Shown here: positions 1 through 64,000 of the stretch, piece by piece
How the letters are laid out: every line of letters begins with the position of its first letter
Numbering within the stretch: the first letter of the stretch is position 1
Assembly: GCA_013387205.1 (NCBI GenBank)
Contig: WARV01000024.1
Coordinates: 11,283 to 75,282 of the forward strand
Length of the DNA: 64,000 nucleotides
Direction of reading: 5' to 3'
Source of the DNA: Patescibacteria group bacterium
GTDB lineage: Bacteria; Patescibacteriota; Doudnabacteria; UBA920
Position numbers and translations under genes: made by a program
Notes under the pieces: generated by a model
What the model saw: only the letters and a program-made list of their open reading frames with translations
Database searches by the model: none
What the model was told of the DNA's origin: nothing

Positions 1-30
1 CTGACACACGTCAGCTGGCAGTCACTTAAT

Positions 31-68
31 ATCCATAAGATTCCCATCTGGATGGGAATCTTATGGAT
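31..68. repeat. Perfect palindromic hairpin (core GATGGGAATCTT), paralog at 16477-16515
   Basis: atccataagattcccatc/gatgggaatcttatggat, an 18-bp stem. It sits downstream of the rlmH stop, so it is probably a bidirectional terminator-like hairpin. Confidence 0.6.
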
Positions 69-81
69 ATTTTTATAAAGA

Positions 82-552
82 TTATTTATGATATTCTTTT
101 CCGCTTAGAATTGTGCACGCGCGGTATAATTGTTCTTCCAAAACTACTCTGGCCATATTATGAGGGAAAGTGAGAGGGGATAGGGAAACAGTGTAATTAC
201 TGTATTGCTTTAAAGATTGATGCAGGCCAATTCCGCTGCCCAAAACAAAAACAACTTCTTTGCCAAGCCCGCCAATGCGCTGTAAAAAATTAGAGAAATC
301 TTTGGAACCGCGCAGCGTTCCTTTTTCTTCAAGCAGAATAACAACCCCGTCTTGCGGCAATTGTTTGATGATTTTTTCGGCCTCCTGGAGCTTAATTTTT
401 TCCAAATCTTCATTTTTTCCGTAACCGATTTCCGGAATTTCCACAATCTTTATTTTGGCAAAAGGAGATAAGCGCTTTAAATATTCCGCTTCCAAAGCTT
501 TATAAGCCTGTTCTTTGAATTTTCCAAGCGCGATGATTTTTATTTTGAACAT
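82..552 (-). CDS. rlmH: 23S rRNA (pseudouridine1915-N3)-methyltransferase RlmH (SPOUT family)
   Basis: 156 aa. The length and the C-terminal LSPLTFPHNMARVVLEEQLYRA..HPYH motif are characteristic of RlmH/YbeA. Confidence 0.85.
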   Translation of the reverse strand: MFKIKIIALGKFKEQAYKALEAEYLKRLSPFAKIKIVEIPEIGYGKNEDLEKIKLQEAEKIIKQLPQDGVVILLEEKGTLRGSKDFSNFLQRIGGLGKEVVFVLGSGIGLHQSLKQYSNYTVSLSPLTFPHNMARVVLEEQLYRACTILSGKEYHK

Positions 553-560
553 GTAGATAT

Positions 561-662
561 ATAATCCTAATAACCCGAATTATTATCCAAATGCCCCAAA
601 TCCATCCTAATGGCCCCATTCATATTCGGGGCATTTGGATGAATTCGTAGATTCGGATTATG
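561..662. mobile_element. MITE-like palindromic repeat family A, copy 1 (ATAATCCTAATGCCCCGAAT ... ATTCGGATTATG)
   Basis: Shares terminal inverted repeats and an internal GCCCCAAA/CATTTGGAT core with copies at 3473-3562, 12538-12625 and 28076-28187. Confidence 0.75.
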
Positions 663-764
663 TAATGGTATTTACTACTTTATCATAATTCGCTAAAATA
701 TAACAGCAGAAATAAATTAAAACCAAGTACCCAAGGCCTGCCCTGCGAAGCCTTGGCGAAGCAG

Positions 765-838
765 GGGCCCGTAGTAAAGTGGCATTACGCGGCATTCGCA
801 TTGCTGAGGCGGGGGTTCGATTCCCCCCGGGTCCACCA
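765..838 (+). tRNA. tRNA-Ala (anticodon CGC)
   Basis: Cloverleaf parsed by hand. Acceptor is GGGCCCG/CGGGTCC with the G3:U70 Ala identity pair. D stem is GTAA/TTAC. Anticodon stem is CGGCA/TGCTG with loop TTCGCAT. T arm is GGGGG-TTCGATT-CCCCC. Discriminator is A, and CCA is encoded. Confidence 0.85.
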
Positions 839-841
839 AAA

Positions 842-869
842 ACCACCGAGTATTGCTCGGTGGTTTTTG
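842..869 (+). terminator. Rho-independent terminator after tRNA-Ala
   Basis: CCACCGAG-tattg-CTCGGTGG hairpin followed by TTTTTG. Confidence 0.75.
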
Positions 870-962
870 TATTTGATGATATAATTTAAGCAAACATTTT
901 GAATTATCGTACTCTTATTCGCGCGAATATGCGCATGGTGACATTATCACGAGGCTAAGATT

Positions 963-1199
963 ATGTTTTACTTTTATATTTTAAAATGCAAAGATGGGAC
1001 GCTTTATAGCGGGATTACGAACGATTTGGAAAAAAGGGGAAAGGCGCATAATGCCGGCAAAGGATCCAAATATGTCTGGGCGCACGGCGGGGGAAAAATG
1101 GTTTACAGCGAAAGGTTCCGCTCAAAATCCAAAGCCTTAAAACGGGAAGCTCAAGTGAAAAAAATTTCGCGGGCAGAAAAACTCAAGCTGATAAAATAA
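963..1199 (+). CDS. GIY-YIG nuclease family small protein
   Basis: 78 aa, MFYFYILKCKDGTLYSGITNDLEKRGKAHN..: the GIY...YIG motifs and conserved R/E of UPF0213-like GIY-YIG proteins. Confidence 0.85.
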   Translation: MFYFYILKCKDGTLYSGITNDLEKRGKAHNAGKGSKYVWAHGGGKMVYSERFRSKSKALKREAQVKKISRAEKLKLIK

Positions 1200-1200
1200 A

Positions 1201-1240
1201 ACTACACTTTTTCACGGCCGTGAAAAAGTGTAGTTTTATT
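1201..1240. terminator. Bidirectional terminator hairpin
   Basis: ACTACACTTTTTCACGG/CCGTGAAAAAGTGTAGT perfect stem followed by TTTTATT. It lies between the convergent GIY-YIG and DedA genes. Confidence 0.7.
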
Positions 1241-1247
1241 ATTGATA

Positions 1248-1817
1248 TCACAAAGTTTTCTTGAGGTGCTTGGCAGCCAGTATTTCTATTGTAATAATAA
1301 CGCCCACGAAAATTAAAATAAAAAATTCCGCGTACTTGAAATAGTGCTTTAATAAAACATAAGAAGCACTAAACGCAAACCCAAAAAATCCGATAATTAC
1401 CATCCAAATCAGCACCACCCACAGGGCTGTTTTTAAATATTGCCTAAAGGGAACCTTAAGCATCCCGGCCCTGGCCAAAATAGCACGATGCAAGCCGTAA
1501 ACAAATTTAGAAACCATGAGCGTGCGGAACAATTTTTCAAAAAAATGCCTGTCTAAAATTCCAACAGCATTATTGGTAAATCGGGAAATTTTCTTAAACC
1601 TGTTTATGTTTAAGCCAATCCAATACCACAGCAATTCTTCCAAATACGCGCCGCTTAAAACGGCAAAAAATGCAGGAGCGAAACTTAAAGTTCCCTGGGA
1701 AACCAAAAAACAGGCGGTTAAAAGCGTTAAAGTGGCCTCGAAAAACATCCCCAAAAAAAGCGAAAGATAAAGCCAGGCTCTAACATCCTGATTTTTAAGA
1801 ATTTCAAAAAAATCCAT
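1248..1817 (-). CDS. DedA/VTT-domain (SNARE-associated) family membrane protein
   Basis: 189 aa, multi-pass hydrophobic, with DedA-like motifs (..GAYLEELLWYWIG..; F..K..R.....A.....R). Confidence 0.6.
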   Translation of the reverse strand: MDFFEILKNQDVRAWLYLSLFLGMFFEATLTLLTACFLVSQGTLSFAPAFFAVLSGAYLEELLWYWIGLNINRFKKISRFTNNAVGILDRHFFEKLFRTLMVSKFVYGLHRAILARAGMLKVPFRQYLKTALWVVLIWMVIIGFFGFAFSASYVLLKHYFKYAEFFILIFVGVIITIEILAAKHLKKTL

Positions 1818-1843
1818 AGGTAACTATATTATAGCAAAATAAA

Positions 1844-1937
1844 CCCCGCTCTTTCTTAAAGTGGATAATCCACCGCTATCCATCAATTAATGTTTGACGA
1901 ATAGGCAGCGAATTATCTATATGAAGAAAGGGCGGGG
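1844..1937. repeat. Inverted-repeat element (CCCCGCTCTTTCT ... AGAAAGGGCGGGG) flanking the HTH-murA 3' side
   Basis: Arms at 1844-1856 and 1925-1937. A paralogous arm pair lies at 3654-3667 / 3737-3749, on the other flank of the same gene. Confidence 0.6.
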
Positions 1938-1945
1938 CAGTCCTT

Positions 1946-3469
1946 TTAAAAGCTATGGAGATTTTCTATCTTGGCTCCCAGCTTTTTCAGGCGGTTCACC
2001 AAGTCTTCGTAGCCGCGATTTATGGAATAGACATTGCGCAAAACTGACGTACCTTTGGCTGCCAGCATGGCAATTAAAATTATGGCTGCCGGCCGCAAAG
2101 CCGGAGGACAAATAATTTCTGCTGGTTTAAATTCGCTGGGGCCTTCCACAAAAACCCTGTGGGGATCGGCCAAAATAATATTGGCGCGAAGCTTGGTTAA
2201 TTCCATATAATAGATAGCCCGATTTTCATAAACCCAGTCATGGATTAAAGTGGTGCCCGTGGCTTTGGCGGCAATCGGCACGAAGAAGGGAAGGTTGTCT
2301 ATGTTCAAACCGGGGTAGGGCAGGGGATGGATTTTTTCCTCTAAGGCCAAAAGGCGCGATGGATAAGTTTTTATATCGGCCAAGTTTACGTGCCCGTTCA
2401 AGCCTTTGTATTTTTTCAAAATTTTATATTTAAAACCCATCTTTTCCAGTTTCAACAATTCCACTTCCAAAAAATATATCGGGCATCTTTCAATAGTAAT
2501 AGAAGAATCGGTAGTGGCGGCCAAAGACAAAAATAACATTGACTCAATCGGGTCTTCGCTCAAATAGTAACTGGTCGGATGGTTGATATCAGGCTTGCCG
2601 TACACAGTCAGTGTAGACGTGCCAATGCCTTCGATTTTTACGCCTAAGGCAGAAAGGAAATGGCACAAATCCTGTACCATGTAATTTGAAGAGGCAAACT
2701 TGATAACTGTCTTGCCGGGAATTTTACTGGCAGCCATAAGCGCGTTTTCCGTAACCGTATCGCCCATTTCATAAAGCGGGATTTCCGCAGCAGATAATTT
2801 TTCCACACTGACTTCATAATGGTCGTGGGTGGTGTTTATTTTAACTCCCAAATTTTCCAAAGCGAACAAGTGCGGACGCACGGTCCTGGCACCAAGTTTG
2901 CATCCGCCGGCCAAAGGCAGGGAAAAACGCTTAAATAAATGGATTAGCGGGCCAAGAAGCATGAGCACGCTCCTGGTCTTAACCGCTGCTTCAGCATCAA
3001 GCCTGCTTAAATCAAGTTTTTTTGGAGGATTCAACTCCAAATCCGGACCAACCCATTTTATGGCCACCCCTATACTGGTTAGCACTTCCACCAGGCGATG
3101 AACTTCTTCTATGCGAGGCACATTTTTTAAGGTGGTTTTTCCGGAATTAAGCAAGGAAGCGCAAAGTAAAGCCACAGCCGCGTTCTTGGATGTGTTAGTA
3201 GTGACTTTTCCGGACAATTTATGGCCGCCCTGAATTCTAAAGTTCACAGACTGGTCAGCCAAAGTGATAATTTCACGGTTTAAGACGCTGGAGATTTTAC
3301 TAAGCATCTCTGTGCTGAAGTTCTGCTGGCCTTTTTCCATCCTGGCCACTGCGCTTTGCGAAGTTTTCAAGGCTTTGGCGAATTCACCCTGGGTTAAGCC
3401 TTTTAACTCTCTTAACTCCGAAATGAATTTTCCTATTTTTTGCTGTTCTTGGATTGAATTATTTTTCAT
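1946..3469 (-). CDS. murA: UDP-N-acetylglucosamine 1-carboxyvinyltransferase (MurA) with an N-terminal XRE-type helix-turn-helix domain fused
   Basis: 507 aa. Residues 1-70 are a Cro/C1-type HTH (IGKFISELRELKGLTQGEFAKAL..SQSAVARMEKGQ). The rest is full-length MurA (FRIQGGHKLSGKVTTNTSKNAAVALL..). Confidence 0.85.
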   Translation of the reverse strand: MKNNSIQEQQKIGKFISELRELKGLTQGEFAKALKTSQSAVARMEKGQQNFSTEMLSKISSVLNREIITLADQSVNFRIQGGHKLSGKVTTNTSKNAAVALLCASLLNSGKTTLKNVPRIEEVHRLVEVLTSIGVAIKWVGPDLELNPPKKLDLSRLDAEAAVKTRSVLMLLGPLIHLFKRFSLPLAGGCKLGARTVRPHLFALENLGVKINTTHDHYEVSVEKLSAAEIPLYEMGDTVTENALMAASKIPGKTVIKFASSNYMVQDLCHFLSALGVKIEGIGTSTLTVYGKPDINHPTSYYLSEDPIESMLFLSLAATTDSSITIERCPIYFLEVELLKLEKMGFKYKILKKYKGLNGHVNLADIKTYPSRLLALEEKIHPLPYPGLNIDNLPFFVPIAAKATGTTLIHDWVYENRAIYYMELTKLRANIILADPHRVFVEGPSEFKPAEIICPPALRPAAIILIAMLAAKGTSVLRNVYSINRGYEDLVNRLKKLGAKIENLHSF

Positions 3470-3472
3470 TTT

Positions 3473-3562
3473 ATAATCCTAATGCCCCGAATTTTTATCC
3501 GAATGCCCCAAATGAGTCCTGTTTCGGGTCATTTGGATAGGATTCGGATAATTCGAATTATG
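3473..3562. mobile_element. MITE-like repeat family A, copy 2
   Basis: ATAATCCTAATGCCCCGAATTTTTATCCGAATGCCCCAAA...TTTCGGGTCATTTGGATAGGATTCGGATAATTCGAATTATG. Confidence 0.75.
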
Positions 3563-3653
3563 TTTATATCACATATGAGATAACAATAATAATTTACCAA
3601 TTCCAGCAGCTTTGGTCAATACAATAATCCACAATTTATATCATATATGACAA

Positions 3654-3800
3654 ATCCCGCTCTTTCTCCTTCTAAAAAAACAACAAAGAAACATGCATTG
3701 CTTTAATCAGCGCGGTAAAAAAATATTTACAATGAAAGAAAGGGCGGGATGACAAAACCCCGCCCTGAGCAAACCCGAATGGGTTGAAGGGCGGGGGTAG
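3654..3800. repeat. Inverted-repeat element (TCCCGCTCTTTCT ... AGAAAGGGCGGGA, plus extra GGGCGGG arms) flanking the HTH-murA 5' side
   Basis: Paralog of 1844-1937. Additional AAAACCCCGCCCTGAGC and GAAGGGCGGGGG arms lie downstream. Confidence 0.55.
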
Positions 3801-3826
3801 TAAAACCTTAAGTTAAATTGGTGTGT

Positions 3827-4051
3827 TTAGAAATGCAAAATTTTATCAAACCAATTTTCCAAATAATGTGTTTGCAAATTGGTATAATAAATAACCAACA
3901 CACCTGCCAAATATATTACATTTAAAGCCAATACCCTAAGCAGGTCATGCTTAATTACGCGGTATTCCGCGGCATGGTTTAAATACGCATTGGATGTTTT
4001 TTCCGGACTGCCGGATGAAATTTGCTGTTGTTTCTTGTGCTTTTTGCTCAT
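3827..4051 (-). CDS. Hypothetical small protein, one predicted TM helix
   Basis: 74 aa with a basic N-terminus and hydrophobic core. It occupies the position where rpsE would normally follow rplR. Confidence 0.4.
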   Translation of the reverse strand: MSKKHKKQQQISSGSPEKTSNAYLNHAAEYRVIKHDLLRVLALNVIYLAGVLVIYYTNLQTHYLENWFDKILHF

Positions 4052-4172
4052 ATACGAATTTATTGATACTAATATACGAATTAATGCTAATGATACTAAT
4101 GGCTACTAATGCGTACTAAGAAAGAATTAGTTATACATTCGTTTCATTAGTATTCATTGGTAGATTGGTATC
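4052..4172. mobile_element. MITE-like repeat family H, copy 1 (ACGAATT...CTAATGCGTACTAAG...ATTAGT...)
   Basis: Paralogs at 28445-28568 and 47916-48039 share a near-identical AATGCGTACTAAGA(A/G)AGAATTAGTT core. It fills the whole rplR-downstream spacer. Confidence 0.7.
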
Positions 4173-4179
4173 TTTATTG

Positions 4180-4536
4180 TTAAAACTTAAGTCCGCCTTC
4201 CCTGGCCCCTTCAGCCAAAGCTTTTACCCGGCCATGGTACGCGTATCCGCCGCGGTCAAAAACTACGGTTTCAACGCTTTTCTCTTTGGCTTTTTTGGCA
4301 ACCAGCTTGCCGACTTCGGAAGCAATCTCCGACTTTTTGGCTTTGGATTTAATCTCCATGCTGGAAGCGGCTGCTAAAGTCTTACCGCTCTGGTCGTCGA
4401 TCACCTGGGCATAAATATGGCTGTTGGCCCTAAAAACCGATAATCTCGGCCTCTGGCTGGTGCCGCTAACTATACTGCGGACCCTGGCGTGCCTTCTGGT
4501 TCTTTTAATAATTTTGGCTGCGTTGGAATTTTTCAT
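4180..4536 (-). CDS. rplR: 50S ribosomal protein L18
   Basis: 118 aa, [43 protein letters not shown]. Confidence 0.95.
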
Positions 4537-4568
4537 ATCCTATTATCTTTAAAACTAAATTCTTAAAA

Positions 4569-5123
4569 TTATTTGCCGCCTCCGACGACCTTAACAACCT
4601 TACCGGCTTTCCTGACAATGGTTTCATCCGCGTACTTGATGCCTTTGCCTTTGTAAGGTTCCGGCTTCTTGAGTTCCCTGATTTCTGCCGCAAACTGCCC
4701 GACTCTCTGCTTGTCCGCGCCGCTGACAGTAATAACGTTCTTATCTACCGCAACCGTTAGGTCTTTCGGCACCAAAACTTCCACCGGATGGGAAAAACCC
4801 AGGCTCATGGTCAACTTGCCGGCAGCTGCCGCAACCTTGAATCCTACGCCATTGACTTCCAATTTCTTTTCGTAACCTTTGGTAACGCCTTCGATTAAGT
4901 TAAAAATCAAGGACCTGAACAAGCCCCACAAGGCTTTTTCTTTCTTATCGTCCTTCTTTTTTACGTCCACCAAAATTTCTTTTTCCGAAACAGCAACTTC
5001 AACCTTAGGATGGATAAGCAAAGACAAGGAGCCCTTAGGCCCGGTAACGTTCAAAGACGAATCTTTCTTTTCGACTTTGACCCCGGATGGGATGATTACT
5101 GGTTTTTTTCCTATGCGTGACAT
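4569..5123 (-). CDS. rplF: 50S ribosomal protein L6
   Basis: 184 aa, MSRIGKKPVIIPSGVKV. Confidence 0.95.
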   Translation of the reverse strand: MSRIGKKPVIIPSGVKVEKKDSSLNVTGPKGSLSLLIHPKVEVAVSEKEILVDVKKKDDKKEKALWGLFRSLIFNLIEGVTKGYEKKLEVNGVGFKVAAAAGKLTMSLGFSHPVEVLVPKDLTVAVDKNVITVSGADKQRVGQFAAEIRELKKPEPYKGKGIKYADETIVRKAGKVVKVVGGGK

Positions 5124-5192
5124 ATTATTTCAAATACTTATATTAATCCTTAAACTTTATACTTGGTTTAAATAATGATAATTCCGCTGATT

Positions 5193-5298
5193 TCTCGCGG
5201 ATTACTACGCCCCAAAGGGGCCACTCTGTGGCGGATCTCACGCTGATATAATCTTTCCGCGTGTTATCTGCGTTGCTATCTGCGTCCGTTCCGCGGTT
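5193..5298. repeat. Dispersed repeat family G (CGCCCCAAAGGGGCCAC..GTGGCGG plus CTGCGTTGCTATCTGCG modules) in the rpsH-rplF spacer
   Basis: Reverse-complement paralogs at 18258-18290 and 19858-19915. The CTGCGTTGCTATC(C/T)GCG module recurs at 50690-50720. Confidence 0.65.
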
Positions 5299-5691
5299 CT
5301 ACCAGACCTGGCAAACAACTTCGCCGCCAACCCGCTCTTTCCTGGCCTGTTTGTCAGTCAACAACCCCTTGGGAGTGGAAACGACGGTGATGCCGAATCC
5401 GCTATTAGTCCTCGGGAGTTTTTCCATCGACAGATAGATTCTTTGTCCTGGCTTGCTGACTCTCTTTATTCCGGCAATTACCGGCTCTCCGTCAGATCCG
5501 TATTTAAGTTTTATCTGCAGCATCTTAAAGCGGCCTGTCAGTTCCGAGCAGGTGGAAATAAACCCTTCTTTTTCCAGAAGCTTGGCCAGGTTAGCCTTAA
5601 ACTTGGAATAAGGTAAAACCAGCTCTGCCTTGCGGGCACCGCTTGCGTTTCTTATTCTGGTTAACATGTCGGCTATTGGATCGGTATACAT
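5299..5691 (-). CDS. rpsH: 30S ribosomal protein S8
   Basis: MYTDPIADMLTRIRNA. The ATG at 5691 gives the canonical 130 aa. The longer ORF reaching 5730 starts with TTG. Confidence 0.9.
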   Translation of the reverse strand: MYTDPIADMLTRIRNASGARKAELVLPYSKFKANLAKLLEKEGFISTCSELTGRFKMLQIKLKYGSDGEPVIAGIKRVSKPGQRIYLSMEKLPRTNSGFGITVVSTPKGLLTDKQARKERVGGEVVCQVW

Positions 5692-5804
5692 AACATTGAT
5701 AATTTGCAGTTTCCAATTTTCAATTTTCAAACTCTTTATTCTATTGAAAATTGATTAATTGAAAATTCCTTGTAAATTGTAAATTGCTAATTGAAAATTA
5801 ATTA

Positions 5805-5999
5805 TTACCAGCTTGCTTTCACCACGCCCGGGATTTCTCCCTTGCTGGCCAGCTCCCTGAAGCAAATCCTGCAGAGGTCAAAATCCCTCATGTAAGCTGC
5901 TTTTCTTCCGCATTTCCAGCAACGCCTGATAACTCTGGTTGAGAATTTGGGCTTTATCCTGCTTCTTTTAGCTTTTGCGATATGTGCTTGTGTCGCCAT
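5805..5999 (-). CDS. rpsZ: 30S ribosomal protein S14, type Z (zinc-binding)
   Basis: [38 protein letters not shown]. The internal Met start gives about 64 aa. Confidence 0.85.
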
Positions 6000-6082
6000 A
6001 AATCTATCAAATCTCAAGATCCAAAATTCAAAATCCAAATTGGAAATACAACACTGGTTCTTGGATTTTGGTTCTTTAAATA

Positions 6083-6622
6083 TTATTTCTTAAATGGGAA
6101 ACTCATTAAACTTAATAATTCTTTTGCCTCTTCGTCCGTCTTAGCCGTAGTAACTATAGATACTTCGAGGCCGAAAATATTTTCAAGGGCAGCAGCCGAA
6201 ACTTCCGGAAAAACCAATTGCTCCTTAAGCCCTAAATGGTAATTGCCGCGTCCGTCAAAACCTTTAACCGAAACTCCCTGGAAATCGCGGACCCTGGGCA
6301 AAGCAACGTTAATCAGCTTATCCAAAAAACTGTACATCCTGTAGCCTCTTAACGTGGTCATGACTCCGACAACCTGGTTCTCGCGGACTTTAAAACCAGA
6401 AATGGATTTGCGGGCCAAAGTCTTAACCGGAGCCTGTCCGGTAATGTTGGTCAAATCGGCAGCAATCGCGTCAATCTTCTTTTTATCTTCCTTAAACTTC
6501 CCGACTCCGGCGCTGACAACCACTTTTATAATTTTCGGCACCTGCATGATGTTGGAGTATTTAAATCTGGTTTTTAAGGCAGGGATTATATTCTTATTAT
6601 ATTGTTCTTGTAATCGTTCCAT
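6083..6622 (-). CDS. rplE: 50S ribosomal protein L5
   Basis: 179 aa, L5 signature. Confidence 0.95.
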
Positions 6623-6707
6623 AAAATTAGCTTTTAGTTGATAGCTGATAGCTTTTAGGCCTTAATAATTTTATCCTAATGCCTATAAGCTATCAGCTAA
6701 TACCTAG

Positions 6708-7025
6708 TTATACTGCTTTTCCGCTGGCTTTGGCTACTCTTTGCTTGTTGCCGTTTTCCAAATACTTGTATCCAACTCTGGTGGTCTGCCCGGAATTACT
6801 GTCAACCAGCATTACTTTGGAAATGGGCAGTCCGGCTGGAAAAACAACCTTTTTGCCCGGCTGGCCGGCTTGGCGGCTTTTCTCAAACTTGGTGTGCAAG
6901 TTGATATTTTCCACCACTAACCTTGCGGCTTTGGGTAAGACAGACAAAACTTTGCCGGTCTTGCCTTTGTCTTTGCCAGAAATAACCTTAACCGTATCGC
7001 CTTTTTTAATCTTAAATTTAATCAT
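6708..7025 (-). CDS. rplX: 50S ribosomal protein L24
   Basis: 105 aa, KIKKGDTVKVISGKDKGKTGKVL (KOW). Confidence 0.95.
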   Translation of the reverse strand: MIKFKIKKGDTVKVISGKDKGKTGKVLSVLPKAARLVVENINLHTKFEKSRQAGQPGKKVVFPAGLPISKVMLVDSNSGQTTRVGYKYLENGNKQRVAKASGKAV

Positions 7026-7049
7026 ATATTTACTAAATACTAATTTTGC

Positions 7050-7442
7050 CTAAATTACTTCTGGTGCTAATGAAATTATTTTCTTATAGCCGTCTTCAAA
7101 TTCTCCCAGTGCTTTTTCGCGGATTTCCCTTGGGATAGGGCCGAAAATACGGGTGCCTTTCGGTTCGCCGGATTCCTTGTTCACCAAAACGCCGGCATTC
7201 TCGTCAAAACGGATATAGGAACCGTCGGCTCTCCTGGTCTCTTTGCGGGTGCGGACAATAACCGCGTAAACCTTGTCGCCTTTTTTGACCGAGGAGTTGG
7301 GCGCGGCCTGTTTGACTGACCCGGCCACAATGTCGCCTATGCGGGCATACCTGTTGCTGTTCTTGCCGTTAACGCTGAACACGTTGACTATTTTCGCGCC
7401 GGTATTATCTGCTATTTTTATCCAGGAACGTACTTGTAACAT
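7050..7442 (-). CDS. rplN: 50S ribosomal protein L14 (with short C-terminal extension)
   Basis: [17 protein letters not shown].. I placed the start at the internal Met; the ORF extends to 7502. Confidence 0.85.
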
Positions 7443-7521
7443 AGAATTGATTAAATATTTCGGATTTCGGATTGCGGTCCGCCAGCCGGCGGAAATCCGC
7501 AACGCGCAATTCGTATTTGAA

Positions 7522-7767
7522 TTAAATCTTTTTCAAAACTTTAAACTTCTTCTCTTTAGACATGGGGCGGATTGATTCCATAACCACCTTATCGCCTACA
7601 TGATACTCGTTATTTTCATCATGGGCCTTATACTTCTTGGTGATGGTATAAGCCTTCTTGTATTTGGGATGGCGTTTCCTGACATCGACTTTGACAACGA
7701 CTGTCTTGGTCATTTTATCCGAAACCACCATGCCGGTTATTTGCTGCTTTTTTGGTGCTGTATTCAT
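7522..7767 (-). CDS. rpsQ: 30S ribosomal protein S17
   Basis: 81 aa, [27 protein letters not shown]. Confidence 0.9.
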
Positions 7768-7772
7768 AAACT

Positions 7773-7958
7773 TTAGGCTTTTTGCTTAAGATAAGTTAAT
7801 ATTCTGGCAATATCTTTTTTAATAGCGCCAATCTTGTGCGTGTTCTTAAGCTGGTTTAAGCGCATCTTTACGGACATATCCTGGTATTCCTGCTGTAGTT
7901 CTTCCAGCAAATTGCGGATTTCGGCGTCGGTTTTGGCTTTTAATTCTTTAAACTTCAT
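7773..7958 (-). CDS. rpmC: 50S ribosomal protein L29
   Basis: 61 aa, MKFKELKAKTDAEIRNLLEEL. Confidence 0.9.
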   Translation of the reverse strand: MKFKELKAKTDAEIRNLLEELQQEYQDMSVKMRLNQLKNTHKIGAIKKDIARILTYLKQKA

Positions 7959-7960
7959 AG

Positions 7961-8090
7961 ATTTACTTCGTAAATTTTCTACTAAATACTAATTGATACT
8001 AAATGTACTAAATCTTATCCGAGTATACTTAATTGATATCACCGCTGGTATATAGCTTTAGTATATTTCGTATATTTTAGTATTTAGTAG
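7961..8090. mobile_element. MITE-like repeat family B, copy 1 (..CTACTAAATACTAA ... TTAGTATTTAGTAG)
   Basis: Terminal IRs plus a shared 5' leader AGATTTACTTCGTAAATTTTCTACTAAATAC that is identical to copy 3 at 22847. It fills the rpmC-rplP spacer and abuts the L29 start codon. Confidence 0.75.
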
Positions 8091-8095
8091 AGATG

Positions 8096-8506
8096 TTATT
8101 TCTCTTTTATTAAAAACTTGCTCTTTACCGGAAGCTTGTAGCTGGCAAGCCTCATGGCTTCCCTGGCCTGGGCTTCGGTCACGCCGTCCATCTCGAACAT
8201 TATCTTTCCTCTCTTAACAACAGAAACAAAGTGGTCCACAGCGCCTTTTCCGCCTCCCATGGGAGATTCGTTTCCGTGCACGGTCACTGGCTTGTCGGCA
8301 AATACCCTAATCCAAATTTTTCCGCCGCGCTGCACGTATCTGGTCATGGCGCGCCTGGCTGCTTCAATCTGCCTGGCGGTAACCCAGGAGCCTTCCATGG
8401 CTTTTAAGGCGAACCTGCCGAAAGATATTGTTTCTCCGGCAGTGGCCTTGCCCCAGGTGTCTCCCCTATGGTGTTTGCGGTGTTTTAACTTCTTTGGAAT
8501 AAACAT
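8096..8506 (-). CDS. rplP: 50S ribosomal protein L16
   Basis: 136 aa. Confidence 0.95.
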
Positions 8507-8509
8507 GAT

Positions 8510-8640
8510 AGTAAAATTATTCTAATTATTCTAATTATTCTAATTGACCTAAGTAATGTCTAATAATCTAATGCTTTGGGAATTGGGATTTGTTTAGAAT
8601 AATTAGGTTAATTAGGAATTAGGTTAATTTACAAACTCTG
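8510..8640. repeat. Palindromic spacer element (TTCTAATTATTCTAATT... / ...AATTAGGTTAATTAGGAATTAGG)
   Basis: Tandem TTCTAATTA units on the left mirror AATTAGG units on the right. It fills the rpsC-rplP spacer. Confidence 0.55.
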
Positions 8641-8641
8641 G

Positions 8642-9331
8642 TTAGGCTTTGGCTTTTTCAACGCTAGCTGCCTTGCTTTTGACTGATTGATTCTTTTCCC
8701 CAAAAATATCTCCTTTGTAAATCCAGACTTTTATGCCGACAGTGCCGTAAGTGGTAAAGGCAGTGGACCTGGCAAAATCTATATTAGCCCTTAAAGTATG
8801 AAGCGGGATTTTACCGGCTGAAAGATGTTCGGTCCTGGCGATTTCCGCCCCGTTAAGCCTGCCGCCTATGGCTACTTTGGCTCCCTTGGCTCCGGCGTTC
8901 ATTACCTGCTCCAAGGACTGCTTCATCAAGCGGCGGAACGCGACGCGCTTTTCAATCTGTTCGGCAATGCTGTTGGCTACGACTTGGGCCTGCAAGTTAA
9001 TATCGCGGACTTCTTCAATGTTGACTTTCAAATCTTTCTTGATGCCGAGTTTCTGCTTGATCTTTTTCTTGAGTTCTTCAATCCCCGCGCCGCCTTTGCC
9101 TATTATCAATCCAGGCTTGGTGGTTTTAACGATTACGGTAATGGTGCCGTCCCCGGTGCGTTCAATATCAATCCTGACCAGTCCGGCTCTCTTTAAATGG
9201 TCTTCCAAGTACTGCCGTATCTTTACGTCTTCCTGCAAGAGCTTAGTATAGCCGCTCTTGGAAAACCACCTGGATTTCCAGGTATCGGTTATTTTTATTC
9301 TGAACGATGTTGGGTTAATCTTATGGCCCAT
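8642..9331 (-). CDS. rpsC: 30S ribosomal protein S3
   Basis: 229 aa, KH domain. Confidence 0.95.
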   Translation of the reverse strand: MGHKINPTSFRIKITDTWKSRWFSKSGYTKLLQEDVKIRQYLEDHLKRAGLVRIDIERTGDGTITVIVKTTKPGLIIGKGGAGIEELKKKIKQKLGIKKDLKVNIEEVRDINLQAQVVANSIAEQIEKRVAFRRLMKQSLEQVMNAGAKGAKVAIGGRLNGAEIARTEHLSAGKIPLHTLRANIDFARSTAFTTYGTVGIKVWIYKGDIFGEKNQSVKSKAASVEKAKA

Positions 9332-9406
9332 AATATTTTGAACTTATAACTGATAATTTATAACTTATAACTGTTACTAGTTATCAATTAATTGTTATTA
9401 GTTAGT

Positions 9407-9982
9407 TTATACTCCTGCTTTACGGTTAAATAATCTCCTCTTCTGCTGAATTTTATTCATCTTGGTCTGTTCTTCAGTTTTGAAAACCTGGGACTTCTTA
9501 CCTTCCTTGGCCGGAGCTTTTTCTATGCTAGCAGTTTGCGTTTTTTCTCCCTTTACCTGTTCCGTTTCAGCGGATTTTTTGAATATTTCAAACCTGGAAG
9601 CTTTGGCTTTGGAGCGCTTTTTCTCTTCTAAAACTACGTGGATGTGGGACATTCTGCGGTGGATAGTGGAAGCGCTGCCGCGTGCCCTGGGAAAATACCT
9701 CTTCATCACTTTGCCGGCTTCGGCAGTAATGCTTTTGATCTGAAGGCTCTCAGGATCTATGGAAAAATTATGCTTGGCATTGGCGATTGCGGAATTGATA
9801 AGCTTGGTAACCATGCCCGCCGCTTTCTTGTTGGTGTGCTGGAGCTGGATAAGAGCGTCAGTAGCATACATGCCTTTGACCAAATTGGTAACCAGGCGGA
9901 TTTTCCTCGGGGAAATATGGAGATGCCTTGCATGGGCTGTCACCAATTTAGCGATATTTGATTGTTTAGTGTTATCTGCCAT
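9407..9982 (-). CDS. rplV: 50S ribosomal protein L22 with about 70-aa Lys-rich C-terminal extension
   Basis: 191 aa. The L22 core lies in residues 1-120 and is followed by EKKRSKAKASRFEIFKK...KRRLFNRKAGV. Confidence 0.9.
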   Translation of the reverse strand: MADNTKQSNIAKLVTAHARHLHISPRKIRLVTNLVKGMYATDALIQLQHTNKKAAGMVTKLINSAIANAKHNFSIDPESLQIKSITAEAGKVMKRYFPRARGSASTIHRRMSHIHVVLEEKKRSKAKASRFEIFKKSAETEQVKGEKTQTASIEKAPAKEGKKSQVFKTEEQTKMNKIQQKRRLFNRKAGV

Positions 9983-9989
9983 AAATTAA

Positions 9990-10086
9990 TTGAACAAAAT
10001 TTAAAAAATTAAATAAAATTGAACATAATTATAACTGCAGCTTATTTTTGTCTTTTATGTCAATTTTGTCATTTTTGTCATTCCCC
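9990..10086. repeat. Family C spacer element with phased 9-bp TTTTTGTCA/TGTCA direct repeats
   Basis: TAAATTAATTGAACAAAATTTAAA...ATGTCAATTTTGTCATTTTTGTCATTCC. It is about 90% identical to 10425-10528 and its repeats are shared with 38795-38865. Confidence 0.7.
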
Positions 10087-10419
10087 TTACTTCTTCTCCG
10101 GTTCCTTGGCTGCCTGCAGCTTGGCTTTTTCGGCCGCTGCCTTGGCTGCTTCCTGCTCTTTGGCCATCTTACCGCCATGCCTGATGAATTTCCTGGTTAG
10201 GGCGAATTCGCCGAGCTTGTGGCCGACCATATTTTCGGTAACGAATACCGGCATGTGGGCCCTGCCGTTATGGACCAAAAAGGTAAAGCCTACCATCTCA
10301 GGGGCGATTGCGGAATCGCGCGACCAGGTTTTAATCTGGTCTTTTCCCGGACGTCCGGCCAAAACCTTTTTCATTAATTTTGGATCAATAAATGGTCCTT
10401 TTTTTAGCGATCTAGACAT
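10087..10419 (-). CDS. rpsS: 30S ribosomal protein S19 with Ala/Lys-rich C-terminal tail
   Basis: 110 aa. Confidence 0.95.
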
Positions 10420-10424
10420 AAATT

Positions 10425-10528
10425 AATTGAGCAAAATTTAAATAATTAAATAAAATTGAACATAATTGATACTGCAACTCTTGCTTATATTTTTATCATT
10501 TATGTCAATTTTGTCATTTTTGTCAATT
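10425..10528. repeat. Family C spacer element, copy 2
   Basis: See 9990-10086. Confidence 0.7.
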
Positions 10529-11365
10529 CTACTTGCTTCTCCTCTTAACTATCATCCTATTGCTATATTTCTTCTTGGTTCTGGTCTTAACGCCAAGTGC
10601 GTGTCTGCCCCAAGGAGTTTTTGGATATTTCAAACCAATCGGGTTATGGCCTTCTCCACCACCATGAGGGTGATCAACAGGGTTCATCACTTTACCTCTG
10701 ACAGACGGCCTCCAGCCCATTAATCTCTTTCTTCCGGCCTTGCCTATCCGTACGTTCATCCAGTCGGAGTTCGCAACCTGGCCAATAGATGCCAAAGCAG
10801 TTTCCTTGATTTTCCTAATTTCGCCGCTGGGCATTTTAAGCAAAGCATATCCGGCTTCAATGTTCTGCAAAGTGGCGTAGCTTCCGGCGCTTCTGGAAAT
10901 CCTGCCGCCCTGTCCCGGTATCAATTCAATGTCATGGATCAAGGTTCCAACTGGTATCCTGCTTATAGGCAGCCTGTTGCCTGGCTTGATTTCTGCGCTT
11001 TCAGAATAAATAACAGTATCGCCGACTTTCAACCCTTCCGGAGCCAAAACGTATCTCTTAGTCCCGTCTTTGTAAGCGACTAAAGAAATAAATGCGCTGC
11101 GGGTCGGATCGTATTCCAAAGTCTGAACCTTGGCCGGAATATCTTTCTTGTCGATTCTGGAAAAATCAGTGATTCTCAAAACTCTCCTGAATCCCCCGCC
11201 CTGGTGGCGGACGGTAATTTTGCCGCTGTTATTGCGGCCAGCCTGCTTGGTTTTTGCCACGAGCAAATGGCGCGGAGTCTGGACATTCTTCTTTAAAACA
11301 GAATAATCCGTAACACTGTGAATACGCCTTCCTGCAGATGTTGGTTTGTAAATTTTTACGCTCAT
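10529..11365 (-). CDS. rplB: 50S ribosomal protein L2
   Basis: 278 aa. Confidence 0.95.
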   Translation of the reverse strand: MSVKIYKPTSAGRRIHSVTDYSVLKKNVQTPRHLLVAKTKQAGRNNSGKITVRHQGGGFRRVLRITDFSRIDKKDIPAKVQTLEYDPTRSAFISLVAYKDGTKRYVLAPEGLKVGDTVIYSESAEIKPGNRLPISRIPVGTLIHDIELIPGQGGRISRSAGSYATLQNIEAGYALLKMPSGEIRKIKETALASIGQVANSDWMNVRIGKAGRKRLMGWRPSVRGKVMNPVDHPHGGGEGHNPIGLKYPKTPWGRHALGVKTRTKKKYSNRMIVKRRSK

Positions 11366-11378
11366 ATGATTCGCTTTT

Positions 11379-11488
11379 CTACTAAATACTAATTGATACT
11401 AATTGTACTAAATATCATCAAATATACTTAATCGATCTCACTACTGGTATATGCTTTAGTATCTTTCGTATATTTTAGTATTTAGCAG
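11379..11488. mobile_element. MITE-like repeat family B, copy 2
   Basis: CTACTAAATACTAATTGATACTAATTGTACTAAATA...TTAGTATTTAGCAG in the rplB-rplW spacer. Confidence 0.75.
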
Positions 11489-11495
11489 AGATTGA

Positions 11496-11852
11496 TTAAA
11501 TAGTTTCTACCGTTCCTTCTATCTTGTCTCCGTCTTTTAAGGTTACCACGGCTTTCTTAAAACCGCTGGTCTTGCCGCTGACTCTGCCGTAATTCTTGGT
11601 TTTGCCTTTGATGTTTATCATGTTTACCATGACAACTTTGACCTGGTACGCGGTTTCCACTGCTTTCTTTACGGAAATCTTATTGGCAGACTTGGCTACT
11701 TTAAAGACATACTTGTTGCCGGCAACTAATTTTCCGGCTTTCTCGGAAATCCTGGGCTGAACCAAAACGTTTTGAAGCACCTTAGGAAGCTTTCCGGATT
11801 TAGGCTTATCAGCCTGCTTGCTGCCTTCTTCAGTTTTGTTAAAAATTGCCAT
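11496..11852 (-). CDS. rplW: 50S ribosomal protein L23 (N-terminally extended)
   Basis: 118 aa. Confidence 0.9.
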   Translation of the reverse strand: MAIFNKTEEGSKQADKPKSGKLPKVLQNVLVQPRISEKAGKLVAGNKYVFKVAKSANKISVKKAVETAYQVKVVMVNMINIKGKTKNYGRVSGKTSGFKKAVVTLKDGDKIEGTVETI

Positions 11853-11878
11853 ACTGTTTAAACCCTAAAAATTAAATG

Positions 11879-12520
11879 TTACTTTAAATAAGTTTTTTCT
11901 ATGACTTTCAAGCTGTCCTGCAACACTACAACTGAATCAGCCTTGAGCACTTCAACTACATTCAAGCTATTTGCCAGCTTCGGGGTAATTCCGGGAATGT
12001 TCCTGGAAGCCCTCTGCAGATTTTCGTCCTTTTTCGGCATCAAAAACATCTGTTTTTTGCCAATCTCTTTGACGGCTTTTTTCAAACCGGAAAGGATTTT
12101 GACGAACTCTTTAGTCTTAGGCTGGTCCAAAACCATTTCATTGATGACAATAAACTTGCCACTCTTGGCTTTGTCGGAAAGGGACATAAACAGCGCTTTG
12201 GTCTTAGCTTTCTTGTTAAGCTTTAATTCCCAGTTCTGGTTTGCTCTCGGACCGAAAGTGATACCGCCATGCCTCCAAATCGGGCTGCGGATAGATCCGG
12301 CTCTGGCGCGGCCAGTGCCTTTTTGCTTCCACGGCTTCTTGCCGCCGCCGCTGACTTCGCCGCGGGTCTTGGTGTGGGATGTTCCCTGGCGGGAGTTTAA
12401 CCTGGAAATCCTGACAGCTTCGGCCAGCAAATGCATCTGCGGTTTGACGTCAAAAATCTTGGAGTTCAATTCAATCTCGCCGACCACTTCTGCTTTTTGG
12501 TTATAGACATTTACTTTCAT
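11879..12520 (-). CDS. rplD: 50S ribosomal protein L4
   Basis: 213 aa. Confidence 0.95.
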   Translation of the reverse strand: MKVNVYNQKAEVVGEIELNSKIFDVKPQMHLLAEAVRISRLNSRQGTSHTKTRGEVSGGGKKPWKQKGTGRARAGSIRSPIWRHGGITFGPRANQNWELKLNKKAKTKALFMSLSDKAKSGKFIVINEMVLDQPKTKEFVKILSGLKKAVKEIGKKQMFLMPKKDENLQRASRNIPGITPKLANSLNVVEVLKADSVVVLQDSLKVIEKTYLK

Positions 12521-12537
12521 AAAAAAATATTGGTTAT

Positions 12538-12625
12538 ATAATCCTAATGCCCCGAATTCTTATCCGAATGCCCCAAACGGTTCCCTTTTCGGGTCATTTG
12601 GATGAATTCGTAGATTCGGATTATG
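12538..12625. mobile_element. MITE-like repeat family A, copy 3 (inside the S10 operon, rplC-rplD spacer)
   Basis: ATAATCCTAATGCCCCGAATTCTTATCCGAATGCCCCAAACGG...CGGGTCATTTGGATGAATTCGTAGATTCGGATTATG. Confidence 0.8.
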
Positions 12626-13324
12626 CTATTTTTTCTTCTTCTCTTCCTTTACTTCTGTTAATTTGACCAAAGGTTTTACTTTTCCGGTAGAGACAACCTT
12701 AATGGTGGCGTTGCGGTGTCCGGGAACTGCACCTTTAACTGTTATTAAATTCCTTGCTGGATCAACTTCCACAACCTGGAGATTCTTAACCGTAACTTGC
12801 TGGTTGCCCATATGGCCGGCCATTCTCAAGCCTTTGCGGACATGCTGCGGGAAACGCTGACCGATGGAACCGACGCTCCTGGGCTTGTTATGCCCGTGGC
12901 TGGCCGGGAAACCGGCGAAACCGTGGCGCTTAATGGCTCCGGCAAAACCGCGTCCTTTGCTTACTCCGATAACATCTACAACTTCGCCTATTTGGAAACC
13001 TGATAAATCTAATTTCTGGCCCTTTTGATAAGCACTGCTGTCATCAACCCTGAATTCAGCCAAAGCGGCAAAAGACCCTAATTCTTTCAAGTGTCCTTTT
13101 ATGGACTTGTTGGCTTTGACTTTTTTGCCCACGCCGACCTGTACTGCAGAATACTTGTCTTTGCCATCCTTGGCTTTAACCTGGGTGACAATCATTGACG
13201 AGCCCTTAATGACCGTAACTGGGATAACTGTCCCGCTTTGGTCGAAGTACTGGCTCATATTCAGTTTCTTTCCGATAAGAAAATTCATATTTTCCGTTAC
13301 TGTTTCCATTGCTCCGTTTAACAT
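12626..13324 (-). CDS. rplC: 50S ribosomal protein L3
   Basis: 232 aa. Alternative in-frame starts at 13309 and 13288 are possible. Confidence 0.9.
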   Translation of the reverse strand: MLNGAMETVTENMNFLIGKKLNMSQYFDQSGTVIPVTVIKGSSMIVTQVKAKDGKDKYSAVQVGVGKKVKANKSIKGHLKELGSFAALAEFRVDDSSAYQKGQKLDLSGFQIGEVVDVIGVSKGRGFAGAIKRHGFAGFPASHGHNKPRSVGSIGQRFPQHVRKGLRMAGHMGNQQVTVKNLQVVEVDPARNLITVKGAVPGHRNATIKVVSTGKVKPLVKLTEVKEEKKKK

Positions 13325-13384
13325 CTAAAGATATTAACCGTAGATAGGATTACTTAAATAATTAAATACTTTTAGCGTCTCTAT

Positions 13385-13409
13385 CCGCCTTCGCATAAAG
13401 CTTCGGCGG
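13385..13409. repeat. Repeat family K hairpin (CCGCC-TTCGCATAAAGCTTC-GGCGG)
   Basis: Paralogs at 18133-18155, 19236-19270 (rc), 19745-19775, 54866-54885 (rc) and 54941-54965 (rc). Confidence 0.6.
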
Positions 13410-13439
13410 ATTGTTCACTATGTATAAATTAATGTGAAC

Positions 13440-13465
13440 AAAAAAAACGGGTCTGATTTACCCGT
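13440..13465 (-). terminator. Terminator-like hairpin plus U8 tract between rpsJ and rplC
   Basis: The minus strand reads ACGGGTAAATCAGACCCGT followed by TTTTTTTT. Confidence 0.55.
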
Positions 13466-13577
13466 AATAAACTTAAATGGAAAACCATTTAAACTTTTAG
13501 GTAAATCGTTCTCTGGAATCTTGAGCTCTTGAAAGCTTTGGGATAACAGAACTAATCTACAGACATTTTAAGTTTTA

Positions 13578-13904
13578 CTAGCTCATCTTAATTTCCACAT
13601 CCACGCCGGCTGGAAGGTTCAGGTTGGTCAAAGCATCAATAGTCTTAGGAGTTGCTTCTAAAATATCAATTAATCTCTTGTGGACCCTCATTTCAAACTG
13701 TTCGCGGCTGTCTTTGTGCACGAAAGTAGAACGCAACACGGTATATTTGGTGTGTTCTGTAGGCAGCGGGATTGGTCCGGAGATTGTTGCGCCAGTCCTT
13801 TTGGCAGTTTCAACAATCTGCTTAGAGCTCTGGTCAATCAACTTATGATCGTATGCTCTAATCTTGATGCGTATTCTTGGCGGCTTATTTGCGTCCTTGT
13901 CCAT
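13578..13904 (-). CDS. rpsJ: 30S ribosomal protein S10
   Basis: 108 aa. Confidence 0.95.
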
Positions 13905-14117
13905 TTAGTTGTTGAAGGAATGAAGGTTAAGAATAAGTTATCCACCGTTTTTTCGGTGAAAATTGAATTACTTAAAATTTAAATCAAGTAGTTTAAATTT
14001 GAAATAATCCAAAAATAGGCTGTTTTTATATTCATTTAGCCACTTGGCATATATTACACTAGTGCAGTAATTTTGTCAAATCTTTAAGAAAAAGATTTTG
14101 CAATAAATTCCGCTCTA

Positions 14118-14146
14118 TTGACAAATAACTCAATGTGTGCTATAAT
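14118..14146 (+). promoter_or_regulatory. Consensus sigma-70-type promoter (TTGACA - 17 bp - TATAAT, with TGn)
   Basis: TTGACA at 14118-14123, a 17-nt spacer ending in TGC, and TATAAT at 14141-14146. Confidence 0.5.
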
Positions 14147-14328
14147 ATTTTATCAAAAATAATTTTGAAAATTAAAAGCCCCCTTATTTTAGAGCTTTTT
14201 AACACTAACAATATCAAACATATTAATGACCTATTCTTTATTAGTTTTATCCATCACTAATTCAATAAATTACATCATCACTGCAATTAATACTGCTGGC
14301 AGGTAAAACTCGCAATAAAAAAGCGTCT

Positions 14329-14364
14329 TAAGAGCTATCTGGAAAGATAGCTCTTTTAATTTTT
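14329..14364 (+). terminator. Hairpin plus T-tract (terminator/attenuator-like) in the leader upstream of the 98-aa ORF
   Basis: AAGAGCTATC-tggaaa-GATAGCTCTT followed by TTAATTTTTT. Confidence 0.5.
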
Positions 14365-14464
14365 TAAGGAGGATTCTCTTAGGGAAGTTTGCGCAGATTT
14401 TTTGATACGCAGACTCCCCTAAGAGAACTTGTTTTAACCTTAGGCGGAATGGGAGAACCCAAGC

Positions 14465-14761
14465 ATGAAGATTAATGTAATGATTCTGGAAGCTGCGCTG
14501 GCAGGCCTTGAAAAAAGAAAACGCAAAGTCGAGGAGCAGATTACTGAAGTAGAAAATCTCCTTCTCGCAAATCCTCCGAAAAAGCCGATGTCTATTGCAA
14601 CCCATGCCAGGGCCGGCAAGCGCCATATAAACGCTGAAAGCCGCGAACGAATCGCAGAGGGACAAAAAAAACGCTGGAACAAATGGCGCAAACAGCAGAA
14701 GAAGGCCAAAAGAGCGCCAACCTTGCAGACTAAAACTTCTGCGGACAGAAAAAACAGGTAA
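14465..14761 (+). CDS. Hypothetical highly basic small protein (K/R-rich C-terminus)
   Basis: 98 aa. GGGAGA SD 8 nt upstream. The overlapping minus-strand ORFs have implausible composition. Confidence 0.5.
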   Translation: MKINVMILEAALAGLEKRKRKVEEQITEVENLLLANPPKKPMSIATHARAGKRHINAESRERIAEGQKKRWNKWRKQQKKAKRAPTLQTKTSADRKNR

Positions 14762-14941
14762 GATGCAGGCGGCATACCGCCAAAAGTTCACAAGACGGCG
14801 CAAAGCTTTGCGCCGTCTTTCATTTTGCCCATTAATATTATTATTTCGATATTATTCTAAGTCCTGGTGATCCTTAAAATACTATACAGTATTGTGGTTT
14901 TGCCGAAATTTGATGCCGCAACAAAACTCTGACATTACTTC

Positions 14942-14975
14942 ACTGCTTCGAAGCAGTGAAGTAATGTCAAGAAAA
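14942..14975. repeat. Hairpin repeat family L (CATTACTTCACTGCTTCGAAGCAGTGAAGTAATG)
   Basis: Perfect palindrome. Paralogs at 25039-25072 and 25574-25602. Confidence 0.65.
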
Positions 14976-14980
14976 TTAAA

Positions 14981-15009
14981 ACCCCTCCCGGAAGGGAGGG
15001 GTTTTTCTA
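14981..15009 (-). terminator. Bidirectional rho-independent terminator downstream of tuf
   Basis: AAAACCCCTCCC-ggaa-GGGAGGGGTTTTT. Confidence 0.8.
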
Positions 15010-15035
15010 AACGCTAAGCGCTGTACGCTAAACGC

Positions 15036-16226
<1,191 letters not shown>

Positions 16227-16476
16227 GAGAAGTGTTTCCTTTCTTTCGTCCCGAGAAACCCTAAGCCTTGCGTCTATCGATTTGGCGCAAGGCCAAGGGT
16301 TTTTCTCTTTTTTTCCTAACCTGCCATGTCCCAAATCCGCCAACTGGCGGATAGGACGGTCGGATCGGAATCCAGGGACGATTATGCCACTTTTAGGTGG
16401 CAATATTAATTGTTATACGCATGTTAAATTTTAAAGAATTTTTCCCATCCTGTCAAACACCATAAAATAACAAAAC

Positions 16477-16515
16477 GATGGGAATCTTCTGGGGCAGCCC
16501 CAGAAGATTCCCATC
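16477..16515. repeat. Palindromic hairpin (GATGGGAATCTTCTGGGGC/GCCCCAGAAGATTCCCATC)
   Basis: 19-bp perfect stem with the same GATGGGAATCTT core as 31-68. It lies just downstream of the lipoprotein gene stop. Confidence 0.6.
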
Positions 16516-16526
16516 AAGGAAACTCA

Positions 16527-17636
16527 TTATTGTCCTGACGGCTTTATTAATTCCGTTGATACGTTTAAAGACTTTACAATGTCGGTTAAATTAGACTCAG
16601 GAGTTTTTTGCCAAACAACCACATAATTTCCCCCGGTTTGCGGCGAGAAAATAATCCACTGCTCGCTTCCCTTGGCAAAACTTTGCATGTCTTTCGCATT
16701 CTGGATTTCAATTTTATTTTCAGCCTTTTTGCAATCGGGACAAGGCTTAACGGCATTCCAATATTCCAAAGCACTGGAAGCCCCAATGGCATCGTTGCTG
16801 TAAAACCCGATCTTCAACAAATTATTTTTGCTTTTGTCGCTCAGGATTAAATAATTATTTTGTTTAGTGATTATATATTTGTCTTTTGGATAATTTAGGC
16901 TGTAATGGAACCGGGTTACATATCCTTCGTAATTGGCGTCATGCGTCCCGGAGTAATTCGCCTGCTTTGAATCAGAGATGAACTTAAACGTGCCGAGTAC
17001 CTGATCCAGCCTGTTCCAAACTTCCGTCTGGTTAAATTCTTTAATCGTTCCTTTAGGGTAATTGTCGATGTTGGTATTAGCAACGCGCTGCATTATTTCG
17101 TAGCAGGTGTTATTATGGAAACTCCTGTAAACTTTAACACTGTCAAAATGCCCTAAGGCTGCACCACCGCCAGTGGCCGAATGGAAATCAGTATTATTGA
17201 TTTTTACAATGCCGGCGTCTTTTTGAGCTTCGTTGGTTGAAACGTTAAAGTTATAGCACTGGCTTTGGGTATTTAAATCTTTCAAGATATTTACCGAAAC
17301 TCCGGCGCTGTCAAAATTCGTGCCTGAATATTTATCCTTGGTTAAATACGCACATGCAGCCGTTGTGTCATCACAAGCCGGAATATAAGAAAGCGGGCGG
17401 ATTTTGCTTATATCCGTGTTAAACCCAAAATCATTTGGGTACTGGATAGAAAACCCATACTTAGCAGGACTGGTATAAGTGTTCCAGCCATTCTTGTTGC
17501 CTTGGGGAAGATTTTGGGAATTATCACTGGTTAATGTGGATTGATTAGTCTGTTTTGGCTCGTTTTTTTGCGCCTGCTGATTACATGAAGCAGCAAGCAG
17601 TACTATCGCTGAAACCAAAAATAGATATTTCTTCAT
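16527..17636 (-). CDS. Hypothetical secreted protein / putative lipoprotein
   Basis: 369 aa. N-terminal signal peptide MKKYLFLVSAIVLLAASC with a lipobox-like AASC, then an N/Q/S/T-rich mature region. Confidence 0.5.
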   Translation of the reverse strand: MKKYLFLVSAIVLLAASCNQQAQKNEPKQTNQSTLTSDNSQNLPQGNKNGWNTYTSPAKYGFSIQYPNDFGFNTDISKIRPLSYIPACDDTTAACAYLTKDKYSGTNFDSAGVSVNILKDLNTQSQCYNFNVSTNEAQKDAGIVKINNTDFHSATGGGAALGHFDSVKVYRSFHNNTCYEIMQRVANTNIDNYPKGTIKEFNQTEVWNRLDQVLGTFKFISDSKQANYSGTHDANYEGYVTRFHYSLNYPKDKYIITKQNNYLILSDKSKNNLLKIGFYSNDAIGASSALEYWNAVKPCPDCKKAENKIEIQNAKDMQSFAKGSEQWIIFSPQTGGNYVVVWQKTPESNLTDIVKSLNVSTELIKPSGQ

Positions 17637-17669
17637 AAAATCGCCGATCTAATTATTTGAGCTATCCTG

Positions 17670-17743
17670 GACCCCGGATCAAGCCCGGGGTGGAAACCAA
17701 GGGTACCATCCCGGAATTTTTCAGGGCTGTGAAAAATATCCGG
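17670..17743. repeat. 74-bp direct repeat, left copy, flanking a GIY-YIG gene
   Basis: CAAGCCCGGGGTGGAAACCAAGGGTACCATCCCGGAATTTTTCAGGGCTGTGAAAAATATCCGGGATCCAGTAC, about 80% identical to 18161-18234. Confidence 0.7.
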
Positions 17744-17792
17744 GATCCAGTACTTATGCTTTAATCCTGAATCAAGTTCAGGACAGGCTCTA

Positions 17793-18086
17793 TTAAATAA
17801 TTTTATTATATAAATCTTCCCAATTAGGATTTATCTTCTCAATTAATTCCAATTTCCATTTTCGATACCATCTTTTTAACTGTTTTTCCCGCTTTATGGC
17901 TTCTTCCCTGTCTTCAAAGACTTCATAATAAACCAATCGATGAACCTGGTATTCTTGAGTAAATCCTTTGACAATGTTGTTTTTATGGGTAAAAACCCTG
18001 TTTACAAGATTATTTGTAAAACCGGTATACAAAGTCCCATTCCTATGACTGGCCAGCATATAAACATAATACACTTTATTATCCAT
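17793..18086 (-). CDS. GIY-YIG nuclease family small protein
   Basis: MDNKVYYVYMLASHRNGTLYTGFTNNLVNRVFTHKNN.. The upstream in-frame extension of the ORF runs into the repeat and is probably not translated. Confidence 0.8.
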   Translation of the reverse strand: MDNKVYYVYMLASHRNGTLYTGFTNNLVNRVFTHKNNIVKGFTQEYQVHRLVYYEVFEDREEAIKREKQLKRWYRKWKLELIEKINPNWEDLYNKII

Positions 18087-18120
18087 TGTTTTTGTATTTG
18101 TTTCTGGCTTTTTCCTGGAC

Positions 18121-18300
18121 CTCGGGTCCCATCCTTCGCATAAAGCTACGGCGGGCACAGCAAGCCCGGGGTGGAAACCGAGGACACCATCCAGGAATTT
18201 CGAGTGTATCGGAGAAATATCCGGGATCCAGTACATATTCGCATTGTATAATTCAGCCACGAAGTGGCCCCTTCGAGGCGTACTTATCGGCGACGTTTCT
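18121..18300. repeat. Composite repeat block (family K hairpin, right 74-bp direct repeat at 18161-18234, family G module)
   Basis: CCTTCGCATAAAGCTACGGCGG, then the CAAGCCCGGGGTGGAAACC..CCGGGATCCAGTAC repeat, then CAGCCACGAAGTGGCCCCTTCGAGGCG. Confidence 0.7.
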
Positions 18301-18305
18301 GCGGT

Positions 18306-18701
18306 CTAGAAATCTTCAAACTCCACTTTCGGGCCTTCGAAGTTGAAACTAGTGTCTATAACTTCTTCTTTAACAATTACTTCTTCGCGCAGGTCCTGAA
18401 AGCGTGAAGGAAAAACCTGGCGGGTAGATTGCACTTGAGGCGCAACTGTTTTCCTAAATGGAGTTTCCACTACAGGTTCAATAGTATCTTTTTCCGTCAA
18501 TTGCGCTTTAATAATTTCTTTGTTGATTTTTTCAATATCTTCCGCCTGCTGGACAACCTTCTGCTGCAATTTGCCGAGCAGTAATTTTTGATATTCGTTA
18601 ATAGGCAATATCACCAGCTTAGCATCCCCTGCCTCATCCATAACAAAAAACTTCCCTCCGTCAGCCTTTGCCAGATTGATTAAATCTTGTAATTTTGACA
18701 T
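18306..18701 (-). CDS. Hypothetical protein with Phd/YefM-antitoxin-like N-terminal domain
   Basis: 131 aa. N-terminus LINLAKADGGKFFVMDEAGDAKLVILPINEYQKLL resembles the YefM/Phd fold. It has an acidic C-terminal extension. Confidence 0.45.
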   Translation of the reverse strand: MSKLQDLINLAKADGGKFFVMDEAGDAKLVILPINEYQKLLLGKLQQKVVQQAEDIEKINKEIIKAQLTEKDTIEPVVETPFRKTVAPQVQSTRQVFPSRFQDLREEVIVKEEVIDTSFNFEGPKVEFEDF

Positions 18702-18707
18702 ATTATT

Positions 18708-18783
18708 TTTCCACTAATTCACGAATTTACACAAATCACACTAAATACCAGTTTAGTGATATTAGTGAATTCGTGGATAAGTA
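18708..18783. mobile_element. MITE-like repeat family I, copy 1 (CACTAATTCACGAATT ... AATTCGTG)
   Basis: About 85% identical to 23413-23493. Both copies abut a start codon (the YefM-like ORF here, rpsL there). Confidence 0.7.
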
Positions 18784-18868
18784 ATTTTTGTATTCCCATT
18801 ATACCCCCATTCCCTCAGCTTTACAATCCCCTACAGATTTGGTATTCTAGGATGTTTAGGAGGAAAAA

Positions 18869-19138
18869 ATGGAAAGCAATGAAGAGCAGATTCTGCAAAG
18901 CTTACGGGAAAGGACCAAGGAAACACATGCTTCCCAGCGAGTCACTTTGCTCCTGGTCTATGGCCACAAAGTGAAAGGAGAACTGTATCATGTGGGCGAA
19001 AAAGACATCACCCTGCGTGTCACCCCGTGGTGGCGATCCCTGTTCGGGCTGGGTGCCATATTCTTCCACTGCCACCCGAGCAAGATTGTGGGCTATGCTG
19101 CCCAGTTCATCGACCGTAGCGGCTCTGTTCTCGACTGA
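18869..19138 (+). CDS. Hypothetical small protein
   Basis: 89 aa with a strong SD (AGGAGG, 7 nt upstream). Its GC content is higher than the flanks. Confidence 0.5.
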   Translation: MESNEEQILQSLRERTKETHASQRVTLLLVYGHKVKGELYHVGEKDITLRVTPWWRSLFGLGAIFFHCHPSKIVGYAAQFIDRSGSVLD

Positions 19139-19235
19139 CTACTGGTTATTAGCCTACGATTACCTTAACACGGCCCCCGCCGGAATTACCGGCGGTGGGC
19201 TTTTTCTTTTTGCCTTGTCACGCCGAAGCCTTGCC

Positions 19236-19272
19236 TTGCCCGCCATAGCTTTACGCGAAGGCTGGGGCGAAG
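19236..19272. repeat. Family K repeat (reverse orientation)
   Basis: CCGCCATAGCTTTACGCGAAGGCTGGGGCGAAGGCGG. Confidence 0.55.
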
Positions 19273-19349
19273 GCGGATGCTTTACAATTCCCTGCCCTTT
19301 TGTTATTCTAACCATCGCAATATGGTCTCAGACGAGAGGAGGAACATTA

Positions 19350-19595
19350 ATGGCAGGTTCCGTTATTTCTGCAGCCGTGCATTATGAATGCACAGATCCG
19401 AAAAAAGATAACTCTGGGTATCTAATCATGGTGCCGGTAGTTGAAGGCACCAATATCCCAGACGTCACCAAGACTGGCACAATTGTTGCAAAAAGAGAAT
19501 CCGGAGATATCACCGTAGAGGCAAGGATTCCAAACATCAATTACTGCCCGGAATGCGGTGCGCACATTCACGACGATCCGATACCGCGACGCTGA
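19350..19595 (+). CDS. Hypothetical small protein with C-terminal CPECG zinc-ribbon-like motif
   Basis: 81 aa. GAGGAGG SD 7 nt upstream of the ATG at 19350. Confidence 0.5.
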   Translation: MAGSVISAAVHYECTDPKKDNSGYLIMVPVVEGTNIPDVTKTGTIVAKRESGDITVEARIPNINYCPECGAHIHDDPIPRR

Positions 19596-19744
19596 ATTTC
19601 CTTTTGCCCTAACCGCCCAATCCCGACTTTTTGGGACAAGCGGTTCAGGGCTTTTCTTTTTGCTTGAATTACGTAATCTTTTTGTCATTGCGAGGAGACA
19701 AAGGGCTTTATCTTTGCCGACGAAGCAATCTTTTCATGATTAAG

Positions 19745-19915
19745 ATTGCTTTCACCTTCGCTAAAGCTACGGCGGACAAGTCGGCTGCACTCATAAGACA
19801 TCTAGCCAATTTTAAAGGGCCAACCGTTAGGTTGGCCCTTTCAACTTCAGCGATATATCCGCCACGAAGTGGCCCCTTTGGGGCGTTGCTATCCGCGAGT
19901 AATCCGCGGTACTAC
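19745..19915. repeat. Composite repeat block (family K plus family G modules) downstream of fusA
   Basis: CCTTCGCTAAAGCTACGGCGG ... CCGCCACGAAGTGGCCCCTTTGGGGCGTTGCTATCCGCGAGTAATCCGCGG. Confidence 0.65.
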
Positions 19916-22035
19916 ATACCCTTTCTCACATTAACGCCAGCGCGGGATTCAATAATCTTCTGCGCAATATTGCGAGGCACTTCGGCGTAGTGGTCGAATT
20001 CCATAGTGTAGGATGCTTGTCCCTGCGTCATGGAACGCAAAGTTGTGGCGTAGCCGAACATTTCGGACAGCGGCACAAAAGCGTCAATAATCTTAAGATG
20101 CAAGCGGTCAGTCATTTCGTTAATCTGCGCGCGCTTGGAGTTAAGGTCGCCGATAACGTCACCCATGTTGGTTTCCGGAGTGGTAACTTCCACTTTCATA
20201 ATCGGCTCCAAAATAATCGGATCAGCTCTCTTAATCACATCTTGAAGTCCCTTGGAAGCGGCGATTTTAAATGCCATTTCAGAAGAGTCTACTTCGTGGT
20301 AAGAACCGTCGTAAACGGCAATTTGAAAGTCCACCAAAGGATATCCGGCAATAACGCCGTTGGCAGCAGATTCCTGAATACCTTTATCAATCGGTTTGAT
20401 ATATTCTTTAGGAATAACACCGCCGACGATTTCATCAAGGAATTTATAACCTTCGCCTCTGGCAAGCGGCTCGGCACGCAAGTAAACGTGCCCGTACTGC
20501 CCGCGTCCGCCGGACTGGCGGATGTATTTGCTTTCCGCGGTGGCCGTACTCTTGATGGTTTCCTTGTAAGCGACTTCCGGCTTTCCGACGTTGGCTTCCA
20601 CTTTAAATTCGCGCTTCATGCGGTCCACAATGATTTCCAAGTGCAATTCGCCCATTCCGGCAATAATTGTCTGCTGGGTTTCTTCGTTGGTAGACAACTT
20701 GAAGGTCGGATCTTCTTCAGCCAGCTTGGACAAAGCAATGCCCATTTTTTCCTGGTCAGCTTTGGTCTTAGGCTCAACAGCCATGTGAATGACCGGATCT
20801 GCGAACTTAATGGCTTCCAAAACAATCGGCTTGTCCATATCGCAAAGCGTGTCACCGGTAAAGGTGTCTTTGGGCCCAACGAGCGCGCAAATGTCTCCGG
20901 CAAAAACTTCCTTGACTTCGTCGCGCTGATCCGCGCGCATGCGCACAATACGTCCTACGCGCTCTTTATTTTGGGTACGCGCGTTAAGAACGTAAGAGCC
21001 AGCTTCCAGCTTCCCCGAGTATACGCGGAAGAAAGCCAAGCGTCCGACGAACGGGTCAGTGGCAATTTTAAAAGCCAAAGCCGTAAATGGTTCATCATCG
21101 GAAGGTTTGCGTTCTAACGGCGCTTCGGTTTTTGGTTCATGGCCTTTTACCGATCCCCTGTCAGTCGGGCTAGGCAAAAAGTTGGTAACAGCGTCCAAAA
21201 TGGTCTGCACAATAACCCCGCGTCCGTCTCCGCCTAAAACCGGGAAGAATTTTCCGCCCTGCACGGCCTTGCGGATAGCAGTCAAAAATTCCTGTTCGGT
21301 CAATTCCTGTCCGCCTAAGTATTTTTCCATCAAAGCATCGTCGCTTTCCACAACTTTTTCCATGAGCTTATGGCGATATTCTTTGGCTTTTTCCATCATA
21401 TCTGCCGGCACTTCTTCGATAGTGAATTCTTTATCAGTAAAATCTTTGTAGGTGTAAGCCTTCATGTTAATCAAGTCCACGACGCCGCGAATTTCTTTTT
21501 CAAAACCGATTGGGATTTGAATAGGAAAAGCGTTCGGAGACAATCTCTTGTGGATGGAATCGAGCGAGCGGTAAAAATCGCCGCCGGTCTGGTTGATCTT
21601 GTTGATAAAGCACATGCGAGGCACCTGATACTTGTCAGCCTGGCGCCAGACAGTTTCGGACTGCGGCTCCACGCCCATCTTGCCGTCGAACACGACTACG
21701 GCGCCGTCCAAGACGCGCAAAGAGCGCTCCACTTCCACGGTAAAGTCCACGTGGCCCGGAGTGTCAATAATGTTGATTTTGTGCTTGGTGTCGCCGCCGA
21801 GCTTTATAAAGCGCGGGGTCCAATAGCAAGTCACGGCCGCGGAAGTAATGGTAATTCCGCGTTCGCGTTCCTGCTCCATCCAGTCAGTCACGGTCTCGCC
21901 TTCGTGCACCGCGCCGATCTTATGGATCATTCCTGTGTTATATAAGATACCTTCGGTAACCGTGGTCTTGCCGGCATCAATGTGCGCGATAATCCCAATG
22001 TTACGAGTTACCTCAATAGGATACTCTCTTGGCAT
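19912..22035 (-). CDS. fusA: Elongation factor G
   Basis: 707 aa, [16 protein letters not shown].. Confidence 0.97.
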
Positions 22036-22139
22036 AAAATAATTTAGTGATTAAATAATTTTTTGATTTATTGATTTTACTTGATGTCCGATAAACCTAA
22101 TAAGGCTTATCATGACCTATATTAACGGTTAAATCCTAA

Positions 22140-22297
22140 TAAGTTTGCGTTTTAGCCGTTCTTTTATACCACCTCCCCCTCGCTTCGCTCGGGTACTCCT
22201 CCTAATATTAGGAGGAGAGACTGCAGTTCTCCCCTCCTGCAAAGGAGGGGTGCCCCGACTTGTCGGGACGGGGTGGTATATTCGTAGATTCGATTTC
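22140..22297. repeat. Nested-hairpin structured spacer between rpsG and fusA
   Basis: Perfect palindrome TCCTCCTAATATTAGGAGGA. Also CCCCTCC-tgcaaa-GGAGGGG, and long-range TATACCACCTCCCCC / GGGGTGGTATA arms. Confidence 0.55.
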
Positions 22298-22846
22298 TTA
22301 TCTTCTGTTAAATCTCGCAAAGTGCGCGAAAGCCTTGTTGGCTTCGGCCATGCGGTGGGTGTCGTCGCGCTTCTTGACTGCAGCGCCAATCTTGTTGTAG
22401 GCATCCATAATTTCCGCGGCGAGCTTTTCACGCATCGGGGCGCCTTTTCTGGACTGGGCAGCGGCAATCATCCACTTCATTCCCAAAGTGGTCCTTCTTG
22501 GTTCCATGACTTCCATCGGAACCTGATAGTTGGACCCGCCAATGCGGCGGCCTTTAATTTCCATCAACGGGGAAACGTTTTTCAAGGCAATGTCAAAAAC
22601 CTGGCGGCCATCCAAAACTTTTTCCTTATTCCCTTCGCCTTTGGCAGCAGGCGCTGGTGTAGCGGCTGCCGGGGCTGATTTCATTTTTTCAGTGACAATC
22701 TCCAAAGCATCGTAAAAGATTTTCCTGGCCACGTTCTTCTTGCCGTTCTGCATCATGTAATTGATGAATTTGGCGTATTTGACGCTGCCGAATTTCAGGT
22801 CAGGAAGCGGAGTGTGTTTGTCGTAACTTCTAGATTTTCTTGGCAT
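22298..22846 (-). CDS. rpsG: 30S ribosomal protein S7 (with Ala/Pro-rich insertion)
   Basis: 182 aa. Confidence 0.95.
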   Translation of the reverse strand: MPRKSRSYDKHTPLPDLKFGSVKYAKFINYMMQNGKKNVARKIFYDALEIVTEKMKSAPAAATPAPAAKGEGNKEKVLDGRQVFDIALKNVSPLMEIKGRRIGGSNYQVPMEVMEPRRTTLGMKWMIAAAQSRKGAPMREKLAAEIMDAYNKIGAAVKKRDDTHRMAEANKAFAHFARFNRR

Positions 22847-22990
22847 AGATTTACTTCGTAAATTTTCTACTAAATACTAATTATTACTAATTGTACTAAA
22901 TATTATCAACCAAGCTTTATTGATATCACTGTTGGTATATAGCTTTAGTATATTTAGTATCCTTTAGTATTTAGTAGAAGTATTAGTAGA
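22847..22990. mobile_element. MITE-like repeat family B, copy 3 (rpsL-rpsG spacer)
   Basis: AGATTTACTTCGTAAATTTTCTACTAAATACTAATTATTACTAATTGTACTAAATA...TTAGTATTTAGTAG. It abuts the S7 start. Confidence 0.75.
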
Positions 22991-22994
22991 GAGA

Positions 22995-23408
22995 TTATTT
23001 AGCTTTTGCTCCATATTTGCTTCTGCCGCGTTTTCGACCGTCAACGCCTAAGGTATCTAATTTGCCGCGGACAATGTGATAGCGAACGCCTGGAAGGTCC
23101 TTAACCCTTCCACCGCGGATCATGACCACGCTGTGTTCCTGCAAGTTGTGGCCGATTCCTGGAATGTAAGCAATAACTTCCATTCCGTTGGTGAGTTTGA
23201 CTTTTGCCACCTTGCGCAAAGCCGAGTTCGGCTTTTTCGGGGTGGTGGTGTAAACCTTTAAGCACACGCCGCGCATAAAAGGAGCGCCGGTTTTGATGTG
23301 CAAGGTTTTGTTCTTAATCAGGTTGACGCGGCGCAAAAGTGCCGGAGACTTGCTCTTGGCCAAAAGCGGGCGCCTGCCTTTTCGAACTAATTGGTTAATT
23401 GTTGGCAT
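22995..23408 (-). CDS. rpsL: 30S ribosomal protein S12 (with about 13-aa internal insertion)
   Basis: 137 aa, [13 protein letters not shown].. Confidence 0.95.
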
Positions 23409-23412
23409 ACTT

Positions 23413-23493
23413 CTCCACTAATTCACGAATTTACACGAATCACACTAAATACCAGATTAGTGATATTAGTGATGATTAGTGAATTCGTGGATA
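23413..23493. mobile_element. MITE-like repeat family I, copy 2 (immediately upstream of rpsL)
   Basis: CCACTAATTCACGAATTTACACGAATCACACTAAATACCAGATTAGTGATATTAGTGATGATTAGTGAATTCGTGG. Confidence 0.7.
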
Positions 23494-23783
23494 AATAATA
23501 TTCTTGAATAAAAAAACTCCGCAGCAAAACTTGAGGAGCTTTTGCTACTTCGCCTGTTTGGTACCGGCTGAAAGCCGTCCGCCGATGAGGCGGATCTCCC
23601 GAAACCTGTGGGAGTAATCTTCCCGAACATTGCGACTAATATAGTAATACTTCTTCGCGATATTTGCGCAATCTGCGCATCCGCGAATAGGGTTTCTTAT
23701 TCAATTACCAATATTATACTATATTGACAAAAAAAGTCAATAACTTTAAGCTACACATAACACAGTCAGAATGGGAGGATTTA

Positions 23784-24173
23784 ATGACGGTTAAACAGGA
23801 TATTGGGACACTGGCATTATTCTATCATGTAGGGTTTTTTCTGTTCTGGTCAGATCTGCACAATAAAACTAATGCGGCAACACAGCCTCTTGAAGGCCTC
23901 ACTGAGATTACTTGCACCATCGCTATCTTAGTTTGGGGTATAGCCACCGCAGTAGTCAAGATCGGGATGATCTGCGGAGCCTGGAAGAAACTGCGACACA
24001 TAAGTGCTGTTAGTATTACTGCTTTTACGCTTTCCATCATCCTCTCAATGTTTATTACGAACGAGAGGTCATGGCAACCCACGGCATTACAAAGAACACT
24101 GGGCGAGATTGACATACTGAGCCAAGTAATGATCGACTTGGTTATCCTTATCAATTTTCGCCGACAATCCTAA
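23784..24173 (+). CDS. Hypothetical integral membrane protein
   Basis: 129 aa from the ATG at 23784 (GGGAGGA SD). It has 3-4 hydrophobic helices. Confidence 0.5.
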   Translation: MTVKQDIGTLALFYHVGFFLFWSDLHNKTNAATQPLEGLTEITCTIAILVWGIATAVVKIGMICGAWKKLRHISAVSITAFTLSIILSMFITNERSWQPTALQRTLGEIDILSQVMIDLVILINFRRQS

Positions 24174-24180
24174 TATTCAC

Positions 24181-24222
24181 CCGCGCTACCCTGCCCTATA
24201 GTAGCGCGGCTTTTTTATTGGC
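24181..24222 (+). terminator. Rho-independent terminator
   Basis: CCGCGCTAC-cctgccctata-GTAGCGCGG followed by CTTTTTTATT. Confidence 0.75.
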
Positions 24223-24443
24223 AAAAAATGTCAACTAATTATACTATAAGGCCTTGCACGAGGCAATCGGCGCAATAATCACGCTGTCGGAAGACAAAGT
24301 TTGACCCTCTAAAACGACCGCGAGGTTACCTAACGGTAGCCCGCGGCGTTTTTTATCAATATCTCCCATACACTGGAGTATGGGATAATTTACATTGTGA
24401 CAAAATTCATTCGATATTCGTCAAATACAAACAAGGAGGATGC

Positions 24444-24884
24444 ATGAAAATTCCGCTATCAAAGCTTTTGCATCGGTTTGAGCACGTAATAGGCAAAATC
24501 ATAACTGCTTTTTTAAAAAGAAAAGGATATATAGCTGACAAAAGATTCGCGCATGTCAGTATTACCTTAAATAACCGGCCATTTAATGACGACCAAATGT
24601 TTAAATTCGCCGACAATGAACTGAGGCAAATCCGCCATTTTGATTGGCGGCTGAATTTCGGGATGATGCGCCAGGAAGTAATAGTGCTGGTGGAAAACAT
24701 CGCGAGAAATAAAAATAACCCGACTCTGCTTCCGTGCGGCGCCATTGATTTGGAAAAAGCGAATAGATTTCTTTTAAAAGTAGGGTTTCCGTATAGGCTT
24801 GCATTAGCGCACGGATTAAACAATTCCGCGCTTGCCGAATACCGCCTGCGTAAAATAAAAGAAATTGATAGCGAACAGTCCTAA
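24444..24884 (+). CDS. Hypothetical protein
   Basis: 146 aa with an AAGGAGGA SD. Confidence 0.5.
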   Translation: MKIPLSKLLHRFEHVIGKIITAFLKRKGYIADKRFAHVSITLNNRPFNDDQMFKFADNELRQIRHFDWRLNFGMMRQEVIVLVENIARNKNNPTLLPCGAIDLEKANRFLLKVGFPYRLALAHGLNNSALAEYRLRKIKEIDSEQS

Positions 24885-24926
24885 GCGCGACTTAAAACCG
24901 CTTTTTCTTTTTTAATGATTATTTCT

Positions 24927-24964
24927 ATTCCCGGATTTCGAGCGATCGCTCGAAATCCGGGAAT
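24927..24964. repeat. Perfect 38-bp palindrome ATTCCCGGATTTCGAGCGATCGCTCGAAATCCGGGAAT
   Basis: Stem-loop or terminator, or an operator-like site. Confidence 0.6.
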
Positions 24965-25038
24965 AGATCAATTTCACTTTTCTGACATTTCTCCAATACT
25001 ACATAGTATTGTACTTTTGTCAGAGTTTGATGATACAA

Positions 25039-25072
25039 CATTCCTTCACTACTTCGAAGTAGTGAAGAAATG
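25039..25072. repeat. Hairpin repeat family L, copy 2
   Basis: CATTCCTTCACTACTTCGAAGTAGTGAAGAAATG. Confidence 0.65.
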
Positions 25073-25142
25073 TTCAAGTATTGACAAAGGAGGTAAGATA
25101 GATGAAAATTATACTTAAAACCCAAAGATCCAAGGAGGAAAC

Positions 25143-25487
25143 TTGCCGGAAAAATTATTGCTTAAAGGGCGCCACTGGAATCAGTTGAAGTTAAGACGGA
25201 AACCATCCAGAAAAGCGCCAGAAAAAATCCAGCTGAGCGATGACCAGTGGGAAGAACTGGTTAAAATCCAAATTCCTGAATGCTATAATAAGCGACTAGT
25301 TGAACAATATATCAAGGAAGCATATCGCCAGCATAAAGAAGGGCAAATAGGAATTTTCATCCCTCCCAATGACCTTGAAAAAGTCAACGAGTGCCTGCGC
25401 AGCGCCAATGTCAAGTTTTTTTTCAGCTGCATTCACGCCCCAGCAGTCGGCAGTAATGAGAGAATGTGCTGGTTTTTTGTTGCTTAA
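25143..25487 (+). CDS. Hypothetical protein (TTG start)
   Basis: 114 aa. AAGGAGG lies 5 nt upstream of the TTG. Family L hairpins flank it on both sides. Confidence 0.45.
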   Translation: MPEKLLLKGRHWNQLKLRRKPSRKAPEKIQLSDDQWEELVKIQIPECYNKRLVEQYIKEAYRQHKEGQIGIFIPPNDLEKVNECLRSANVKFFFSCIHAPAVGSNERMCWFFVA

Positions 25488-25573
25488 AGCCAACAATGCC
25501 GGCACCACACCCAACGCTGCTTAAAGCCCCTAATAAGGCTCGGCAGCGTATTTCTTTTCCATCAAACTCAAAC

Positions 25574-25602
25574 ATTTCTTCACTACTTCGAAGTAGTGAA
25601 GT
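25574..25602. repeat. Hairpin repeat family L, copy 3
   Basis: CATTTCTTCACTACTTCGAAGTAGTGAAG. Confidence 0.65.
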
Positions 25603-25618
25603 TTTGTAAAAATTTTAT

Positions 25619-26233
25619 TTATATCAACTTAATATGGAAAATGTTTTCGAATAAGATTATTGCGGGTAGGAGGATTTTATCCAATAAACCCAGATACAAA
25701 AACACCAGCACCAGGATAAACCCGTAACGTTCCCATTCTAAAATTTTATACATTATCTCATCTGGCGCCAGCGAGGCCAAAATTTTGCTGCCGTCCAAAG
25801 GAGGAATGGGGACCAAGTTAAAAATTCCCAAAACCAGGTTAAGCAAAATGGCCTGGTATAAAATCGGTTCTGCAATGCGGTTTGACAGGCCAAGCTTAAT
25901 TGGTATTACAAAAAGCACAGCCAAAATGAAATTTGCCATAGGACCGGCCAAGCTGACTAAAGCCATCCCGCTTTTTGGGCGCCTCAAATTATTAAAATTG
26001 ACCGGCACGGGCTTGGCCGCGCCAAATATTATCGGCGAACCGGCCAACATCAACAAGAGAGGCAAAAGGACAGATCCAAAAGGATCAATATGAGGTATGG
26101 GATTTAAGGTAATCCTACCCGCTTCCCTGGCCGTATCATCGCCAAGTTTTTCCGCTACTATCCCGTGACTGACTTCGTGGACTATCGCGGAAAAGATTAA
26201 AATAACGAATGTAATAATGATATTCATAAACAA
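25619..26233 (-). CDS. Site-2 protease family (M50) zinc metalloprotease
   Basis: 204 aa, HEVSHG (HExxH) ... NLVPIPPLDGSK (LDG motif), multi-pass membrane. Confidence 0.8.
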   Translation of the reverse strand: MFMNIIITFVILIFSAIVHEVSHGIVAEKLGDDTAREAGRITLNPIPHIDPFGSVLLPLLLMLAGSPIIFGAAKPVPVNFNNLRRPKSGMALVSLAGPMANFILAVLFVIPIKLGLSNRIAEPILYQAILLNLVLGIFNLVPIPPLDGSKILASLAPDEIMYKILEWERYGFILVLVFLYLGLLDKILLPAIILFENIFHIKLI

Positions 26234-26414
26234 AATGATAAAAATTTGTTTTTAACTGATCGTGAGATAATTCATACCCCCTCTTGCTAATTATAACAAA
26301 TTATGTTAGACTATGTAAGAACTTCAGAATTGGGTTTAAATTCTGAAATCTTAAATCATAAATCCCGCCTTCTCTGGCGGGTCGCCGATGAGGCGACTTA
26401 AATCGAAATTATTT

Positions 26415-26588
26415 ATGCCAAGAATGTGCACAATTTGCGGTAAGACTTACTCTCGCACCATTAAGCGCTCCCATAGCATGCGCGCTTCCATTGTCAGGCT
26501 TCTTCCTAACTTGCAGTGGACCCGCCACAACGGGAAAAGAGTAAAAGCTTGCACCCGCTGCATTAAGACAAAAGCCAAGACTAAATAG
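26415..26588 (+). CDS. rpmB: 50S ribosomal protein L28
   Basis: MPRMCTICGKTYSRTIKRSHSMRASIVRLLPNLQ.. matches the L28 family. The ORF could start 27 nt earlier, at 26388. Confidence 0.75.
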   Translation: MPRMCTICGKTYSRTIKRSHSMRASIVRLLPNLQWTRHNGKRVKACTRCIKTKAKTK

Positions 26589-26603
26589 TTTTGCAAACAT
26601 TCC

Positions 26604-26640
26604 CCCGCCTTTCGACAACACACAAAGGCGGGGTTTTTGT
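26604..26640 (+). terminator. Rho-independent terminator after rpmB
   Basis: CCCGCCTTT-cgacaacacac-AAAGGCGGG followed by GTTTTTGT. Confidence 0.8.
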
Positions 26641-26683
26641 TTATAAACAAATTTGATATAATAAAATAACCGTGAGATAATTT

Positions 26684-28075
26684 TTGAAACAAAAAATGAG
26701 AGAAAAGATAAAAATATTATTTGCTAAAGCAAAAGAAAAAATTTTGGGGTTTTTAAAAAAATGTTTTAATTTTAAAACCTTACCCTGGATTTTAATAGGA
26801 TTGGTTTTGCTCGGAGCCGCTGGCGTTGGCGGATATTTTTTGTACCAAAAAAAATATCCCAAAAAAATCCAATTACAGGCTGTAAAAAACCAAAATATTT
26901 ATATGGCATTCCTGGATGAAATTTACGGCATAATCCAAACCAATTACTGGGAAAAAATTTCTGACGAACAATTGACCGAGCTTTATCGCCTGGCAGTGGA
27001 AAAAGTCAGCGGGAAACCTGCAACGCTTCCGGCAAAAAACCGCGAAGCTCTGGACAATTTGCTTTTAAGCAACATCAACTCACTGGAAAATAATGGCAAG
27101 AAAAAAGAATTCGCTGCCAATGTTGCAGACGTGGTGCTGGCAAATTTGCAACCCTTTGGCCGCAGCCGGCTTTATACCCAAAAACTCCAGCAGGATTTAA
27201 GCAACGCGGTAAATAATATAGATCCGACCGCAAACCTTTATGCCGACTTGGGGGTAAAAAAAGATTCCAAACCCGAAGAAATCAAACAAGCTTACGAGCA
27301 AAAAGCAAATGAACTTGCAAAAGATACGAGCGAGGGAGGAAAACAAAAACTGGCACAGGTCAACCGCGCGTACGAGGCTTTAAAAACTCCTGAACTGAAA
27401 AACCGCTATGACCAGACCGGGGCTGAACCAAGCGTTATTGGCGAGCGGCTTGGCACAAACATCGAGCATATTTGGATAAAGAGGTTCTCCCCGACAACCA
27501 TCCAGGACTTGGTGTCTGTAGCAGACGAAGCGGACAAGAATGGCGGCAAAGATTTAAATACTTTAATTTTAGACTTGCGCGGAAACATCGGCGGGGCTAT
27601 TGACCAACTCCCCTATTTTTTGGGGCCATTTGTCGGGCCGGACAGGGAAGCTTACCAGTATTACCACCAGGGAGAAAAATTACCGTTTCGAACTTTGGCA
27701 GGATGGCTGCCCAGCCTGGTCAGATATAAAAAAGTAGTAATTATGACGGACGAACGCTCGCAATCATCAGCAGAAGTAATGGCGGCATCTTTAAAGAAAT
27801 TTAATGTTGGGGTGCTGGTTGGAACCAAAACCAAAGGCTGGGGCACGATTGAAAGAGTGTTTGATATAAAGACGCAAATCGACCCGAATGAAATTTACGC
27901 CGCGTTTTTGGTACACACTATCACTTTGCGCGACGACGGCCAGCCCATTGAAGGCCGCGGCGTAGATCCGGCAATAGATATTACGGCCAAAGATTGGGGC
28001 AAACAGCTGGAAGATTACTTTAACTTCCCTCCCCTAATCCAGGCCGTACAGAAAGTTTGGAATGAAAAATATTAA
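26684..28075 (+). CDS. C-terminal processing (S41) peptidase with N-terminal TM anchor and an internal degenerate J-like domain
   Basis: 463 aa. LILDLRGNIGG is the S41 signature. Residues near 180-250 (LYADLGVKKDSKPEEIKQAYEQKANELAKD..RAYEALKTPELKNRYDQ) resemble a DnaJ J-domain lacking HPD. Confidence 0.75.
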   Translation: MKQKMREKIKILFAKAKEKILGFLKKCFNFKTLPWILIGLVLLGAAGVGGYFLYQKKYPKKIQLQAVKNQNIYMAFLDEIYGIIQTNYWEKISDEQLTELYRLAVEKVSGKPATLPAKNREALDNLLLSNINSLENNGKKKEFAANVADVVLANLQPFGRSRLYTQKLQQDLSNAVNNIDPTANLYADLGVKKDSKPEEIKQAYEQKANELAKDTSEGGKQKLAQVNRAYEALKTPELKNRYDQTGAEPSVIGERLGTNIEHIWIKRFSPTTIQDLVSVADEADKNGGKDLNTLILDLRGNIGGAIDQLPYFLGPFVGPDREAYQYYHQGEKLPFRTLAGWLPSLVRYKKVVIMTDERSQSSAEVMAASLKKFNVGVLVGTKTKGWGTIERVFDIKTQIDPNEIYAAFLVHTITLRDDGQPIEGRGVDPAIDITAKDWGKQLEDYFNFPPLIQAVQKVWNEKY

Positions 28076-28187
28076 CATAATCCGAATTACCCAAAAAATA
28101 TCCTAATAACCCGAAAACAAGACCAACCAAAGGTTGGTCTTGTTTATTTAGGGGCATTCGGATGCTAATTCGGGGCATTAGGATTAC
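28076..28187. mobile_element. MITE-like repeat family A, copy 4 (reverse orientation)
   Basis: CATAATCCGAATTACCC...GGGGCATTCGGATGCTAATTCGGGGCATTAGGATTAC. Confidence 0.75.
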
Positions 28188-28189
28188 AT

Positions 28190-28444
28190 TTACAACGCGC
28201 CTTCTTGTTTTAAAATTTGCTGCTTGCGCCTGCGGCCGCGATTGTAGCCGCCGGGTTTTCCATCTGCGCGAATAACACGGTGGCAAGGAATTTCGGGGTT
28301 ATAATTTTTGCTTAAAATATTTCCGACAGCTCTAAAAGCTCCGGGGCTTCCGGCGAATTCCGCCACTTCCCCATATGTCAAAGTCTGGCCTTTGGGGATT
28401 TTTTTGACGATTTCGTATACGCGTTGGGTAAAAGTCTTGTTCAT
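28190..28444 (-). CDS. MGMT-family (O6-alkylguanine-DNA alkyltransferase C-terminal domain) protein
   Basis: 84 aa with PCHRV active-site motif. It is the Ogt/Ada C-terminal domain only. Confidence 0.8.
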   Translation of the reverse strand: MNKTFTQRVYEIVKKIPKGQTLTYGEVAEFAGSPGAFRAVGNILSKNYNPEIPCHRVIRADGKPGGYNRGRRRKQQILKQEGAL

Positions 28445-28568
28445 AATTACGAATTATACTGACCAATCTACTAATGTAACGAATAAAGCGAATGACAACT
28501 AATGCGTACTAAGAGAGAATTAGTTGTCATTGGTTATTATTAGCATGAATTCGTTGATTGGTTAATCC
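28445..28568. mobile_element. MITE-like repeat family H, copy 2
   Basis: It fills the entire spacer between the MGMT start and the DUF3048 stop. Confidence 0.7.
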
Positions 28569-29648
28569 TTATTTCCAGCTAACTTGGCTTGTTAACTCTT
28601 GGGGCACCAATTCAACCCAGGTCGTACCGCGGTTGAATTCTATCTCTTTCCCTGACGTATCATAATACCTGGTCCTGTCACCTCCCTGCTTTTTCCAGGT
28701 TCCTGCCATGGCTTTTCCGTCTAAAAACACAATCGCCTTGCCGCCACTTTTTAAATCCATGCCTAATGACAGCGGGGTATCTGTTTTAACGGGAAAAGTT
28801 TGGACAAATTGCACAACAATATTTTTTGTAAAAATCTGGTTTTTTGTATCCAAATCAACATGCGGCTTTCCGGCCAGCAATCGCTGGTAGTTATTATCCT
28901 TTTGGTTATAGATATAAGTTATCGCATACTCGGGAAAAGAAAAGTTTATATTAATATTTTTTGCGGGCAACTGCGCATACGTTAAAGCATCACCAGCTGC
29001 CTTATCATCTTTAAACTTCCAAGGATTAAATGAGGCGACATCGCTATATTTATGGAAATTCGCAAACGCCAGAAGCTTCTCCATTGAAGAATACATGTTA
29101 TGAGGCGCGAATCTGGTTTTTATGCGATGGAAAAAAGTGCCATCGTCCATAAATTCATCGCCGTTGGAAATTTTTTTATAAACCCCCAGTTTGATATTTT
29201 GCAGAACGTCGCTATTACCGCCAACATGGACATAAATAGCATTAAGCTCGTCCGCTAACTCTGCAAAATATGTTCTGGCAGACCTGATAGGCCCAATATT
29301 AACCGGGGACTTGGTTTGGTAAACAGCCATAAACCTTGTAATGCCGCCTTCGGCCAAAGTTTCGTAAACCAAATCCGCGTCAGTAAGGCCCGATTGCGGC
29401 CTGCTATCCGGATGGTTTTCCACCATCACTGCCACTGGTCGTTTTTTTGCCGTGGCTTCTTCAACGGGCAAACCGTTTATGCTAATAAATTTCTGTTCGA
29501 TTTTCCCCGTTTCAACCGCTTTCTGTTCCTGTTTCAAACCCAGAACCGGAGACTCGCCAGGTTTTTTGTCCGATTTTTTCCTGGCAAAAACAAATGTTAC
29601 GCTTAAAATTATTACCGCAGTGGCGATAATCAGATATTTTTTTCTCAT
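28569..29648 (-). CDS. DUF3048-domain (YerB-like) secreted/lipoprotein
   Basis: 359 aa with a signal peptide. AVMVENHPDSRPQSGL..ADLVYE.LAEGGITRF matches DUF3048. Confidence 0.7.
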   Translation of the reverse strand: MRKKYLIIATAVIILSVTFVFARKKSDKKPGESPVLGLKQEQKAVETGKIEQKFISINGLPVEEATAKKRPVAVMVENHPDSRPQSGLTDADLVYETLAEGGITRFMAVYQTKSPVNIGPIRSARTYFAELADELNAIYVHVGGNSDVLQNIKLGVYKKISNGDEFMDDGTFFHRIKTRFAPHNMYSSMEKLLAFANFHKYSDVASFNPWKFKDDKAAGDALTYAQLPAKNININFSFPEYAITYIYNQKDNNYQRLLAGKPHVDLDTKNQIFTKNIVVQFVQTFPVKTDTPLSLGMDLKSGGKAIVFLDGKAMAGTWKKQGGDRTRYYDTSGKEIEFNRGTTWVELVPQELTSQVSWK

Positions 29649-29882
29649 GAGAATTTCAATTCTTAATATAAAATTTTTACTAATTTTGCCATATTTGTAT
29701 TATAACAAAATTTTTCGTTTATTTTCCGAAATTGCCGTTTTTGTTTTTGTTCATGGGAAAAAATCTGCCATTATTTTGGTGTAACCATGAGGGTTTTTTA
29801 CCGTCAGATAAAACAACCAAAGGGTATGGAGTTCCCCCAGCTTCATACCCCGTGGTACTATACCGATTTTGATATCAACCAT

Positions 29883-29910
29883 AAAAAACGCCCTTATGGG
29901 CGTTTTTTAT
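29883..29910 (-). terminator. Bidirectional terminator after the sigma factor gene
   Basis: AAAAAACGCCC-ttat-GGGCGTTTTTTAT. Confidence 0.8.
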
Positions 29911-29915
29911 TCTTT

Positions 29916-30425
29916 CTAATTTTTAAATTTTACTTTTAGCGCTTTTACCGCGCGGTTTATTTTTACCGAAACATTGTTGGCATTGGTATCTAATATCTTG
30001 GCTATTTCTTTTGGATCCAAATCATTAACATATCTCAATACCAAAATTTCTTTATAATCCGGAGGCAGGTCTTTCATGCCGTCAACCACTTCGTTAAACA
30101 AAACTTTTTTCTCTATGCTTTTATTGCCTTCGTATGACGGTTCAAAAGCGGGAGATTTCTCCATGAGGACTTCAAGGCTCTCTTCTTTCTTTTTGCGCGA
30201 TTCATCTATTATCAAATTATTGGCCACCCGGTACAGGAAAGCGCGCAAATTTTCCACTTTTTTGCCCTGCATCAAGTATTGCCAAACCCGCATGAAAGTT
30301 TCTTGGACTAATTCTTCCGCCCGGGTCTTGCTGTAAACCCTGAAAAAGCAATGCCTGTAAATGGCTTCCGAATAATTTTCGTAAGCGGAAAGAAATTGTT
30401 GTTGAATTTCGTCCGTCATATTCAC
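29916..30425 (-). CDS. RNA polymerase sigma-70 factor, ECF subfamily
   Basis: 169 aa with region 2 (LVQETFMRVWQ) and region 4 (DLDPKEIAKILDTNANNVSVKINRAVKALK). Confidence 0.85.
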   Translation of the reverse strand: MNMTDEIQQQFLSAYENYSEAIYRHCFFRVYSKTRAEELVQETFMRVWQYLMQGKKVENLRAFLYRVANNLIIDESRKKKEESLEVLMEKSPAFEPSYEGNKSIEKKVLFNEVVDGMKDLPPDYKEILVLRYVNDLDPKEIAKILDTNANNVSVKINRAVKALKVKFKN

Positions 30426-30847
30426 CTCCAGAGCTTCTGTAAAAGCAGAAGCTTTATTGCTTAATCCCCCAGAGAAACAAAAAAAGTCTAATCTAATAAA
30501 TAAATTTTATTTCGTGATTAAACTTTTCAATTGGAATTAAAATATTTTGTCGGTTTATAGTTACATAAAATTGTTAATACCTCGTGGGCTTTTCCAGTAA
30601 ATCTTTTGCTATTATTTTTATCCTACAATAATTAAAAACCAATGTCTAGCCAAACTGTGGATAACTTTAGATAGATAAAAGTAAAAATATTTTATTGTTT
30701 TTTCCTATGGGAGATAAAAAAAATTCCCTGATTGAAGGAAATTCGGTTAAAACTATAATTAATTGATTGTTATAAATTAGTCTCAATGTTTAAAATAAAA
30801 ATACCACATACAACTTACTTAAACTATTATGGTCGGGCTGCTGGGAA

Positions 30848-30881
30848 CCCGCCTCTTCGGCGGGCCCGCCGAAGAGGCGGG
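30848..30881. repeat. Perfect 17/17 palindrome CCCGCCTCTTCGGCGGG|CCCGCCGAAGAGGCGGG
   Basis: A GC-rich island in a 28%-GC spacer, adjacent to a GIY-YIG gene. Confidence 0.6.
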
Positions 30882-30925
30882 TCGAACAACCATTAATACT
30901 TATAAATAAACCATCTTTATAACGA

Positions 30926-31192
30926 CTATTTATGCATTCTAATATAGTTTTCCAGTTTATCATTCAACACTTCTCTCCCGTAGCCAGTTTTAAAAAATCT
31001 CTCTGATTTCATTGCATCAGCTTTCTCTAAATAAGCTTCGTAATATATTAATTTGAATGGTGCATGTTTCTTTGTATAACTACCGCCTCTCTTTCTGTTA
31101 TGCTCTGACAAAAATCTTCTTTTTAAATCATCAGTATAACCTTTATACAAAGCCCCATCTTTTAAACTTTCTAACACATAAAAATACCACAT
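30926..31192 (-). CDS. GIY-YIG nuclease family small protein
   Basis: 88 aa, MWYFYVLESLKDGALYKGYTDDLKRRFLSEHN. Confidence 0.85.
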   Translation of the reverse strand: MWYFYVLESLKDGALYKGYTDDLKRRFLSEHNRKRGGSYTKKHAPFKLIYYEAYLEKADAMKSERFFKTGYGREVLNDKLENYIRMHK

Positions 31193-31216
31193 TTTTAATC
31201 CTTTTTAGGATTTCTT

Positions 31217-31290
31217 TGGTCGGGATGCCGAGAATCGAACTCGGACTACATGCACCCCATGCATGCGTACTACCACTATACTACATCCCG
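31217..31290 (-). tRNA. tRNA-Pro (anticodon GGG)
   Basis: Minus strand reads CGGGATG-TA-GTAT-AGTGGTA-GTAC-G-CATGC-ATGGGGT-GCATG-TAGT-CCGAG-TTCGATT-CTCGG-CATCCCG-A-CCA. The C1:G72 pair is typical of bacterial tRNA-Pro. Confidence 0.85.
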
Positions 31291-31326
31291 TTAATTACTG
31301 GTTAAATATAAATTGAAATTTGGTTT

Positions 31327-31366
31327 GATTGCGTATCTGCCTCATCGGCAGCTATACTACAACCCG
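31327..31366 (-). other. Partial duplicate of tRNA-Pro 5' half (tRNA remnant)
   Basis: Minus strand reads CGGGTTGTAGTATAGC.., which matches the tRNA-Pro acceptor and D arm (CGGGATGTAGTATAG), then diverges. Confidence 0.4.
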
Positions 31367-32093
31367 AAAATGTGATAATTAACTAACTTATTATAGCAAA
31401 AGAAATATATTAAAAAAAGTGGCGCCCCGGAAATCCACTTGTTGCCTGGTAAGGCTGTTGGATTAAATCCGGGGCATAATGTAATGTTATTTCACCGCTT
31501 GAGATGTTCGGCGGGTATATAAACCAAGGGCGGTTGGCCTGGCAGACTCCCGCAACTTACACACCTGTTGTCTATTGGATTACACTCTTGATCAGAACCA
31601 CAGCAAGAGCAAAATCTTATCTTTACAGGACCGCTCAAAGCGGAACTCTTCAAAGATGTTTCCGACATCGTTCCTCCTAAAATATCACTTGCTACAGCAA
31701 GCAGCTACGCCTTGCAGATTTGGACGGCATATCTCATAGGGGGCGAGGCATGACTTGCATACATCTTCCCCTGATTTCGGGTCTTCCTTTACTTCTGTGA
31801 CCTTTCCGCAAAACCCGCAAAACCTCTTGTCGACCTGATTCTCTTTATTCATCCTGAATCCCCCTTATTCTAACTGCAAAACTTGGTCTAAAATTTTAGG
31901 CAAAATTTTCCAGTAAGAAAGTGTTGCCAGGCTCAACACTTTATGAAAAATCTTTGGTAGAAAGATATCCACAAAGGTGTTGAGCCTGGATTGCGCGCGG
32001 GAGCCGGTTGGCTTTGCGCAAAATGGGTGGGTGGAATGCATGGCCAGTGTTACGGCTGATCAGCCGACAAAAGACGCTTCCCCGTCCACAAAA

Positions 32094-32396
32094 TCATTGC
32101 TCCGTGAGCTCCAAGTAATTCAAAATCTCCGAAAAAGTTGCCGGCGTGGCATTCCTGACGCAATTTGTCCGACAAGCCAGCGTTTCCTTACGGTCTGACG
32201 TCCTGATCAAAGCAAATGGTATTTTTGATCTAGTGACCTCATAACTGTTCGGGCAATGCGGACACTTCACATCAAGCTGATAAATTTTCTGATTTCTGTC
32301 CCTTTTCGCTTGGAACTCTGGTTTTCTGGGTACTTCTTGAATTAGAACTATCCGCACCTCGATCTCATCAAAATCAAGGTGCGCCAACGTGCTCAT
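32094..32396 (-). CDS. Hypothetical protein with CPHC...CRTNC zinc-ribbon-like motifs
   Basis: 100 aa with a strong AAGGAGGA SD. Confidence 0.5.
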   Translation of the reverse strand: MSTLAHLDFDEIEVRIVLIQEVPRKPEFQAKRDRNQKIYQLDVKCPHCPNSYEVTRSKIPFALIRTSDRKETLACRTNCVRNATPATFSEILNYLELTEQ

Positions 32397-32743
32397 GAGC
32401 TTAGTCCTCCTTAAATTCCAAACTCACTTCTGATGCAATCCAATTTAATCCCAAAGCTTTAGGACGAAATCGGATTGCGCCAGTTATTTTAAAGAGCTAA
32501 TCCTTTTAAAAAACCTGCCCTTTTTTGGGGCAGGTTGTAAGCTTCTTTTTCAAGTAAAGCTACTTACCCTTTTGCCCCGCAAAACCCTACGTTAAGGACA
32601 GCCTTAGTAACAAAGGCTACGACGGAGGAATTAATTTGGCGGGCAAAGTTGCTCATAAAAGGGTTCTTCAAAAAATACTGTTTAAAATATTATAAACAGC
32701 AATAAAAAATGTGTCAAATGATATTCATTCAACTATCAAGGGG

Positions 32744-32780
32744 ACACCTTGTACTGCACTAGGTGTCCCCTTGAAATACC
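32744..32780. repeat. Palindromic hairpin family M (CAAGGGGACACCTTG ... CTAGGTGTCCCCTTG)
   Basis: Downstream of the parB stop. Paralog at 52748-52787. Confidence 0.6.
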
Positions 32781-32834
32781 CAATAAAATCAGGTATTTTA
32801 AATGGCTCAACCTAGGCTCAAGCCATTCATTTTT

Positions 32835-33857
32835 CTATACGGTTAGATAAGAGCCCCCTTGCTCTGATGATTCCTGTGCCATCTTGTGGATAAGCTCATC
32901 AAGTTCTTCATCACTAAAGAATTCTATGGTAATCCTACCTCCTCTACCCTGGCGCTGGATTTTCACCTGGGTTCCGAGCTTGCCGCGCAACTCAGTTTCC
33001 ATGGCCATAAGTTTTGGGTCAGGAGCGGCGGCATCCATCTGCCTCTTTAAGGTCAACTCCCTGACTTTGGCTTCCACCTGCCTGACGTTAAGGCCCTGGT
33101 CCAAAACCATTTTGTACATCAAAAGAATTTTTTCCGGATCTACCAACCCAAGCATTGCGCGGGCGTGGCCTTCGGTAATCTTTTCTTCAATCACCCCGCG
33201 CTGGATTTCCGCCGGCAAATTAAGCAAGCGAACCGTGTTTGCCACAGCAGGCCTGGACTTGCCGACTTTCTTTGCCACCTGCTCCTGGGTCATGTTAAAG
33301 GTTTTCATCAGCCTTTCATAAGCCTGGGCTTCCTCTATGGGATTCAACTCCTTGCGCTGGATGTTTTCAATTAACGCCACTTCCAATTTAGTCTGGTCAA
33401 CCATGGCTTCTTTTATGATAGCCGGAACTTTTTCCAATCCTGCCAACTGGCTGGCCCTGAACCTTCTTTCTCCCACGACCAATTCAAACCCAACCGGCGT
33501 CCTGGTAACCACCAAGGGCTGAATGACTCCATGCTCTTTTATGGATTCCGCCAACTCCTTTAAGGCATTTGGTTCAAAAATTTTCCTGGGCTGATAAGGA
33601 TTCGGAGCGATTTTGGCAACTTCAATTTCCTGAATTTGCGCGTCTTCATAGGAAACCCTGTCTGGATTTGCGGGTTTTTGCTGAAGCTCTGGTGCTACAG
33701 GCTGACTGTCTGCAGCCTGGTTTTCTGTTTGGCTGACGGTCGTCGTCTCAGGCACCTGCGTAATAGGCTGCTGCACTGCGACTACAGACTGCGACACTCC
33801 TATGTTGTCTAAAGATTGTATTGTTATGTTTGGCTGGCTGGCAATTTGGTCTTCCAT
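32835..33857 (-). CDS. parB: ParB/Spo0J-family partition protein with about 70-aa low-complexity N-terminal extension
   Basis: 340 aa with GERRFRA, an HTH (MTQEQVAKKVGKSRPAVANTVRLL) and a C-terminal dimerization motif. No parA is adjacent. Confidence 0.85.
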   Translation of the reverse strand: MEDQIASQPNITIQSLDNIGVSQSVVAVQQPITQVPETTTVSQTENQAADSQPVAPELQQKPANPDRVSYEDAQIQEIEVAKIAPNPYQPRKIFEPNALKELAESIKEHGVIQPLVVTRTPVGFELVVGERRFRASQLAGLEKVPAIIKEAMVDQTKLEVALIENIQRKELNPIEEAQAYERLMKTFNMTQEQVAKKVGKSRPAVANTVRLLNLPAEIQRGVIEEKITEGHARAMLGLVDPEKILLMYKMVLDQGLNVRQVEAKVRELTLKRQMDAAAPDPKLMAMETELRGKLGTQVKIQRQGRGGRITIEFFSDEELDELIHKMAQESSEQGGSYLTV

Positions 33858-34152
33858 GTCATTTGTTTCTTATGATTTTCTAAGGCTTTATTCTTGTAAA
33901 ATCTTAACAAATTTTACGGCTTTGGGCAACTTGAACCCGGGCTTTACGAAATTCCCAAACATTGCTAAAATATATAAGAATCTGTTAGAAAAATAATTTT
34001 TAGGCGATATTTTAGAATTTCGAGGCAGTCGGACATAACAAATTTCGATGTTTAGCCGTAGGCTAAGCGGAGGAATTTTTATGGCCGAATGGCCGAAATT
34101 ATAAAATTGCAGCCAAGAAGTATTTTTCTAACAGGTTCATGAAGTTAATATT

Positions 34153-34237
34153 GGCCGAGTGGCGGAATTGGCAGACGCGCACGACTCAAAATCGTGTATC
34201 GAAAGGTGTGAGGGTTCGACTCCCTCCTCGGCCACCA
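34153..34237 (+). tRNA. tRNA-Leu (anticodon CAA), type II with long variable arm
   Basis: GGCCGAG-TG-GCG-GAATTGGCAGA-CGC-G-CACGA-CTCAAAA-TCGTG-TATCGAAAGGTGTG-GAGGG-TTCGACT-CCCTC-CTCGGCC-A-CCA. Confidence 0.85.
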
Positions 34238-34395
34238 CGTACCAGTCGAAAACCTAACGGTTCGAGAATGGTGCATGCCGTGTACCGAAGTCACTTTAGT
34301 GACGAGTGGTTCACGGCTGTCCGTGTTCGCTCGGGTACATGGCACAGCCATGTACATGACAATGCGAGTGGTACATGAAAAAAGATTAGTTTAAT
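34238..34395 (+). ncRNA. Candidate structured RNA / tRNA trailer co-transcribed with tRNA-Leu
   Basis: A GC-rich (about 55%) stretch of about 150 nt with several local hairpins (GTCACtttaGTGAC; CATGGCacaGCCATG). It runs from the tRNA to a terminator at 34396-34424 and has no coding potential. Confidence 0.3.
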
Positions 34396-34424
34396 TTCCC
34401 CTACTCCTAGAACTGGGAGTTTTT
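34396..34424. terminator. Bidirectional terminator (ACTCC-tagaactg-GGAGT plus T6)
   Basis: It lies between the convergent tRNA-Leu transcript and uppP. Confidence 0.65.
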
Positions 34425-35269
34425 TATTTGCCTAAAATCTTATTTAACCAGAATTGAAGTTCCCCCCTATTCAACACTATAAGCACTATCAACACGGCTA
34501 ATATCAACCTATACCAAATAAACAGCGCGAACCCGTGTTTCGATAAGTAACGAATTAAATATTTAATGGCAATAAACCCGAAGACCGCAGCAGAAACAAA
34601 ACCAATTATCAACTCCTGGGTCGTAACTCCTTCGTGAAGGTGGTTGATATTTAAAATACCAGCCCCCAAAATAATCGGGATAGACATCAAAAAGGAAAAC
34701 CTGGCTGCATCAGCGCGCTTAAAACCCAAAGCCACCCCCGATGCGATTGTACTGCCGCTTCTTGATACTCCAGGGATTACAGCCAAAGCCTGGCTTAAGC
34801 CGACTAATAAAGAATCAAACCATGTGATGCGGTCTAAATTTTTTATCTTTTTCCCATAATAATCCGCCAACCAAAGCAGAAGAGCAAAACCGCTGATCGT
34901 AACAGCAATGAGCAGCGGATTCCTAAAAGCATTTTCTGCATCCTGTTCGAGCAGCTTGCCGATTATCGCTCCGGGAACGGAAGCGATAATTAAAAACCAG
35001 GCAAGTTTTTGGTAGATATTATTCTCGAAATCGCGGGTAGATTTAAACAGCGAATGCCAGAAGCCTTTAATCAGCAGCCAAATATCCTGCCAAAAATACG
35101 CAAGCACGGCTGCCAAGGTTCCAAGATGCAGGGCAACGTCAAAACCTAAGCCCGGATCGCTCCACCTGAAAAACCACGGTGCCAATATTAAATGCGCAGA
35201 TGAAGAAATCGGCAAAAACTCCCCCAAACCTTGAATAGCTCCTAACACTGCTGAATGCAATATAGTCAT
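34424..35269 (-). CDS. uppP: Undecaprenyl-diphosphatase
   Basis: 281 aa with GLGEFLPISSSAHL and a C-terminal PGxSRSG motif. Confidence 0.9.
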   Translation of the reverse strand: MTILHSAVLGAIQGLGEFLPISSSAHLILAPWFFRWSDPGLGFDVALHLGTLAAVLAYFWQDIWLLIKGFWHSLFKSTRDFENNIYQKLAWFLIIASVPGAIIGKLLEQDAENAFRNPLLIAVTISGFALLLWLADYYGKKIKNLDRITWFDSLLVGLSQALAVIPGVSRSGSTIASGVALGFKRADAARFSFLMSIPIILGAGILNINHLHEGVTTQELIIGFVSAAVFGFIAIKYLIRYLSKHGFALFIWYRLILAVLIVLIVLNRGELQFWLNKILGK

Positions 35270-35296
35270 ATAAGATATAGGATTTAAGATTTAAGA

Positions 35297-35650
35297 TTAA
35301 GATTTTTTTCCTGCGGAATTTTTCGTAGAAAACATTATTGCTGTAATTTCATCAGCTTCCTTTAATAATGGTTCAACTAAATTTATTTTCATCAATTTTG
35401 AATCAATTATCATTTCCAACCAAAAACAACTTTCATCTGATTCTTCAACCACTATTCCGATTTTCGCAACGAATTCCTGTTTTGATCTTGATCTGCAAGC
35501 AGCGCGATAATTAACCGCTACTGCAGTCCCAGATCTCAGTAATTGATTTCCTATTACCCTACCTGCATCATTTCTTGGTAAAGCTTGGGTTAACTTAATA
35601 ATCCTAAGAGCGAATTGTTTCGTCCTATTTTTTAGATCTTGTTTATCCAT
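35297..35650 (-). CDS. Four-helix-bundle protein (TIGR02436 / 23S rRNA intervening-sequence protein family)
   Basis: 117 aa, ..QLLRSGTAVAVNYRAA..SKQEFVAKIGIVVEESDESCFWLEMI. Confidence 0.8.
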   Translation of the reverse strand: MDKQDLKNRTKQFALRIIKLTQALPRNDAGRVIGNQLLRSGTAVAVNYRAACRSRSKQEFVAKIGIVVEESDESCFWLEMIIDSKLMKINLVEPLLKEADEITAIMFSTKNSAGKKS

Positions 35651-35685
35651 ATATCTTAAATCATATATGATAAATCCTAAATTAT

Positions 35686-36936
35686 TTATTCAATTCCCGG
35701 AACCGGAAAATTTAAGGAGAATTCTTTGACTTGCTGTTTTATTTCAGCGAGTTTGTTTTCGTCGTTACGGCTTGCCAAAGCTTGATCCATTAAATCCGCC
35801 ACGGTTTGCATTTCTGCTTCCAACATTGCCCTGGTGGTAATGGCCGGAGTACCCAGGCGTACGCCGGAAGGATCCAGCGGCTTTCTTGGGTCGTAAGGAA
35901 TCATGTTTTTGTTGATGGAAATACCTACGTGCTCCAAAGTTTTTTCCGCTTCCTTGCCAGTAATGCCTTTGCTGCCAAACATATCAACTAACATTAAATG
36001 ATTATCTGTGCCGCCAGAAATTATACGGTAGCCTTTTTCCTGCAGAGCTGTTGCCAAAGCTTTGGCATTTTTAATAATCTGCGCCGCATAATCCTGGAAC
36101 TCAGGCTTTAGCGCTTCTCCGTAAGCCACGGCTTTGGCCGCGTTAATGTGGTCATGCGGGCCGCCTTGCACTCCCGGAAAAACTGCCTTGTCTATTAAGG
36201 CAGCAAACTTTTCCTTGCACATAATCATAGCCCCGCGCGGCCCGCGCAAAGTTTTGTGCGTAGTCGTGGAAACCACATCAAAATAAGGTACCGGGTTTTC
36301 CAATTGTTTTCCGGCAATTAGTCCTGCAATATGGGCAATATCGGCAAAAGTAAAAGCACCAATCTTGTCCGCAATTTCCTTAAACCTTTTCCAATCCATA
36401 TTCCTGCTATATGCGGAAAAGCCTGCCAAAATCATTTTGGGTTTTTCCCGCAAGGCAATTTCCTCCACTTCATCCATATCAATAATTTCAGTTTCCTTTT
36501 TGGCAAAGTAAGGAATGATGGTGTATAGCTTGCCGCTGAAATTTAAAGGGTGGCCGTGCGACAAATGTCCGCCCTGGTCCAGAGAAAACCCCAAAACTTT
36601 ATCGCCGGGATTAAGCAGAGCCATATAAACCGCCAAATTAGCCGGACTGCCGGACAAAGGCTGTACGTTTACATGCTCTGCATCAAATAACTGCTTGGCC
36701 CGCTCTATAGCCAAGCCTTCTGCCTGGTCGATTATTTCATTGCCGCCATAATATCTTTTTCCCGGATACCCTTCGCTGTACTTATTGGCTAAGACGGATC
36801 CCATAGCCTCAAGCACAGCCTTGGAAACATAATTTTCAGAAGCAATTAGTTCAATTCCCTCTTTTTGTCTTTGCTCCTCGCGTTTGATAATTTCGTAAAG
36901 CGCGGGGTCTTGTTGTTGTATACCAGAATAATTCAT
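35686..36936 (-). CDS. glyA: Serine hydroxymethyltransferase
   Basis: 417 aa from the ATG at 36936. The ORF extends to a TTG at 36981. Confidence 0.95.
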   Translation of the reverse strand: MNYSGIQQQDPALYEIIKREEQRQKEGIELIASENYVSKAVLEAMGSVLANKYSEGYPGKRYYGGNEIIDQAEGLAIERAKQLFDAEHVNVQPLSGSPANLAVYMALLNPGDKVLGFSLDQGGHLSHGHPLNFSGKLYTIIPYFAKKETEIIDMDEVEEIALREKPKMILAGFSAYSRNMDWKRFKEIADKIGAFTFADIAHIAGLIAGKQLENPVPYFDVVSTTTHKTLRGPRGAMIMCKEKFAALIDKAVFPGVQGGPHDHINAAKAVAYGEALKPEFQDYAAQIIKNAKALATALQEKGYRIISGGTDNHLMLVDMFGSKGITGKEAEKTLEHVGISINKNMIPYDPRKPLDPSGVRLGTPAITTRAMLEAEMQTVADLMDQALASRNDENKLAEIKQQVKEFSLNFPVPGIE

Positions 36937-37045
36937 TGATTTAAAGAAATTAATAATCTGAAAAATTATACAATTGTACAAATTTTCAGTTTATCACAAA
37001 TTTAGTTCATGGTATTTAATTTGCAGCTTATTCTTTTGCATGTAT

Positions 37046-37465
37046 TTAGAATTTAATTTCAAACTCCTCGTTATTATCTAAATCAACATACCTAATCAAT
37101 TTTGGCAAAACTTTAAAATAACAGTTTCCGGGTATTTTGGAATATTTTTCAAAACTCGGTTTTTTCTTTATGTGAACGCTCACGTATTTTTCCCTTTCCT
37201 GATCAAAAACTTCTTTAGCGGCACCTTCGTATTGGATAGTTTTACTGTCATTTCCGCCTACTACAAAAGAAATACTTGGATTGTTTTGCAGGTTTTTATA
37301 TTTTCTGGTGCTATTAAAACATCCGAATACCAGTTCCAAATCTTCAGTCTCCCCAAAACCCACCAGCGCACTTTCCGGCAAATTATCTAATGCTACAGTG
37401 GATAGCACTCCAAGGGTATATCTCTTAAATACTGCTAGTATCTTGCTTTTTTGTTGCGGTTCCAT
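37046..37465 (-). CDS. Pyridoxamine 5'-phosphate oxidase-like (FMN-binding split barrel) family protein
   Basis: 139 aa. The pattern resembles general-stress-protein-26 / PNPOx-like proteins. Confidence 0.55.
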   Translation of the reverse strand: MEPQQKSKILAVFKRYTLGVLSTVALDNLPESALVGFGETEDLELVFGCFNSTRKYKNLQNNPSISFVVGGNDSKTIQYEGAAKEVFDQEREKYVSVHIKKKPSFEKYSKIPGNCYFKVLPKLIRYVDLDNNEEFEIKF

Positions 37466-37497
37466 ATCTTACATCTTATATCCTAAATCTTAACTCT

Positions 37498-38646
37498 CTA
37501 TATGTACATATACAGCAAGCTAAACACCGCTGCTAGTATGAATAGTACCATAAAACTGCCGGTCAGGCTAAAAAGGATTATGCCTAAAATACAGGCTATT
37601 AATTTGCCAATAGCCAAGCTTTGCTCGAAAAACACGGCATAAGGCACTACATGCGTGGCTTCTGCCCGAAGGTAGGTTAGCGTGGAAATAGGAATAAAGT
37701 CTATTTCCTTGCTGGCGCGGGACAAAGAATCAATCACAAAAACTGACATAACGCTGGTAGCTATAAACCTGGCAACCCAGACCAAGCTAGACATGAACGC
37801 GCCAATCTTTATTAATATCCTTTTGGTATACTGATCGGTAATTTTACCTAAAAATAGAGCAAGCAAAGCAGCGGCCAAGCTAGCCATTGTTGCCAAAAAA
37901 CCCGTGCCTTCATAATCTTTCACGATCAAATAAATAAATATAGGCCAGATGGTCAGCACAATTAATTCTTCCCCAAATCCCAAGTAACCGATGAATTTTT
38001 TCGGATACGATTTATACAATTCCAAAGTGTCGCTGAATTTGTATATTTTGGGAATAAAAATTTCTTGTGCCGTAAGAATAGGAATAATACTACAGCAATA
38101 CAAAACCGCGGAAAACAAAAACGCGGCAGGTATTCCAAAATATTGGGAGAGCAGTCCTCCAACTAGCGGCCCGACAACATGCGAAATGCTGATAATGGCA
38201 TAGACCATGGAAAATTCCCTGCCGACCTGCTCTTGTTGGCCGTACCTGGCCATGACCGAATGAAAACCTGGCCAATAAAAAGATTTTTGGATACCAAAAA
38301 TCACAGCCCCAAAAAACGCCAAATTTGGATGATTGACGCTAGAGAGCAAGGCAAACCAATAAAAAACCTGGAAGGGAACGCTTAAAGCAATACTGTGACG
38401 GTAGCCGAAGACGCTGGCAAACTTGGCGCCGTAAGGAATGGTAATAATATACACAGCATAAACCACTGCCATGAAAAGCAGGATTTTCGGCACCGTGTAG
38501 TTTAAAACCGAATATAGGAAGATAGGCTCAAACAGCATGACTACAGCCAATGCCATGTTCGATATTGCCGAGGAAGCATACAGCTCCCCTATCTCCCTGC
38601 GCACGCTTTTATTGAAGTATTGTGGAAGATGAAAATTTAAAAGCAT
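37498..38646 (-). CDS. MFS transporter
   Basis: 382 aa with about 11-12 TM helices and a G..SQYFG motif. Confidence 0.8.
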   Translation of the reverse strand: MLLNFHLPQYFNKSVRREIGELYASSAISNMALAVVMLFEPIFLYSVLNYTVPKILLFMAVVYAVYIITIPYGAKFASVFGYRHSIALSVPFQVFYWFALLSSVNHPNLAFFGAVIFGIQKSFYWPGFHSVMARYGQQEQVGREFSMVYAIISISHVVGPLVGGLLSQYFGIPAAFLFSAVLYCCSIIPILTAQEIFIPKIYKFSDTLELYKSYPKKFIGYLGFGEELIVLTIWPIFIYLIVKDYEGTGFLATMASLAAALLALFLGKITDQYTKRILIKIGAFMSSLVWVARFIATSVMSVFVIDSLSRASKEIDFIPISTLTYLRAEATHVVPYAVFFEQSLAIGKLIACILGIILFSLTGSFMVLFILAAVFSLLYMYI

Positions 38647-38865
38647 AGATTAAATGACAAAATTGACAAAATTTAAATAATTAACATAAATGACGCTTGG
38701 CGTCATCCTGAGCGAATGCAGCTGAGCGAAGGATCTCTTGAGCAACAAGAGAAGATTCCTCGGCTGCACTCGGAATGACAACTTCATATAAAATAAGGTT
38801 TGTCATTTTTGTCATTTATGTCATTCTCGTCGTTTTTGTCATTTGGATTATTTTTGTTTCCATAT
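38647..38865. mobile_element. Composite palindromic element: TGACAAA(A) 9-bp direct-repeat arrays flanking a GTCATCCTGAGCGAATGC...GCACTCGGAATGAC inverted-repeat core
   Basis: The core at about 38690-38790 is paralogous to in-frame insertions at 41181-41325 (leuS) and 49920-50070 (M24 peptidase). The flanks share TTTTTGTCA units with family C. Confidence 0.7.
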
Positions 38866-38901
38866 TTTTCCTAATATCTAAAAACTAAAACCTATAACCT
38901 G

Positions 38902-41900
38902 TCAAATTACCAGGTTAATGAGTTTGTTTGGCACATAAATTACGCGTTTTATTTCACTTGTGCCGACTGCTTTTTTTACCTGCTCTACCACCAACGCCTC
39001 TGCCTTGACTTCGTCCTGGCTGCTATCCCGCTTAATGGACAGCTTAGCTTTAACTTTTCCGTTGACCTGTACAACAACATCAACAGTCTGGTCTATCACC
39101 AAAGCAGGATTATATTTTGGCCATTCGTGCTCTTGCAAAGATTTTTTATTGCCGAATAAAGAATACAGTTCTTCGCAAAAATGCGGGGCAAACGGGTACA
39201 TTAAAGCCAAAAAAGTTTTTAAAGAATCTAAAGTTATAAAGTCCTGCTTTATTTCATTATGGAATTCCATAAAGCTGGAAACAGCGGTGTTAAACCTCAT
39301 ATTTTCCAAATCTTCCGTAACCTTTTTAATTAGCTTATGCAAAGCTTTTTCTACTTTTTCCGTATCTTTAACTCCCTGATTATTTTTCGCATGAGGAGAA
39401 CTAATAACTTCATTCGCCCAAACCCAAACCCTGTCTAAAAACCTTCTCACGCCCAAAATCCCCTTATCGTTCCATGATACGGTCATTTCGTGCGGCCCCA
39501 AAAAAGGCTCGTACATCCTTAGAGTATCAGCTCCGAACTTTTTAACCACTTCGTTGGGATTAACCACATTTCCGCGGCTTTTAGACATCTTCTCGCCGTC
39601 CGCGGCTAAAATGATTCCATGAGGCTTTCTTAATACATAAGGTTCTTTGGTAGTAACCAACCCCTGGTCGTATAAGAACAGATTCCAAAAACGGGAGTAC
39701 AGCAAATGCAAAGTCGTATGTTCCATTCCTCCAAAGTAAACATCCACCGGGATCCAATACTTCTGCTTCTTTTTGTCAGAAAAAACTTTTTTATCTTTAG
39801 GGTCAATATACCTTAACCAATACCAAGAAGATCCTGCCCATTGCGGCATAGTATTGGTCTCGCGCTTGGCCGGCCCTTTGCATTTTGGACATTTTACATT
39901 TACCCAAGTCTCAATTGCGGCCAAAGGAGACTCCCCTGTCCCAGTCGGTTCGTAATTCTCAACCTCCGGCAATTTAACCGGCAAATCTTTTTCCGGCACC
40001 GCAACGATGCCGCACTTTTCGCAGTGAATTATAGGAATTGGCTCGCCCCAATATCTTTGCCTGCTAAAAACCCAATCTCGCAGCTTGTACTGCACGGTTA
40101 ATTTTCCGAACTCTTTTGCCATTTTTTCAATCGCTTGTTCTGAACCTAATCCGGAAAATTTTCCGGAGTTTATAAGCGTACCGTATTCCACGGAAGCCTT
40201 AGCTAATACCGGGGATGCAATGGCGCTGTCGATTATTTCATCCATTAATTCCGGAAGTTCTTTTAATCCCGACGATGTACCAAAATGGCCCTTGTTTTTC
40301 AAGACAACTGTATTCGCTTGCATATCTCTTTCGTATAAATCCTTTACCGACAAAGGTATATGTTCGTCGTTATCAGAAAACAAAGCAGTCGTTCCGGCTA
40401 CTAAATCCCGGATTTTTTCCCAATCCAAAGAAGCCTGCGAAACTTTCTGGATAGCTTCTGCTGGAGAATCGGCATGGTTGTCGCGATACCATTCCCAATC
40501 CATATCCGGATGGGTTGGTGCAACTAAAAATAAATGCCTAATCTTTTTGTTGAATTTCATCAGAAACTGCAAAGCGGTAGGCGCTCCCAAACTATACCCT
40601 ATAACAAGGGAGTTCTCATTTATCTCATCTTTATACTTTTCCAAAACCTTCAGTCTTTTATTTAAATCCGGGGTTCCCTGGTCATTCATATCAGGAGATA
40701 TCACTTTATATCCCAAGGCAGATAATTTTTCAGAAAGCCATGGAAACCAATTATTTTTGCCGTTACCGTTAGTCCCATGCAGCAACAAGACCGTACCGAC
40801 ATATTGCGGACGGACCACCTGGGTTATGGGCAAATTAAATTTTTGGGCAAACTCGAAATCGCGCTCGTCGTGTGCCGGCACAGCCATAATCGCGCCCGTG
40901 CCATAACCCCACAAAACGTAATCCGCAACCCATACCGGAATTTCTTCCTTCGTCGCGGGGTTAATTGCTTTTATACCTTTTAGTTCAACGCCGGTCTTTT
41001 CTTTTTCCAAAGACGTCCTTTGTGTTTCCGTTTCGCTCTTTACATCCTCGATATACTTTCTGACTTCCCCATAATTCTTAATTCTTGATTCTAAATTCTG
41101 CACCAACGGATGTTCAGGCGCCACAACCATATAAGTCGCGCCAAAAATAGTATCCGGGCGGGTAGTAAAGACTTTAATCTTCATGGCGTCATCCTGAGTC
41201 CCGGATGCATCTGAGGGACGAAGGATCTCTTTATTTGACTGAGGGTGAGATTCTTCGCTCGGCTGCACTCGCTCAGAATGACGCCGAGAGGATAATATCA
41301 CTTCGCCTTTTGCACTCCTCACAATGACACCGAAATCTATTTCCGCGCCAACGCTTTTTCCAATCCAGTTTTCCTGCTGCAGCTTAACAGCCTCCGGCCA
41401 CTCCGGCAGATTTTTTAACCCTTCCAAAAGCTTTTCGGCGTAAGCCGTAATTTTCAAATACCACTGCCTTAACTCTTTTTTTACAACAACAGTTCCGCAC
41501 CTGTCGCATTTGCCGTCAATCACTTCTTCGTTAGCCAGCCCGGTTTTATCTTTAGGGCACCAGTTTATAAGCCCGGTAGCTTCGTAAGCCAAGCCTGCTT
41601 CAAAAAACTTCAAAAAGATCCACTGCGTCCATTTATAATAGTCAGGATCCGTGGTGTTTACTTCCCTGCTCCAATCGAAACTAGTTCCCCAGGATTCAAG
41701 CTGGGCTTTGGCATTTTTGATATTTTTTGCCGTGGAAATGCTCGGATGGATATGGTGCTTTATTGCAAAATTTTCCGCAGGCAAACCAAAAGCATCCCAA
41801 CCGATTGGGTATAATACTTCATGGCCTTTCATGCGTAAGAAGCGGCTGTAAATATCCCCGGCAATATAAGGGCGCAAGTGTCCCATGTGCAAACCTTCGC

Positions 41901-42033
41901 CGGAAGGGTAAGGAAATTCCACCAGCACATATTTTTTCGGATTTTTTGAAAAATCTTTAGCGACAAAAGTTTTTTTCTGCTGCCAATATTTCTGCCACTT
42001 CTTTTCAATTTGTAATGGGTTATATTTCTTCAT
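38902..42033 (-). CDS. leuS: Leucine--tRNA ligase carrying two in-frame insertions (an RPE-like palindromic insert and an RBBP9/YdeN-like alpha/beta-hydrolase domain)
   Basis: HMGH and KMSKS class I motifs, a CP1 editing domain, and the anticodon-binding C-terminus. The ORF is 1062 aa from a TTG at 42090; I placed the start at the ATG at 42033 (1043 aa). Confidence 0.95.
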   Translation of the reverse strand: MKKYNPLQIEKKWQKYWQQKKTFVAKDFSKNPKKYVLVEFPYPSGEGLHMGHLRPYIAGDIYSRFLRMKGHEVLYPIGWDAFGLPAENFAIKHHIHPSISTAKNIKNAKAQLESWGTSFDWSREVNTTDPDYYKWTQWIFLKFFEAGLAYEATGLINWCPKDKTGLANEEVIDGKCDRCGTVVVKKELRQWYLKITAYAEKLLEGLKNLPEWPEAVKLQQENWIGKSVGAEIDFGVIVRSAKGEVILSSRRHSERVQPSEESHPQSNKEILRPSDASGTQDDAMKIKVFTTRPDTIFGATYMVVAPEHPLVQNLESRIKNYGEVRKYIEDVKSETETQRTSLEKEKTGVELKGIKAINPATKEEIPVWVADYVLWGYGTGAIMAVPAHDERDFEFAQKFNLPITQVVRPQYVGTVLLLHGTNGNGKNNWFPWLSEKLSALGYKVISPDMNDQGTPDLNKRLKVLEKYKDEINENSLVIGYSLGAPTALQFLMKFNKKIRHLFLVAPTHPDMDWEWYRDNHADSPAEAIQKVSQASLDWEKIRDLVAGTTALFSDNDEHIPLSVKDLYERDMQANTVVLKNKGHFGTSSGLKELPELMDEIIDSAIASPVLAKASVEYGTLINSGKFSGLGSEQAIEKMAKEFGKLTVQYKLRDWVFSRQRYWGEPIPIIHCEKCGIVAVPEKDLPVKLPEVENYEPTGTGESPLAAIETWVNVKCPKCKGPAKRETNTMPQWAGSSWYWLRYIDPKDKKVFSDKKKQKYWIPVDVYFGGMEHTTLHLLYSRFWNLFLYDQGLVTTKEPYVLRKPHGIILAADGEKMSKSRGNVVNPNEVVKKFGADTLRMYEPFLGPHEMTVSWNDKGILGVRRFLDRVWVWANEVISSPHAKNNQGVKDTEKVEKALHKLIKKVTEDLENMRFNTAVSSFMEFHNEIKQDFITLDSLKTFLALMYPFAPHFCEELYSLFGNKKSLQEHEWPKYNPALVIDQTVDVVVQVNGKVKAKLSIKRDSSQDEVKAEALVVEQVKKAVGTSEIKRVIYVPNKLINLVI
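40216..40809 (-). other. Alpha/beta-hydrolase (Ser_hydrolase/RBBP9/YdeN-like) domain inserted in the LeuRS leucyl-specific domain
   Basis: Residues near 428-625: VLLLHGTNGNGKNNW (HG oxyanion), VIGYSLGA (GxSxG nucleophile elbow), FSDNDEHIP (acid), KGHF (His). Flanked by canonical LeuRS ..FNLPITQVV and GTLINSGKFSGL. Confidence 0.75.
41181..41325. mobile_element. RPE-like palindromic element inserted in frame in leuS
   Basis: GGCGTCATCCTGAGTCCCGGATGCATCTGAGGGACGAAGGATCTC ... GATTCTTCGCTCGGCTGCACTCGCTCAGAATGACGCC. It encodes the low-complexity segment IVRSAKGEVILSSRRHSERVQPSEESHPQSNKEILRPSDASGTQDDA, between the conserved IDFGV and KIKVFTTRPDT. Confidence 0.75.
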
Positions 42034-42086
42034 AATAGTATATTCATTATTTCCTCTCCCTTTAGGGAGAGGGTGGGGTGAGGGGG

Positions 42087-42452
42087 TCAATTTTTCAAAA
42101 ATTGATAAATTCTATTTAAAACCCCTTCTAAATTTTCATCTAAGTCATTATCCCAAAATCTTAAAACAATATATCCTTGATCTCTCAAAAGTTTATCTCT
42201 TAATGAATCGGTAATTTTTTTCTGAAGATGATGACTACCATCTAATTCAATGATTAATCTTTTTTTGATACAAATAAAATCAACTATAAAATTTCCAATC
42301 GGATACTGCCTTCTAAATTTAAAATCTTTAAACCTTCTATGTCGCAGAAGATACCATAATTTTTGTTCCCAAGGAGTTTGATTTATCCTTAACTTCCTGG
42401 CTGCTTGTATCAAATTTTGGTTTTCAATCCCCCTCATCCGTCCTCCGGCCAC
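42087..42452 (-). CDS. DUF559 (endonuclease-domain, Vsr-like fold) protein
   Basis: 121 aa, ..NQTPWEQKLWYLLRHRR..FKFRRQYPIGNFIVDFIC....IIELDGSHH....D..RD..L...GY.VLRFWDNDL. Flanked by CTCCCTttaGGGAGAG (42055-42070) and CTCCCTcaGGGAGAAGG (42455-42475) hairpins. Confidence 0.8.
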   Translation of the reverse strand: MAGGRMRGIENQNLIQAARKLRINQTPWEQKLWYLLRHRRFKDFKFRRQYPIGNFIVDFICIKKRLIIELDGSHHLQKKITDSLRDKLLRDQGYIVLRFWDNDLDENLEGVLNRIYQFLKN

Positions 42453-42460
42453 CTTCTCCC

Positions 42461-43348
42461 TCAGGGAGAAGGAAATAAGAAAAGTTTTTTTGCATTCTCT
42501 GTCGTCATCTTCTCAACCTCGGCAAGTTCCAAACCAAGGACTTCCGCCACCCTTTGAGCCACGTACTTTACGTACGCTGGCTCATTTCTTTTGCCCCGGT
42601 TCGGAACCGGAGCCAGATAAGGGCAATCGGTCTCCAAAACAAACCTGTCCAGCGGCGCCTGTTTGACCAGTTTTTCCATGTTTCCAGTCTTATCAAATGT
42701 AATTATACCATTAAAGCTTATGTAGCCGCCAAGCTTATAAAATTCCTGCATCAGCTCCGGGCTTCCGGTATAACTATGAAGTACAAACCTGATATCAGAT
42801 TTAAGATTTAAGATTTCTGATTTAAGAATTTCTAAAATATCAATTGCGGCATCATCTGTACCCTTTGATGAACGGGAGTGAATAATCAACGTTTTATCTA
42901 ATTCTTTTGCCAAATTAATCTGGGCGATAAAAGCTTGTTTTTGCTTTTCTTTGATAATATCCAAACTTTCCAGATGGTCCCCATCCTGATGGGGACCATC
43001 TGGAACAGGTAACCGATAATAATCCAAACCGCATTCCCCTATTCCCACAACTTTGGGATTCTCCGCCAGACTTCGATACATCGATGTATCGAAGTGCTCT
43101 TCGCGGGTTAAAAAATGGGTTTCTTCTTCATCGACATGCTGCGAATGGGTGTGCTCGGGATGCAATCCCACAGCCGCGTACACTCCTTTCTCGAACATGT
43201 TTGCTAATTCCACTGCCTGCCTGGATGTGTCAATTTGCGAGCCAATGTTAATAACCCAAACGCCTTGGTCCATTGAGCGCTTGAGCACTTCCTTGGCATC
43301 ATCCTTAAACCCGCGAAAATTTACGTGAGCATGGGTGTCGATGAGCAT
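42461..43348 (-). CDS. tatD: TatD-family metal-dependent hydrolase (DNase) with a short microsatellite-derived insertion
   Basis: 295 aa, IDTHAHVN..; the metG-tatD linkage is conserved. (AGATTTAAG)n at 42795-42830 encodes LKSEILNLKSDIRF. Confidence 0.85.
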   Translation of the reverse strand: MLIDTHAHVNFRGFKDDAKEVLKRSMDQGVWVINIGSQIDTSRQAVELANMFEKGVYAAVGLHPEHTHSQHVDEEETHFLTREEHFDTSMYRSLAENPKVVGIGECGLDYYRLPVPDGPHQDGDHLESLDIIKEKQKQAFIAQINLAKELDKTLIIHSRSSKGTDDAAIDILEILKSEILNLKSDIRFVLHSYTGSPELMQEFYKLGGYISFNGIITFDKTGNMEKLVKQAPLDRFVLETDCPYLAPVPNRGKRNEPAYVKYVAQRVAEVLGLELAEVEKMTTENAKKLFLFPSP

Positions 43349-43365
43349 GAATTATGAAGTATGAA

Positions 43366-44808
43366 TTAAGAATTAAGAATGCGGGGAAACAGTGGTTCAG
43401 CTTTGATAATGGGATATTTTTTCAGATGATCTAATATTTTTAGACTGGATTCTGGCAAAAACGGTTCTAACTGTTCGGCCACAAAATAAATTCTTGCTAT
43501 GAGATGGTGGGAAACGTCGCTGAATTCCGCCAAATCAGATTTTGCCAAATCCCATAATTTCTTTTCATCAACAATTTTATTCGCAATAATAACCTGCTCC
43601 CAAATTTTCGATAACGCCGTATGAAAACGGAAATTTGCTATTTCTGCTTCAATCTCTTTTTTTTCCTTGCTAAAATCGCAATAAAAAATATTTTTCTGGC
43701 TTTCGTATTTTCCACCGAGATATTTCTCTGCCAATGTGGTGACGCGGCTAACTAAGTTACCCAAACCATTTGCCAGTTCGCCCTCATAGCGAGTTTTTAA
43801 TTTCTCTTCGCTTACATCCCCGTCATCGCCGAACGCCACTTCGCGCAAAAGCAAATAACGCACGGCGTCCGCGCCGTACTTAGCCACCCAATCGTTCGGG
43901 TCAATTACATTACCAATGCTTTTGGACATCTTTTCTCCGCCAACAGTCAAATAACCATGCACAACAACCTCTTTAGGCAAAGGCAGTCCGGCTGCAAGCA
44001 AAATTGCCGGCCAAATTATGCAATGAAATTTGGAAATATCCTTGCCGATAATATGGCAGTTTGCCGGCCACCAATCTTTTCCATTTTCATCTTTGGCGCC
44101 GGTAACGTAATTAATAAGCGCATCCACCCATACATACACGGTCTGCTCTTTATCCCACGGCAGAGGTATTCCCCATTTCACGTTCGGCCTCGATATGGCA
44201 ATATCGTTAAAACCTTGCTCAAGCAAACTTAAAATTTCATTTTTGCGCTCAACCGGCCAAATTTTCAATTCATCTTTTTCAATTGATTCCTTAATTTTTC
44301 CGGTAAATTCTGACACTTTCAAAAACCAGTTTTTTTCCGTAACAAGTTCCGGCTTGGTTTTATGGATTGGACACAAGCCGTCTATTAAATCTTTTTCCGG
44401 ATAAAACGTCTCGCAAGATACGCAATACAAACCGCTATATTCTCCTTCATAAACATAACCATTGTCCTTTATCTTTATCAGTAAATCTTCAACGGTCTTA
44501 ATATGGTCAGCATCAGTTGTACGGATAAGCCTGTCAGGCTGGATATTAAGCTGGTCCCAGGCAAAACTAAACTGGGCGGCTGTCTGGTCAGTAAACTCTT
44601 TTAAAGCCACACCGGATGCCGCAGCAGCTTTTTCGATTTTCGAGCCATGCTCGTCTGTCCCGGTTAAGAATCGCACTCTATCTCGCCCGTACTTAGCCGA
44701 ATAAAACCTGGCCAACACGTCGGCTGCAACTTTCTCATATGCATGGCCAATGTGCGGCTTGGCGTTAATGTAATCTATTGCGGTTGTAATAAAGAATTTT
44801 TCAGTCAT
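43366..44808 (-). CDS. metG: Methionine--tRNA ligase (short form, no C-terminal tRNA-binding domain)
   Basis: 480 aa with an HIGH-type motif (INAKPHIGHAYEKV) and KMSKS. Confidence 0.95.
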   Translation of the reverse strand: MTEKFFITTAIDYINAKPHIGHAYEKVAADVLARFYSAKYGRDRVRFLTGTDEHGSKIEKAAAASGVALKEFTDQTAAQFSFAWDQLNIQPDRLIRTTDADHIKTVEDLLIKIKDNGYVYEGEYSGLYCVSCETFYPEKDLIDGLCPIHKTKPELVTEKNWFLKVSEFTGKIKESIEKDELKIWPVERKNEILSLLEQGFNDIAISRPNVKWGIPLPWDKEQTVYVWVDALINYVTGAKDENGKDWWPANCHIIGKDISKFHCIIWPAILLAAGLPLPKEVVVHGYLTVGGEKMSKSIGNVIDPNDWVAKYGADAVRYLLLREVAFGDDGDVSEEKLKTRYEGELANGLGNLVSRVTTLAEKYLGGKYESQKNIFYCDFSKEKKEIEAEIANFRFHTALSKIWEQVIIANKIVDEKKLWDLAKSDLAEFSDVSHHLIARIYFVAEQLEPFLPESSLKILDHLKKYPIIKAEPLFPRILNS

Positions 44809-44903
44809 AAATTTAAATTATACCTTTAAATTATAGCGTTTTTTGCAGTAAAAAGGAAGGCCGCCGCAAGTACTTGCGGCGGCCTATAAGACACATTTCT
44901 TGT

Positions 44904-45911
44904 TTATGTCGTTGATCTGGCCGAATAAATTTCCCTGAAGACAATTGTTATGGCAGTGGCCAGCGGCACGGAAATTAACACCCCCACCACTCCGGCTAAT
45001 TTCAAGCCTATTAATAAAGCCAGTAACACCACAAGCGGCGAAGTACCCACGGTTTTTTCCATAATCTTGGGCACTAAAACATATCCTTCAAATTCATGCA
45101 CTAAAATATATAAAACAATTACCGCTATGGCTAAAGACGGCTGCTGGCTAAAAGCCAGCAGCACGGCCGGGACAGCCGAAAGGAAAGGCCCGATATACGG
45201 AACCAGCTCAAACAAACCGGCCAGCAGCGCCAGGACCAGGGCATACTTAACATGCAAAATCGTCAGGCCGATGAATGTAAAAAGAAAAATGCCGAAACAA
45301 ATAATTACCTGCCCAATAACCCACAACCCCATCTTTTTTTGGATCTTATCAATAAGGTTCATTGTAAATTCATGATGGTGTTTCGGCACCAAAGAATCCA
45401 CAAAAGATTTCATGCCCTTTTCTTCCACCAGAAGGTAGATAGAGATGATTAACACCGCAATGAAAGAAAGGACACCGTTAAAGAATACGAATGTTTTTGC
45501 CAAAACCCCTCCTCCGCTGGAAATGCCGGATGTCAAATTTTTCAGAATGTCTGAAATATTATAATTACTTGGGATTATTGCCCCAAAATACTTGTGGATC
45601 TCCCCATTATACATTGGCAAATTATCCCGCAAGAAAGAAGCCTCCCTTAAGACCGGCGGAATTACCAAATACACAATTAAGACAGCTACGGCCAAAACCA
45701 ATCCGTAGACAGCCAGGACGCTGACAATGCGCGGGATTTTTATCTTATTCAAATAATTAACCAGCGGGTCCATGGCCGACCCTAATATCAAAGACAATAA
45801 AATAATCACGACAATGTCGCGGATTAGCCATAAAAAAACCAAAGCCAAAAATGCAAAAATGACCTTTAAAATTATTTTCGTGCTGGTATCTAACTCGTTG
45901 TAATATCTCAT
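44904..45911 (-). CDS. AI-2E family transporter (UPF0118/PerM)
   Basis: 335 aa from the ATG at 45911, with 7-8 TM helices and the conserved PYIG and SVP motifs. Confidence 0.8.
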   Translation of the reverse strand: MRYYNELDTSTKIILKVIFAFLALVFLWLIRDIVVIILLSLILGSAMDPLVNYLNKIKIPRIVSVLAVYGLVLAVAVLIVYLVIPPVLREASFLRDNLPMYNGEIHKYFGAIIPSNYNISDILKNLTSGISSGGGVLAKTFVFFNGVLSFIAVLIISIYLLVEEKGMKSFVDSLVPKHHHEFTMNLIDKIQKKMGLWVIGQVIICFGIFLFTFIGLTILHVKYALVLALLAGLFELVPYIGPFLSAVPAVLLAFSQQPSLAIAVIVLYILVHEFEGYVLVPKIMEKTVGTSPLVVLLALLIGLKLAGVVGVLISVPLATAITIVFREIYSARSTT

Positions 45912-46065
45912 ACCCTGTAGAATTTCTTTGCAATTGTTCGCTGTCCGCCAGCTGGCGGATACCGACAACGAAGATTATTGCAATGTAAGTGAATTTGACG
46001 TCCCTTATAGGCTAACCTATTATTTACCGCTCACAACAGGAGGTTTGCAAAGAAGCTCTACAGGG
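45912..46065. mobile_element. MITE-like repeat family J, copy 1 (CCTGTAGAATTTCTTTG ... CAAAGAAGCTCTACAGGG)
   Basis: Terminal IRs are identical to copy 2 at 52562-52700 but the internal sequence differs. Both copies directly abut a start codon. Confidence 0.75.
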
Positions 46066-46105
46066 CATGCCTTTATTTTACACTTTAACCAGTAAAAAAT
46101 CCAGC

Positions 46106-46330
46106 TTAAACAGCTGGATTTTCTTGTGATTGTTCGTCTAAAATTTTTCTGGCTTTTTCTATCTGTTCATCGGCTCTTTTAATCCCTTCCAAGCAATAAG
46201 ACTTGATTTGCTCTCGCAAAAAGTCATTCAGGCCTTCGGCTTGCAAATCCCTGACTAAGATATCCTTTATGGTCTGGTCTAACTCGGAGCCTTGGATCAA
46301 ATCTGTGATAATTTGAATTTTCTCGTCCAT
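46106..46330 (-). CDS. Hypothetical small acidic protein
   Basis: 74 aa. Its start overlaps the stop of the upstream 46-aa ORF (TAAcATG). Confidence 0.4.
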   Translation of the reverse strand: MDEKIQIITDLIQGSELDQTIKDILVRDLQAEGLNDFLREQIKSYCLEGIKRADEQIEKARKILDEQSQENPAV

Positions 46331-46332
46331 GT

Positions 46333-46473
46333 TAAACCGCCTCCTCTACTTTAGCCAGGATTGTCTGAAACCCTTCCTTAGCTTTAACCGGATTTTCAAA
46401 GTTATGCCATGGAGCTTCCGGCGCAGGTGGAAGTTCGCTGACAGGATGCATTCTTGCTTCAAGATTATCCATT
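46333..46473 (-). CDS. Hypothetical small protein (46 aa), translationally coupled to the 74-aa ORF
   Basis: MDNLEARMHPVSELPPAPEAPWHNFENPVKAKEGFQTILAKVEEAV. It is not in the ORF track because it is under 60 aa; I read it by eye. Confidence 0.3.
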
Positions 46474-46488
46474 TGCTTGCCTTTCTTT

Positions 46489-47373
46489 TTATTTCTTGAG
46501 ATTATCCCTCAAGCTCTTTAAAAGTTTAATGTCTGCTTCCACTTTATCATGCTCTGTTTCTAAAATCAAGGGGAAAGGTGACATTTTACCTTTAACCTTC
46601 GACATTTGACTAAAAAATTCCAAAATAGACTTAAACCCTTCAACACCAATCTCTCCATCGCCTATATGCTGGTGCCTATCTTTCCTACTGCCCAAAGGAG
46701 TTTTGGAATCGTTGATATGGCTCATTTTCAGGTGCTTTAGGCCTATTACCTTATCAAACTCACTGAACACCTCAACTGCTCCGCCAGTTGGCGGATGAGC
46801 CATTCGCAGGTCATACCCGCTGGCAAAGGCGTGCTGGGTATCAAAGCAAACGCCGCCAAAACCTTTAAATTTCACCAATGGCTCCATAATCTCTGCCAAC
46901 TCCTCAAAAGTGTCGCCGATAATATTTCCGCCGCCTGCCGCAATTTCCAGCAAAAGCTTAGTTTCGCCTTCATAGTCTTCCAAAACCTTTTTTAGCCCGT
47001 CTTTGGTTTGTTTAAAGGCATCCTTTTCACCCAAATCCTTAAAACTGCCTAAGTGCGTCATGACGTACAAAGCACCAAGCTTATCGGAGCGCTCCAGTTC
47101 CTGCCTGACCACGGAAATCGAGCCGTGGTAAATCCTCGGCTCTATGGAACCAAAGTTGATGTAATAAGGAGTATGGACCACGAATTCCTTAAATCTATAA
47201 TTTTCCATTTCGGCTTTAAACCGTGCCGAGGTTTTATCGTCTATTTCCGCGCCCTTACCTCCCTGCGGCGGCCGGGTAAAAATCTGGAAAGTTTCGCAAT
47301 TCAAATCCGCCGCGTTTTTAGGCGCGTTCCAAACTCCCCCAGCAGCTGAAACATGGCAGCCGATTTTTAACAT
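46489..47373 (-). CDS. nfo: Deoxyribonuclease IV (endonuclease IV, AP endonuclease family 2)
   Basis: MLKIGCHVSAAGG.. with conserved metal-binding H/D/E residues. Confidence 0.85.
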   Translation of the reverse strand: MLKIGCHVSAAGGVWNAPKNAADLNCETFQIFTRPPQGGKGAEIDDKTSARFKAEMENYRFKEFVVHTPYYINFGSIEPRIYHGSISVVRQELERSDKLGALYVMTHLGSFKDLGEKDAFKQTKDGLKKVLEDYEGETKLLLEIAAGGGNIIGDTFEELAEIMEPLVKFKGFGGVCFDTQHAFASGYDLRMAHPPTGGAVEVFSEFDKVIGLKHLKMSHINDSKTPLGSRKDRHQHIGDGEIGVEGFKSILEFFSQMSKVKGKMSPFPLILETEHDKVEADIKLLKSLRDNLKK

Positions 47374-47915
47374 ATCTTTTCCAACCATTGTTTTATCTTA
47401 AGTTGATTGCTTAAAGTGCAAGAGTTGCACCAATTTTCAGGATGGGATAATAATTCCTTATTATATTCATCCATATTATACCATTTCGCGCCAATGATTT
47501 CCCCATCATTGAATATTAATTGGCTTATGTCGCTATTGAACAAATATGCGTAGTTTTCGTAAAAATGCATCCATGGTTCGTATTTGCCTTTATCAATTAA
47601 TACTAAACCGGATTCTCTTACAGCAAGCCCGACTTCTTCCTCCAGTTCAGCAAGCGCGGTTTTTAAAAAAGATGACCCGGCTTTAACATGGCCGCCCAAA
47701 TAACTTTGCCATTTTCCCGGATTACCGGACAAGTGCAAAGCCCGCCTTGTGCACAAAATCTGCCCTTGCTTGTTTACCAGCCAAATGTTTGCCACGGCAT
47801 GCCACTGCCTGGTGCCATCCCTACAGACCAAACTGCGCGGCTTTGGTTCGGTTAAATTTCCCTGTTCATCGAAACAAGACAAAAGCTCGTCATTTGGGTT
47901 TGTTTTTGTTTCCAT
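47367..47915 (-). CDS. NUDIX hydrolase
   Basis: 182 aa. Nudix box GGHVKAGSSFLKTALAELEEEVGL. Confidence 0.8.
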   Translation of the reverse strand: METKTNPNDELLSCFDEQGNLTEPKPRSLVCRDGTRQWHAVANIWLVNKQGQILCTRRALHLSGNPGKWQSYLGGHVKAGSSFLKTALAELEEEVGLAVRESGLVLIDKGKYEPWMHFYENYAYLFNSDISQLIFNDGEIIGAKWYNMDEYNKELLSHPENWCNSCTLSNQLKIKQWLEKIC

Positions 47916-48039
47916 ATTAACGAATTAGCTTGACTAATCAACTAATGTAACGAATATTACCAATGATAACTAATGTTATCTAAGTAAGGATTAGTTGCCA
48001 TTAGTTATTATTAGTATGGATTCGTAGATTAGTTAATTA
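47916..48039. mobile_element. MITE-like repeat family H, copy 3
   Basis: It fills the NUDIX-M16 spacer exactly, from start codon to stop codon. Confidence 0.7.
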
Positions 48040-49308
48040 TCACACCTTCAATATCTTTTTGAACATCTTCTCGTTTTTGTACGGGCCGATAATTGCCAGG
48101 CTTAATTTTTCATCCTTAAAAACGTCATTAGCGACTTTTTGGATATCTTTGGCCGTAATTTTATCCAATTTATCAAAAGCCATGGTGGGCGTTTCAATCT
48201 TTTTATGGAAAGCCGCGCGCTCCAAAAACCAATCCAACCTGACCTGATTATCTTCCAATGCTAACGTGGTTTTTCCTTTTATGTATTCTTTTGCCTTAAT
48301 AAGCTCTCTCTCTTCAACCGGAACTTCCTTAATTCTCTTAAGTTCGCTTAAAATAACCTGCAACGCTTCGGCTGCTTTATCCACCTGCACTCCGCTGGTA
48401 ATGGTAAAAGATCCTGTGTCCTGATAGCTGCCGGGCATGGCCCTGACATAATAAGCCAATCCTCTTTTTTCCCTGACTTCAGTAAACAGCCTGCTGGACA
48501 TGCCTCCGCCTAAGACAGATCCTAAAACCAGCAAAGCGGTGTTGCGCGGGTCGCCGTAAGCATAGCTTTTGAAACCCAATGCCATGTGCGCCTGTTCGGT
48601 TTCCTTGAAAGAAATTTTCAGACGCGCTGAGCTTTGCTTATCTAAGGCCTTTCCCCACCCGTCGTGATTTTTTTTGGGATGGTTTGACCAGTATTTTTTC
48701 ACCAGGCCGTCAAATTGTTTTTGGTTGTATTTTCCGGAAATCCCCAATATCATATTAGGCGCCTGGTAATGCCTGGAAACGTAATCCATGAACATTTCTT
48801 TAGTAAACTTGGTGACTGTCTCCTTGCTTCCGGCAATATCCCGCCCAAGGGCGTCTTTTGGCCACATGGTCGATTCCAAAACGTTCTCAATCTCGGCAAT
48901 AGGCGTATCTTTATACATGTTTATTTCTTCCACAATCACGCCTTTCTCCCTTTCCAGTTCGTCCCGATCAAGCAGCGGGCACTGGACCATATCTGTAAGC
49001 ACTTCAAAAATCAAAGGCAAATATTTGCTGGCTGCCTTGATGTAATATTGCGTATGCTCCTTGCCGGTGTTGGCGTTCATTTCCCCGCCTATGGAATCTA
49101 TAAGTTCGGAAATAGCCAAAGCCGACGGATATTTTTTCGTTCCTTTAAATAAAAAATGTTCCAAAAAATGCGAGATGCCGTTTTCTTTGGCAGATTCGCA
49201 CCTTGAGCCTGTTCTGACAAAAAAATCCACCACCACGCTTTCCGCGTCGCTCCCCGGCACTTCCATAATTGTCAATCCATTTGGTAATTTACTCTTTTTG
49301 TAATTCAT
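48040..49308 (-). CDS. M16-family (insulinase/pitrilysin-like) zinc peptidase
   Basis: 422 aa with the HFLEH inverted zinc motif. Confidence 0.85.
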   Translation of the reverse strand: MNYKKSKLPNGLTIMEVPGSDAESVVVDFFVRTGSRCESAKENGISHFLEHFLFKGTKKYPSALAISELIDSIGGEMNANTGKEHTQYYIKAASKYLPLIFEVLTDMVQCPLLDRDELEREKGVIVEEINMYKDTPIAEIENVLESTMWPKDALGRDIAGSKETVTKFTKEMFMDYVSRHYQAPNMILGISGKYNQKQFDGLVKKYWSNHPKKNHDGWGKALDKQSSARLKISFKETEQAHMALGFKSYAYGDPRNTALLVLGSVLGGGMSSRLFTEVREKRGLAYYVRAMPGSYQDTGSFTITSGVQVDKAAEALQVILSELKRIKEVPVEERELIKAKEYIKGKTTLALEDNQVRLDWFLERAAFHKKIETPTMAFDKLDKITAKDIQKVANDVFKDEKLSLAIIGPYKNEKMFKKILKV

Positions 49309-49630
49309 TGTTTTGATTAATAAACCTTCCTTCTTTTAATAACTCAGACTGTAACTGGATACTGTCAACAAATTCATTAAAATTTTTCTCGTAGTATCCG
49401 TCTTCAGTCATCTGTTTTATTTGTTTTATTTGGCTAAGCAGTTCATTGGCTACTAAAAAATGCGTTTCACTGGCGCCAGGTTTTAATTTATGGCCGGTCG
49501 GATTAATTTCCGCAAATTTTTCCCTGGTTGCCGTTAAATCTCGTTCAAGCTTATCCAGCCTAGATTGCAACTCCTGCTTTTCAGCAAAAGGCTCTTCTGG
49601 CTTTAAACCCTTTACTTCTAAATTACTCAT
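49289..49630 (-). CDS. Hypothetical coiled-coil protein
   Basis: 113 aa. Confidence 0.4.
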   Translation of the reverse strand: MSNLEVKGLKPEEPFAEKQELQSRLDKLERDLTATREKFAEINPTGHKLKPGASETHFLVANELLSQIKQIKQMTEDGYYEKNFNEFVDSIQLQSELLKEGRFINQNNELQKE

Positions 49631-50844
49631 ATAATGTTGTCTTTTAATTTTGTTGAAACATTTATAAATTTTTTAATCTGGCCCTTTTCTAAATATACCA
49701 AATCTTCAATCCTTATGCCACCGATTTTCGGCAGGTATACGCCGGGTTCTACGCTGAACACCATGCCATTTTTTATTATATCTTTTGATTTAGGGGATAA
49801 ATTCGGCAGCTCGTGGATTTCAAGGCCCGTGCCATGCCCGAGGCTATGTATGAAATATTTATCAAGATTTTTCTCGGCTAAAATCGCCACGGCTTTTTGG
49901 TAAACCTGGTCTCCTGTCACCCCCTTGTCATTGCGAGCCACGAGTGCAGCCGAGTGGCGCGGCAATCTTTCCCTTGTAATAAGATTGCTTCGCTCGGCCG
50001 TTCGGCTTTGCTCAGGCCGACTCTGAGTAGAATCGAATGGGTCGAATGCACTTGCTCGCAATGACATAAAGTCTATGCATCCCCAATACGCCTTCTCCAC
50101 CTGGTTATAAGCCGCTTCCAATTTTGCCGGAGCTTTTTTTAAAAACACTGTCCTGGTAAAATCGCTGCAATAATTTTTATACTTAAAGCCGAAGTCCAAA
50201 ATTACGGATTCTCCCGGTTTTAGCTTTTTCTTAGACGGCACATGATGCGGAATGGCAGCATTAGGCCCGCTTGCCACAATCGGCGGAAAGCTTATGTCTT
50301 GCGCCCCAAACTTTAGGCCTGTTTGTTTGATAAACTCCGCCAATTCTATCTCTGTAGGGACGAGAAGCGGCCACCCGCTACGCAAGCGGCGCTTAACCTG
50401 AAAAAAAACCTGCTCCACGATTTTCATCGATTTCCCAATCAAGGATATTTCTTCCGGTTCTTTAATCATCCTCTGAAAATCAACCGGGTCGTGTTTAATA
50501 TTCACCTTAATTCTTAAATCTTTGCTCTTTACTCTTATATATCTGACTTCCGCGTAAGTGAACTCCCCAAATACGTCCAAAACTTGCCTGGGATGGATAT
50601 ATGTTCCTATATTTTTCAAAAAATCCGAATGGATCCCCTCTATCCTTTCCAATCCATCCCCCAAGAAGATAACTGATGGGTTTCCGCGCTGATCTGCGTT
50701 GCTATCCGCGTGTTTCCGCGGCTTCACTAATAAATACCCATGCATAAAAGAACGACCTGTTAAATATAACAGGTTTTCTTTTTTCTTTATCAGCAACGGC
50801 TGCTTTAAAGAAAATTGGAGTTGTTTTATCCTGCTTCTGTCCAT
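49627..50844 (-). CDS. pepP: M24-family Xaa-Pro aminopeptidase carrying an in-frame RPE-like insertion
   Basis: 405 aa with the C-terminal pita-bread motifs HSLGHGTGLEIHE and VEPGVY. Confidence 0.85.
   Translation of the reverse strand: MDRSRIKQLQFSLKQPLLIKKKENLLYLTGRSFMHGYLLVKPRKHADSNADQRGNPSVIFLGDGLERIEGIHSDFLKNIGTYIHPRQVLDVFGEFTYAEVRYIRVKSKDLRIKVNIKHDPVDFQRMIKEPEEISLIGKSMKIVEQVFFQVKRRLRSGWPLLVPTEIELAEFIKQTGLKFGAQDISFPPIVASGPNAAIPHHVPSKKKLKPGESVILDFGFKYKNYCSDFTRTVFLKKAPAKLEAAYNQVEKAYWGCIDFMSLRASAFDPFDSTQSRPEQSRTAERSNLITRERLPRHSAALVARNDKGVTGDQVYQKAVAILAEKNLDKYFIHSLGHGTGLEIHELPNLSPKSKDIIKNGMVFSVEPGVYLPKIGGIRIEDLVYLEKGQIKKFINVSTKLKDNII
49920..50070. mobile_element. RPE-like palindromic element inserted in frame in the M24 peptidase gene
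   Basis: GTCATTGCGAGCCACGAGTGCAGCCGAG ... GGGTCGAATGCACTTGCTCGCAATGAC. It encodes ..SLRASAFDPFDSTQSRPEQSRTAERSNLITRERLPRHSAALVARNDKGV.. Confidence 0.7.
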
Positions 50845-51234
50845 CTATGCTGCGTACTGCTTAAATATTTGCAAAGCTTCTTCAATCCTATTTTTTAAAA
50901 CCATTATATCATCGCCAGCAACACTATCTTCGTTCCTCATTGCAAAATATTTGTCGGATATTTTCCTTAAATCCGCATGGCAAGCATTGACTATGCCTGC
51001 ATGCTGGGGTTTTAGGTTTTTTCCTATATAGAAATAAATGTTCTCAAATTTCGAAACTGCACGTGATACTTCCTCTGCGGTTATCGCATTATCCTCTAAG
51101 AGCAAAAATTCATCCAATTTTTCTTTGCCGCTTGCGAACTCTGTTTCATGACGCAAGGCATCCTTTGCTATTTGGCCCTGTGTTAAATTTTGATCCTCGT
51201 ACTCCAAGACCCCTTCGGGACTCATATTACTCAT
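50845..51234 (-). CDS. Hypothetical protein
   Basis: About 129 aa from the ATG at 51234, just downstream of the glyQS stop. Confidence 0.4.
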   Translation of the reverse strand: MSNMSPEGVLEYEDQNLTQGQIAKDALRHETEFASGKEKLDEFLLLEDNAITAEEVSRAVSKFENIYFYIGKNLKPQHAGIVNACHADLRKISDKYFAMRNEDSVAGDDIMVLKNRIEEALQIFKQYAA

Positions 51235-51238
51235 ATGT

Positions 51239-52561
51239 TTATAAGCTGTTAATGTTCTTTTGCAAATAAGATTGCAAATCATCAATTTTCACCCTGGGCT
51301 GCTCTTTGGTGTCGCGGCTACGCACGGTTACGCTTCCGTCTTCCAAAGTCTGGAAATCCACGGTAATGCCAAATGGCGTGCCTATTTCGTCCTGGCTATA
51401 ATAACGTTTGCCCACGTTCCCCCTGTCATCCCAGGCCGTGGAAAAGTGCTCTTTAAGCTGGTCGTAAATTTCGCGCGCTTTGGCAACCAATTCCGGCTTG
51501 TTCTTTAACAGCGGAAACACCGCAACTTTATACGGAGCCAAACGCGGCGGCAGAGCCAAATACACGCGATCCTCTTCTTCGCGGTAATGCTCGCACAAAA
51601 CCGCCAAAACCGTGCGGTCAACTCCCCAGGTCGGCTCTATTACGTGCGGCAAATATTTCTCGGAAGTGTAAGGGTCAGTATATCTCAAGTCCTGGCCGGA
51701 TTTTTCCTGATGGTTCTTCAAGTCAAAATCCGTGCGGTAAGCCAAGCCGTAAAGTTCGCTCACGCCGAACGGAAAATGGTACTCAAAATCTATGGTACGC
51801 TTGCTGTAATGCGCCAATTCGTCCTTAGGCACTTCCAGTTCATGGACATGAGTCAAATCTATCCCCAAATCCTTATTGATCCAGGACAGCATGTTCTCGC
51901 GCCACATCTCAAAATACTTATTCCATTCCGCGTCCTCTTTCGGGACCGGGATGAAATATTCAATTTCCATCTGTTCGAATTCGCGCGTGCGGAAAATAAA
52001 ATTTCCCGGGGTGATTTCATTGCGGAAAGCCTTCCCAATTTGCCCAATGCCGAAAGGTACGGTCTTGCGCGAAGTATCCAAAACATTCTTAAAATCCACG
52101 AACATGGCTTGCGCGGTCTCCGGCCTGAAATACGCAATGTTCGCCTGCTCTTCCGCCGGACCGATAAAAGTCTTGAACATCAAATTAAACATCTTGGCTT
52201 CGGTAAATCCGGCGGACTTATCGCAAGAAGCACAAGGTTTGGTTGTATCAATCTGGTCAGCGCGAAAACGGGTGTGGCAGTTCTTGCATTCCACCAAAGG
52301 ATCGCTGAAATTTTTCAAATGGCCGGATGCTTCCCAAACTGCCGGCTTCATAATTAAAGCCGCATCAATGCCGACCATGTCATCCCTGCCTTGCACAAAT
52401 CGCTTCCACCACAACTGCTTAATGTTGTTTTTCAATTCCACTCCGACAGGACCGTAATCCCAAGAATTAGCAAACCCGCCATAAATCTCGCTGCCCGGGA
52501 AAATAAACCCTCTTCTTTTGCACAAAGACACTATTTTATCCATCAAATCGTTGTTATTCAT
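51239..52561 (-). CDS. glyQS: Glycine--tRNA ligase (alpha2 dimeric class II type)
   Basis: 440 aa, FPGSEIYGGFANSWDYGPVG.. Confidence 0.95.
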   Translation of the reverse strand: MNNNDLMDKIVSLCKRRGFIFPGSEIYGGFANSWDYGPVGVELKNNIKQLWWKRFVQGRDDMVGIDAALIMKPAVWEASGHLKNFSDPLVECKNCHTRFRADQIDTTKPCASCDKSAGFTEAKMFNLMFKTFIGPAEEQANIAYFRPETAQAMFVDFKNVLDTSRKTVPFGIGQIGKAFRNEITPGNFIFRTREFEQMEIEYFIPVPKEDAEWNKYFEMWRENMLSWINKDLGIDLTHVHELEVPKDELAHYSKRTIDFEYHFPFGVSELYGLAYRTDFDLKNHQEKSGQDLRYTDPYTSEKYLPHVIEPTWGVDRTVLAVLCEHYREEEDRVYLALPPRLAPYKVAVFPLLKNKPELVAKAREIYDQLKEHFSTAWDDRGNVGKRYYSQDEIGTPFGITVDFQTLEDGSVTVRSRDTKEQPRVKIDDLQSYLQKNINSL

Positions 52562-52700
52562 ATCCTGTAGAATTTCTTTGAAATTCCCGATATAATCGGG
52601 ACGACAATGCTAGATATTAATTAAGTAAATTGATGCCTAAGCAGAACTGTTTTTGAATTCCAAAAATTATCTTAAAGTTCTCAAAGAAGCTCTACAGGGC
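52562..52700. mobile_element. MITE-like repeat family J, copy 2 (abuts the glyQS start codon)
   Basis: TATCCTGTAGAATTTCTTTG...CCCGATATAATCGGG...CAAAGAAGCTCTACAGGGC. Confidence 0.75.
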
Positions 52701-52747
52701 ACAAAAATATTATAACAAATTGCCTTATTTGCAACAAATCAAGCTTA

Positions 52748-52787
52748 TAAGAGGACACCTTGCAATATTGCAAGGTGTCCTCTTGTT
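52748..52787. repeat. Palindromic hairpin family M, copy 2 (AAGAGGACACCTTGCAATATTGCAAGGTGTCCTCTT)
   Basis: Perfect 36-bp palindrome. It is followed by a second hairpin, GGCTAAATCCTAAatttATTAGGATTTAGCC, at 52801-52832. Confidence 0.65.
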
Positions 52788-52883
52788 TATCAACCAAACG
52801 GCTAAATCCTAAATTTATTAGGATTTAGCCGTTGAAAAAGAGCCTGAATTTGTATCCAGGCTCCTTCTGCGCAAAGCGCAGGC

Positions 52884-53366
52884 CTACTTCTCTTTGATTT
52901 TGTAGTCGTCGCGGGTGACCTTTAACTCACCGGTAACGCCGTCATAAGCAGCGTGATATGCAAATGTCACAATTACATGCACGGTGTTCCCGCACAGCAA
53001 CTTAAGCGATCCGCGCGAGGAGTATGTAAACCCTTCGGCCGAGCCGCTGAAATTGTACGGCTGCTCTTCATTCAATATGCAGCTGTTGCCGGAAAACAGC
53101 TCCCTGCCAGACGCGACAACCTGCTGTTTCCAGTTGACGTGGACCGTATCGCCAATCATCACCCGATGAAAACTACTGGTTATCTTCCCCTCGTCTAAGA
53201 CTGTTAGCCCTTTGGAGCTAAAAATTAAAACCATGTTCGACGGAGTGAGATACACCACATCCGTATTTTTGAAGTTGTCGGCCTGCGCGTTTAAGGCGGC
53301 AGGCAAAAAGGAGACGAGAACCGCGGCGATGAAAATCGCCAAAAAACCCGAGACGACTCGATTCAT
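52884..53366 (-). CDS. Hypothetical secreted protein
   Basis: About 160 aa from the ATG at 53366 (AAGGAGGA SD), with signal peptide MNRVVSGFLAIFIAAVLVSFLPAALNAQA. Confidence 0.5.
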   Translation of the reverse strand: MNRVVSGFLAIFIAAVLVSFLPAALNAQADNFKNTDVVYLTPSNMVLIFSSKGLTVLDEGKITSSFHRVMIGDTVHVNWKQQVVASGRELFSGNSCILNEEQPYNFSGSAEGFTYSSRGSLKLLCGNTVHVIVTFAYHAAYDGVTGELKVTRDDYKIKEK

Positions 53367-53513
53367 GCTGTCCTCCTTATTTTTTGAAACACAAGGCCGC
53401 AATAATAACTACTTTGACTCAACGGGCCATAACAACTTACCTCTTGACTTCGCTCGAGACGGCATCTGTATAGTCTTTATAACTCATCACCCTTCACAAG
53501 CTCAGGATAAAAG

Positions 53514-54827
53514 CTATTGATTAGTATAATCTTTATAGTTTTTCACCATCTCATCAAAATACTCGTAAGTTATTGCGTTGCGGATTTTATCCATTAAGTT
53601 CAAATAAAACCTCAAATTGTGCATGCTGGCCAAACGGATAGCTAAGGGTTCGCCTACCGCAAACAAGTGGCGGAGATAAGCTTTGGTATGGTTCAAGCAA
53701 AGGTAGCAGTTGCAGGTGTTGTCCACCGGCGTAAAGTCTTCTTTGTATTTCTCCAGGCGGATATCGATTGTTTGATAACCCTCGACGGTAGAAGCATCTT
53801 GTAGCGGGCGGATACTATCCGCCCCTACGGCCGGTTTTTCGATATTCCTTGCCGCAATATACAATCTTCCATGCCTCGCTTCCCTTGTCGGGATAACGCA
53901 ATCAAAAGTGTCACAGCCCCGCGCCACGCCTTGGACGATATCAAACGGCGTTCCTACCCCGAGCAAATGCTTAGGCGCAGTAACCGGCAGAAAAGGCACG
54001 GCGTATTCTACGGCTTTCATCATTTCCTCGTGCGGTTCGCCCACGGCCACGCCGCCAATCGCAAACCCTTCAAAGCCAAAACCGGCCATGTCCAAAGCGG
54101 ACTGCTTGCGCAAATCTTCAAAGCTTGCGCCCTGGACAATCCCCCACAACTTTTGGCCGGGGTTGACCGGATCGCCGCTTTGCGTAATTCTTTGGTGTTC
54201 TTTAATGGCGCGCTCAGCCCATCTTTTAGTCAGTTCAATGGATTCCTTGCTGCGTTTGTGCTCAAACGGATAACCCGGGAAGTCATCTAATATCAAAGCA
54301 ATGTCGCTGCCTAAATTGGCCTGAATGTCCACGGATTTTTCCGGAGACAACACTTCCTGCTTGCCGTCCAAATCGAACTGGAACAACACCCCGGCTTCCA
54401 TCACCTTGCGGAACTTGGCCAAAGAAAAAACCTGGAAGCCGCCGCTGTCCGTAAAAATCGGTCCCTTCCAGTTCATGAATTTATGCAAGCCTCCTGCTTT
54501 ATAAATAAGCCCGTCGCCCGGCCTCTGCCACAAATGGTAAGTGTTGGCCAAAACCATGTCCGCGCCCCAAAACTTTAACTCTTCAGATGTGACAGATTTC
54601 ACTGTGCCGCGGGTGCCGATTGGTAAAAACGCCGGGGTCTTTACATCCCCGTGCGCGGTATGGATTACGCCTGTGCGAGCTTTGGATGACTTGCCCCGCA
54701 CTAATTCTTGATGTCCCTTTGATGGCTTTTCTTTTTCACCACGCTTAAAATCATCTTCATCAGACTGTTGATAATCATGAAAATTAGTGCGGGGTGAATC
54801 AGGTTTTAAAATATCGAAATAAGACAT
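53514..54827 (-). CDS. tgt: Queuine tRNA-ribosyltransferase (tRNA-guanine transglycosylase) with about 50-aa N-terminal extension
   Basis: 437 aa with zinc site CxCxxC..H (CNCYLCLNHTKAYLRH). Confidence 0.9.
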   Translation of the reverse strand: MSYFDILKPDSPRTNFHDYQQSDEDDFKRGEKEKPSKGHQELVRGKSSKARTGVIHTAHGDVKTPAFLPIGTRGTVKSVTSEELKFWGADMVLANTYHLWQRPGDGLIYKAGGLHKFMNWKGPIFTDSGGFQVFSLAKFRKVMEAGVLFQFDLDGKQEVLSPEKSVDIQANLGSDIALILDDFPGYPFEHKRSKESIELTKRWAERAIKEHQRITQSGDPVNPGQKLWGIVQGASFEDLRKQSALDMAGFGFEGFAIGGVAVGEPHEEMMKAVEYAVPFLPVTAPKHLLGVGTPFDIVQGVARGCDTFDCVIPTREARHGRLYIAARNIEKPAVGADSIRPLQDASTVEGYQTIDIRLEKYKEDFTPVDNTCNCYLCLNHTKAYLRHLFAVGEPLAIRLASMHNLRFYLNLMDKIRNAITYEYFDEMVKNYKDYTNQ

Positions 54828-54829
54828 AA

Positions 54830-54990
54830 ATGCAGTGGCGTCATTCCGCTTGTCCTCCGTAGCTTTAGCGAAGGTGGAAGCGAGCGAGGAATCTCTTTGT
54901 TTAAAATATCCAGATCCTTCACTGTGTTCAGAGCCTGCCCCGGACTTGCTGTGCCCGCCGTAGCTTTATGCGAAGGCTGGGATCCGGGGA
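54830..54990. repeat. Composite repeat block (family K hairpins in reverse orientation plus a partial 74-bp repeat)
   Basis: CCTCCGTAGCTTTAGCGAAGGTGG ... GCCCGCCGTAGCTTTATGCGAAGGCTGGGATCCGGGGATGAAGCCCGTG. Confidence 0.65.
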
Positions 54991-55052
54991 TGAAGCCCGT
55001 GAACCATTATACCAAAAAAGCTCCGGCTTGTCACCGGAGCTGAAATCTTTGA

Positions 55053-55490
55053 TTAGTTTTTATTTTGCATTAAATCCTGAAAACTTGGTTGCTGAGGAAT
55101 ATCTAAATGATAACTAATACCTAAAAAATTATTAATCTCACCTGAAATTTTACTTTGTATCACAACCCTATCCTTTGAATTCACCGAACTATTGCGATAC
55201 TGGCTGCTATGGATAAAATTTATCCTTTGGGATTTTGGTACAATAGTTCCTTTCTCTAAAATTTCCTCAGGCCTTCCTGTGATAATATCTTTATGGAACG
55301 AAGTTTTGCCTATTATAATATCACCGTCACTGGTTACTATAAAAGCCCTGGTATGGTTATGTTTTAATGCATTGGTAATTTCTTCACGATTTGAATATTC
55401 GCAATTTACCAAAAACCCAAAAGGAATTTCGATATTATTATGCCACGGTTCAAACGATGAACTTTCAGCTCTAAAACCTTCCTGATACAT
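55053..55490 (-). CDS. Hypothetical protein (AT-rich)
   Basis: 146 aa from the first in-frame ATG that clears the upstream gene. Confidence 0.35.
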   Translation of the reverse strand: MYQEGFRAESSSFEPWHNNIEIPFGFLVNCEYSNREEITNALKHNHTRAFIVTSDGDIIIGKTSFHKDIITGRPEEILEKGTIVPKSQRINFIHSSQYRNSSVNSKDRVVIQSKISGEINNFLGISYHLDIPQQPSFQDLMQNKN

Positions 55491-55587
55491 AAGATATAAG
55501 TTATTTTCCTTAAGTATATCACAAATTTTCAAATTTAAAACAAACGGCTGCGGATCTTTTTTGAGATCCGCAGCCGCACTTGAAACG

Positions 55588-56331
55588 TTACTTCTTTTTG
55601 AGTTTGGGCAGCAACACCACTGCAAGCAGCCCTGCTCCAGCCAGGAATGTTGTTCCTGGTTCGGGCGCTTCCGAGGTGCCGGGGTCATCGCCGGGTATCC
55701 TTGGCTCGCTGAGCGCAGTGCCATACTGGAATTGCACGCCGCTGATGTTGCTGGCGTTAAATCCTTCAGGCAGCCCGCTTAGAGTGAAAATCACGCTGTT
55801 TTTGATTAGCGCGTTATCGCCAGTCACGGGCGAGTTGCCGGTTGTGGCATTATCGCCTTTTGACGTTATGCCATACTGCAGGCCGTCAGGGTTTGTTGGC
55901 CCTTGAAGGTTATTGCCGGGAAACAGGTTCCCGGGACCGAACAATCCAAGGCCGGAGCTGGAAATACCGCACGGTCCCGGCGCAGATGCGCCAAGGCCGC
56001 AGGCAAAGCCCCACTCGCCTCCGACAGATCCGCCCGGATCAGTACCTCCGTATACCACGGAACTGCCCGGCGACAAAACCGCGGAAAGAGGCATGAGCCC
56101 CGAAGGGACACCGGAAAAAAATACCGCAGTCAGTACGTCCGCAGGCACCATCACGTCGTCCATGCTTGTATTGGTGAGTTTTACCACCAAATTCGTGCCC
56201 TGGACTTCAAACACCGCTTCTGCGGCCAAATCGCCGCTGTGGCCGGTGTACATAATCGTGCCGGCAAAAGCCGAAGCCGAAATACCCAACAACAAAGCAA
56301 CTGTAAGCAACACTGCTCTTACAAACTTCAT
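55588..56331 (-). CDS. PEP-CTERM sorting-domain secreted protein (Gly/Ser/Pro-rich)
   Basis: 247 aa. Signal peptide, then C-terminal PEPGTTFLAGAGLLAVVLLPKLKKK (PEP motif, TM, basic tail). GC is about 58% against about 40% in the flanks. Confidence 0.75.
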   Translation of the reverse strand: MKFVRAVLLTVALLLGISASAFAGTIMYTGHSGDLAAEAVFEVQGTNLVVKLTNTSMDDVMVPADVLTAVFFSGVPSGLMPLSAVLSPGSSVVYGGTDPGGSVGGEWGFACGLGASAPGPCGISSSGLGLFGPGNLFPGNNLQGPTNPDGLQYGITSKGDNATTGNSPVTGDNALIKNSVIFTLSGLPEGFNASNISGVQFQYGTALSEPRIPGDDPGTSEAPEPGTTFLAGAGLLAVVLLPKLKKK

Positions 56332-56431
56332 TCTTTAACTTCCTCCGCTAGATTGGAATTTGCTTCGAGACAAAAAACTATCCGAAACTAAGCCAGTTTA
56401 CCATAAAATCTAGGTTTTGTCCACCATAACA

Positions 56432-56461
56432 AAAACGTCCCGATGGAAACGGGACGTTTTA
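56432..56461. terminator. Bidirectional terminator between pnp and the PEP-CTERM gene
   Basis: AAAAACGTCCCG-atggaa-ACGGGACGTTTTAT. Confidence 0.75.
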
Positions 56462-56470
56462 TAATATCTA

Positions 56471-58780
56471 TTATCTATCGAAGTTTCTTCTTGGCGGGCG
56501 GGAACCTCCGTGGCCTCCCCTGCCTCCGCCATGGCCGCCGCGATGGGAACCTCCGCCCATGCGCGGGCCGCGGTATTCATCGTATTCGGCATGAGCACCT
56601 GCCCCAGCTCCTCTGCTTCGCTCGGAACCTAAGCCAGCCGGCGCGGCTTCGGCAAAAGGCTTGTGGGTCAAGTTAATCCTTCCCTGCTCGTCAATCTCGC
56701 TGACCTGGACTTTTAACTTATCGCCAATCTTAACCACGTCTTCCACGCGGTTCACTCTGTAATTGGCCAATTGCGAAATATGCACCAGGCCTTCCTTGCC
56801 TGGCAAAACTTCCACGAACGCGCCAAAGTCCATCAGCCTGGTCACCTTGCCTTCATAAATTTCGCCCGGCTCGACTTCTTTAACAATGTTCTGAATCCAT
56901 TCCACCGCTTTCTTGGCGCTTTCTGCGTCGGTCGATGTCACCATAACCAAACCATCATCTTCAATATCTATTTTAACGCCCGGACAGTTGGCAATAATTT
57001 CGTTAATAGTCTTGCCGCCGCTTCCGATAACTTCGCGGATCTTGTCCGGCTTAATCTTAAAGCTGGTAATGCGCGGGGCATACGGGGAAAGATCGGGACG
57101 CGGCGCAGGTAAAGCTTCTTTCATCTTGGATATAATGTGGATACGCGCCGGCTTGGCTTGGGCCAAAGCTTTAGCCAAAATTTCCGGAGTCAATCCTTTA
57201 ACTTTGATATCCAATTGCAAAGCAGTTACGCCTTCTTCGCTTCCTGTTACTTTAAAGTCCATGTGGCCGTTAAAATCTTCTATTCCGGCAATGTCAGTTA
57301 ACACTTTAAAGTGCTCGGGATTGCTTTCGTCCATAACAAGCCCCATGGCACAGCCGCCGATAATGTGCTTAATAGGCACGCCGGCATCCATAAGTGCAAG
57401 TGTCGACCCGCAAGTAGAAGCCATAGAAGTTGATCCATTGCTGGACATTATTTCAGAAACCAAACGCATGGTATAAGGGAATTCTTCCTGGGCAGGAAGC
57501 GTAACTTCTACAGCGCGTTCGGCTAATGCGCCGTGGCCGATTTCGCGGCGGCCAGGGCCGCGGATTGGAGCGACTTCGCCTACGGAATAACCTGGAAAAT
57601 TGTAATGGTGGATATATCTCTTGGCGCGACCCTCTATCGGATCTTCCATTCCGTCCAAAGTCTGCTCATCGCCCTTGCTGCCCAAAGTGATGGTTGTCAA
57701 AGCCTGGGTCTCGCCTCTTGTAAACAGCGCGCTGCCATGGGTTCTGGGCAAAACGCCGACTTCGCAGGTTATGGGGCGAGTTTCATCTAATTTCCTGCCG
57801 TCCACGCGGCGCTCGTGCTCTAAAATCTGCTTCTGCTGGAATTTTTTCAGAATTTTATCAATGCATTTATCCACTTCTTTTTCAATATTCACACCTTCCA
57901 GTTCTCCGAGTTCAGATGCCACTTTTTCCAAAATTTGTTTGGAAATATTATCGATATTTTCTTCGCGCTGCTCTTTACTCTTTACATAAACAGCCGGCTC
58001 AATAACACCGGAAGTCAGCAAGCTGCTGACTTTGGCAAAAACCTGTTCGTTGGGTTTTATAATGACCGGTTCAACTTTTGCCGTGCCTATTTCTTTGCTG
58101 AAATCTTCCTGGCATTTGACCAGCGCGCCCAAAAACGGCTGCGCGAATTTTATAGCTTCCACAATTTCTTCTTCGCTGACCAAATTGGCGCCGGCTTCCA
58201 CCATTATAATATGCTCGCCGGTTCCGCAGACAATCAAATCCATGCTGCTTTTTTCCTGCTGCTCGTGAGTCGGGTTTATTACGTATTGGCCGTCAATTTT
58301 TCCCACGCGGCATCCGGCAACCGGGCCGTCGTAAGGGATTTTGCTTATGGCCAAAGCCATGCTGGCAGCATTGACCGCCACAATATCAGGTTCGTTTTCA
58401 CCGTCAACGGATAAAACCGTGGCAATTACTTGCACGTCATTTCTCATTCCTTCGGGGAACATGGGCCTAAGGGTCCTATCTATAACCCTACCTTTTAAAA
58501 TGGCTCCATCAGTGGCACGGCCTTCCCTTTTGACCCAGCGGCTGCCCTTTATTTTGCCGGCAGCGTATAATCTTTCCTCGTAATCTACTAAGAGCGGAAA
58601 AAAGTCCACGCCTTCGCGCGGGGTTTTTCCCATTACCACAGTGGCTAACACCACGGTATCGCCCAAGCGGGCAACCACCGCGGCATCGGCCTGTTTGGCA
58701 ATTTTTCCTGTTTCAAATACAAAATCCTTCTCGCCAACCTTGCACGAGACTTTCTTGGACACTATTTGGTTATTCTCCAT
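56471..58780 (-). CDS. pnp: Polyribonucleotide nucleotidyltransferase (PNPase) with C-terminal RGG/Gly-His-rich tail
   Basis: 769 aa from the ATG at 58780 (AAGGA SD), with two PH domains, KH and S1. Tail: ..GAGAGAHAEYDEYRGPRMGGGSHRGGHGGGRGGHGGSRPPRRNFDR. Confidence 0.95.
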   Translation of the reverse strand: MENNQIVSKKVSCKVGEKDFVFETGKIAKQADAAVVARLGDTVVLATVVMGKTPREGVDFFPLLVDYEERLYAAGKIKGSRWVKREGRATDGAILKGRVIDRTLRPMFPEGMRNDVQVIATVLSVDGENEPDIVAVNAASMALAISKIPYDGPVAGCRVGKIDGQYVINPTHEQQEKSSMDLIVCGTGEHIIMVEAGANLVSEEEIVEAIKFAQPFLGALVKCQEDFSKEIGTAKVEPVIIKPNEQVFAKVSSLLTSGVIEPAVYVKSKEQREENIDNISKQILEKVASELGELEGVNIEKEVDKCIDKILKKFQQKQILEHERRVDGRKLDETRPITCEVGVLPRTHGSALFTRGETQALTTITLGSKGDEQTLDGMEDPIEGRAKRYIHHYNFPGYSVGEVAPIRGPGRREIGHGALAERAVEVTLPAQEEFPYTMRLVSEIMSSNGSTSMASTCGSTLALMDAGVPIKHIIGGCAMGLVMDESNPEHFKVLTDIAGIEDFNGHMDFKVTGSEEGVTALQLDIKVKGLTPEILAKALAQAKPARIHIISKMKEALPAPRPDLSPYAPRITSFKIKPDKIREVIGSGGKTINEIIANCPGVKIDIEDDGLVMVTSTDAESAKKAVEWIQNIVKEVEPGEIYEGKVTRLMDFGAFVEVLPGKEGLVHISQLANYRVNRVEDVVKIGDKLKVQVSEIDEQGRINLTHKPFAEAAPAGLGSERSRGAGAGAHAEYDEYRGPRMGGGSHRGGHGGGRGGHGGSRPPRRNFDR

Positions 58781-58898
58781 AATTATCCTTTGCCCTTGTT
58801 TTAAACAAGGGCACATGAAATGATTTGCGCGTTGACGATGACTTGGTTTAAGTCCTCGCTGTACCCGCAAACCATTTCTTAATTATTTTTAAAAATTT

Positions 58899-59303
58899 TC
58901 AACTTATTGTGACGGCTGGATTAGCCAAGACTTCCTTTATCTTTTCCAAAATTTCGTTCGGGGTAAAGTATGCTTTCACCAAAAAAGCCTGGGCGTTTAA
59001 CACTTTGGCTTTTAAGATATCCTCATTGCTCCACAGGTTGCTTAAGACAATCACCGGGGTTTTAGCAATAGATTGGTCTTTGTTGCCCCTTAAAATATCC
59101 AAAATTTGGAAACCGGAAAGTTCCGGCAGCATCAAATCCAGCATGACCAGGTCTGGTTTTTCTTTTAAGATTAAATCCAAGCCCTTTTTCCCGTCCTCCC
59201 CTGCCTTTATGTCAAAACCAGCCGTGCTTAACTTGTGGGATATTATTTCCCTCATAGCCATGTCGTCTTCCACCATGACAATTTTGTATTTTTTATCAGC
59301 CAT
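58899..59303 (-). CDS. Single-domain response regulator (CheY-like receiver)
   Basis: 134 aa with the conserved D13/D57/K107 positions. Confidence 0.8.
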   Translation of the reverse strand: MADKKYKIVMVEDDMAMREIISHKLSTAGFDIKAGEDGKKGLDLILKEKPDLVMLDLMLPELSGFQILDILRGNKDQSIAKTPVIVLSNLWSNEDILKAKVLNAQAFLVKAYFTPNEILEKIKEVLANPAVTIS

Positions 59304-59433
59304 AAATTTTTGATTTCAATTTATAGGTATATTATATCAAAACTAACGGATTTTTGCAAAATAAACCAAGGCTTATCAAAACCAGACAACCTTATTTTTT
59401 TCATTTGGAAAAAGCTTGGCTGGCTCAGTTTTA

Positions 59434-59895
59434 TTAGGAAGAAAAAACTTCTTTTCTTTGATTTATTTTAAAAAAATCAGATATTGGGATTTCTTGATCC
59501 TGTACTAAATTTATCTCCAAAGCCTCTTTAGGTGGAAACCAAGAATATTCTGAATGTTCAGCAATGTTCAATGCGACTTCCGGTTTACTATCTATTTCTA
59601 TAGCAAAAATATAAAACATAAAATCCGTATCGCCATGCCTCACATAATAGCATCTTTCGTACTTAGTTATTTTATCCATAGTGACGTTTATGCCTGTCTC
59701 TTCAAAAGTTTCCCTGCAAATAGCATCTTCCAAACTTTCCCCGTTGCCTACTTTTCCTGCCGGAGGCCCCCATTTCTTTTCTTGAGGCTTGCCTGCCTGT
59801 CTTTTAAGCATCAATATCTTTCCATCATTTATTATAAACAACGACACCACATCAAACTTTTTACTAAAACCTTTTATGGGATTAATAGATATCAT
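59434..59895 (-). CDS. NUDIX hydrolase
   Basis: 153 aa. Nudix box GKVGNGESLEDAICRETFEETGI. Confidence 0.8.
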   Translation of the reverse strand: MISINPIKGFSKKFDVVSLFIINDGKILMLKRQAGKPQEKKWGPPAGKVGNGESLEDAICRETFEETGINVTMDKITKYERCYYVRHGDTDFMFYIFAIEIDSKPEVALNIAEHSEYSWFPPKEALEINLVQDQEIPISDFFKINQRKEVFSS

Positions 59896-60056
59896 ATAAA
59901 TGAAATAAATTATGCTTATGTTATACCAAAACTGGAGTTTTTATGCAAAATATGCTATAATTTCTAATAGTTTGAAGGCTTATAATGATACAAATAACAA
60001 ATAATCCTCCATCCATAAAAACGTAAAGGCAGCAAAACATCATTAATGAAATCTTA

Positions 60057-61148
60057 ATGTTCTCTGAATTTAAAGAATTTGATAACCATGAGTTGCTCAT
60101 ACATTTCAACGACAAAGATACAGGATTAAAAGGCTTTATTGCCATACATAATACGACTTTAGGGACTGCTACTGGGGGAACCCGCTACCGCATTTACCAG
60201 ACAGAAGAAGATGCTTTAAAAGACGTGTTAAGGCTTTCTCAAGCCATGACATACAAGTGTGCTTTGGCAGACGTTCCTTTTGGTGGCGGAAAAGCGGTGA
60301 TAATGGCCGACCCGAGGCAAACCAAAAACGAAGAAATCCTTTTTGCTTATGCACGCAAAATCAATTTTTTAAAAGGGAGTTTTACAACCGGCGAAGATGC
60401 CGGGTTAAATGACGAAGATGTAAAAGTATTAAGCAAGGTATCGCCTTACATAAACGGAGCCTCTTGCGGGCAGGAAGGACTGTCTTTTTGGGCAGCCAAA
60501 GGAGTTTATGAGGCAATGAGGGCAGGATTAAAATTTAAATGGCATGCGGATAGTTTTGCAAATAAAACCATAGCCATAAAAGGCTTGGGCAAACTTGGTT
60601 TTGCCCTTTGCGGTTTGCTTGTAGAAAGTGGCGCTAACGTTATCGCTGCTGACATAGACCTGGAAACTGCAGCCCGCGCATTAAAAAAATATCCGAACAT
60701 TAAAATAACTGACGCACAGACTATTCACAAACAAGAAGTAGACATCTTTAGCCCTTGCGCTTTAGGGAACGATATAACGCCAAAAACTATCGAAGAACTT
60801 AAATGCGGTATGGTGTGCGGAGGAGCTAACAACCAGCTGGCTGACAAAGAATGCGGACAACGTCTGCACGAGCGAGGTATCCTATACATACCGGATTATG
60901 TAGCTAATGCCGGAGGACTCATTAGGGCAGTAGCAGACATGACAGTTAAGGGCGGCGATGTCCACAACTGGGTTGAAGCAAAAGTAAAAAATATATACGT
61001 AACCTCAACTGTGATAATTTATGAATCAATCAAAAATAATTTATCAACAAGCGATGTTGCAAATCGCCTGGCTCTAGAAAAATTAGCTGCCGGAGCCAAA
61101 ATAAAAGAAAAAGAAAAATATGAGCTCAAACTTTCCAAAGCAATTTAA
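60057..61148 (+). CDS. Glu/Leu/Phe/Val dehydrogenase family amino-acid dehydrogenase (leucine/phenylalanine dehydrogenase-like)
   Basis: 363 aa with the catalytic-Lys motif VPFGGGKAVI and an NAD Rossmann motif GLGKLGFALCGLL. Confidence 0.8.
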   Translation: MFSEFKEFDNHELLIHFNDKDTGLKGFIAIHNTTLGTATGGTRYRIYQTEEDALKDVLRLSQAMTYKCALADVPFGGGKAVIMADPRQTKNEEILFAYARKINFLKGSFTTGEDAGLNDEDVKVLSKVSPYINGASCGQEGLSFWAAKGVYEAMRAGLKFKWHADSFANKTIAIKGLGKLGFALCGLLVESGANVIAADIDLETAARALKKYPNIKITDAQTIHKQEVDIFSPCALGNDITPKTIEELKCGMVCGGANNQLADKECGQRLHERGILYIPDYVANAGGLIRAVADMTVKGGDVHNWVEAKVKNIYVTSTVIIYESIKNNLSTSDVANRLALEKLAAGAKIKEKEKYELKLSKAI

Positions 61149-62643
61149 TTGCCAAGAAGCTGACTTAGTAATTAGGCAAATCCAAAAATTCAACGGATTT
61201 TTTTGGGATCGCGTACGAAAAAAAAGGATGCTGCAGCTGTTTCATCAGGCGGCCCATAATGTACCTGCCTACAAGGATTTTTTGAAAAAAAATAAAATTT
61301 CTCCAGATAAAATTAAAACCCTCGCCGATTTTCGGCTAGTACCGCCGGTCACTAAAAAAAATTATTTAACCCAATACCCTCTTGAACTGCTAACTTGGAA
61401 AGGGTCAGATAAACAGACTACTATTTTTACCTCTACCTCTGGTTCTACAGGCCAGCCCTTCTACTTTCCCAGACAATACCAGCTGGACTGGCAATCATCT
61501 ATCACTCACGAATTATTTTTAACCAGCGGAACCCACGACTTAAAAAAACCTATTCTGATTATAGACAGCTTCGGGATGGGGGTTTGGATAGGAGGACTGA
61601 TAACTTATAAAGCTTTTGAGTTAGTGGGACAAAGAAAAGAAATTCCGCTTTCAATTATCACCCCTGGCATCAACAAAATAGAAATTTTTAAAACAATTAA
61701 AAATCTTACGCCGTATTTCAAGCAAATAATTTTGGCAGGGTATCCCCCGTTCATTAAAGATGTAATAGACGAAGCAATAGCGCAAGGTATTAATCTCAAA
61801 CAGCTTAAAATCCGCACATTATTTGCAGCGGAGCCGTTTAGCGAAACATTCAGGGAACACCTCGCTAAGCAGGCAGGCATAAAAAATATTTTTTTAGATA
61901 CAGCAAACATTTATGGTTCCGCGGACTTGGGAACCATGGCTTCCGAAACCCCAACTTCCATTTTAATACGGCGAATTGCCCACCAGCACCACGATATTTT
62001 CAAACAATTATTTTCCAATATAAACAAAACTCCTACACTTGCGCAGTACAACCCATTTTTCATAAATTTTGAGTCAGAAAACGAAGAAATTTTTATTACG
62101 GGCAATAACACCCTCCCCCTAATACGGTACGGCATAGGAGACCACGGCGGAGCCTTAACCTTTAATGAAGTAGAAAGCCTACTGGCAAAAAACAGTGTGA
62201 ATTTAATTTCAGAGGCCAAGAAAAACCATTTATTACACCACGTATATAAATTGCCGTTTGTGTATGTTTACGAAAGAAAAGATTTTTCCACCACGCTGTA
62301 TGGCCTGCAGGTTTATCCGGAATATATCCGCGAACCTCTGCTGCAGGCCCCTTTAAACAAAAATTTAACCGGCAAGTTTTTGATGGAAACAAAATTCGAC
62401 AAAAAACATAACCAATATCTGGAAATAAACCTAGAACTGCAGAAAACCAGACAAGCCACCGAACGCTTACTCAAAACTGCCACGCAAAAAATTATGCACG
62501 GTCTGACATCCAAGAGTTCAGAATACAAGGAACTTTACCATCATTTAAAAAAGCGAGCTATACCAAAACTGGTATTTTGGCCTGCTGAACATCCTTTATA
62601 TTTTAAGAAAGGAGTTAAACAAAAATGGGTACAAAACCATTAA
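61120..62643 (+). CDS. PaaK / coenzyme-F390-synthetase-like adenylate-forming enzyme (ANL superfamily)
   Basis: 507 aa with an AMP-binding P-loop analogue FTSTSGSTGQPFYFP, YGSAD and RYGIGD. It overlaps the upstream gene by 29 nt. Confidence 0.7.
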   Translation: MSSNFPKQFNCQEADLVIRQIQKFNGFFWDRVRKKRMLQLFHQAAHNVPAYKDFLKKNKISPDKIKTLADFRLVPPVTKKNYLTQYPLELLTWKGSDKQTTIFTSTSGSTGQPFYFPRQYQLDWQSSITHELFLTSGTHDLKKPILIIDSFGMGVWIGGLITYKAFELVGQRKEIPLSIITPGINKIEIFKTIKNLTPYFKQIILAGYPPFIKDVIDEAIAQGINLKQLKIRTLFAAEPFSETFREHLAKQAGIKNIFLDTANIYGSADLGTMASETPTSILIRRIAHQHHDIFKQLFSNINKTPTLAQYNPFFINFESENEEIFITGNNTLPLIRYGIGDHGGALTFNEVESLLAKNSVNLISEAKKNHLLHHVYKLPFVYVYERKDFSTTLYGLQVYPEYIREPLLQAPLNKNLTGKFLMETKFDKKHNQYLEINLELQKTRQATERLLKTATQKIMHGLTSKSSEYKELYHHLKKRAIPKLVFWPAEHPLYFKKGVKQKWVQNH

Positions 62644-63770
62644 TCTTCAACGCGAAAGAAATCTCAGTTGAAAATATAAAAAAACAGGTTAATCCTGCCA
62701 AAGTTCTGGATTCATTTTCTGAACAGTTACATGAATTGTTTTTAATCCGCAATCCCCGCTTCCGCTTTAATAAAGATTTCGCCCAGGAACTCGAAACTTT
62801 TATTAACGATTTTAGGCAAGAAAAAACACTGGAAGAAACAGGTTATTGGGTATTTTTTCCTTGGAACGAAACTCTAGTTCATTATTTACCGGAAGTTGAA
62901 CACCTGGAACTAAGAACAGCTAGAAATAAAAACCTGATTTCCGGCCAAGAGCAGGAAAAATATTATAACGCGACAGTTGGAGTTGCAGGCTTGAGCGTAG
63001 GCAGCCACGCAGCCCTGACTTTGGCCATGACTGGCGGGGCCAAGAACATCAAACTGGCTGACCCGGACACTATTTCCGTTTCCAATTTAAACCGCCTCCG
63101 CTATGGGGCCATGCAAGTCGGTCTTAACAAAACAGAAGCTGCCGCTCATTTCATATACGAAATTAATCCCTATTCCAATATTTTTCTTTATCCCGAAGGG
63201 ATAAATCAAGACAACATTGAAGAATTTGTAAAAGGGTCGGTATCTGTTCCTAAACTTGATATTCTTTTGGAAGGCGTGGATAATTTAGAGATGAAAATTC
63301 TGCTCAGAGAGTATGCCAAAAAAGCCGGCATTCCCGTGGTTATGGCTACGGATAACGGCGACGGAATTATTGTCGATGTGGAGAGATACGACTTGGAGCC
63401 CGACTTGTTATTATTTAACGGCGCGCTGGGAAATTTCAGTATTGAGGATTTCCGGAATTTCCCTCCGCAGCAGCTGCCCCAGCTTGCCACTAAAGTCGCA
63501 GGGCCTGATTATGTGGTACCAAAAATGCTTGCCTCGGTATTTGAAGTAGGAAAAAGTTTATATTCTTGGCCACAGTTAGGCACAGCGGCGACTTTTACAG
63601 GAGTAGCTACTGCATACCTGACAAGAAACATTATTAACAACAAGAATATCAAAAGCGGTAAATACGACATAAATTTAGACTCTATCTTTGAAAGCGATTA
63701 CACAAACCTGTCTATTGCCCAAAACCGCCAGGAAGAAAGAAAATCTTTGCTAAAAAATTTAGGTTTATAA
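62625..63770 (+). CDS. E1-like / ThiF-MoeB-family adenylyltransferase with about 130-aa N-terminal extra domain
   Basis: 381 aa with a Rossmann motif VGVAGLSVGSHAALTLAMTGG and the E1 signature DPDTISVSNLNRLRY. It overlaps the upstream gene by 19 nt. Confidence 0.75.
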   Translation: MGTKPLIFNAKEISVENIKKQVNPAKVLDSFSEQLHELFLIRNPRFRFNKDFAQELETFINDFRQEKTLEETGYWVFFPWNETLVHYLPEVEHLELRTARNKNLISGQEQEKYYNATVGVAGLSVGSHAALTLAMTGGAKNIKLADPDTISVSNLNRLRYGAMQVGLNKTEAAAHFIYEINPYSNIFLYPEGINQDNIEEFVKGSVSVPKLDILLEGVDNLEMKILLREYAKKAGIPVVMATDNGDGIIVDVERYDLEPDLLLFNGALGNFSIEDFRNFPPQQLPQLATKVAGPDYVVPKMLASVFEVGKSLYSWPQLGTAATFTGVATAYLTRNIINNKNIKSGKYDINLDSIFESDYTNLSIAQNRQEERKSLLKNLGL

Positions 63771-63774
63771 AATT

Positions 63775-64000
63775 ATGGATCCCATCCCCCGAGACCACAT
63801 TTACAAAATTTTGGAAGCTGGAGGGCAAGCACCTTCGGGAAGCAATTCACAACCTTGGAAATTTAAGGTAAACGGCAACACCATAGAAATTATTGCCTTA
63901 CCGGAAAAAGACCATCCTATTTTGAATTTCAGGTATCGTGGCACTTGGATTGCGCACGGTGCACTAATAGAAAACCTACTAATAGCCGCATCTGCATTGG
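63775..64000 (+). CDS. Nitroreductase-fold protein (5' partial; runs off window end)
   Basis: MDPIPRDHIYKILEAGGQAPSGSNSQPWKF.. is the classic nitroreductase N-terminal motif. It starts 5 nt after the E1-like stop. Confidence 0.7.
   Translation, partial: MDPIPRDHIYKILEAGGQAPSGSNSQPWKFKVNGNTIEIIALPEKDHPILNFRYRGTWIAHGALIENLLIAASAL

Follow-up and report, generated by a model that had tools for sequence, protein, structure and literature searches.

Phased 9-bp repeats in Doudnabacteria are one arm of a dispersed, imperfect palindrome filling intercistronic spacers

The phased 9-bp arrays found in a 64,000-nt stretch of Candidatus Doudnabacteria (Patescibacteria/CPR) contig WARV01000024.1 (hereafter the window) belong to a dispersed, imperfect palindrome without coding content, of which they form the arm next to the stop codon. 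We name it the TGACA family; restricted to one clade of Candidatus Doudnabacteria, it is one of at least six such palindromic families in the window. We favour, with a probability of roughly 0.55, the reading that it is a non-autonomous, MITE/ERIC-like selfish palindrome, co-transcribed with the surrounding genes and tolerated in their spacers.

The initial annotation had described TGTCA-core units in exact 9-bp phase, and these are present in all three stop-proximal arms of the window (Table 1). Units with at most one mismatch to TTTTTGTCA follow one another in exact 9-bp steps at 10045/10054/10063/10072 and at 10490/10499/10508/10517; the third array contains such units at 38806/38815/38833, together with degenerate units at 38797 and 38824. 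A mirror TGACAAA array reported near 38650-38690 is likewise there, as a two-unit array on the other strand (38655/38664, spanning 38655-38672). TRF identified period-9 arrays at 10044-10082, 10491-10528, 38799-38844 and 38655-38673, and on the minus strand the arrays read (TGACAAAAA)n. Seven pairs of TGTCA/TGACA cores are spaced by 9, against 0-1 at each other spacing from 6 to 13, and there are three in-phase runs of at least three cores; one-mismatch 9-mer matches number 68, compared with 45.7 +/- 6.0 in shuffles. Two details had to be revised: the third array ends at ~38844 rather than 38860, and a perfect TTGACA, said to lie in each unit, occurs in only 4 of 15, the others having ATGACA, AAGACA, ATGATA or ACGACG. 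The arrays had also been placed upstream of rpsS and rplV. They do lie ~65-70 nt before the next start codon, but because all the flanking genes are on the minus strand, each adjoins the stop codon of the preceding gene, beginning 0-6 nt past those of rpsS, rplB and leuS. The second, complementary arm of the ribosomal copies, with a period of 10, had been missed.

Table 1. TGACA-family copies w1, w2 and w3 and their flanking genes in the window.
Feature	Position	Strand	Support
w1, whole rpsS-rplV spacer	9983..10086	minus	nhmmer 60.3 bits vs family profile
w1 stop-proximal arm, four 9-nt units	10045..10080	minus	TRF period 9, 4.3 copies
w1 centre, CTGCAG	10035..10040	not assigned	
w1 start-proximal arm, period ~10 nt, TTATGTTCAA...TTTTGTTCAA	9988..10031	minus	TRF period 10, 4.5 copies
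w2, whole rplB-rpsS spacer, 8-nt insertion beside centre	10420..10528	minus	nhmmer 48.8 bits; alignment A1
w2 stop-proximal arm, four 9-nt units (TTGACAAAA, ATGACAAAA, TTGACATAA, ATGATAAAA)	10490..10525	minus	unit match, TRF
w2 centre, TTGCAG on sense strand	10472-10477		
w2 start-proximal arm, period ~10	10424..10469	minus	
w3 (leuS-MFS spacer) stop-proximal arm, five 9-nt units	38797..38844	minus	
w3 start-proximal arm	38652..38694	minus	inverted repeat I13
Insert in w3 loop	38695..38796	minus	MFE -70.9 kcal/mol, z = -8.5
rplV	9407-9982	minus	
rpsS	10087-10419	minus	
rplB	10529-11365	minus	
MFS transporter gene	37498-38646	minus	
leuS	38902-42090	minus	

Read along the transcribed strand, the element consists of a stop codon, 0-6 nt, four 9-nt units (e.g. 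TTGACAAGA, TTGACATGA, TTTAAAAGA, ATGACAAGA), a ~15-nt loop with a near-invariant CTGCA, four ~10-nt complementary units (e.g. ATCATG[N]TCAA ... TCTTG[N]TCAAT), 6-7 nt and the ATG of the next gene. The core measures 91-94 nt in 29 of the 30 copies of alignment A1, with a mean column identity of 70% and ~20% G+C; it contains no ORF and is confined to the interval between one gene's stop codon and the ATG that follows. Its ends, ATTGACAAGA and TCTTG(T)TCAAT, are terminal inverted repeats. The earlier proposal was right in that the arrays are the inverted ends of a palindromic element. One extra base in ~10-nt units of the 3' arm makes a bulge, whose position is kept while the base there is T, C or A. 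The TGACA cores are the most conserved alignment columns, and the centre is CTGCA in 26 of 30 copies, TTGCA in two and CTACA in two. The initial annotation had allowed that the motif might be AT-rich low-complexity sequence with phasing not conserved in other copies; the U1-to-U2 spacing proved to be 9 nt in 30/30 aligned copies, and U2-to-U4 is 18 or 19 nt.

Complementarity between the arms is maintained by compensated G-C to A-T changes. Across the 30 copies, 83% of the outer helix and 95% of the inner helix is paired, and 90% of cells are paired overall, versus 27-47% once the partner columns are slid. Two-sided changes affect 34 cells, compared with 16.1 +/- 4.1 in shuffles, 0 of 500 of which attain the observed count; at columns 17/84, 14 copies have G-C and 13 have A-U, and at columns 26/74 the split is 16 G-C to 13 A-U. 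Some copies form near-perfect hairpins, such as L101 (-41.5 kcal/mol, z = -9). The symmetry lies at the DNA level and is not strand-specific: the two strands fold equally (mean z -2.4 sense, -2.6 antisense), and G-U pairs are not in excess (5, against 14 A-C mismatches).

The two ribosomal copies in the window are 85% identical. In w1 the sense strand of the stop-proximal arm reads ATGACAAAA, ATGACAAAA, TTGACATAA, AAGACAAAA, starting 6 nt past the rpsS stop codon, and the start-proximal arm, partly complementary to it, stops 6 nt short of the rplV ATG; this copy is eroded, its fold being no better than that of shuffles (z = +0.7). The stop-proximal arm of w2 starts 3 nt past the rplB stop codon, and its fold is weak (z = -1.9). 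In w3 the stop-proximal units are TGACAAAAA, CGACGAGAA, TGACATAAA, TGACAAAAA and TGACAAACC, with a CGACG variant that is also present in the related genome L005. Its start-proximal arm, the former mirror array, shows 77% complementarity with 38802-38844 and stops 5 nt short of the MFS gene's ATG. The core of the loop insert (38702-38783) is a GC-rich palindrome, GTCATTCCGAG...CTCAGGATGAC, of a different, unrelated repeat family with a second copy at 41184-41285. The composite element that the mirror arrays were said to flank is thus real, and is a TGACA-family element with a nested palindrome in its loop (38650-38850).

A profile search recovered ~35 copies, with E-values down to 1e-25: three in the window, seven spread over three related Doudnabacteria MAGs (L001 has two, L002 one and L005 four) and the remainder on metagenome contigs. 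The copies occupy at least 15 different, non-orthologous intercistronic spacers, both ribosomal (rplD-rplW, rplW-rplB, rplB-rpsS, rpsS-rplV, rplV-rpsC, rplP-rpmC, rplE-rpsN, rpsH-rplF, rplF-rplR and rpsM-rpsK) and non-ribosomal (leuS-MFS and those ahead of purN-, fpg-, gyrA- and rsmI-like genes). Copies of one genome have genome-specific features in common, and orthologous spacers in different genomes hold different repeat families. In the window, neighbouring spacers are filled by at least five more palindromic families of three copies each, alike in architecture but built from entirely different unit sequences, and nearly every spacer of the S10/spc ribosomal-protein cluster contains a ~100-140-nt palindromic repeat from one of at least six families. 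Six relatives (L004, L010, L012, L013, L015 and L018) have spacers of 1-43 nt without the element. Nucleotide identity to the window is at most 83% among the loci compared, and the next-best L22 homologue apart from the source is 65% identical. Between genomes the element is 62-87% identical, against 48-59% at the four-fold degenerate sites of the adjacent rplB in most pairs, which fits constraint or homogenisation rather than pure junk. The element-bearing clade comprises tiny bacteria of soil and peat.

Under the reading we prefer, the element would be, now or formerly, non-autonomous selfish DNA that spread into very short intercistronic spacers. The 9-bp phasing would reflect arms assembled from tandemly duplicated short units, which were perhaps once recognition modules for a protein that moved the element, and not regulatory iterons. 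Co-transcribed with the operon, the arms would pair in the mRNA and bring the stop codon of one gene and the start codon of the next to the base of one helix, a geometry that may keep termination-reinitiation coupling intact; this would explain how palindromes are tolerated between ribosomal-protein genes that mostly have no Shine-Dalgarno site. The nested, different element in the w3 loop points to turnover. In line with a MITE, the element is shorter than ~400 bp and non-coding, has terminal inverted repeats and occurs in many dispersed copies at non-orthologous sites. We do not file it as one because no target-site duplication was detected for k = 2-5 at all boundary offsets of +/-4 (best excess 6 observed, 2.8 expected). 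No TGACA arm pair encloses a coding segment, as an autonomous partner would, in any of the sequences searched, which include 64 kb of this genome, and no transposase was found among the 29 window ORFs scanned against Pfam; we know of no cognate transposase. An Rfam 15 scan of the whole window at the gathering threshold returned three tRNAs only and no match for the element. Against the selfish reading, conservation of the CTGCA centre, of the TGACA cores and of the 6-7 nt gap to the ATG goes beyond what a decaying selfish element needs.

The closest known systems are the Correia/NEMIS repeats of Neisseria and the ERIC/IRU repeats of enterobacteria, bacterial MITEs reviewed in PMC3184786. Like these ~100-150-bp repeats, the TGACA element is a multi-copy, intergenic, non-coding imperfect palindrome with copies at different sites in related genomes; Correia/NEMIS and ERIC/IRU are also often co-transcribed with flanking genes, and their long hairpins can affect mRNA processing or stability, a further likeness. 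Unlike them, it shows no detectable TA or other target-site duplication, its arms are four tandem 9-10-nt units instead of a unique terminal inverted repeat, it occupies its spacer exactly, running from the stop codon to a point 6-7 nt short of the following ATG, its orientation is strongly biased, its copies lie inside ribosomal-protein operons and it lives in a CPR bacterium. In other bacteria, dispersed repeats usually stay out of regions rich in essential genes, which are ‘repeat deserts’ (PMC3184786). The element also resembles REP/BIME (PU) sequences in being a dispersed extragenic palindrome in operons that forms mRNA stem-loops. REPs are 20-40 nt long and G+C-rich, with a conserved GTAG and RAYT transposases, whereas the TGACA element is 92 nt long with ~20% G+C, a consensus without GTAG and no RAYT seen, and does not belong among them. 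Several short AT-rich hairpin families that invade the spacers of a compact genome are known from sponge mitochondria (PMC2800124) and Volvox organelles (PMC2670323), where they are interpreted as selfish DNA and occasionally insert into genes; the TGACA element is bacterial, and neither its unit-built arms nor its stop/start geometry has a described counterpart among the organelle repeats.

The strongest alternative, possible though on balance improbable in our estimation, is that the hairpin is a selected RNA module working in the polycistronic mRNA. It could act in translational coupling, with the ribosome terminating at the stop codon melting the helix base and exposing the start region 6-7 nt away, or as a site at which cleavage by RNase III or RNase E governs processing or stability, for which T7 intergenic hairpins and ERIC/Correia transcripts are precedents; the 9-nt and 10-nt arm periods would then give a regularly bulged double-stranded RNA. 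Consistent with this, the placement of stop codon and ATG around the arms is strict at many independent sites, and 26 copies, including every copy with the extra 3'-arm base, are in the profile orientation with the ATG at the aligned end, a bias that is unexpected for random DNA insertion and suggests selection linked to transcription or replication. The kept bulge position, the compensated changes, the conservation above neighbouring four-fold degenerate sites and the absence of a Shine-Dalgarno site from most genes point the same way, as does the unrelated TACTAAAT family, which has the same 10-nt/9-nt arm asymmetry and the same orientation. Speaking against it are the lack of a strand-specific folding advantage, the predominance of A-C mismatches over G-U pairs, the weak folding of the window's ribosomal copies and the relatives without any element at the same positions. 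A further point against it is that three copies, each of them symmetric, run in the opposite direction to their own genes, and in the contigs examined transcription orientation is inseparable from replication orientation.

A bolder proposal, which we regard as unlikely, is that interchangeable unit-armed palindromic modules rebuilt the ribosomal-operon spacers in a Doudnabacteria clade largely without Shine-Dalgarno sites, replacing direct stop-start overlap: stop codon and following start codon would sit together at the hairpin base, and the terminating ribosome would unzip the hairpin and license reinitiation. Were this true, the bulged 9-nt/10-nt helix and the CUGCA loop would be functional, perhaps in processing or protein recognition, and the TGACA, TACTAAAT and other families would be alternative solutions to one structural requirement rather than junk.

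It is improbable that the arrays act on DNA, as iterons or operators for an HTH protein or response regulator, or as stacked -35 hexamers that serve rpsS, rplV and the MFS gene as internal promoters or UP-like elements, as had first been proposed. The conservation of the TGACA cores would fit such a role, TTGACA is the sigma-70 -35 consensus and, in the 9-nt register, a unit is followed at a distance of 17 nt by a second A-rich hexamer; the only promoter-like match, ATGACA-17-AAAAAT, is weak (9/12) and occurs in both ribosomal copies, and the region has 22 hits compared with 12.2 +/- 3.5 expected. TGTCA with a 4-nt A/T spacer also presumably resembles a Pho-box half-site. However, the -10 candidates are weak and not conserved at a fixed distance, nor independently of the unit sequence, since they are part of the next repeat unit; read directly in the window, the nearest TATAAT-like hexamer is 13-24 nt from a unit. 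Equivalent spacers carry families without any TGACA, and some relatives transcribe the same operon with 1-43-nt spacers, which makes an internal promoter or binding array unnecessary there. Plasmid iterons are 17-22 bp long, helix-phased and located beside an origin or rep gene, and Pho boxes have an 11-bp period; with both, the arrays share short direct repeats, a TGTCA-like core and A/T spacers, but their 9-bp period does not match the 10.5-bp turn of the helix, they never occur without an inverted arm that co-varies with them, and they sit at ribosomal and housekeeping intercistronic sites, in at least 15 unrelated spacers, with no rep or partition context and no replication gene. We therefore do not class them as iteron or operator arrays.

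A single-strand recombination site of the integron attC kind, where palindromes are recognised by structure and extrahelical bases set strand choice, is very improbable. As in attC and Vibrio cholerae repeats (~60-140 nt), imperfect palindromes stand between the stop and start codons of co-directional genes, one fold is common to families with little sequence in common, and extrahelical bases are conserved on one arm. The resemblance is one of architecture only: the RYYYAAC/GTTRRRY (R'/R'') core sites are absent, the ends being ATTGACA and TGTTCAAT; no integrase was found among the 29 window ORFs scanned against Pfam; and, with ribosomal-protein gene order being the universal one, there is no cassette shuffling or mobility. 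Chance low-complexity AT-rich sequence without biological identity has a negligible probability, for although the spacers are merely 17-26% G+C, it is refuted by the excess at spacing 9, the homologous copies and the conserved phase and length.

CPR/Patescibacteria genomes are regarded as small and streamlined. Palindrome-filled spacers, set against 1-43 nt in some relatives, point to an active, lineage-specific process inflating intercistronic spacers, and make those of Doudnabacteria a natural experiment in how much secondary structure a ribosomal-protein polycistronic mRNA tolerates or exploits. For annotation, the repeats mimic promoters (TTGACA) and iterons, and they may complicate metagenome assembly. 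We note that the repeats also generate spurious antisense ORFs, such as one of 135 aa at 10019-10426, opposite rpsS.

The phased TGTCA/TGACA repeats belong to a dispersed, co-evolving imperfect palindrome of intercistronic spacers, the TGACA family, whose arms are built of tandem 9-10-nt units. The 9-bp arrays described in the initial annotation are real: their units can be read directly in exact 9-bp steps (see the table), TRF detects a period-9 array at each of the four loci, and seven TGTCA/TGACA core pairs lie at spacing 9, against 0-1 at every other spacing from 6 to 13. The accompanying claim that each unit carries a TTGACA -35-like hexamer did not hold, a perfect TTGACA being present in only 4 of 15 units. 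On the transcribed strand the arrays read (TGACAAAAA)n, the arm unit also being written TTGACAAAA, and begin 0-6 nt past the preceding gene's stop codon. The remainder of each ~100-nt spacer is homologous among copies and comprises, in order, a centre reading CTGCAG or TTGCAG, an arm rich in T (TTATGTTCAA ... TTTTGYTCAA; TRF period 10), 6 nt and the ATG. Of the readings offered by the initial annotation, it is the one of arrays as ends of a palindromic element that stands. In the spacer between leuS and the MFS transporter gene the arms surround an additional GC-rich palindrome.

Coordinates of genes, arrays and repeats in the window
Feature	Coordinates	Strand	Remarks
rpsC	8642-9331	minus	Pfam
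rplV	9407-9982	minus	Pfam
rpsS	10087-10419	minus	Pfam
rplB	10529-11365	minus	Pfam
rplW	11496-11852	minus	Pfam
MFS transporter gene	37498-38646	minus	Pfam
leuS	38902-42090	minus	Pfam
Array, four consecutive 9-bp units	10045-10080		each ≤1 mismatch to TTTTTGTCA
Array, four consecutive 9-bp units	10490-10525		each ≤1 mismatch to TTTTTGTCA
Array, five 9-bp units	38797-38844		two units degenerate
Array, two units	38655-38672	opposite to other arrays
Inverted repeat I13	38650-38850		arms 77% complementary
TACTAAAT family, three copies	7959-8095, 11366-11495, 22847-22994		84-89% identical, z -3.5 to -5.2
Palindromic family copies	553-657, 3469-3562, 12521-12625		plus partial inverted copy 28148-28189
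Palindromic family copies	4052-4179, 28445-28568, 47916-48039
Palindromic family copies	5124-5298, 19847-19914, 18253-18304
Palindromic family locus	8507-8641
Antisense ORF, 135 aa	10019-10426	plus
Heptanucleotide-repeat spacers, 17-35 nt	35271-35305, 37466-37497, 42797-42827, 43349-43380, 38870-38900
GC-rich inverted repeat pairs	18120-18171 / 54938-54989, 19748-19780 / 54849-54881		92-94% complementary
GC-rich palindrome within leuS	41184-41285	minus	in frame, ~aa 268-302
Sister copy of that palindrome	38702-38783		nested in TGACA-element loop
23S rRNA intervening-sequence protein gene	35297-35650		PF05635
DUF559 endonuclease-like gene	42087-42452		overlaps leuS start by 4 nt

We then surveyed the family beyond these spacers. 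A profile search of all sequences collected returned ~35 distinct copies (best E-value 1e-25), exactly three of them in the window, and a degenerate pattern fitting all known copies, scanned over JGI metagenome contigs, matched 33 stretches, ~24 of which are true members; the other nine (L081, L082, L084, L085, L087, L090, L091, L097 and L102) were discarded by eye as chance matches. Metagenome copies came from peat and soil samples, Ga0182027, Ga0207111 and Ga0134121 among them. On viral contigs the same pattern hit two stretches, both judged to be chance matches (no viral copies), one of them on a contig equal in length to the chance metagenome hit L085. A spacer at 36982-37045 that looked by eye like a decayed copy scored 0 bits against the profile and was rejected. 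In an alignment of 30 copies the core is 91-94 nt long in 29, the TGACA cores are invariant or almost so, and a central CTGCA is present in 26. The phasing, which might have proved a peculiarity of AT-rich sequence lost in other copies, is conserved: the first and second units of the stop-proximal arm lie 9 nt apart in 30 of 30 copies, and the second and fourth 18 or 19 nt apart. Copies from one genome have genome-specific traits in common, such as TTCATG in two of the four copies of L005 (a related Doudnabacteria locus on the 949-kb contig CAVYGQ010000001.1) and the TTTTATTTAATT segment common to both window copies in the alignment, which points to intragenomic copying or homogenisation.

Flanking genes place the copies at no fewer than 15 different sites, ten of which are ribosomal-protein junctions; the non-ribosomal sites include the leuS-MFS spacer and positions upstream of purN-, fpg-, gyrA- and rsmI-like genes. 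These positions turn over. The genomes closest by rplB protein search are Candidatus Doudnabacteria MAGs (76-81% amino-acid identity), the four closest matches being deposited as 'uncultured Candidatus Saccharibacteria' and grouping by identity with the Doudnabacteria-titled MAGs. Exact-protein look-ups with rpsS and L22 matched no record, and in an L22 homologue search nothing apart from the source protein exceeded 65% identity. Among the rplW-rplB-rpsS-rplV-rpsC spacers of 16 related loci, the element lies elsewhere, between rplW and rplB (L001, L002, L005) or between rplV and rpsC (L005); the spacers that bear it in the window hold other hairpin repeats, with units such as TTAGCAA, AAGTAAC and CTAGAGAA; and in L004, L010, L012, L013, L015 and L018 the spacers are just 1-43 nt long at the three exactly measured positions. 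The element was thus gained in part of the clade. The rplB-rpsS spacer of L005 (6837-7535) and L007 (937-2042) is 0.7-1.1 kb long and contains an extra ORF, preceded in L007 by a hairpin repeat; its product starts MKK..LL.IPFLFLAAA, which resembles a lipoprotein signal. In this clade, therefore, even entire genes appear to have been inserted within the S10 operon.

The two arms co-evolve, though the pairing and covariation figures are inflated by subfamily structure: in the outer and inner helices 90% of cells pair, compared with 27-47% when partners are slid, and both sides have changed in 34 cells, against 16.1 ± 4.1 after shuffling (none of 500 shuffles reached 34). RNAalifold returned only a 10-pair inner helix joining unit 2 to the 3' arm's first unit (consensus -4.8 kcal/mol); two of its pairs change together between G-C (14 or 16 copies) and A-U (13 copies). 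Since full-length hairpins of individual copies use alternative registers of the repeated units, we do not claim a single consensus fold. Some copies form near-perfect full-length hairpins (metagenome contigs L101, -41.5 kcal/mol, z = -9, and L110, z = -6), and the ribosomal copies of the window are eroded (z = +0.7 and -1.9).

We infer that the TGACA family, a variant within the dispersed intergenic palindromic repeats, represents selfish, non-autonomous DNA comparable to ERIC and Correia elements. Such an element would insert into the few nucleotides separating adjacent genes and be co-transcribed with them; it would persist because the palindrome, unlike any other 90-nt insert, folds away and leaves the stop codon and next start codon side by side, and coupled translation of ribosomal-protein cistrons, most of them lacking a Shine-Dalgarno site, would thereby survive. 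Judged by the defining features of MITEs in a review of bacterial examples (PMC3184786), we do not class the family with the MITEs, since the search for a target-site duplication found none and Pfam identified no transposase in the 29 ORFs scanned. Those ORFs yielded no integrase either. The sequences examined likewise contained no longer element bounded by TGACA arms that could be an autonomous partner, and searches of the available literature on intergenic repeats or MITEs of CPR/Patescibacteria turned up no account of them.

The main rival to a selfish origin is a selected RNA function of the hairpin, for which orientation bias and conserved bulges in the arms leave real room. Twenty-six copies lie in the profile orientation with the ATG at the aligned end; their 9-nt arm adjoins the stop codon, their 10-nt arm the ATG. 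All copies with an extra 3'-arm base (TG[T/C/A]TCAA) are among them, and three members of a symmetric subfamily run opposite to the genes beside them. The distance from 3' arm to ATG is nearly always 6-7 nt, and identity of the element between genomes (0.62-0.87) exceeds that at four-fold degenerate sites of the adjoining rplB (0.48-0.59) in most pairs. These features count against pure neutrality, transcription and replication orientation being confounded in the contigs examined. Folding is equal on the two strands (mean z -2.4 sense, -2.6 antisense) and A-C mismatches outnumber G-U pairs (14 vs 5), so the sense RNA is not marked as the selected form.

Least supported of the serious options is the initial annotation's reading of the arrays as regulatory iterons or -35 sites; as iterons they are mostly unsupported. 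The window also holds at least five further palindromic families of three copies each, with unrelated units in equivalent spacers. Most of these fold into structures far more stable than those of shuffled sequence (z -3 to -9), and their arms are likewise made of 7-10-nt tandem units. Copies of the TACTAAAT family fill the rplP-rpmC, rplW-rplB and one more spacer and, like the TGACA family in the same orientation, have a start-proximal arm of period 10 and a stop-proximal arm of period 9; four others have units CCGAATGCCCC, ACTAATG, a GC-richer one and AATTATTCT, and several recur at different positions in relatives (contigs L096, L094, L007, L009 and L005). Different units in the same build argue against a sequence-specific regulator site and favour a property residing in the structure, or else a common way of arising. 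A promoter scan did score the arrays as ATGACA-17-AAAAAT (9/12, among 22 hits vs 12.2 ± 3.5 expected), a match that is not independent of the repeat because its '-10' is the next repeat unit. Three tRNAs were the only Rfam matches in the window.

Translation initiation in the window appears largely Shine-Dalgarno-independent: of 61 ORFs, only 14 have so much as a loose Shine-Dalgarno-like tetramer in the 25 nt before them, and ~6 a clear AAGGAGG; operon-internal ribosomal-protein genes have no such site. The antisense ORF opposite rpsS covers part of both TGACA elements there, and a length-based gene caller would favour it over the real 110-aa rpsS, an annotation trap set by AT-rich repeats. 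Five short spacers are made up of little but tandemly repeated heptanucleotides (TAAGATT, ATCTTAA, AGATTTA, GAATTAA, CCTAAAA) and form no hairpin; spacer growth through short-unit duplication may be general in the source genome. The GC-rich inverted repeat pairs, containing ...TTCGC(A/T)AAAGCTACGGCGG..., are another dispersed family, with copies ~35 kb apart.

The GC-rich palindrome GTCATTCTGAGCG...CTCAGGATGAC within leuS contributes the peptide ...RRHSERVQPSEESHPQSNKEILRPSDASGTQDD... immediately ahead of the conserved KVFTTRPDT motif, resembling the in-frame palindromic elements of Rickettsia. The 1062-aa LeuRS also carries a serine-hydrolase (alpha/beta-hydrolase) domain at aa 434-616, right after the editing domain (PF06821, E = 1.4e-18; PF00561), an unusual insertion for a leucyl-tRNA synthetase. 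Nearby lie genes for a 23S rRNA intervening-sequence protein and a DUF559 endonuclease-like protein, families often tied to mobile or selfish contexts.

Follow-up and report, generated by a model that had tools for sequence, protein, structure and literature searches.

We here describe a cassette in the spacer between fusA and tuf of a Patescibacteria (CPR) genome in which a small GIY-YIG gene, hereafter ssn, is very probably a nuclease gene of the Ssn family and the repeats around it its cognate hairpins, the whole lying in a variable region. Ssn proteins are site-specific nucleases of single-stranded DNA (ssDNA) with a hairpin-ssn-hairpin arrangement as their hallmark, and characterised members bind their cognate NTS/SRM hairpin in ssDNA only and cut at its 5' side, a few nucleotides away (Chenal et al., Nat Commun 2025, PMC11893778). 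The identity of such a nuclease with SRM hairpins is thus already published, and the finding, although genuine, is mostly accounted for by a known family in a naturally variable spacer; the long-stem hairpin variant described below escapes the published motif. Positions refer to the window, the whole 64-kb stretch of DNA analysed, in which the spacer (3,685 bp, 16227-19911) and all genes listed in a preliminary description were found in the places given there:

15036-16226, minus strand: tuf
16227-16456, minus: tuf promoter (TTGACA-17-TAAAAT at 16428-16456, score 11/12) and structured, conserved 5' leader
16527-17636, minus: putative lipoprotein, 369 aa, with a signal peptide and LAASC; weak lipoprotein-signal matches
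17661-17700, minus (forward relative to ssn): downstream short SRM-like hairpin, TCCA-CCCCGGG-CTTGAT-CCGGGG-TCCAGG; covariance model R1 27 bits, E 1.5e-4
17699-17756, plus (reverse relative to ssn): downstream long-stem SRM hairpin, CCAT-CCCGGAATTTTTCA...TGAAAAATATCCGGGAT-CCAG; R1 65 bits, E 9e-15
17793-18086, minus: ssn, 97-aa single-domain GIY-YIG nuclease gene, very probably of the Ssn family (Pfam PF01541; GC 0.31)
18109-18181, minus (forward relative to ssn): upstream short SRM-like hairpin; R1 20 bits, E 0.012
18180-18237, plus: upstream long-stem SRM hairpin, degenerate; R1 54 bits, E 1e-11
18306-18701, minus: conserved small protein, 131 aa ('YefM-like'), with motifs GKVFVVDE.G..KLVIM...EY.KL, VNREIL.AQL and DLR.EVIDPSFDF
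18704-18826, minus: promoter and leader of the YefM-like gene, TTGTAA-17-TATAAT at 18798-18826
18820-19138, plus: sORF1 unit, promoter TTTACA-17-TATTCT with TG extension (18820-18848), AGGAGG Shine-Dalgarno (SD) sequence and 89-aa ORFan (18869-19138)
19281-19595, plus: sORF2 unit, promoter of the same type (19281-19309), AGGAGG SD and 81-aa ORFan (19350-19595)
19748-19910, strand not assigned: small-element block 3' of the fusA stop, with an 'A' element (19853-19910), an 18-bp hairpin (19808-19847) and a 'B' element (19748-19780)
19912-22035, minus: fusA

The GIY-YIG gene and its family

The ssn product matches PF01541 over residues 6-79 (E 8.7e-18), with no second domain in Pfam. Its homologs number more than 7,200 at E<=1e-10; the best are 65-82% identical and 94-99 aa long. 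Judged by these lengths, the public gene model (P0001), which has 155 aa and runs across the upstream hairpins, is over-extended. We assign the gene to the Ssn family because two homologs 65-66% identical to its product (L089 and L090) are flanked by the strict N. meningitidis NTS hairpin, GTCATTCCCGCGAAAGCGGGAATCCAG. The Ssn/cd10448 placement runs through these NTS-flanked proteins, SsnA itself being compared by catalytic-residue spacing: Y9, Y20 and E67, within the YVY, LYTG and REKQ motifs, are separated by the same 11 and 47 residues as Y6, Y17 and E64 of SsnA, a correspondence taken from spacing against PMC11893778 and not from an alignment to SsnA. Among solved structures, UPF0213 proteins and not an Ssn come closest. 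Significant flanking repeats occur in 54 of 81 homolog loci (40 inverted, 27 direct), and the published SRM motif is present in 27 homolog loci, typically with a forward copy at about -41 and a reverse copy at +7 to +23.

Like SsnA, the window protein is a single-domain GIY-YIG protein of the ~95-aa class. Covariance model matches on both sides place oriented hairpins 5' and 3' of its gene, forward upstream and reverse downstream as in the NTS/SRM arrangement, and the hairpins carry a 3' ATCCAG tag with the C directly after the palindrome. However, the host belongs to a group absent from PMC11893778. Where the known hairpins have stems of about 7 bp and GTCAT as 5' tag, those of the window have about 18 bp with a bulged base and CCAT, and they form doublets in direct orientation. 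Nor is there any hairpin expansion within the 64 kb, unlike the genome-wide situation in Neisseria. Our evidence consists of homology, covarying hairpin structure, gene-hairpin association across genomes and the pattern of synteny; cleavage of ssDNA only is predicted from the literature on characterised members.

Hairpin doublets and their association with ssn

Direct repeats of 74 bp and about 80% identity had been described on both sides of the gene. They exist with that identity, but the first coordinate was off by 10 nt: 17670-17743 and 18161-18234 agree at 16 of 74 positions, compared with 60 of 74 (81%) for 17680-17753 in register with 18161-18234. Their local alignment score is 86, against 43 for the 99th percentile of a cross-locus null. 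The full repeat exceeds 74 bp, extending over about 93 nt (17665-17757 versus 18113-18238), with the upstream copy broken by a 34-nt insert of another repeat family. This 'B'-family insert, CTGTGCCCGCCGTAGCTTTATGCGAAGGATGGGA, sits in the loop of the upstream short hairpin, and the composite of hairpin and insert recurs at 54938-54989 (92% complementary).

Both long hairpins lie on the plus strand in the same orientation, and hence appear as a 'direct repeat'. Each ~93-nt repeat consists of a long-stem SRM variant against the reading direction of ssn and a short SRM-like hairpin along it; with the two opposed in this way, the canonical order of forward SRM, ssn and reverse SRM is nested inside the direct repeat. 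The downstream short and long hairpins together form a REPIN-like doublet. Folded as ssDNA, this doublet gives a z of -4.0 to -4.8, and the canonical form of the upstream long hairpin differs from its minimum-energy fold. Over 11 copies, pairing in the 18-bp helix of the long stem reaches 94% and 7 of the pairs are compensatory; its covariation score is 0.244 versus 0.092 in shuffles.

The published SRM motif, HGTCWYN(0-2)YYVSBRHN(0-5)WNVSBRGN(0-2)RNCYNB, has no match at the ssn flanks and a single chance-level match in the window; it misses the ssn hairpins because their stem is too long and their tag is CCAT. In L002, an orphan doublet combines a GTCAT tag with the bulged stem of the long variant and thereby bridges the latter to canonical SRMs. 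In Neisseria, the 3 nt 5' of the palindrome affect cleavage (PMC11893778), so that with CCAT in place of GTCAT the specificity of the window enzyme must differ, if it is active. Only about five SRM-like sites occur in the 64 kb, which makes a genome-wide marking role as in Neisseria unlikely, and the sole further occurrence of the long-stem hairpin in the window is a tag-less palindrome (24920-24973).

At >=74% identity, the clade has six further distinct loci, and in each of them hairpins lie on both sides of the ssn homolog. The long-stem variant is present on both sides in five of the six (L081, L083/L086, L085, L088), and L087 combines a medium-stem SRM upstream (27 bits) with the long-stem variant downstream. 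Next to ssn, the variant is found in three contexts, namely yefM-like|ssn|lipoprotein, proC|ssn|hypothetical and htrA-like|ssn|ruvX. With the same hairpin flanking close homologs in three neighbourhoods, the suggestion that the repeats are specific to the GIY-YIG gene, and not members of a ubiquitous unrelated family, is borne out.

RAYTs are Y1 transposases of the IS200/IS605 type that have become domesticated and lie between REP hairpins. The cassette resembles RAYT/REPIN systems in its single-copy nuclease gene between cognate hairpins, its inverted hairpin doublets and its likely recognition of ssDNA hairpins. It differs in having a GIY-YIG catalytic domain in place of HUH/Y1, and we saw no dispersed REPIN population, only the tag-less palindrome and the L002 orphan; membership was rejected as the protein is a GIY-YIG protein and no HUH/Y1 transposase.

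The cassette in a variable spacer

The preliminary description took the locus for a str operon interrupted by one 3.7-kb accessory insertion. The spacer of 3,685 bp is there; a single insertion it is not, since the YefM-like gene is, by its distribution, the ancestral occupant. Its family (97 clusters, aligned as A2) is found in the fusA-tuf spacer of about 13 related lineages, mostly immediately upstream of tuf (14 loci including the window: L001, L003, L083/L086, L016, L011, L040, L019, L018, L032, L039 and L026, with the gene upstream of ssn in L087). A promoter of its own for tuf likewise argues against an operon simply split by one insertion; the core of the tuf leader, with a 16-pair hairpin, is conserved in L001, L003 and L083 and has no match in Rfam. 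In the synteny comparison, fusA-tuf gaps of 0.1-2.7 kb are frequent among relatives, and the spacer in this lineage is a permissive, variable region. A hairpin block closes fusA at its end, and the ssn cassette, the lipoprotein gene and the antisense ORFan units are gained and lost between relatives.

L001 and L003, which are as close as relatives that have the cassette, lack it. The order YefM-like-ssn-lipoprotein is common to the window and two further lineages at least (L083/L086 and L087), so the cassette is no recent insertion confined to this genome. What stands of the proposed mobile or recombination-derived origin is that the hairpins follow the gene into other contexts, that the GC content is 0.31 versus 0.43 for the window, and that the cassette is missing from those two relatives. 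Mobility is plausible: the cassette may move as one unit, or may have done so in the past.

Whether this amounts to an autonomous IS-like element of ~440-480 bp, inserted in the spacer and with doublets representing right-end/left-end junctions from a tandem or circular intermediate, is doubtful. Homologs about 80% identical occur with the same hairpins in three unrelated contexts, the patchy occurrence and low GC content would fit, conservation ends exactly at the outer CCAT tag, predicted cut sites fall just outside the unit, and the authors of the Ssn paper remark on an IS-like architecture (PMC11893778). However, ssn of this type is present once in the 64-kb window, and neither there nor among the contigs of P0081 did we find multiple copies or identical copies in different contexts, the 18 contigs with this identical protein being essentially one locus in many samples. 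No target-site duplication or precise empty site is definable, given that L001 is without both ssn and the lipoprotein gene; occupation of the same locus in three lineages fits vertical descent and loss, and viral contigs hold no relatives. To our knowledge, no strand-transfer activity exists for a 97-aa GIY-YIG domain. That the unit (~450 bp) is a self-mobilising ssDNA element, each doublet (right-end hairpin, 11 nt, left-end hairpin) being an end-to-end tandem or circular junction, we consider improbable; if true, no autonomous mobile element of bacteria would be smaller, and Patescibacteria would present the selfish, unexpanded state of a system domesticated in Neisseria. Slightly less unlikely is a domesticated, vertically inherited host gene whose hairpins would serve solely in cis, be it as terminators, insulators or sites of autoregulation, with the direct repeat arising by local duplication: synteny is common to the window, L083/L086 and L087, hairpin copies are few, and their spacing to the start and stop codons is constant. 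Against this, the hairpins move with ssn into different neighbourhoods, no T-run follows them, and characterised Ssn proteins bind the hairpin as ssDNA, not RNA (PMC11893778).

A toxin-antitoxin pair inserted as a module is very improbable, although the YefM-like gene has weak YefM/RelB-like matches and, in the window, L083 and L087, lies next to the GIY-YIG gene and in its orientation. The YefM-like gene occupies the spacer without a GIY-YIG gene in L001, L003, L016, L011, L018, L019, L026, L032, L039 and L040, L081 and L085 have ssn but not the YefM-like gene, the two genes lie about 220 nt apart with hairpins between them, and the YefM-like protein has no Pfam match at threshold and no fold match; the independent distributions effectively refute the pair. 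Least credible, to the point of near dismissal, is a free-standing homing endonuclease of the I-TevI type. The GIY-YIG domain and a patchy distribution are what such a gene would show, but the domain architecture contradicts it: the 97-aa protein has no DNA-binding domain, and its gene is not inside an intron or intein and has neither viral relatives nor a PHROG match. We know of no homing endonuclease genes with flanking hairpins as a feature. An Ssn-family nuclease with its cognate hairpins remains the preferred reading.

Other genes and elements of the spacer

The YefM/Phd-like identity proposed for the 131-aa protein was not supported. It resembles Phd/YefM type II antitoxins in its small size and a weakly similar N-terminus of 45 residues, and differs from them in the additional conserved motifs VNREIL.AQL and EVIDPSFDF, in the lack of a toxin partner and in its fixed place in the spacer, mostly just upstream of tuf. 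Neither PF02604 nor a related family was reached at gathering score. The RelB-like Pfam match has an E of 0.0066 (16.7 bits, cutoff 27), and among 40 family members RelB-like was matched in six and PhdYeFM in one, all below threshold. In the AF2 model (pLDDT 76) a helix is followed by two strands and a long helix, and Foldseek found no match to it in the PDB at E<=0.001; the best PDB profile match was YefM, at E 0.2. No toxin family adjoins the gene, the next gene being tuf in most relatives. With no match at threshold, no fold match and no adjoining toxin, an identity as a Phd/YefM antitoxin is unsupported.

The two small ORFs had been singled out for near-perfect SDs and raised GC, and rightly so: both have AGGAGG, and their GC contents are 0.53 and 0.48 against 0.43 in the window. 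Database searches with the two products returned each one only itself. Coding scores are +1.3 in frame for sORF1 (out of frame -15 +/- 4.7) and +1.7 for sORF2, and both are coding-like ORFans. A terminator-like hairpin is found for sORF1 at 19177-19195; the sORF2 product ends in a C-terminal CPEC, and its single-sequence structure model is uninformative (pLDDT 45). In relatives, unrelated ORFs lie downstream of the same promoter.

The lipoprotein gene is followed by a 19-bp terminator hairpin (16476-16516). L087 has a lipoprotein gene in the same place with an N-terminal resemblance seen by eye only (window NGWNTYTSPAKYGFSIQYPNDFGF, L087 AGWQTYRSIQYSFEFQYPPDFG), and L083 has an unrelated 189-aa lipoprotein at this position. 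Further copies of the 'A' element lie at 18248-18305 and 5179-5246, and 18704-18768 in the leader of the YefM-like gene copies the rpsL leader (23408-23472) at 94%.

Probable Ssn assignment of the GIY-YIG gene

The core finding at this locus is a gene (ssn) assigned to the Ssn nucleases together with its cognate hairpins, here with a long-stem hairpin variant and in a host from the candidate phyla radiation. It lies in the fusA–tuf spacer; the gene order from rpsL to tuf is as follows.

rpsL: 22995-23408, minus strand
rpsG: 22298-22846, minus strand
fusA: 19912-22035, minus strand
sORF2, 81 aa: 19350-19595, plus strand
sORF1, 89 aa: 18869-19138, plus strand
131-aa ORF ("YefM-like"): 18306-18701, minus strand
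GIY-YIG ORF (ssn): 17793-18086, minus strand, Pfam PF01541, E 8.7e-18
lipoprotein-like ORF, 369 aa: 16527-17636, minus strand
tuf: 15036-16226, minus strand

More than 7,200 proteins are homologous to the 97-aa ssn product at E<=1e-10, almost all of them 94–99 aa long, and a metagenome scan added 79 further homolog loci. SsnA of Neisseria meningitidis is a 94-aa single-domain GIY-YIG protein, cd10448 (Chenal et al., PMC11893778), which binds the NTS hairpin as single-stranded DNA only and cleaves a few nucleotides upstream. Across phyla, homologs have related hairpins (SRMs), at least one in 71% and on both sides in 42%, and every homolog tested cuts beside its own SRM (PMC11893778). In our data 27 of 81 homolog flank pairs contain the published SRM motif, the usual positions being about -41 for the forward motif and +7 to +23 for the reverse one. 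The hairpins of more distant homologs read TGTCATTCCCGCGAAGGCGGGAATCCAG, identical to the Neisseria NTS, and the strict NTS consensus flanks homologs that are 65–66% identical to the window protein. Furthermore, the catalytic residues of SsnA that were mutated (Y6, Y17 and E64) are spaced as Y9, Y20 and E67 are in the window protein. Given the motif, the strict NTS and the residue spacing, we assign the gene as a probable member of the Ssn family, through homologs and hairpins rather than by direct comparison with SsnA or CDD. The locus would thereby take the Ssn/SRM system into the candidate phyla radiation. A homing endonuclease was ruled out by domain architecture.

The public gene call (P0001, 155 aa, GTG start, 17793-18260) begins too far upstream and takes in the upstream hairpins; a start at the 18086 ATG agrees with the family length of 94–99 aa. 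Two more GIY-YIG genes in the window, 963-1196 (plus strand) and 30980-31195 (minus strand), belong to other subfamilies, are 33–35% identical to ssn and have no SRM hairpins. Each directly follows a tRNA gene of the same orientation (tRNA-Ala, 765-838; tRNA-Pro, 31217-31290). Another organism (loci L090 and L165-L174) has a pair of ssn genes separated by about 3 kb within an island where toxin-antitoxin genes (ParE, HicAB, PemK) abound and exact NTS hairpins form dense clusters.

Hairpins flanking ssn

The 74-bp direct repeats reported around ssn in the preliminary description exist, although its first coordinate was 10 nt out of register: the pair 17680-17753 and 18161-18234 is identical at 60 of 74 positions, against 16 of 74 for the original pair. 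The full repeat is about 93 nt (17665-17757 versus 18113-18238), and 34 nt from another repeat family interrupt its upstream copy. By blastn, the window's repeat sequence also flanks the homologs at L081 and L085. Exact repeat patterns gave no match in 80 fusA loci; detection in relatives needed sensitive blastn and a covariance model. Flanking repeats are significant in 54 of 81 homolog flank pairs (40 inverted, 27 direct), judged against a cross-locus null with a 95th percentile of about 30–35.

Close homologs have a long hairpin on each side, CCAT-CCCGGAATTTTT...AAAAATATCCGGGAT-CCAG upstream and its reverse complement downstream. The window holds these hairpins:

17699-17756: long hairpin, forward on the plus strand, covariance model 65 bits
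18180-18237: long hairpin, forward on the plus strand, covariance model 54 bits
17661-17700: short hairpin, opposite orientation to the long copies, 27 bits
18109-18181: short hairpin, opposite orientation to the long copies, 20 bits, 34-nt loop insert
24920-24973: tag-less palindrome, covariance model match

Each repeat copy combines a long hairpin with an oppositely oriented short one and is thus a REPIN-like doublet, and the doublets contain the canonical arrangement of forward SRM, ssn and reverse SRM. Flanks in direct orientation are seen at other loci too, e.g. L090.

The long-stem hairpin is confined to the clade of at least 74% identity (window, L081, L083/86, L085, L087 and L088). In an alignment of 11 copies, the helix comprises 18 bp, is 94% paired and shows compensatory changes at seven pairs, with a covariation score of 0.244 versus 0.092 for shuffles. 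Folded as single-stranded DNA, the hairpins have a z of about -5. The bulged base and the tags CCAT and (AT)CCAG are invariant, down to the C that immediately follows the palindrome; in Neisseria, no nucleotide matters more for binding than this C. Conservation ends at the outer tag. An orphan doublet between rpsG and fusA in L002, a close relative, has a GTCAT tag on the same bulged stem, which links the long-stem variant to canonical SRMs. The published SRM motif has no match in the window's hairpins; since it misses the long-stem clade, the reach and specificity range of the Ssn family are under-counted. Should the enzyme be active, its recognition site (18-bp stem, different 5' tag) would give single-stranded DNA tools a new specificity.

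The palindrome at 24920-24973 is perfect, TATTCCCGGATTTCGAGCGATCGCTCGAAATCCGGGAATA, and resembles an SRM stem without the orientation tags, a relation to the SRM analogous to that of dRS3 to NTS in Neisseria.

The fusA–tuf spacer and possible mobility of the cassette

The preliminary description read the locus as a str operon split by an accessory insertion of about 3.7 kb. The spacer does measure 3,685 bp and contains all of the genes listed, but the split itself does not hold. Spacers of 0.1–2.7 kb are frequent among related Patescibacteria loci, and the 131-aa gene occurs in the spacer at loci down to about 60% EF-G identity and is therefore ancestral there, not inserted. The cassette (hairpin–ssn–hairpin) thus sits in an ancestrally variable spacer; in these bacteria, a standing variable spacer largely accounts for the apparent "operon-splitting insertions" that separate fusA from tuf. 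Over-long fusA matches at some loci are tuf cross-hits, not inteins.

The EF-G search returned three close relatives (L001-L003, 86–89% identity, labelled uncultured Saccharibacteria/Patescibacteria) and many further Patescibacteria at about 60–67%. In L001, fusA is followed by 620 bp that hold a small antisense ORF, then by a homolog of the 131-aa gene (55% identical) and tuf; in L003, the order after fusA is the homolog (37% identical), a 105-aa ORF and tuf. L083 (same sequence as L086; EF-G 89%) has an antisense 75-aa ORF, the 131-aa homolog, a GIY-YIG gene (product 77% identical to the window's), a 189-aa lipoprotein gene and tuf. L087 reads 131-aa homolog C-terminus, hairpin, GIY-YIG (82% identical), hairpin and a lipoprotein gene, the N-terminal region of which looks like that of the window, as judged by eye and not by an alignment statistic. 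EF-G identities of 88–91% put the window, L083, L001 and L002 at about equal distances from one another. The cassette is present in three lineages and absent from two, a distribution that does not polarise gain against loss.

Mobility of the cassette is plausible but stands as a hypothesis. The cassette occurs in three gene contexts, with homologs about 80% identical in the unrelated neighbourhoods proC|ssn|hypothetical (L081) and protease|ssn|ruvX (L085), and is present or absent among equally close relatives; however, three lineages share the same locus. Its GC content is 0.31 versus 0.43 for the window, the predicted cuts fall just outside it and its IS-like architecture was remarked on by the Ssn authors (PMC11893778), yet there is a single copy within 64 kb, and neither an empty site nor a target duplication is definable. 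An identical ssn protein (P0081) on 18 contigs represents essentially one locus in many samples, and viral contigs contain no ssn relatives.

A profile of the 131-aa family matches in the spacer of 13 fetched loci besides the window (including the identical L083 and L086), e.g. L011 12063-12416, L018 12118-12435, L026 12741-13121 and L032 13402-13704; L044 also matches and is not among the loci placed relative to tuf. The homologs lie directly upstream of tuf in most loci; the gene that follows is ssn in the window, L083/L086 and L087, and another ORF in L003. The family comprises 97 clusters in 1.8 billion representatives, with three conserved modules and an invariant C-terminal EVIDPSFDF-like motif. 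Weak YefM/RelB similarity underlies the earlier "YefM-like" label, all of it sub-threshold, and no PDB structure is significantly similar to the AF2 model (pLDDT 76). The distribution of this gene is independent of that of the GIY-YIG gene, which rules out a toxin-antitoxin pair of the two. The protein may have a link to translation factors, and a conserved small protein usually immediately upstream of tuf is worth study in its own right. A copy of the rpsL 5' leader (23408-23472) stands before the 131-aa gene (18704-18768); it is 94% identical across 65 nt, and the duplication reaches about 85 nt in all.

The tuf gene has its own promoter (TTGACA-17-TAAAAT) and a conserved 5' leader (window 16227-16427, L001 13305-13468, L003 13118-13265, L083 5993-6194). 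The conserved leader core, GAAAAAAAGAGA.ACCCTTGGC...ATCGATA...AGGG..TCTCGGG, forms a 16-pair hairpin with compensatory changes at 4 pairs, matches no Rfam family and is a candidate cis-regulatory RNA of this lineage. An Rfam scan of the region gave no match at the gathering threshold or at E<=1, and PADLOC, PHROGs and NCBIfam yielded nothing useful for any of the five spacer proteins.

Small ORFs and other repeats

Both small ORFs have an AGGAGG Shine-Dalgarno, as described earlier, and in-frame coding scores similar to those of the lipoprotein and ssn genes; searches of 5.8 billion proteins returned self-hits only. Each is preceded by the TG-extended promoter TTTACA-N17-TATTCT, and these are its only two occurrences in the window. 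In relatives, the equivalent antisense positions hold unrelated ORFs of 75–90 aa with this type of promoter, and pairwise comparison of the small ORFs across relatives found no similarity. A single-sequence structure model of sORF2 was uninformative.

These positions form an ORFan "slot" antisense to the str operon (window 18820-19138 and 19281-19595, L083 4043-4370, L001 12306-12640, L002 1734-2080), filled by mutually unrelated 75–90-aa ORFans, each with a strong SD. Unlike the coding sequences, the promoter type is conserved (TTTACA or TTGACA, a CT-rich spacer and TGNTATTCT); L001 deviates with a -10 hexamer of TATTTT.

A further hairpin family with a conserved loop, CCGCC-GTAGCTTTANGCGAA-GGNGG, holds a GTAG tag in the loop and has copies at 13388-13409, 18133-18154, 19240-19261, 54955-54976, 19748-19780 and 54849-54881. 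One copy is nested in the upstream short SRM loop, and the same composite recurs at 54938-54989. An element of about 60 nt with CGCCACGAAGTGGCCCCTTYGRGGCG (5179-5246, 18248-18305, 19853-19910) comes straight after the stop codon in both fusA and the YefM-like gene, with one more copy in another intergenic region. Many intergenic regions are built from short "words" (e.g. TTTTGTCAT, ACTAAAT/ACTAATT) that recur about every 9–11 nt, with blocks at 7956-8098, 10043-10534, 11356-11496, 22844-22985 and 38795-38859. One such block lies upstream of rpsG, and relatives have analogous but different words after stop codons.

Follow-up and report, generated by a model that had tools for sequence, protein, structure and literature searches.

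The window analysed here is a stretch of 64,000 nt from a compact Patescibacteria genome, and palindromic repeats occupy its leaders and spacers, those of the S10-spc ribosomal-protein operon included. The copies discussed below, with fold z-scores referred to dinucleotide shuffles, are:

557–665, reverse strand: A1, in the rlmH leader, ending about 6 nt before the ATG at 552
3470–3565, reverse strand: A2, in the leader of the HTH-MurA gene, ending 3–4 nt before the ATG at 3469
4052–4179, reverse strand: H1, occupying all of the spacer between the rplR stop and the orf74 start (z = -3.6)
7959–8095, reverse strand: B1, in the rplP-rpmC spacer, with a hairpin of 114 nt and, ahead of the ATG, a mini-hairpin (ATTTAC-GAA-GTAAAT)
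8507–8641, reverse strand: hairpin cassette with CCTAATT and AATTAGA arms in the rpsC-rplP spacer, a single copy in the window
9983–10086, reverse strand: K1, in the rpsS-rplV spacer, with a 5′ arm of 9-nt TGACAAAAN repeats and a conserved 3′ half
10420–10528, reverse strand: K2, a family K repeat in the rplB-rpsS spacer
11366–11495, reverse strand: B2, in the rplW-rplB spacer, repeat with hairpin fold
12521–12625, reverse strand: A3, in the rplC-rplD spacer, repeat with hairpin fold
18702–18788, reverse strand: I1, in the 5′ leader of a relB-like gene, an imperfect hairpin ending 8 nt before the ATG at 18701 (z = -4.5)
22847–22994, reverse strand: B3, in the rpsL-rpsG spacer, identical to B1 over the 36 nt upstream of the ATG
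23409–23502, reverse strand: I2, in the rpsL leader, ending 5 nt before the ATG at 23408 (z = -3.6)
28076–28189, forward strand: A4, filling the convergent-stop spacer between the S41 peptidase gene and ogt (z = -7.6)
28445–28568, reverse strand: H2, occupying all of the spacer between the stop of the DUF3048 gene and the ogt start (z = -4.4)
45912–46067, reverse strand: J1, before the AI-2E transporter gene, its 3′ repeat adjoining the ATG (45911; z = -3.1)
47916–48039, reverse strand: H3, occupying all of the spacer between the M16 peptidase stop and the start of the Nudix gene (z = -6.9)
52562–52702, reverse strand: J2, before glyQS, adjoining the ATG (52561; z = -4.5)

The initial annotation had read several of these as MITE families set against start or stop codons. 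The positions it gave do hold genuine dispersed repeats, namely families I, J, H and B, together with A and K, whose self-BLAST E-values of 1e-16 to 1e-36 in the 64-kb window are far above chance. Each family has 2–4 copies of 85–155 nt in 64 kb, short and dispersed as expected of a bacterial MITE, and no credible ORF was seen inside any copy. Families A, B, H, I and J have 14 copies in total, each of which folds into a hairpin over its full extent (z from -3.1 to -7.6), and the arms of B, H and A pair along their whole length. In line with the initial annotation, the repeats are MITE-like, dispersed and evidently mobile. Their location in transcribed 5′ leaders and intercistronic spacers near start codons is also real, at 0–19 nt from the start codon for the copies of all six families except A4, which has none adjacent because the genes on its two sides converge and it has a stop codon at either end; the A4 loop itself contains a perfect hairpin. 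Start-codon proximity is not special to the families singled out by that annotation.

The start codons and identities of rpsL (N-terminus MPTINQL), rpsG (MPRKSRS), rpmC, rplP and glyQS were verified by NCBIfam and translation, and the gene called YefM-like has a weak RelB-like Pfam match and nothing more (E = 0.0066). TTG starts of the kind found in ORF lists for rplN, rpsN, rpsH and tuf were rejected as false extensions into hairpin arms.

The core of the two family I copies is 94% identical, about 17 of 20 positions of the terminal inverted repeat match, and I2 contains an internal 10-nt duplication (TGATTAGTGA). A distance of 5–7 nt to the ATG had been given for this family, which is right for rpsL and too short for the relB/YefM-like gene. 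Family J has a terminal inverted repeat of 17–22 nt, CCCTGTAGA(AT/GC)TTCTTTG, with 4 matches versus 0.35 expected; J1 and J2 have these terminal repeats in common and their interiors are unrelated. In both, the 3′ repeat ends ...CTACAGG(G/A)T and ATG follows at once, and these junctions bear out the claim that J copies reach the ATGs of the AI-2E transporter gene and glyQS. The 3-bp flanks (A/G)TG...ATG of family J, seen in two copies only, may be a target-site duplication. Among the families examined, the tetranucleotide GTAG occurs only in the family J terminal repeat (CCCTGTAGAG).

Family H fills stop-to-start spacers just as had been proposed, with the end of the first copy corrected from 4172 to 4179, and H1 is located at the break point of the S10-spc operon. 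B1 and B3 do share an exact stretch; starting at the start-codon CAT, it covers the ATG and 36 nt upstream, 39 nt in all and not 40 nt (the string quoted at the time has 31 nt). The family of the 8507–8641 cassette is also found in the L29-S17 spacer of L119 (72% identity over 127 nt). TTGACA-like repeats are present in family K, which reads TTGAAC-N18-TAAAAT on the reverse strand and in other genomes occurs in both orientations relative to genes, being reversed between co-directional genes in L121 and L123. Between genomes, family A reaches 85% identity and family K retains an exact 29-mer, compared with 75–81% for the L2 protein; this higher conservation implies constraint or horizontal spread.

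The window has a bimodal distribution of intergenic lengths, either at most 35 nt or at least 75 nt, with z < -3 for nearly all long ones, and across the window and five related genomes nearly every long spacer is a palindromic cassette. When the S10-spc spacers of five genomes are tabulated, 15 of the 20 positions are short in at least one genome and hold an unrelated hairpin cassette in others, so that orthologous spacers measure 4–34 nt without an element versus 45–175 nt with unrelated elements. The L23-L2 spacer, for instance, has 4, 16, 76, 80, about 105 and 130 nt across genomes, the one of about 105 nt (L122) being a family K element. The L14-L24 spacer of L122 holds a family A element at 85% identity, from TGA to ATG, where the window has 24 nt; in L125, the relB-like gene's ortholog has B-like copies on both sides. 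Other genomes of the clade thus contain families A, B-like, K and the CTAATT type, in different spacers, and decayed spacers and half-elements exist as well, e.g., in L125, whose L16-L29 spacer has a lone arm of family K. Presence and absence at orthologous sites, a mark of mobility, is seen for family A at L14-L24 and as unrelated or no elements among five genomes, in a comparison at the level of related genomes. For the operon copies, the residual flanks sum to a median of 18 nt versus 17.5 nt for native short spacers (Mann-Whitney p = 0.89). Since residual flanks equal native short spacers, the exact fit of the elements follows from insertion into spacers of 4–34 nt.

The initial annotation had further suggested that the elements may donate promoters or ribosome-binding sites. 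Promoter assignments are sequence predictions, and three candidates bear on families I and J:

18798–18826, reverse strand: promoter candidate just upstream of I1, TTGTAA-17-TATAAT
23713–23740, reverse strand: rpsL operon promoter candidate about 210 nt upstream of I2, TTGACT-16-TATAAT, with 11 of 12 matches
52709–52717, reverse strand: extended -10 box TGTTATAAT, 8–9 nt upstream of the J2 terminal repeat

The candidate before I1, GATTGTAAAG-N15-TATAAT, is kept in L119, L120 and L124, each of which has a different insert between it and the ATG of the relB-like gene ortholog; this predicted promoter is ancestral and external to the element. The TGTTATAAT box is likely the glyQS promoter, as judged from its sequence, and its position 8–9 nt upstream of the terminal repeat places it outside J2. 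TGNTATAAT has 17 occurrences in the window versus 2.9 expected, and J1 and J2 are equally spaced from a -10-like hexamer. Copies inside operons have no need of a promoter. Predicted boxes outside I1, J2 and I2 are the opposite of what a REP2-type promoter donor should show, and the donation of binding sites fares no better: SD-like motifs lie within 18 nt of the start in 16 of the 71 genes of the window and in none of its ribosomal-protein genes save rpsL, whose GGAG is not common to the other family I copy, and no conserved GGAG, GAGG or AGGA was found at the 3′ ends of the elements. A Parcubacteria subgroup has been reported without the anti-SD motif (PMC9297842). Because the core genes of this Patescibacteria (CPR) genome have no Shine-Dalgarno sequences, there is no RBS to donate. 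The elements may still affect expression through mRNA structure.

Selection for RNA structure has left no sign in the copies. Compensatory changes hardly occur: family H has them at 2 of 32 pairs and family A at 0 of 24, and the covariation term is positive. Among the spacers of relatives, 18 of 32 fold more stably as antisense and 14 of 32 as sense, which amounts to no strand preference, and in the window the antisense strand is frequently the better folder. At the gathering threshold, Rfam returned three tRNAs only and no match for the elements, and an E-value search of 3400–24000 gave noise only. As for mobility machinery, the 64-kb window encodes no transposase gene, the proteins scanned from it have no match to PF01797 (RAYT, Y1 HUH transposase), and none of the families shows a clear target-site duplication, with no consistent direct repeat at A, B, H or I. 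All window copies with a downstream gene have one orientation relative to it, for which the random chance is about 1 in 512, an observation confounded with replication direction.

We think it probable that the elements are non-autonomous palindromic (foldback) mobile elements of 80–150 nt whose host, a compact Patescibacteria genome, makes no use of SD. They form new families of a kind already known, and the best reading, on balance a favoured one, is that of selfish palindromes of the MITE/REPIN/ERIC type confined by genome compactness. Insertion would occur more or less anywhere, with survival expected only in dispensable nucleotides: the intercistronic spacer, the convergent-stop gap, and the short interval separating the ATG from the -10 box or transcription start. 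Surviving copies would look tailored to stop and start codons because the gaps are only about 0–35 nt, and their contact with start codons would reflect the lack of other room and not any promoters or RBS brought along. The elements would be co-transcribed and form RNA hairpins, which may incidentally affect processing or stability, and they would supply neither promoter nor ribosome-binding site. They could be moved by a DDE transposase that matches the terminal repeats or by a RAYT-like HUH enzyme. Mobile hairpin repeats occupy the scarce non-coding bases of a tiny genome, even within a ribosomal-protein operon. Some observations run against this reading: the want of a clear target-site duplication in any family and of a transposase gene in the window, the single orientation there, the identity of B1 and B3 up to the ATG, the ATG junction and -10 spacing common to J1 and J2, and the conservation of A and K beyond that of the L2 protein between genomes.

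Several of the same observations would suit mobile regulatory cassettes that bring a promoter and/or a translation-initiation region, as do some Correia elements or Neisseria REP2, which carries promoter, RBS and ATG (PMC3184786). The 36 identical nt upstream of the ATG in B1 and B3, the ...CTACAGG(G/A)T-ATG junction of both J copies, the common direction of window copies toward the downstream gene, and the TTGACA-like repeats and reverse-strand TTGAAC-N18-TAAAAT of family K are all in its favour. We nevertheless hold it to be very improbable: the SD motif is absent from elements and core genes alike, the predicted promoters are external to I1 (the ancestral one), J2 and I2 (the one about 210 nt away), relatives express the same genes from element-free spacers of 4–34 nt, and both the reversed family K copies of L121 and L123 and A4, which has no neighbouring start codon, would be out of place. 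The native-length flanks, with K in both orientations, likewise speak against the argument that a fixed position marks regulatory modules.

It is also conceivable, although unlikely, that the hairpins are selected RNA elements of an SD-less lineage for which mobile families are merely raw material. Under this same low estimate fall two variants, intercistronic "punctuation" (RNase III/RNase Y processing into short-leader mRNAs, with 5′/3′ end protection) and stop-to-start hairpins by which a ribosome that is terminating would be placed close to the ATG of the next gene. In five or six genomes, hairpins make up nearly all long spacers, beginning within 0–15 nt of the stop and reaching to within 0–24 nt of the ATG, with an A/T-rich linker after them; of the longer regulatory regions, the elements form the portion closest to the ATG; families persist across genomes at 75–81% L2 identity; and core genes have no Shine-Dalgarno motifs. 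However, the spacers are free of a hairpin in at least one genome (15 of 20 S10-spc positions are short in at least one), the copies show neither covariation nor a sense-strand stability bias, the antisense strand being frequently better in the window, and there are decayed half-elements and no Rfam family match. Finally, the cassettes could be non-transposable, made in place by slippage of 7–10-nt units and template-switch "palindromisation" and spread as families by gene conversion between spacers, which would account for arms built of tandem 7–10-nt sub-repeats, for the lack of clear target-site duplications, for a CTGCAG at the apex of 9 of 70 long spacers with otherwise unrelated arms, and for copy identity that spans exactly stop to start. 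It would hardly account for copies that are 80–94% identical at 3–24 kb from each other in non-homologous contexts, for the same families in different spacers of different genomes and in both orientations, or for the defined terminal repeats of family J around unrelated interiors, and we give it little credence.

As probable selfish mobile palindromes, the elements can be set beside known systems. ERIC/IRU sequences of Enterobacteriaceae, imperfect palindromes of about 127 bp classed as MITEs, are similar in size and end-to-end fold, in their transcribed intergenic sites (operons included), in co-transcription and in variable presence at orthologous sites; here, by contrast, no sequence similarity and no evident flanking TA motif were seen, there are many unrelated AT-rich families instead of one, the arms consist of tandem 7–10-nt units, and the host is a Patescibacteria genome without Shine-Dalgarno sequences. 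The Correia elements (CREE) of Neisseria are likewise MITEs, of about 100–155 bp, with terminal inverted repeats, a frequent position 5′ of genes and a hairpin RNA, and some copies alter expression (PMC3184786). They differ in having 26-bp terminal repeats, a TA duplication, an IHF site and defined outward promoters, whereas here the predicted promoters are outside the elements and no TA duplication was seen. REP/BIME/REPIN sequences, which RAYT (HUH) transposases mobilise, resemble ours as extragenic palindromes, long REPIN-like hairpins included, without clear target-site duplication, located in operon spacers, with orientation bias and long-term persistence in a lineage, but REPs are short and GC-rich with a conserved GTAG foot, which here occurs in family J only, and inclusion in that system calls for a RAYT gene. 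Like Neisseria REP2 and the Borrelia IR, some repeats lie directly upstream of genes, up to the ATG (B1/B3, J1/J2); tests here for the promoter and RBS that define those systems did not, as far as sequence prediction goes, locate either within the repeats. Small dispersed repeats and heptamer (STRR) hairpins in Nostoc, and palindromic repeats filling organelle intergenic spacers, were reportedly described by Elhai et al. in 2008 and by Smith and Lee in 2009. With these our elements have in common tandem heptamer-like arms, many families and a nearly saturated intergenic space, but phylum and sequences are different, and here the repeats are inside the S10-spc operon of a streamlined genome.

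The window has a GC content of 42%, and its minus strand carries nearly all genes, among them the str operon, tuf and the S10-spc operon. Its GlyRS is of the dimeric GlyQS type, and among L2 homologues that carry a source name the closest come from "Patescibacteria group" and "Candidatus Doudnabacteria" (76–78% identity), the highest identity among the other homologues being 81%; an identical L2 protein is present on the NCBI contig and on a 1-kb contig of Logan run SRR19769811. Exact-match searches with the rpsL and fusA proteins gave no hit. The GlyRS type and these identities identify the host as a CPR/Patescibacteria bacterium that lacks close sequenced relatives. On the same grounds a cyanobacterial origin, suggested by the heptamer-like repeats, was rejected. 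Profile alignment and canonical N-termini confirm the starts of rpsL, rpsG, rpmC and glyQS. Self-comparison of the window recovered the following dispersed palindromic families, with pairwise E-values between copies of 1e-16 to 1e-36.

Operons and repeat families in the window
22995-23408, minus strand: rpsL, str operon
22298-22846, minus strand: rpsG, str operon
19912-22035, minus strand: fusA, str operon
15036-16226, minus strand: tuf
13904 (rpsJ) down to 4180 (rplR), minus strand: S10-spc operon
18702-18788, 23409-23502: family I
45912-46067, 52562-52702: family J
4052-4179, 28445-28568, 47916-48039: family H
7959-8095, 11366-11495, 22847-22994: family B
557-665, 3470-3565, 12521-12625, and inverted 28076-28189: family A (additional)
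9983-10086, 10420-10528: family K (additional)

The families named in the initial annotation are simply those cassettes of which 64 kb happens to contain more than one copy. All 14 copies of families A, B, H, I and J fold end to end into a hairpin, with z between -3.1 and -7.6 against dinucleotide shuffles. The positions described at start codons hold: family I ends just before the ATGs, at measured distances of 8 nt (first copy, I1) and 5 nt (I2); the 3′ terminal repeat of family J closes ...CTACAGG(G/A)T-ATG; and family H occupies the whole stop-to-start interval in 3 of 3 copies. Copies B1 and B3 do match exactly ahead of their start codons as described, over the 36 nt before the ATG and not the 40-nt stretch given. 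Copy A4 holds a perfect 14-bp terminator-like hairpin nested within its loop (28115-28145), and the two family J copies have conserved terminal repeats around unrelated interiors, which indicates, at the level of sequence, that the elements accept nested insertions or replaced cargo. Two more dispersed families are GC-rich and of a type unlike the AT-rich palindromes, with motifs such as GCTTTA(C/T)GCGAAGGC and CCGCCACGAAGTGGCCCCTT; they are found close to fusA and tgt and between rpsH and rplF. A gapless hairpin census returned mainly terminators, missed long imperfect elements and was left out of the statistics.

GC-rich repeats in the window
18120-18171, 19230-19266, 19748-19780, 54849-54881, 54938-54989: GC-rich repeat copies
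5179-5246, 18248-18305, 19847-19914: further GC-rich repeat copies

The regulatory interpretation, namely that repeats at start codons donate promoters or ribosome-binding sites, is largely unsupported. An extended -10 motif, TGNTATAAT, has 17 matches in the window where 2.9 are expected, mostly upstream of genes, and appears to be the main promoter type; its spacing to the ATG implies that several genes, e.g., vtt (1817) and metG (44808), would be nearly leaderless. The predicted promoters of I1, I2 and J2 all lie outside the elements, and promoter-like matches inside them are few and weak (B3, K). For rpsL, the best candidate (TTGACT-16-TATAAT, 11/12 matches) is about 210 nt upstream of I2. 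Upstream of I1, the predicted promoter GATTGTAAAG-N15-TATAAT is conserved in three related genomes (L119, L120 and L124). What follows it up to the ATG changes from genome to genome: the window has I1, L119 a GCCCATTTATGGGC hairpin, L120 and L124 other sequence, and a fourth relative, L125, a B-like element. The predicted promoter is therefore ancestral and I1 the insert. Between rpsJ and tuf, a perfect TTGACA-17-TATAAT with TG extension (14118-14146, plus strand) is directed opposite to the operon; the nearby minus-strand ORF o177 (14270-14803) may be a mis-call of a plus-strand gene, judging from the gene layout in L124 and L125.

Donation of a ribosome-binding site fares no better. GGAG, GAGG or AGGA occurs within 18 nt of the start in only 16 of 71 genes, and those with a strong Shine-Dalgarno (SD) motif are mostly hypothetical and probably accessory. 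Ribosomal-protein genes lack the motif except rpsL, whose GGAG lies within I2 and is not kept in I1. A Parcubacteria subgroup without the anti-SD motif has been described (PMC9297842). GGAGG-type sites stand at the gene starts 24444, 25143, 32396, 46330, 30419 and 56331, mostly of hypothetical genes and at no aminoacyl-tRNA synthetase gene; the genes carrying them may have been acquired horizontally.

Why, then, do the elements touch start codons? In nine operon-internal copies, lying between two cistrons, the flanks of the main hairpin add up to 18 nt at the median, and the median for native short spacers (n = 20, five genomes) is 17.5 nt (Mann-Whitney p = 0.89), so one element placed in a typical native spacer gives the "exact fit". 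For the leader copies, between promoter and ATG, the predicted native leaders are very short: J2 starts 8-9 nt past an extended -10 box (52709-52717), J1 starts 9 nt past a TAAAAT hexamer, the leaders of the AI-2E transporter and glyQS genes would be about 3 nt long if J1 and J2 were absent, and I1 starts about 17 nt past a predicted TTGTAA-17-TATAAT promoter. Any surviving insertion must therefore abut the ATG, and a rough joint probability over the six leader copies, taking the predicted promoters as given, is about 0.4, which is not significant. Copy A4 sits between two convergent stop codons, and other palindromes are found near stop codons or upstream of promoters; the elements are thus not tied to starts. 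The case is a warning that in a compact genome survivorship alone would give a precise start/stop fit, which should not be taken as evidence of regulatory function.

The same architecture extends across the clade. Intergenic lengths in the window are bimodal, either at most 35 nt (overlaps included) or at least 75 nt, and nearly all long spacers fold far better than shuffles. Read in gene sense, nearly all S10-spc spacers consist of a hairpin whose arms repeat units of 7-10 nt in tandem; a short A/T linker then leads to the ATG. The arrangement recurs in L119, L120, L124 and L125, genomes obtained via L2 homologues (L2 identity 76–81%), and in the metagenome contig L122 (75% L2 identity). Among the 20 orthologous spacers of the five-genome table, 15 measure just 4-34 nt in one or more genomes, and the remaining genomes have 45-175 nt at those sites, with hairpins unrelated in sequence. 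At L23-L2 the lengths are 4 nt (L124) and 16 nt (L125); L119 and L120 have an AGATT-heptamer hairpin of 76-80 nt at this site, L122 has about 105 nt of family K, and the window has family B (130 nt). At L29-S17 the window has 5 nt and L119 139 nt, and in L119 this spacer carries the cassette found in the window's rpsC-rplP spacer. In L122, a family A element with 85% identity to the window copies takes up L14-L24 completely, TGA to ATG, where the window has only 24 nt; the relB-like ortholog in L125 is flanked by B-like copies, and half or decayed elements also occur. This comparison argues that the cassettes are insertions and dispensable. Among 70 long spacers, 9 with otherwise unrelated arms have a CTGCAG hexamer at the apex of the hairpin (relative position 0.39-0.50), about 5-fold enriched relative to the loci overall, in L120, L124 and the window (e.g., L120 11918-11998; window 9983-10086).

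The S10-spc operon ends after rplR (L18) in the window, where four relatives continue with rpsE, rplO and secY. Downstream of rplR (3827-4536) lie copy H1, a 74-aa ORF, copy A2 and an HTH-MurA fusion gene. That the break falls exactly at the spacer bearing H1 suggests a repeat-mediated rearrangement, and dispersed same-orientation copies may drive such events. ORF callers are also misled by the hairpins: frames extending upstream into hairpin arms or leaders give false TTG starts for rplN (7443-7502; true ATG 7442), rpsN (6000-6038; 5999), rpsH (5692-5730; 5691) and tuf (16227-16403; 16226). Compared with the bacterial profile, S12 (137 aa, 22995-23408) contains about 15 extra residues at an internal site. 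S7 (182 aa, 22298-22846) carries an insertion of ~25 residues, part of it rich in Ala and Pro, and leucyl-tRNA synthetase (38902-42033, minus strand) has an inserted alpha/beta (serine) hydrolase domain at residues ~434-616, adjoining the editing domain. The ORFs at 963-1199 (plus), 17793-18260, 30926-31192 and 42087-42452 (all minus) encode three small GIY-YIG nucleases, two of them adjoining tRNA genes, and one DUF559 (Vsr-like) endonuclease; they are probably selfish genes.

Selection on the transcript finds no support in folding energies or covariation. Compensatory changes affect 2 of 32 pairs in family H (three copies) and 0 of 24 in family A (four copies), and the covariation term is positive; in the window, folding is often better for the antisense strand, and in the relatives antisense is more stable in 18 of 32 spacers and sense in 14; Rfam gave only tRNAs and noise, with no family match. 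In this small sample, the palindromy thus seems to come from the element and not to be maintained for the transcript.

The orientation of family K also speaks against donated promoters. A search with a family K 29-mer retrieved three metagenome contigs; the element is forward upstream of rplB in L122, and reversed between co-directional genes in L121 and L123, still from stop to start.

Family K copies in relatives
L119, 12515-12616
L122, 6599-6702
L121, ~2166-2262
L123, ~3485-3590

The 5′ arm of family K consists of 9-nt TGACAAAAN repeats. Its 3′ half (AATTATGTTCAATTTTAYTTAATTWTTTAAATTTTGYTCAAT) hardly varies across six copies, drawn from five genomes with L2 identities of only 75–81%, and these copies have a nearly invariant block of 42 nt. 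Some points fit simple survivorship less easily. Families A (85% identity) and K are both better conserved than L2, and for K either constraint or horizontal spread could be responsible. All window copies with a downstream gene share one orientation, a bias confounded with replication direction, and J1 and J2 agree both in their ATG junction and in their spacing from the -10 hexamer. An ATG or GTG lies immediately 5′ of the family J terminal repeat and could be a 3-bp duplication of a leaderless gene's start codon; by eye, no convincing target-site duplication was seen at any junction, and no transposase was found in the window. A scan of genome contigs with a 17-mer of the J terminal repeat gave at least 117 matches, all of those listed being chance hits with no real copy among them by BLAST, and a metagenome search with both terminal repeats gave no match. 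The shared orientation, the B1/B3 and J1/J2 junctions, the conservation of A and K and the lack of target-site duplications and transposase keep two minority readings alive: strand-specific (HUH-type) mobilisation and a selected intercistronic function. A broader proposal seems improbable to us: that stop-to-start palindromic cassettes are a standing operon feature of this non-SD clade, nearly all S10-spc spacers included, with a pool of A, B, K, CTAATT, AGATT and ACGAAT families, old and conserved in sequence, hopping between spacers and kept as hairpin punctuation for short-leader processing or stop-start re-initiation.

Patescibacteria genomes count as streamlined, and repeats are normally absent from the S10-spc operon; in this clade, at least six genomes have a palindromic mobile element in most spacers of that operon. 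The case offers material for asking how non-SD cistrons tolerate or use 100-nt hairpins directly before start codons, and why certain element families are conserved above ribosomal proteins. TIGR-Tas arrays, which came up in the literature, have repeat units of about 36 nt and were set aside, since the spacers seem to lack such array structure. Literature searches returned no description of MITEs or intergenic palindromes in Patescibacteria. The Neisseria REP2 repeat carries promoter, RBS and ATG (PMC3184786); the window elements, scanned for promoter and RBS contents, appear to differ from it in having neither. They behave instead as ERIC, Correia and REPIN-type intergenic palindromes (reviewed in PMC3184786) and, as far as their sequences tell, are new families of a known type, set apart by saturating a ribosomal-protein operon throughout a clade of a streamlined non-SD lineage.
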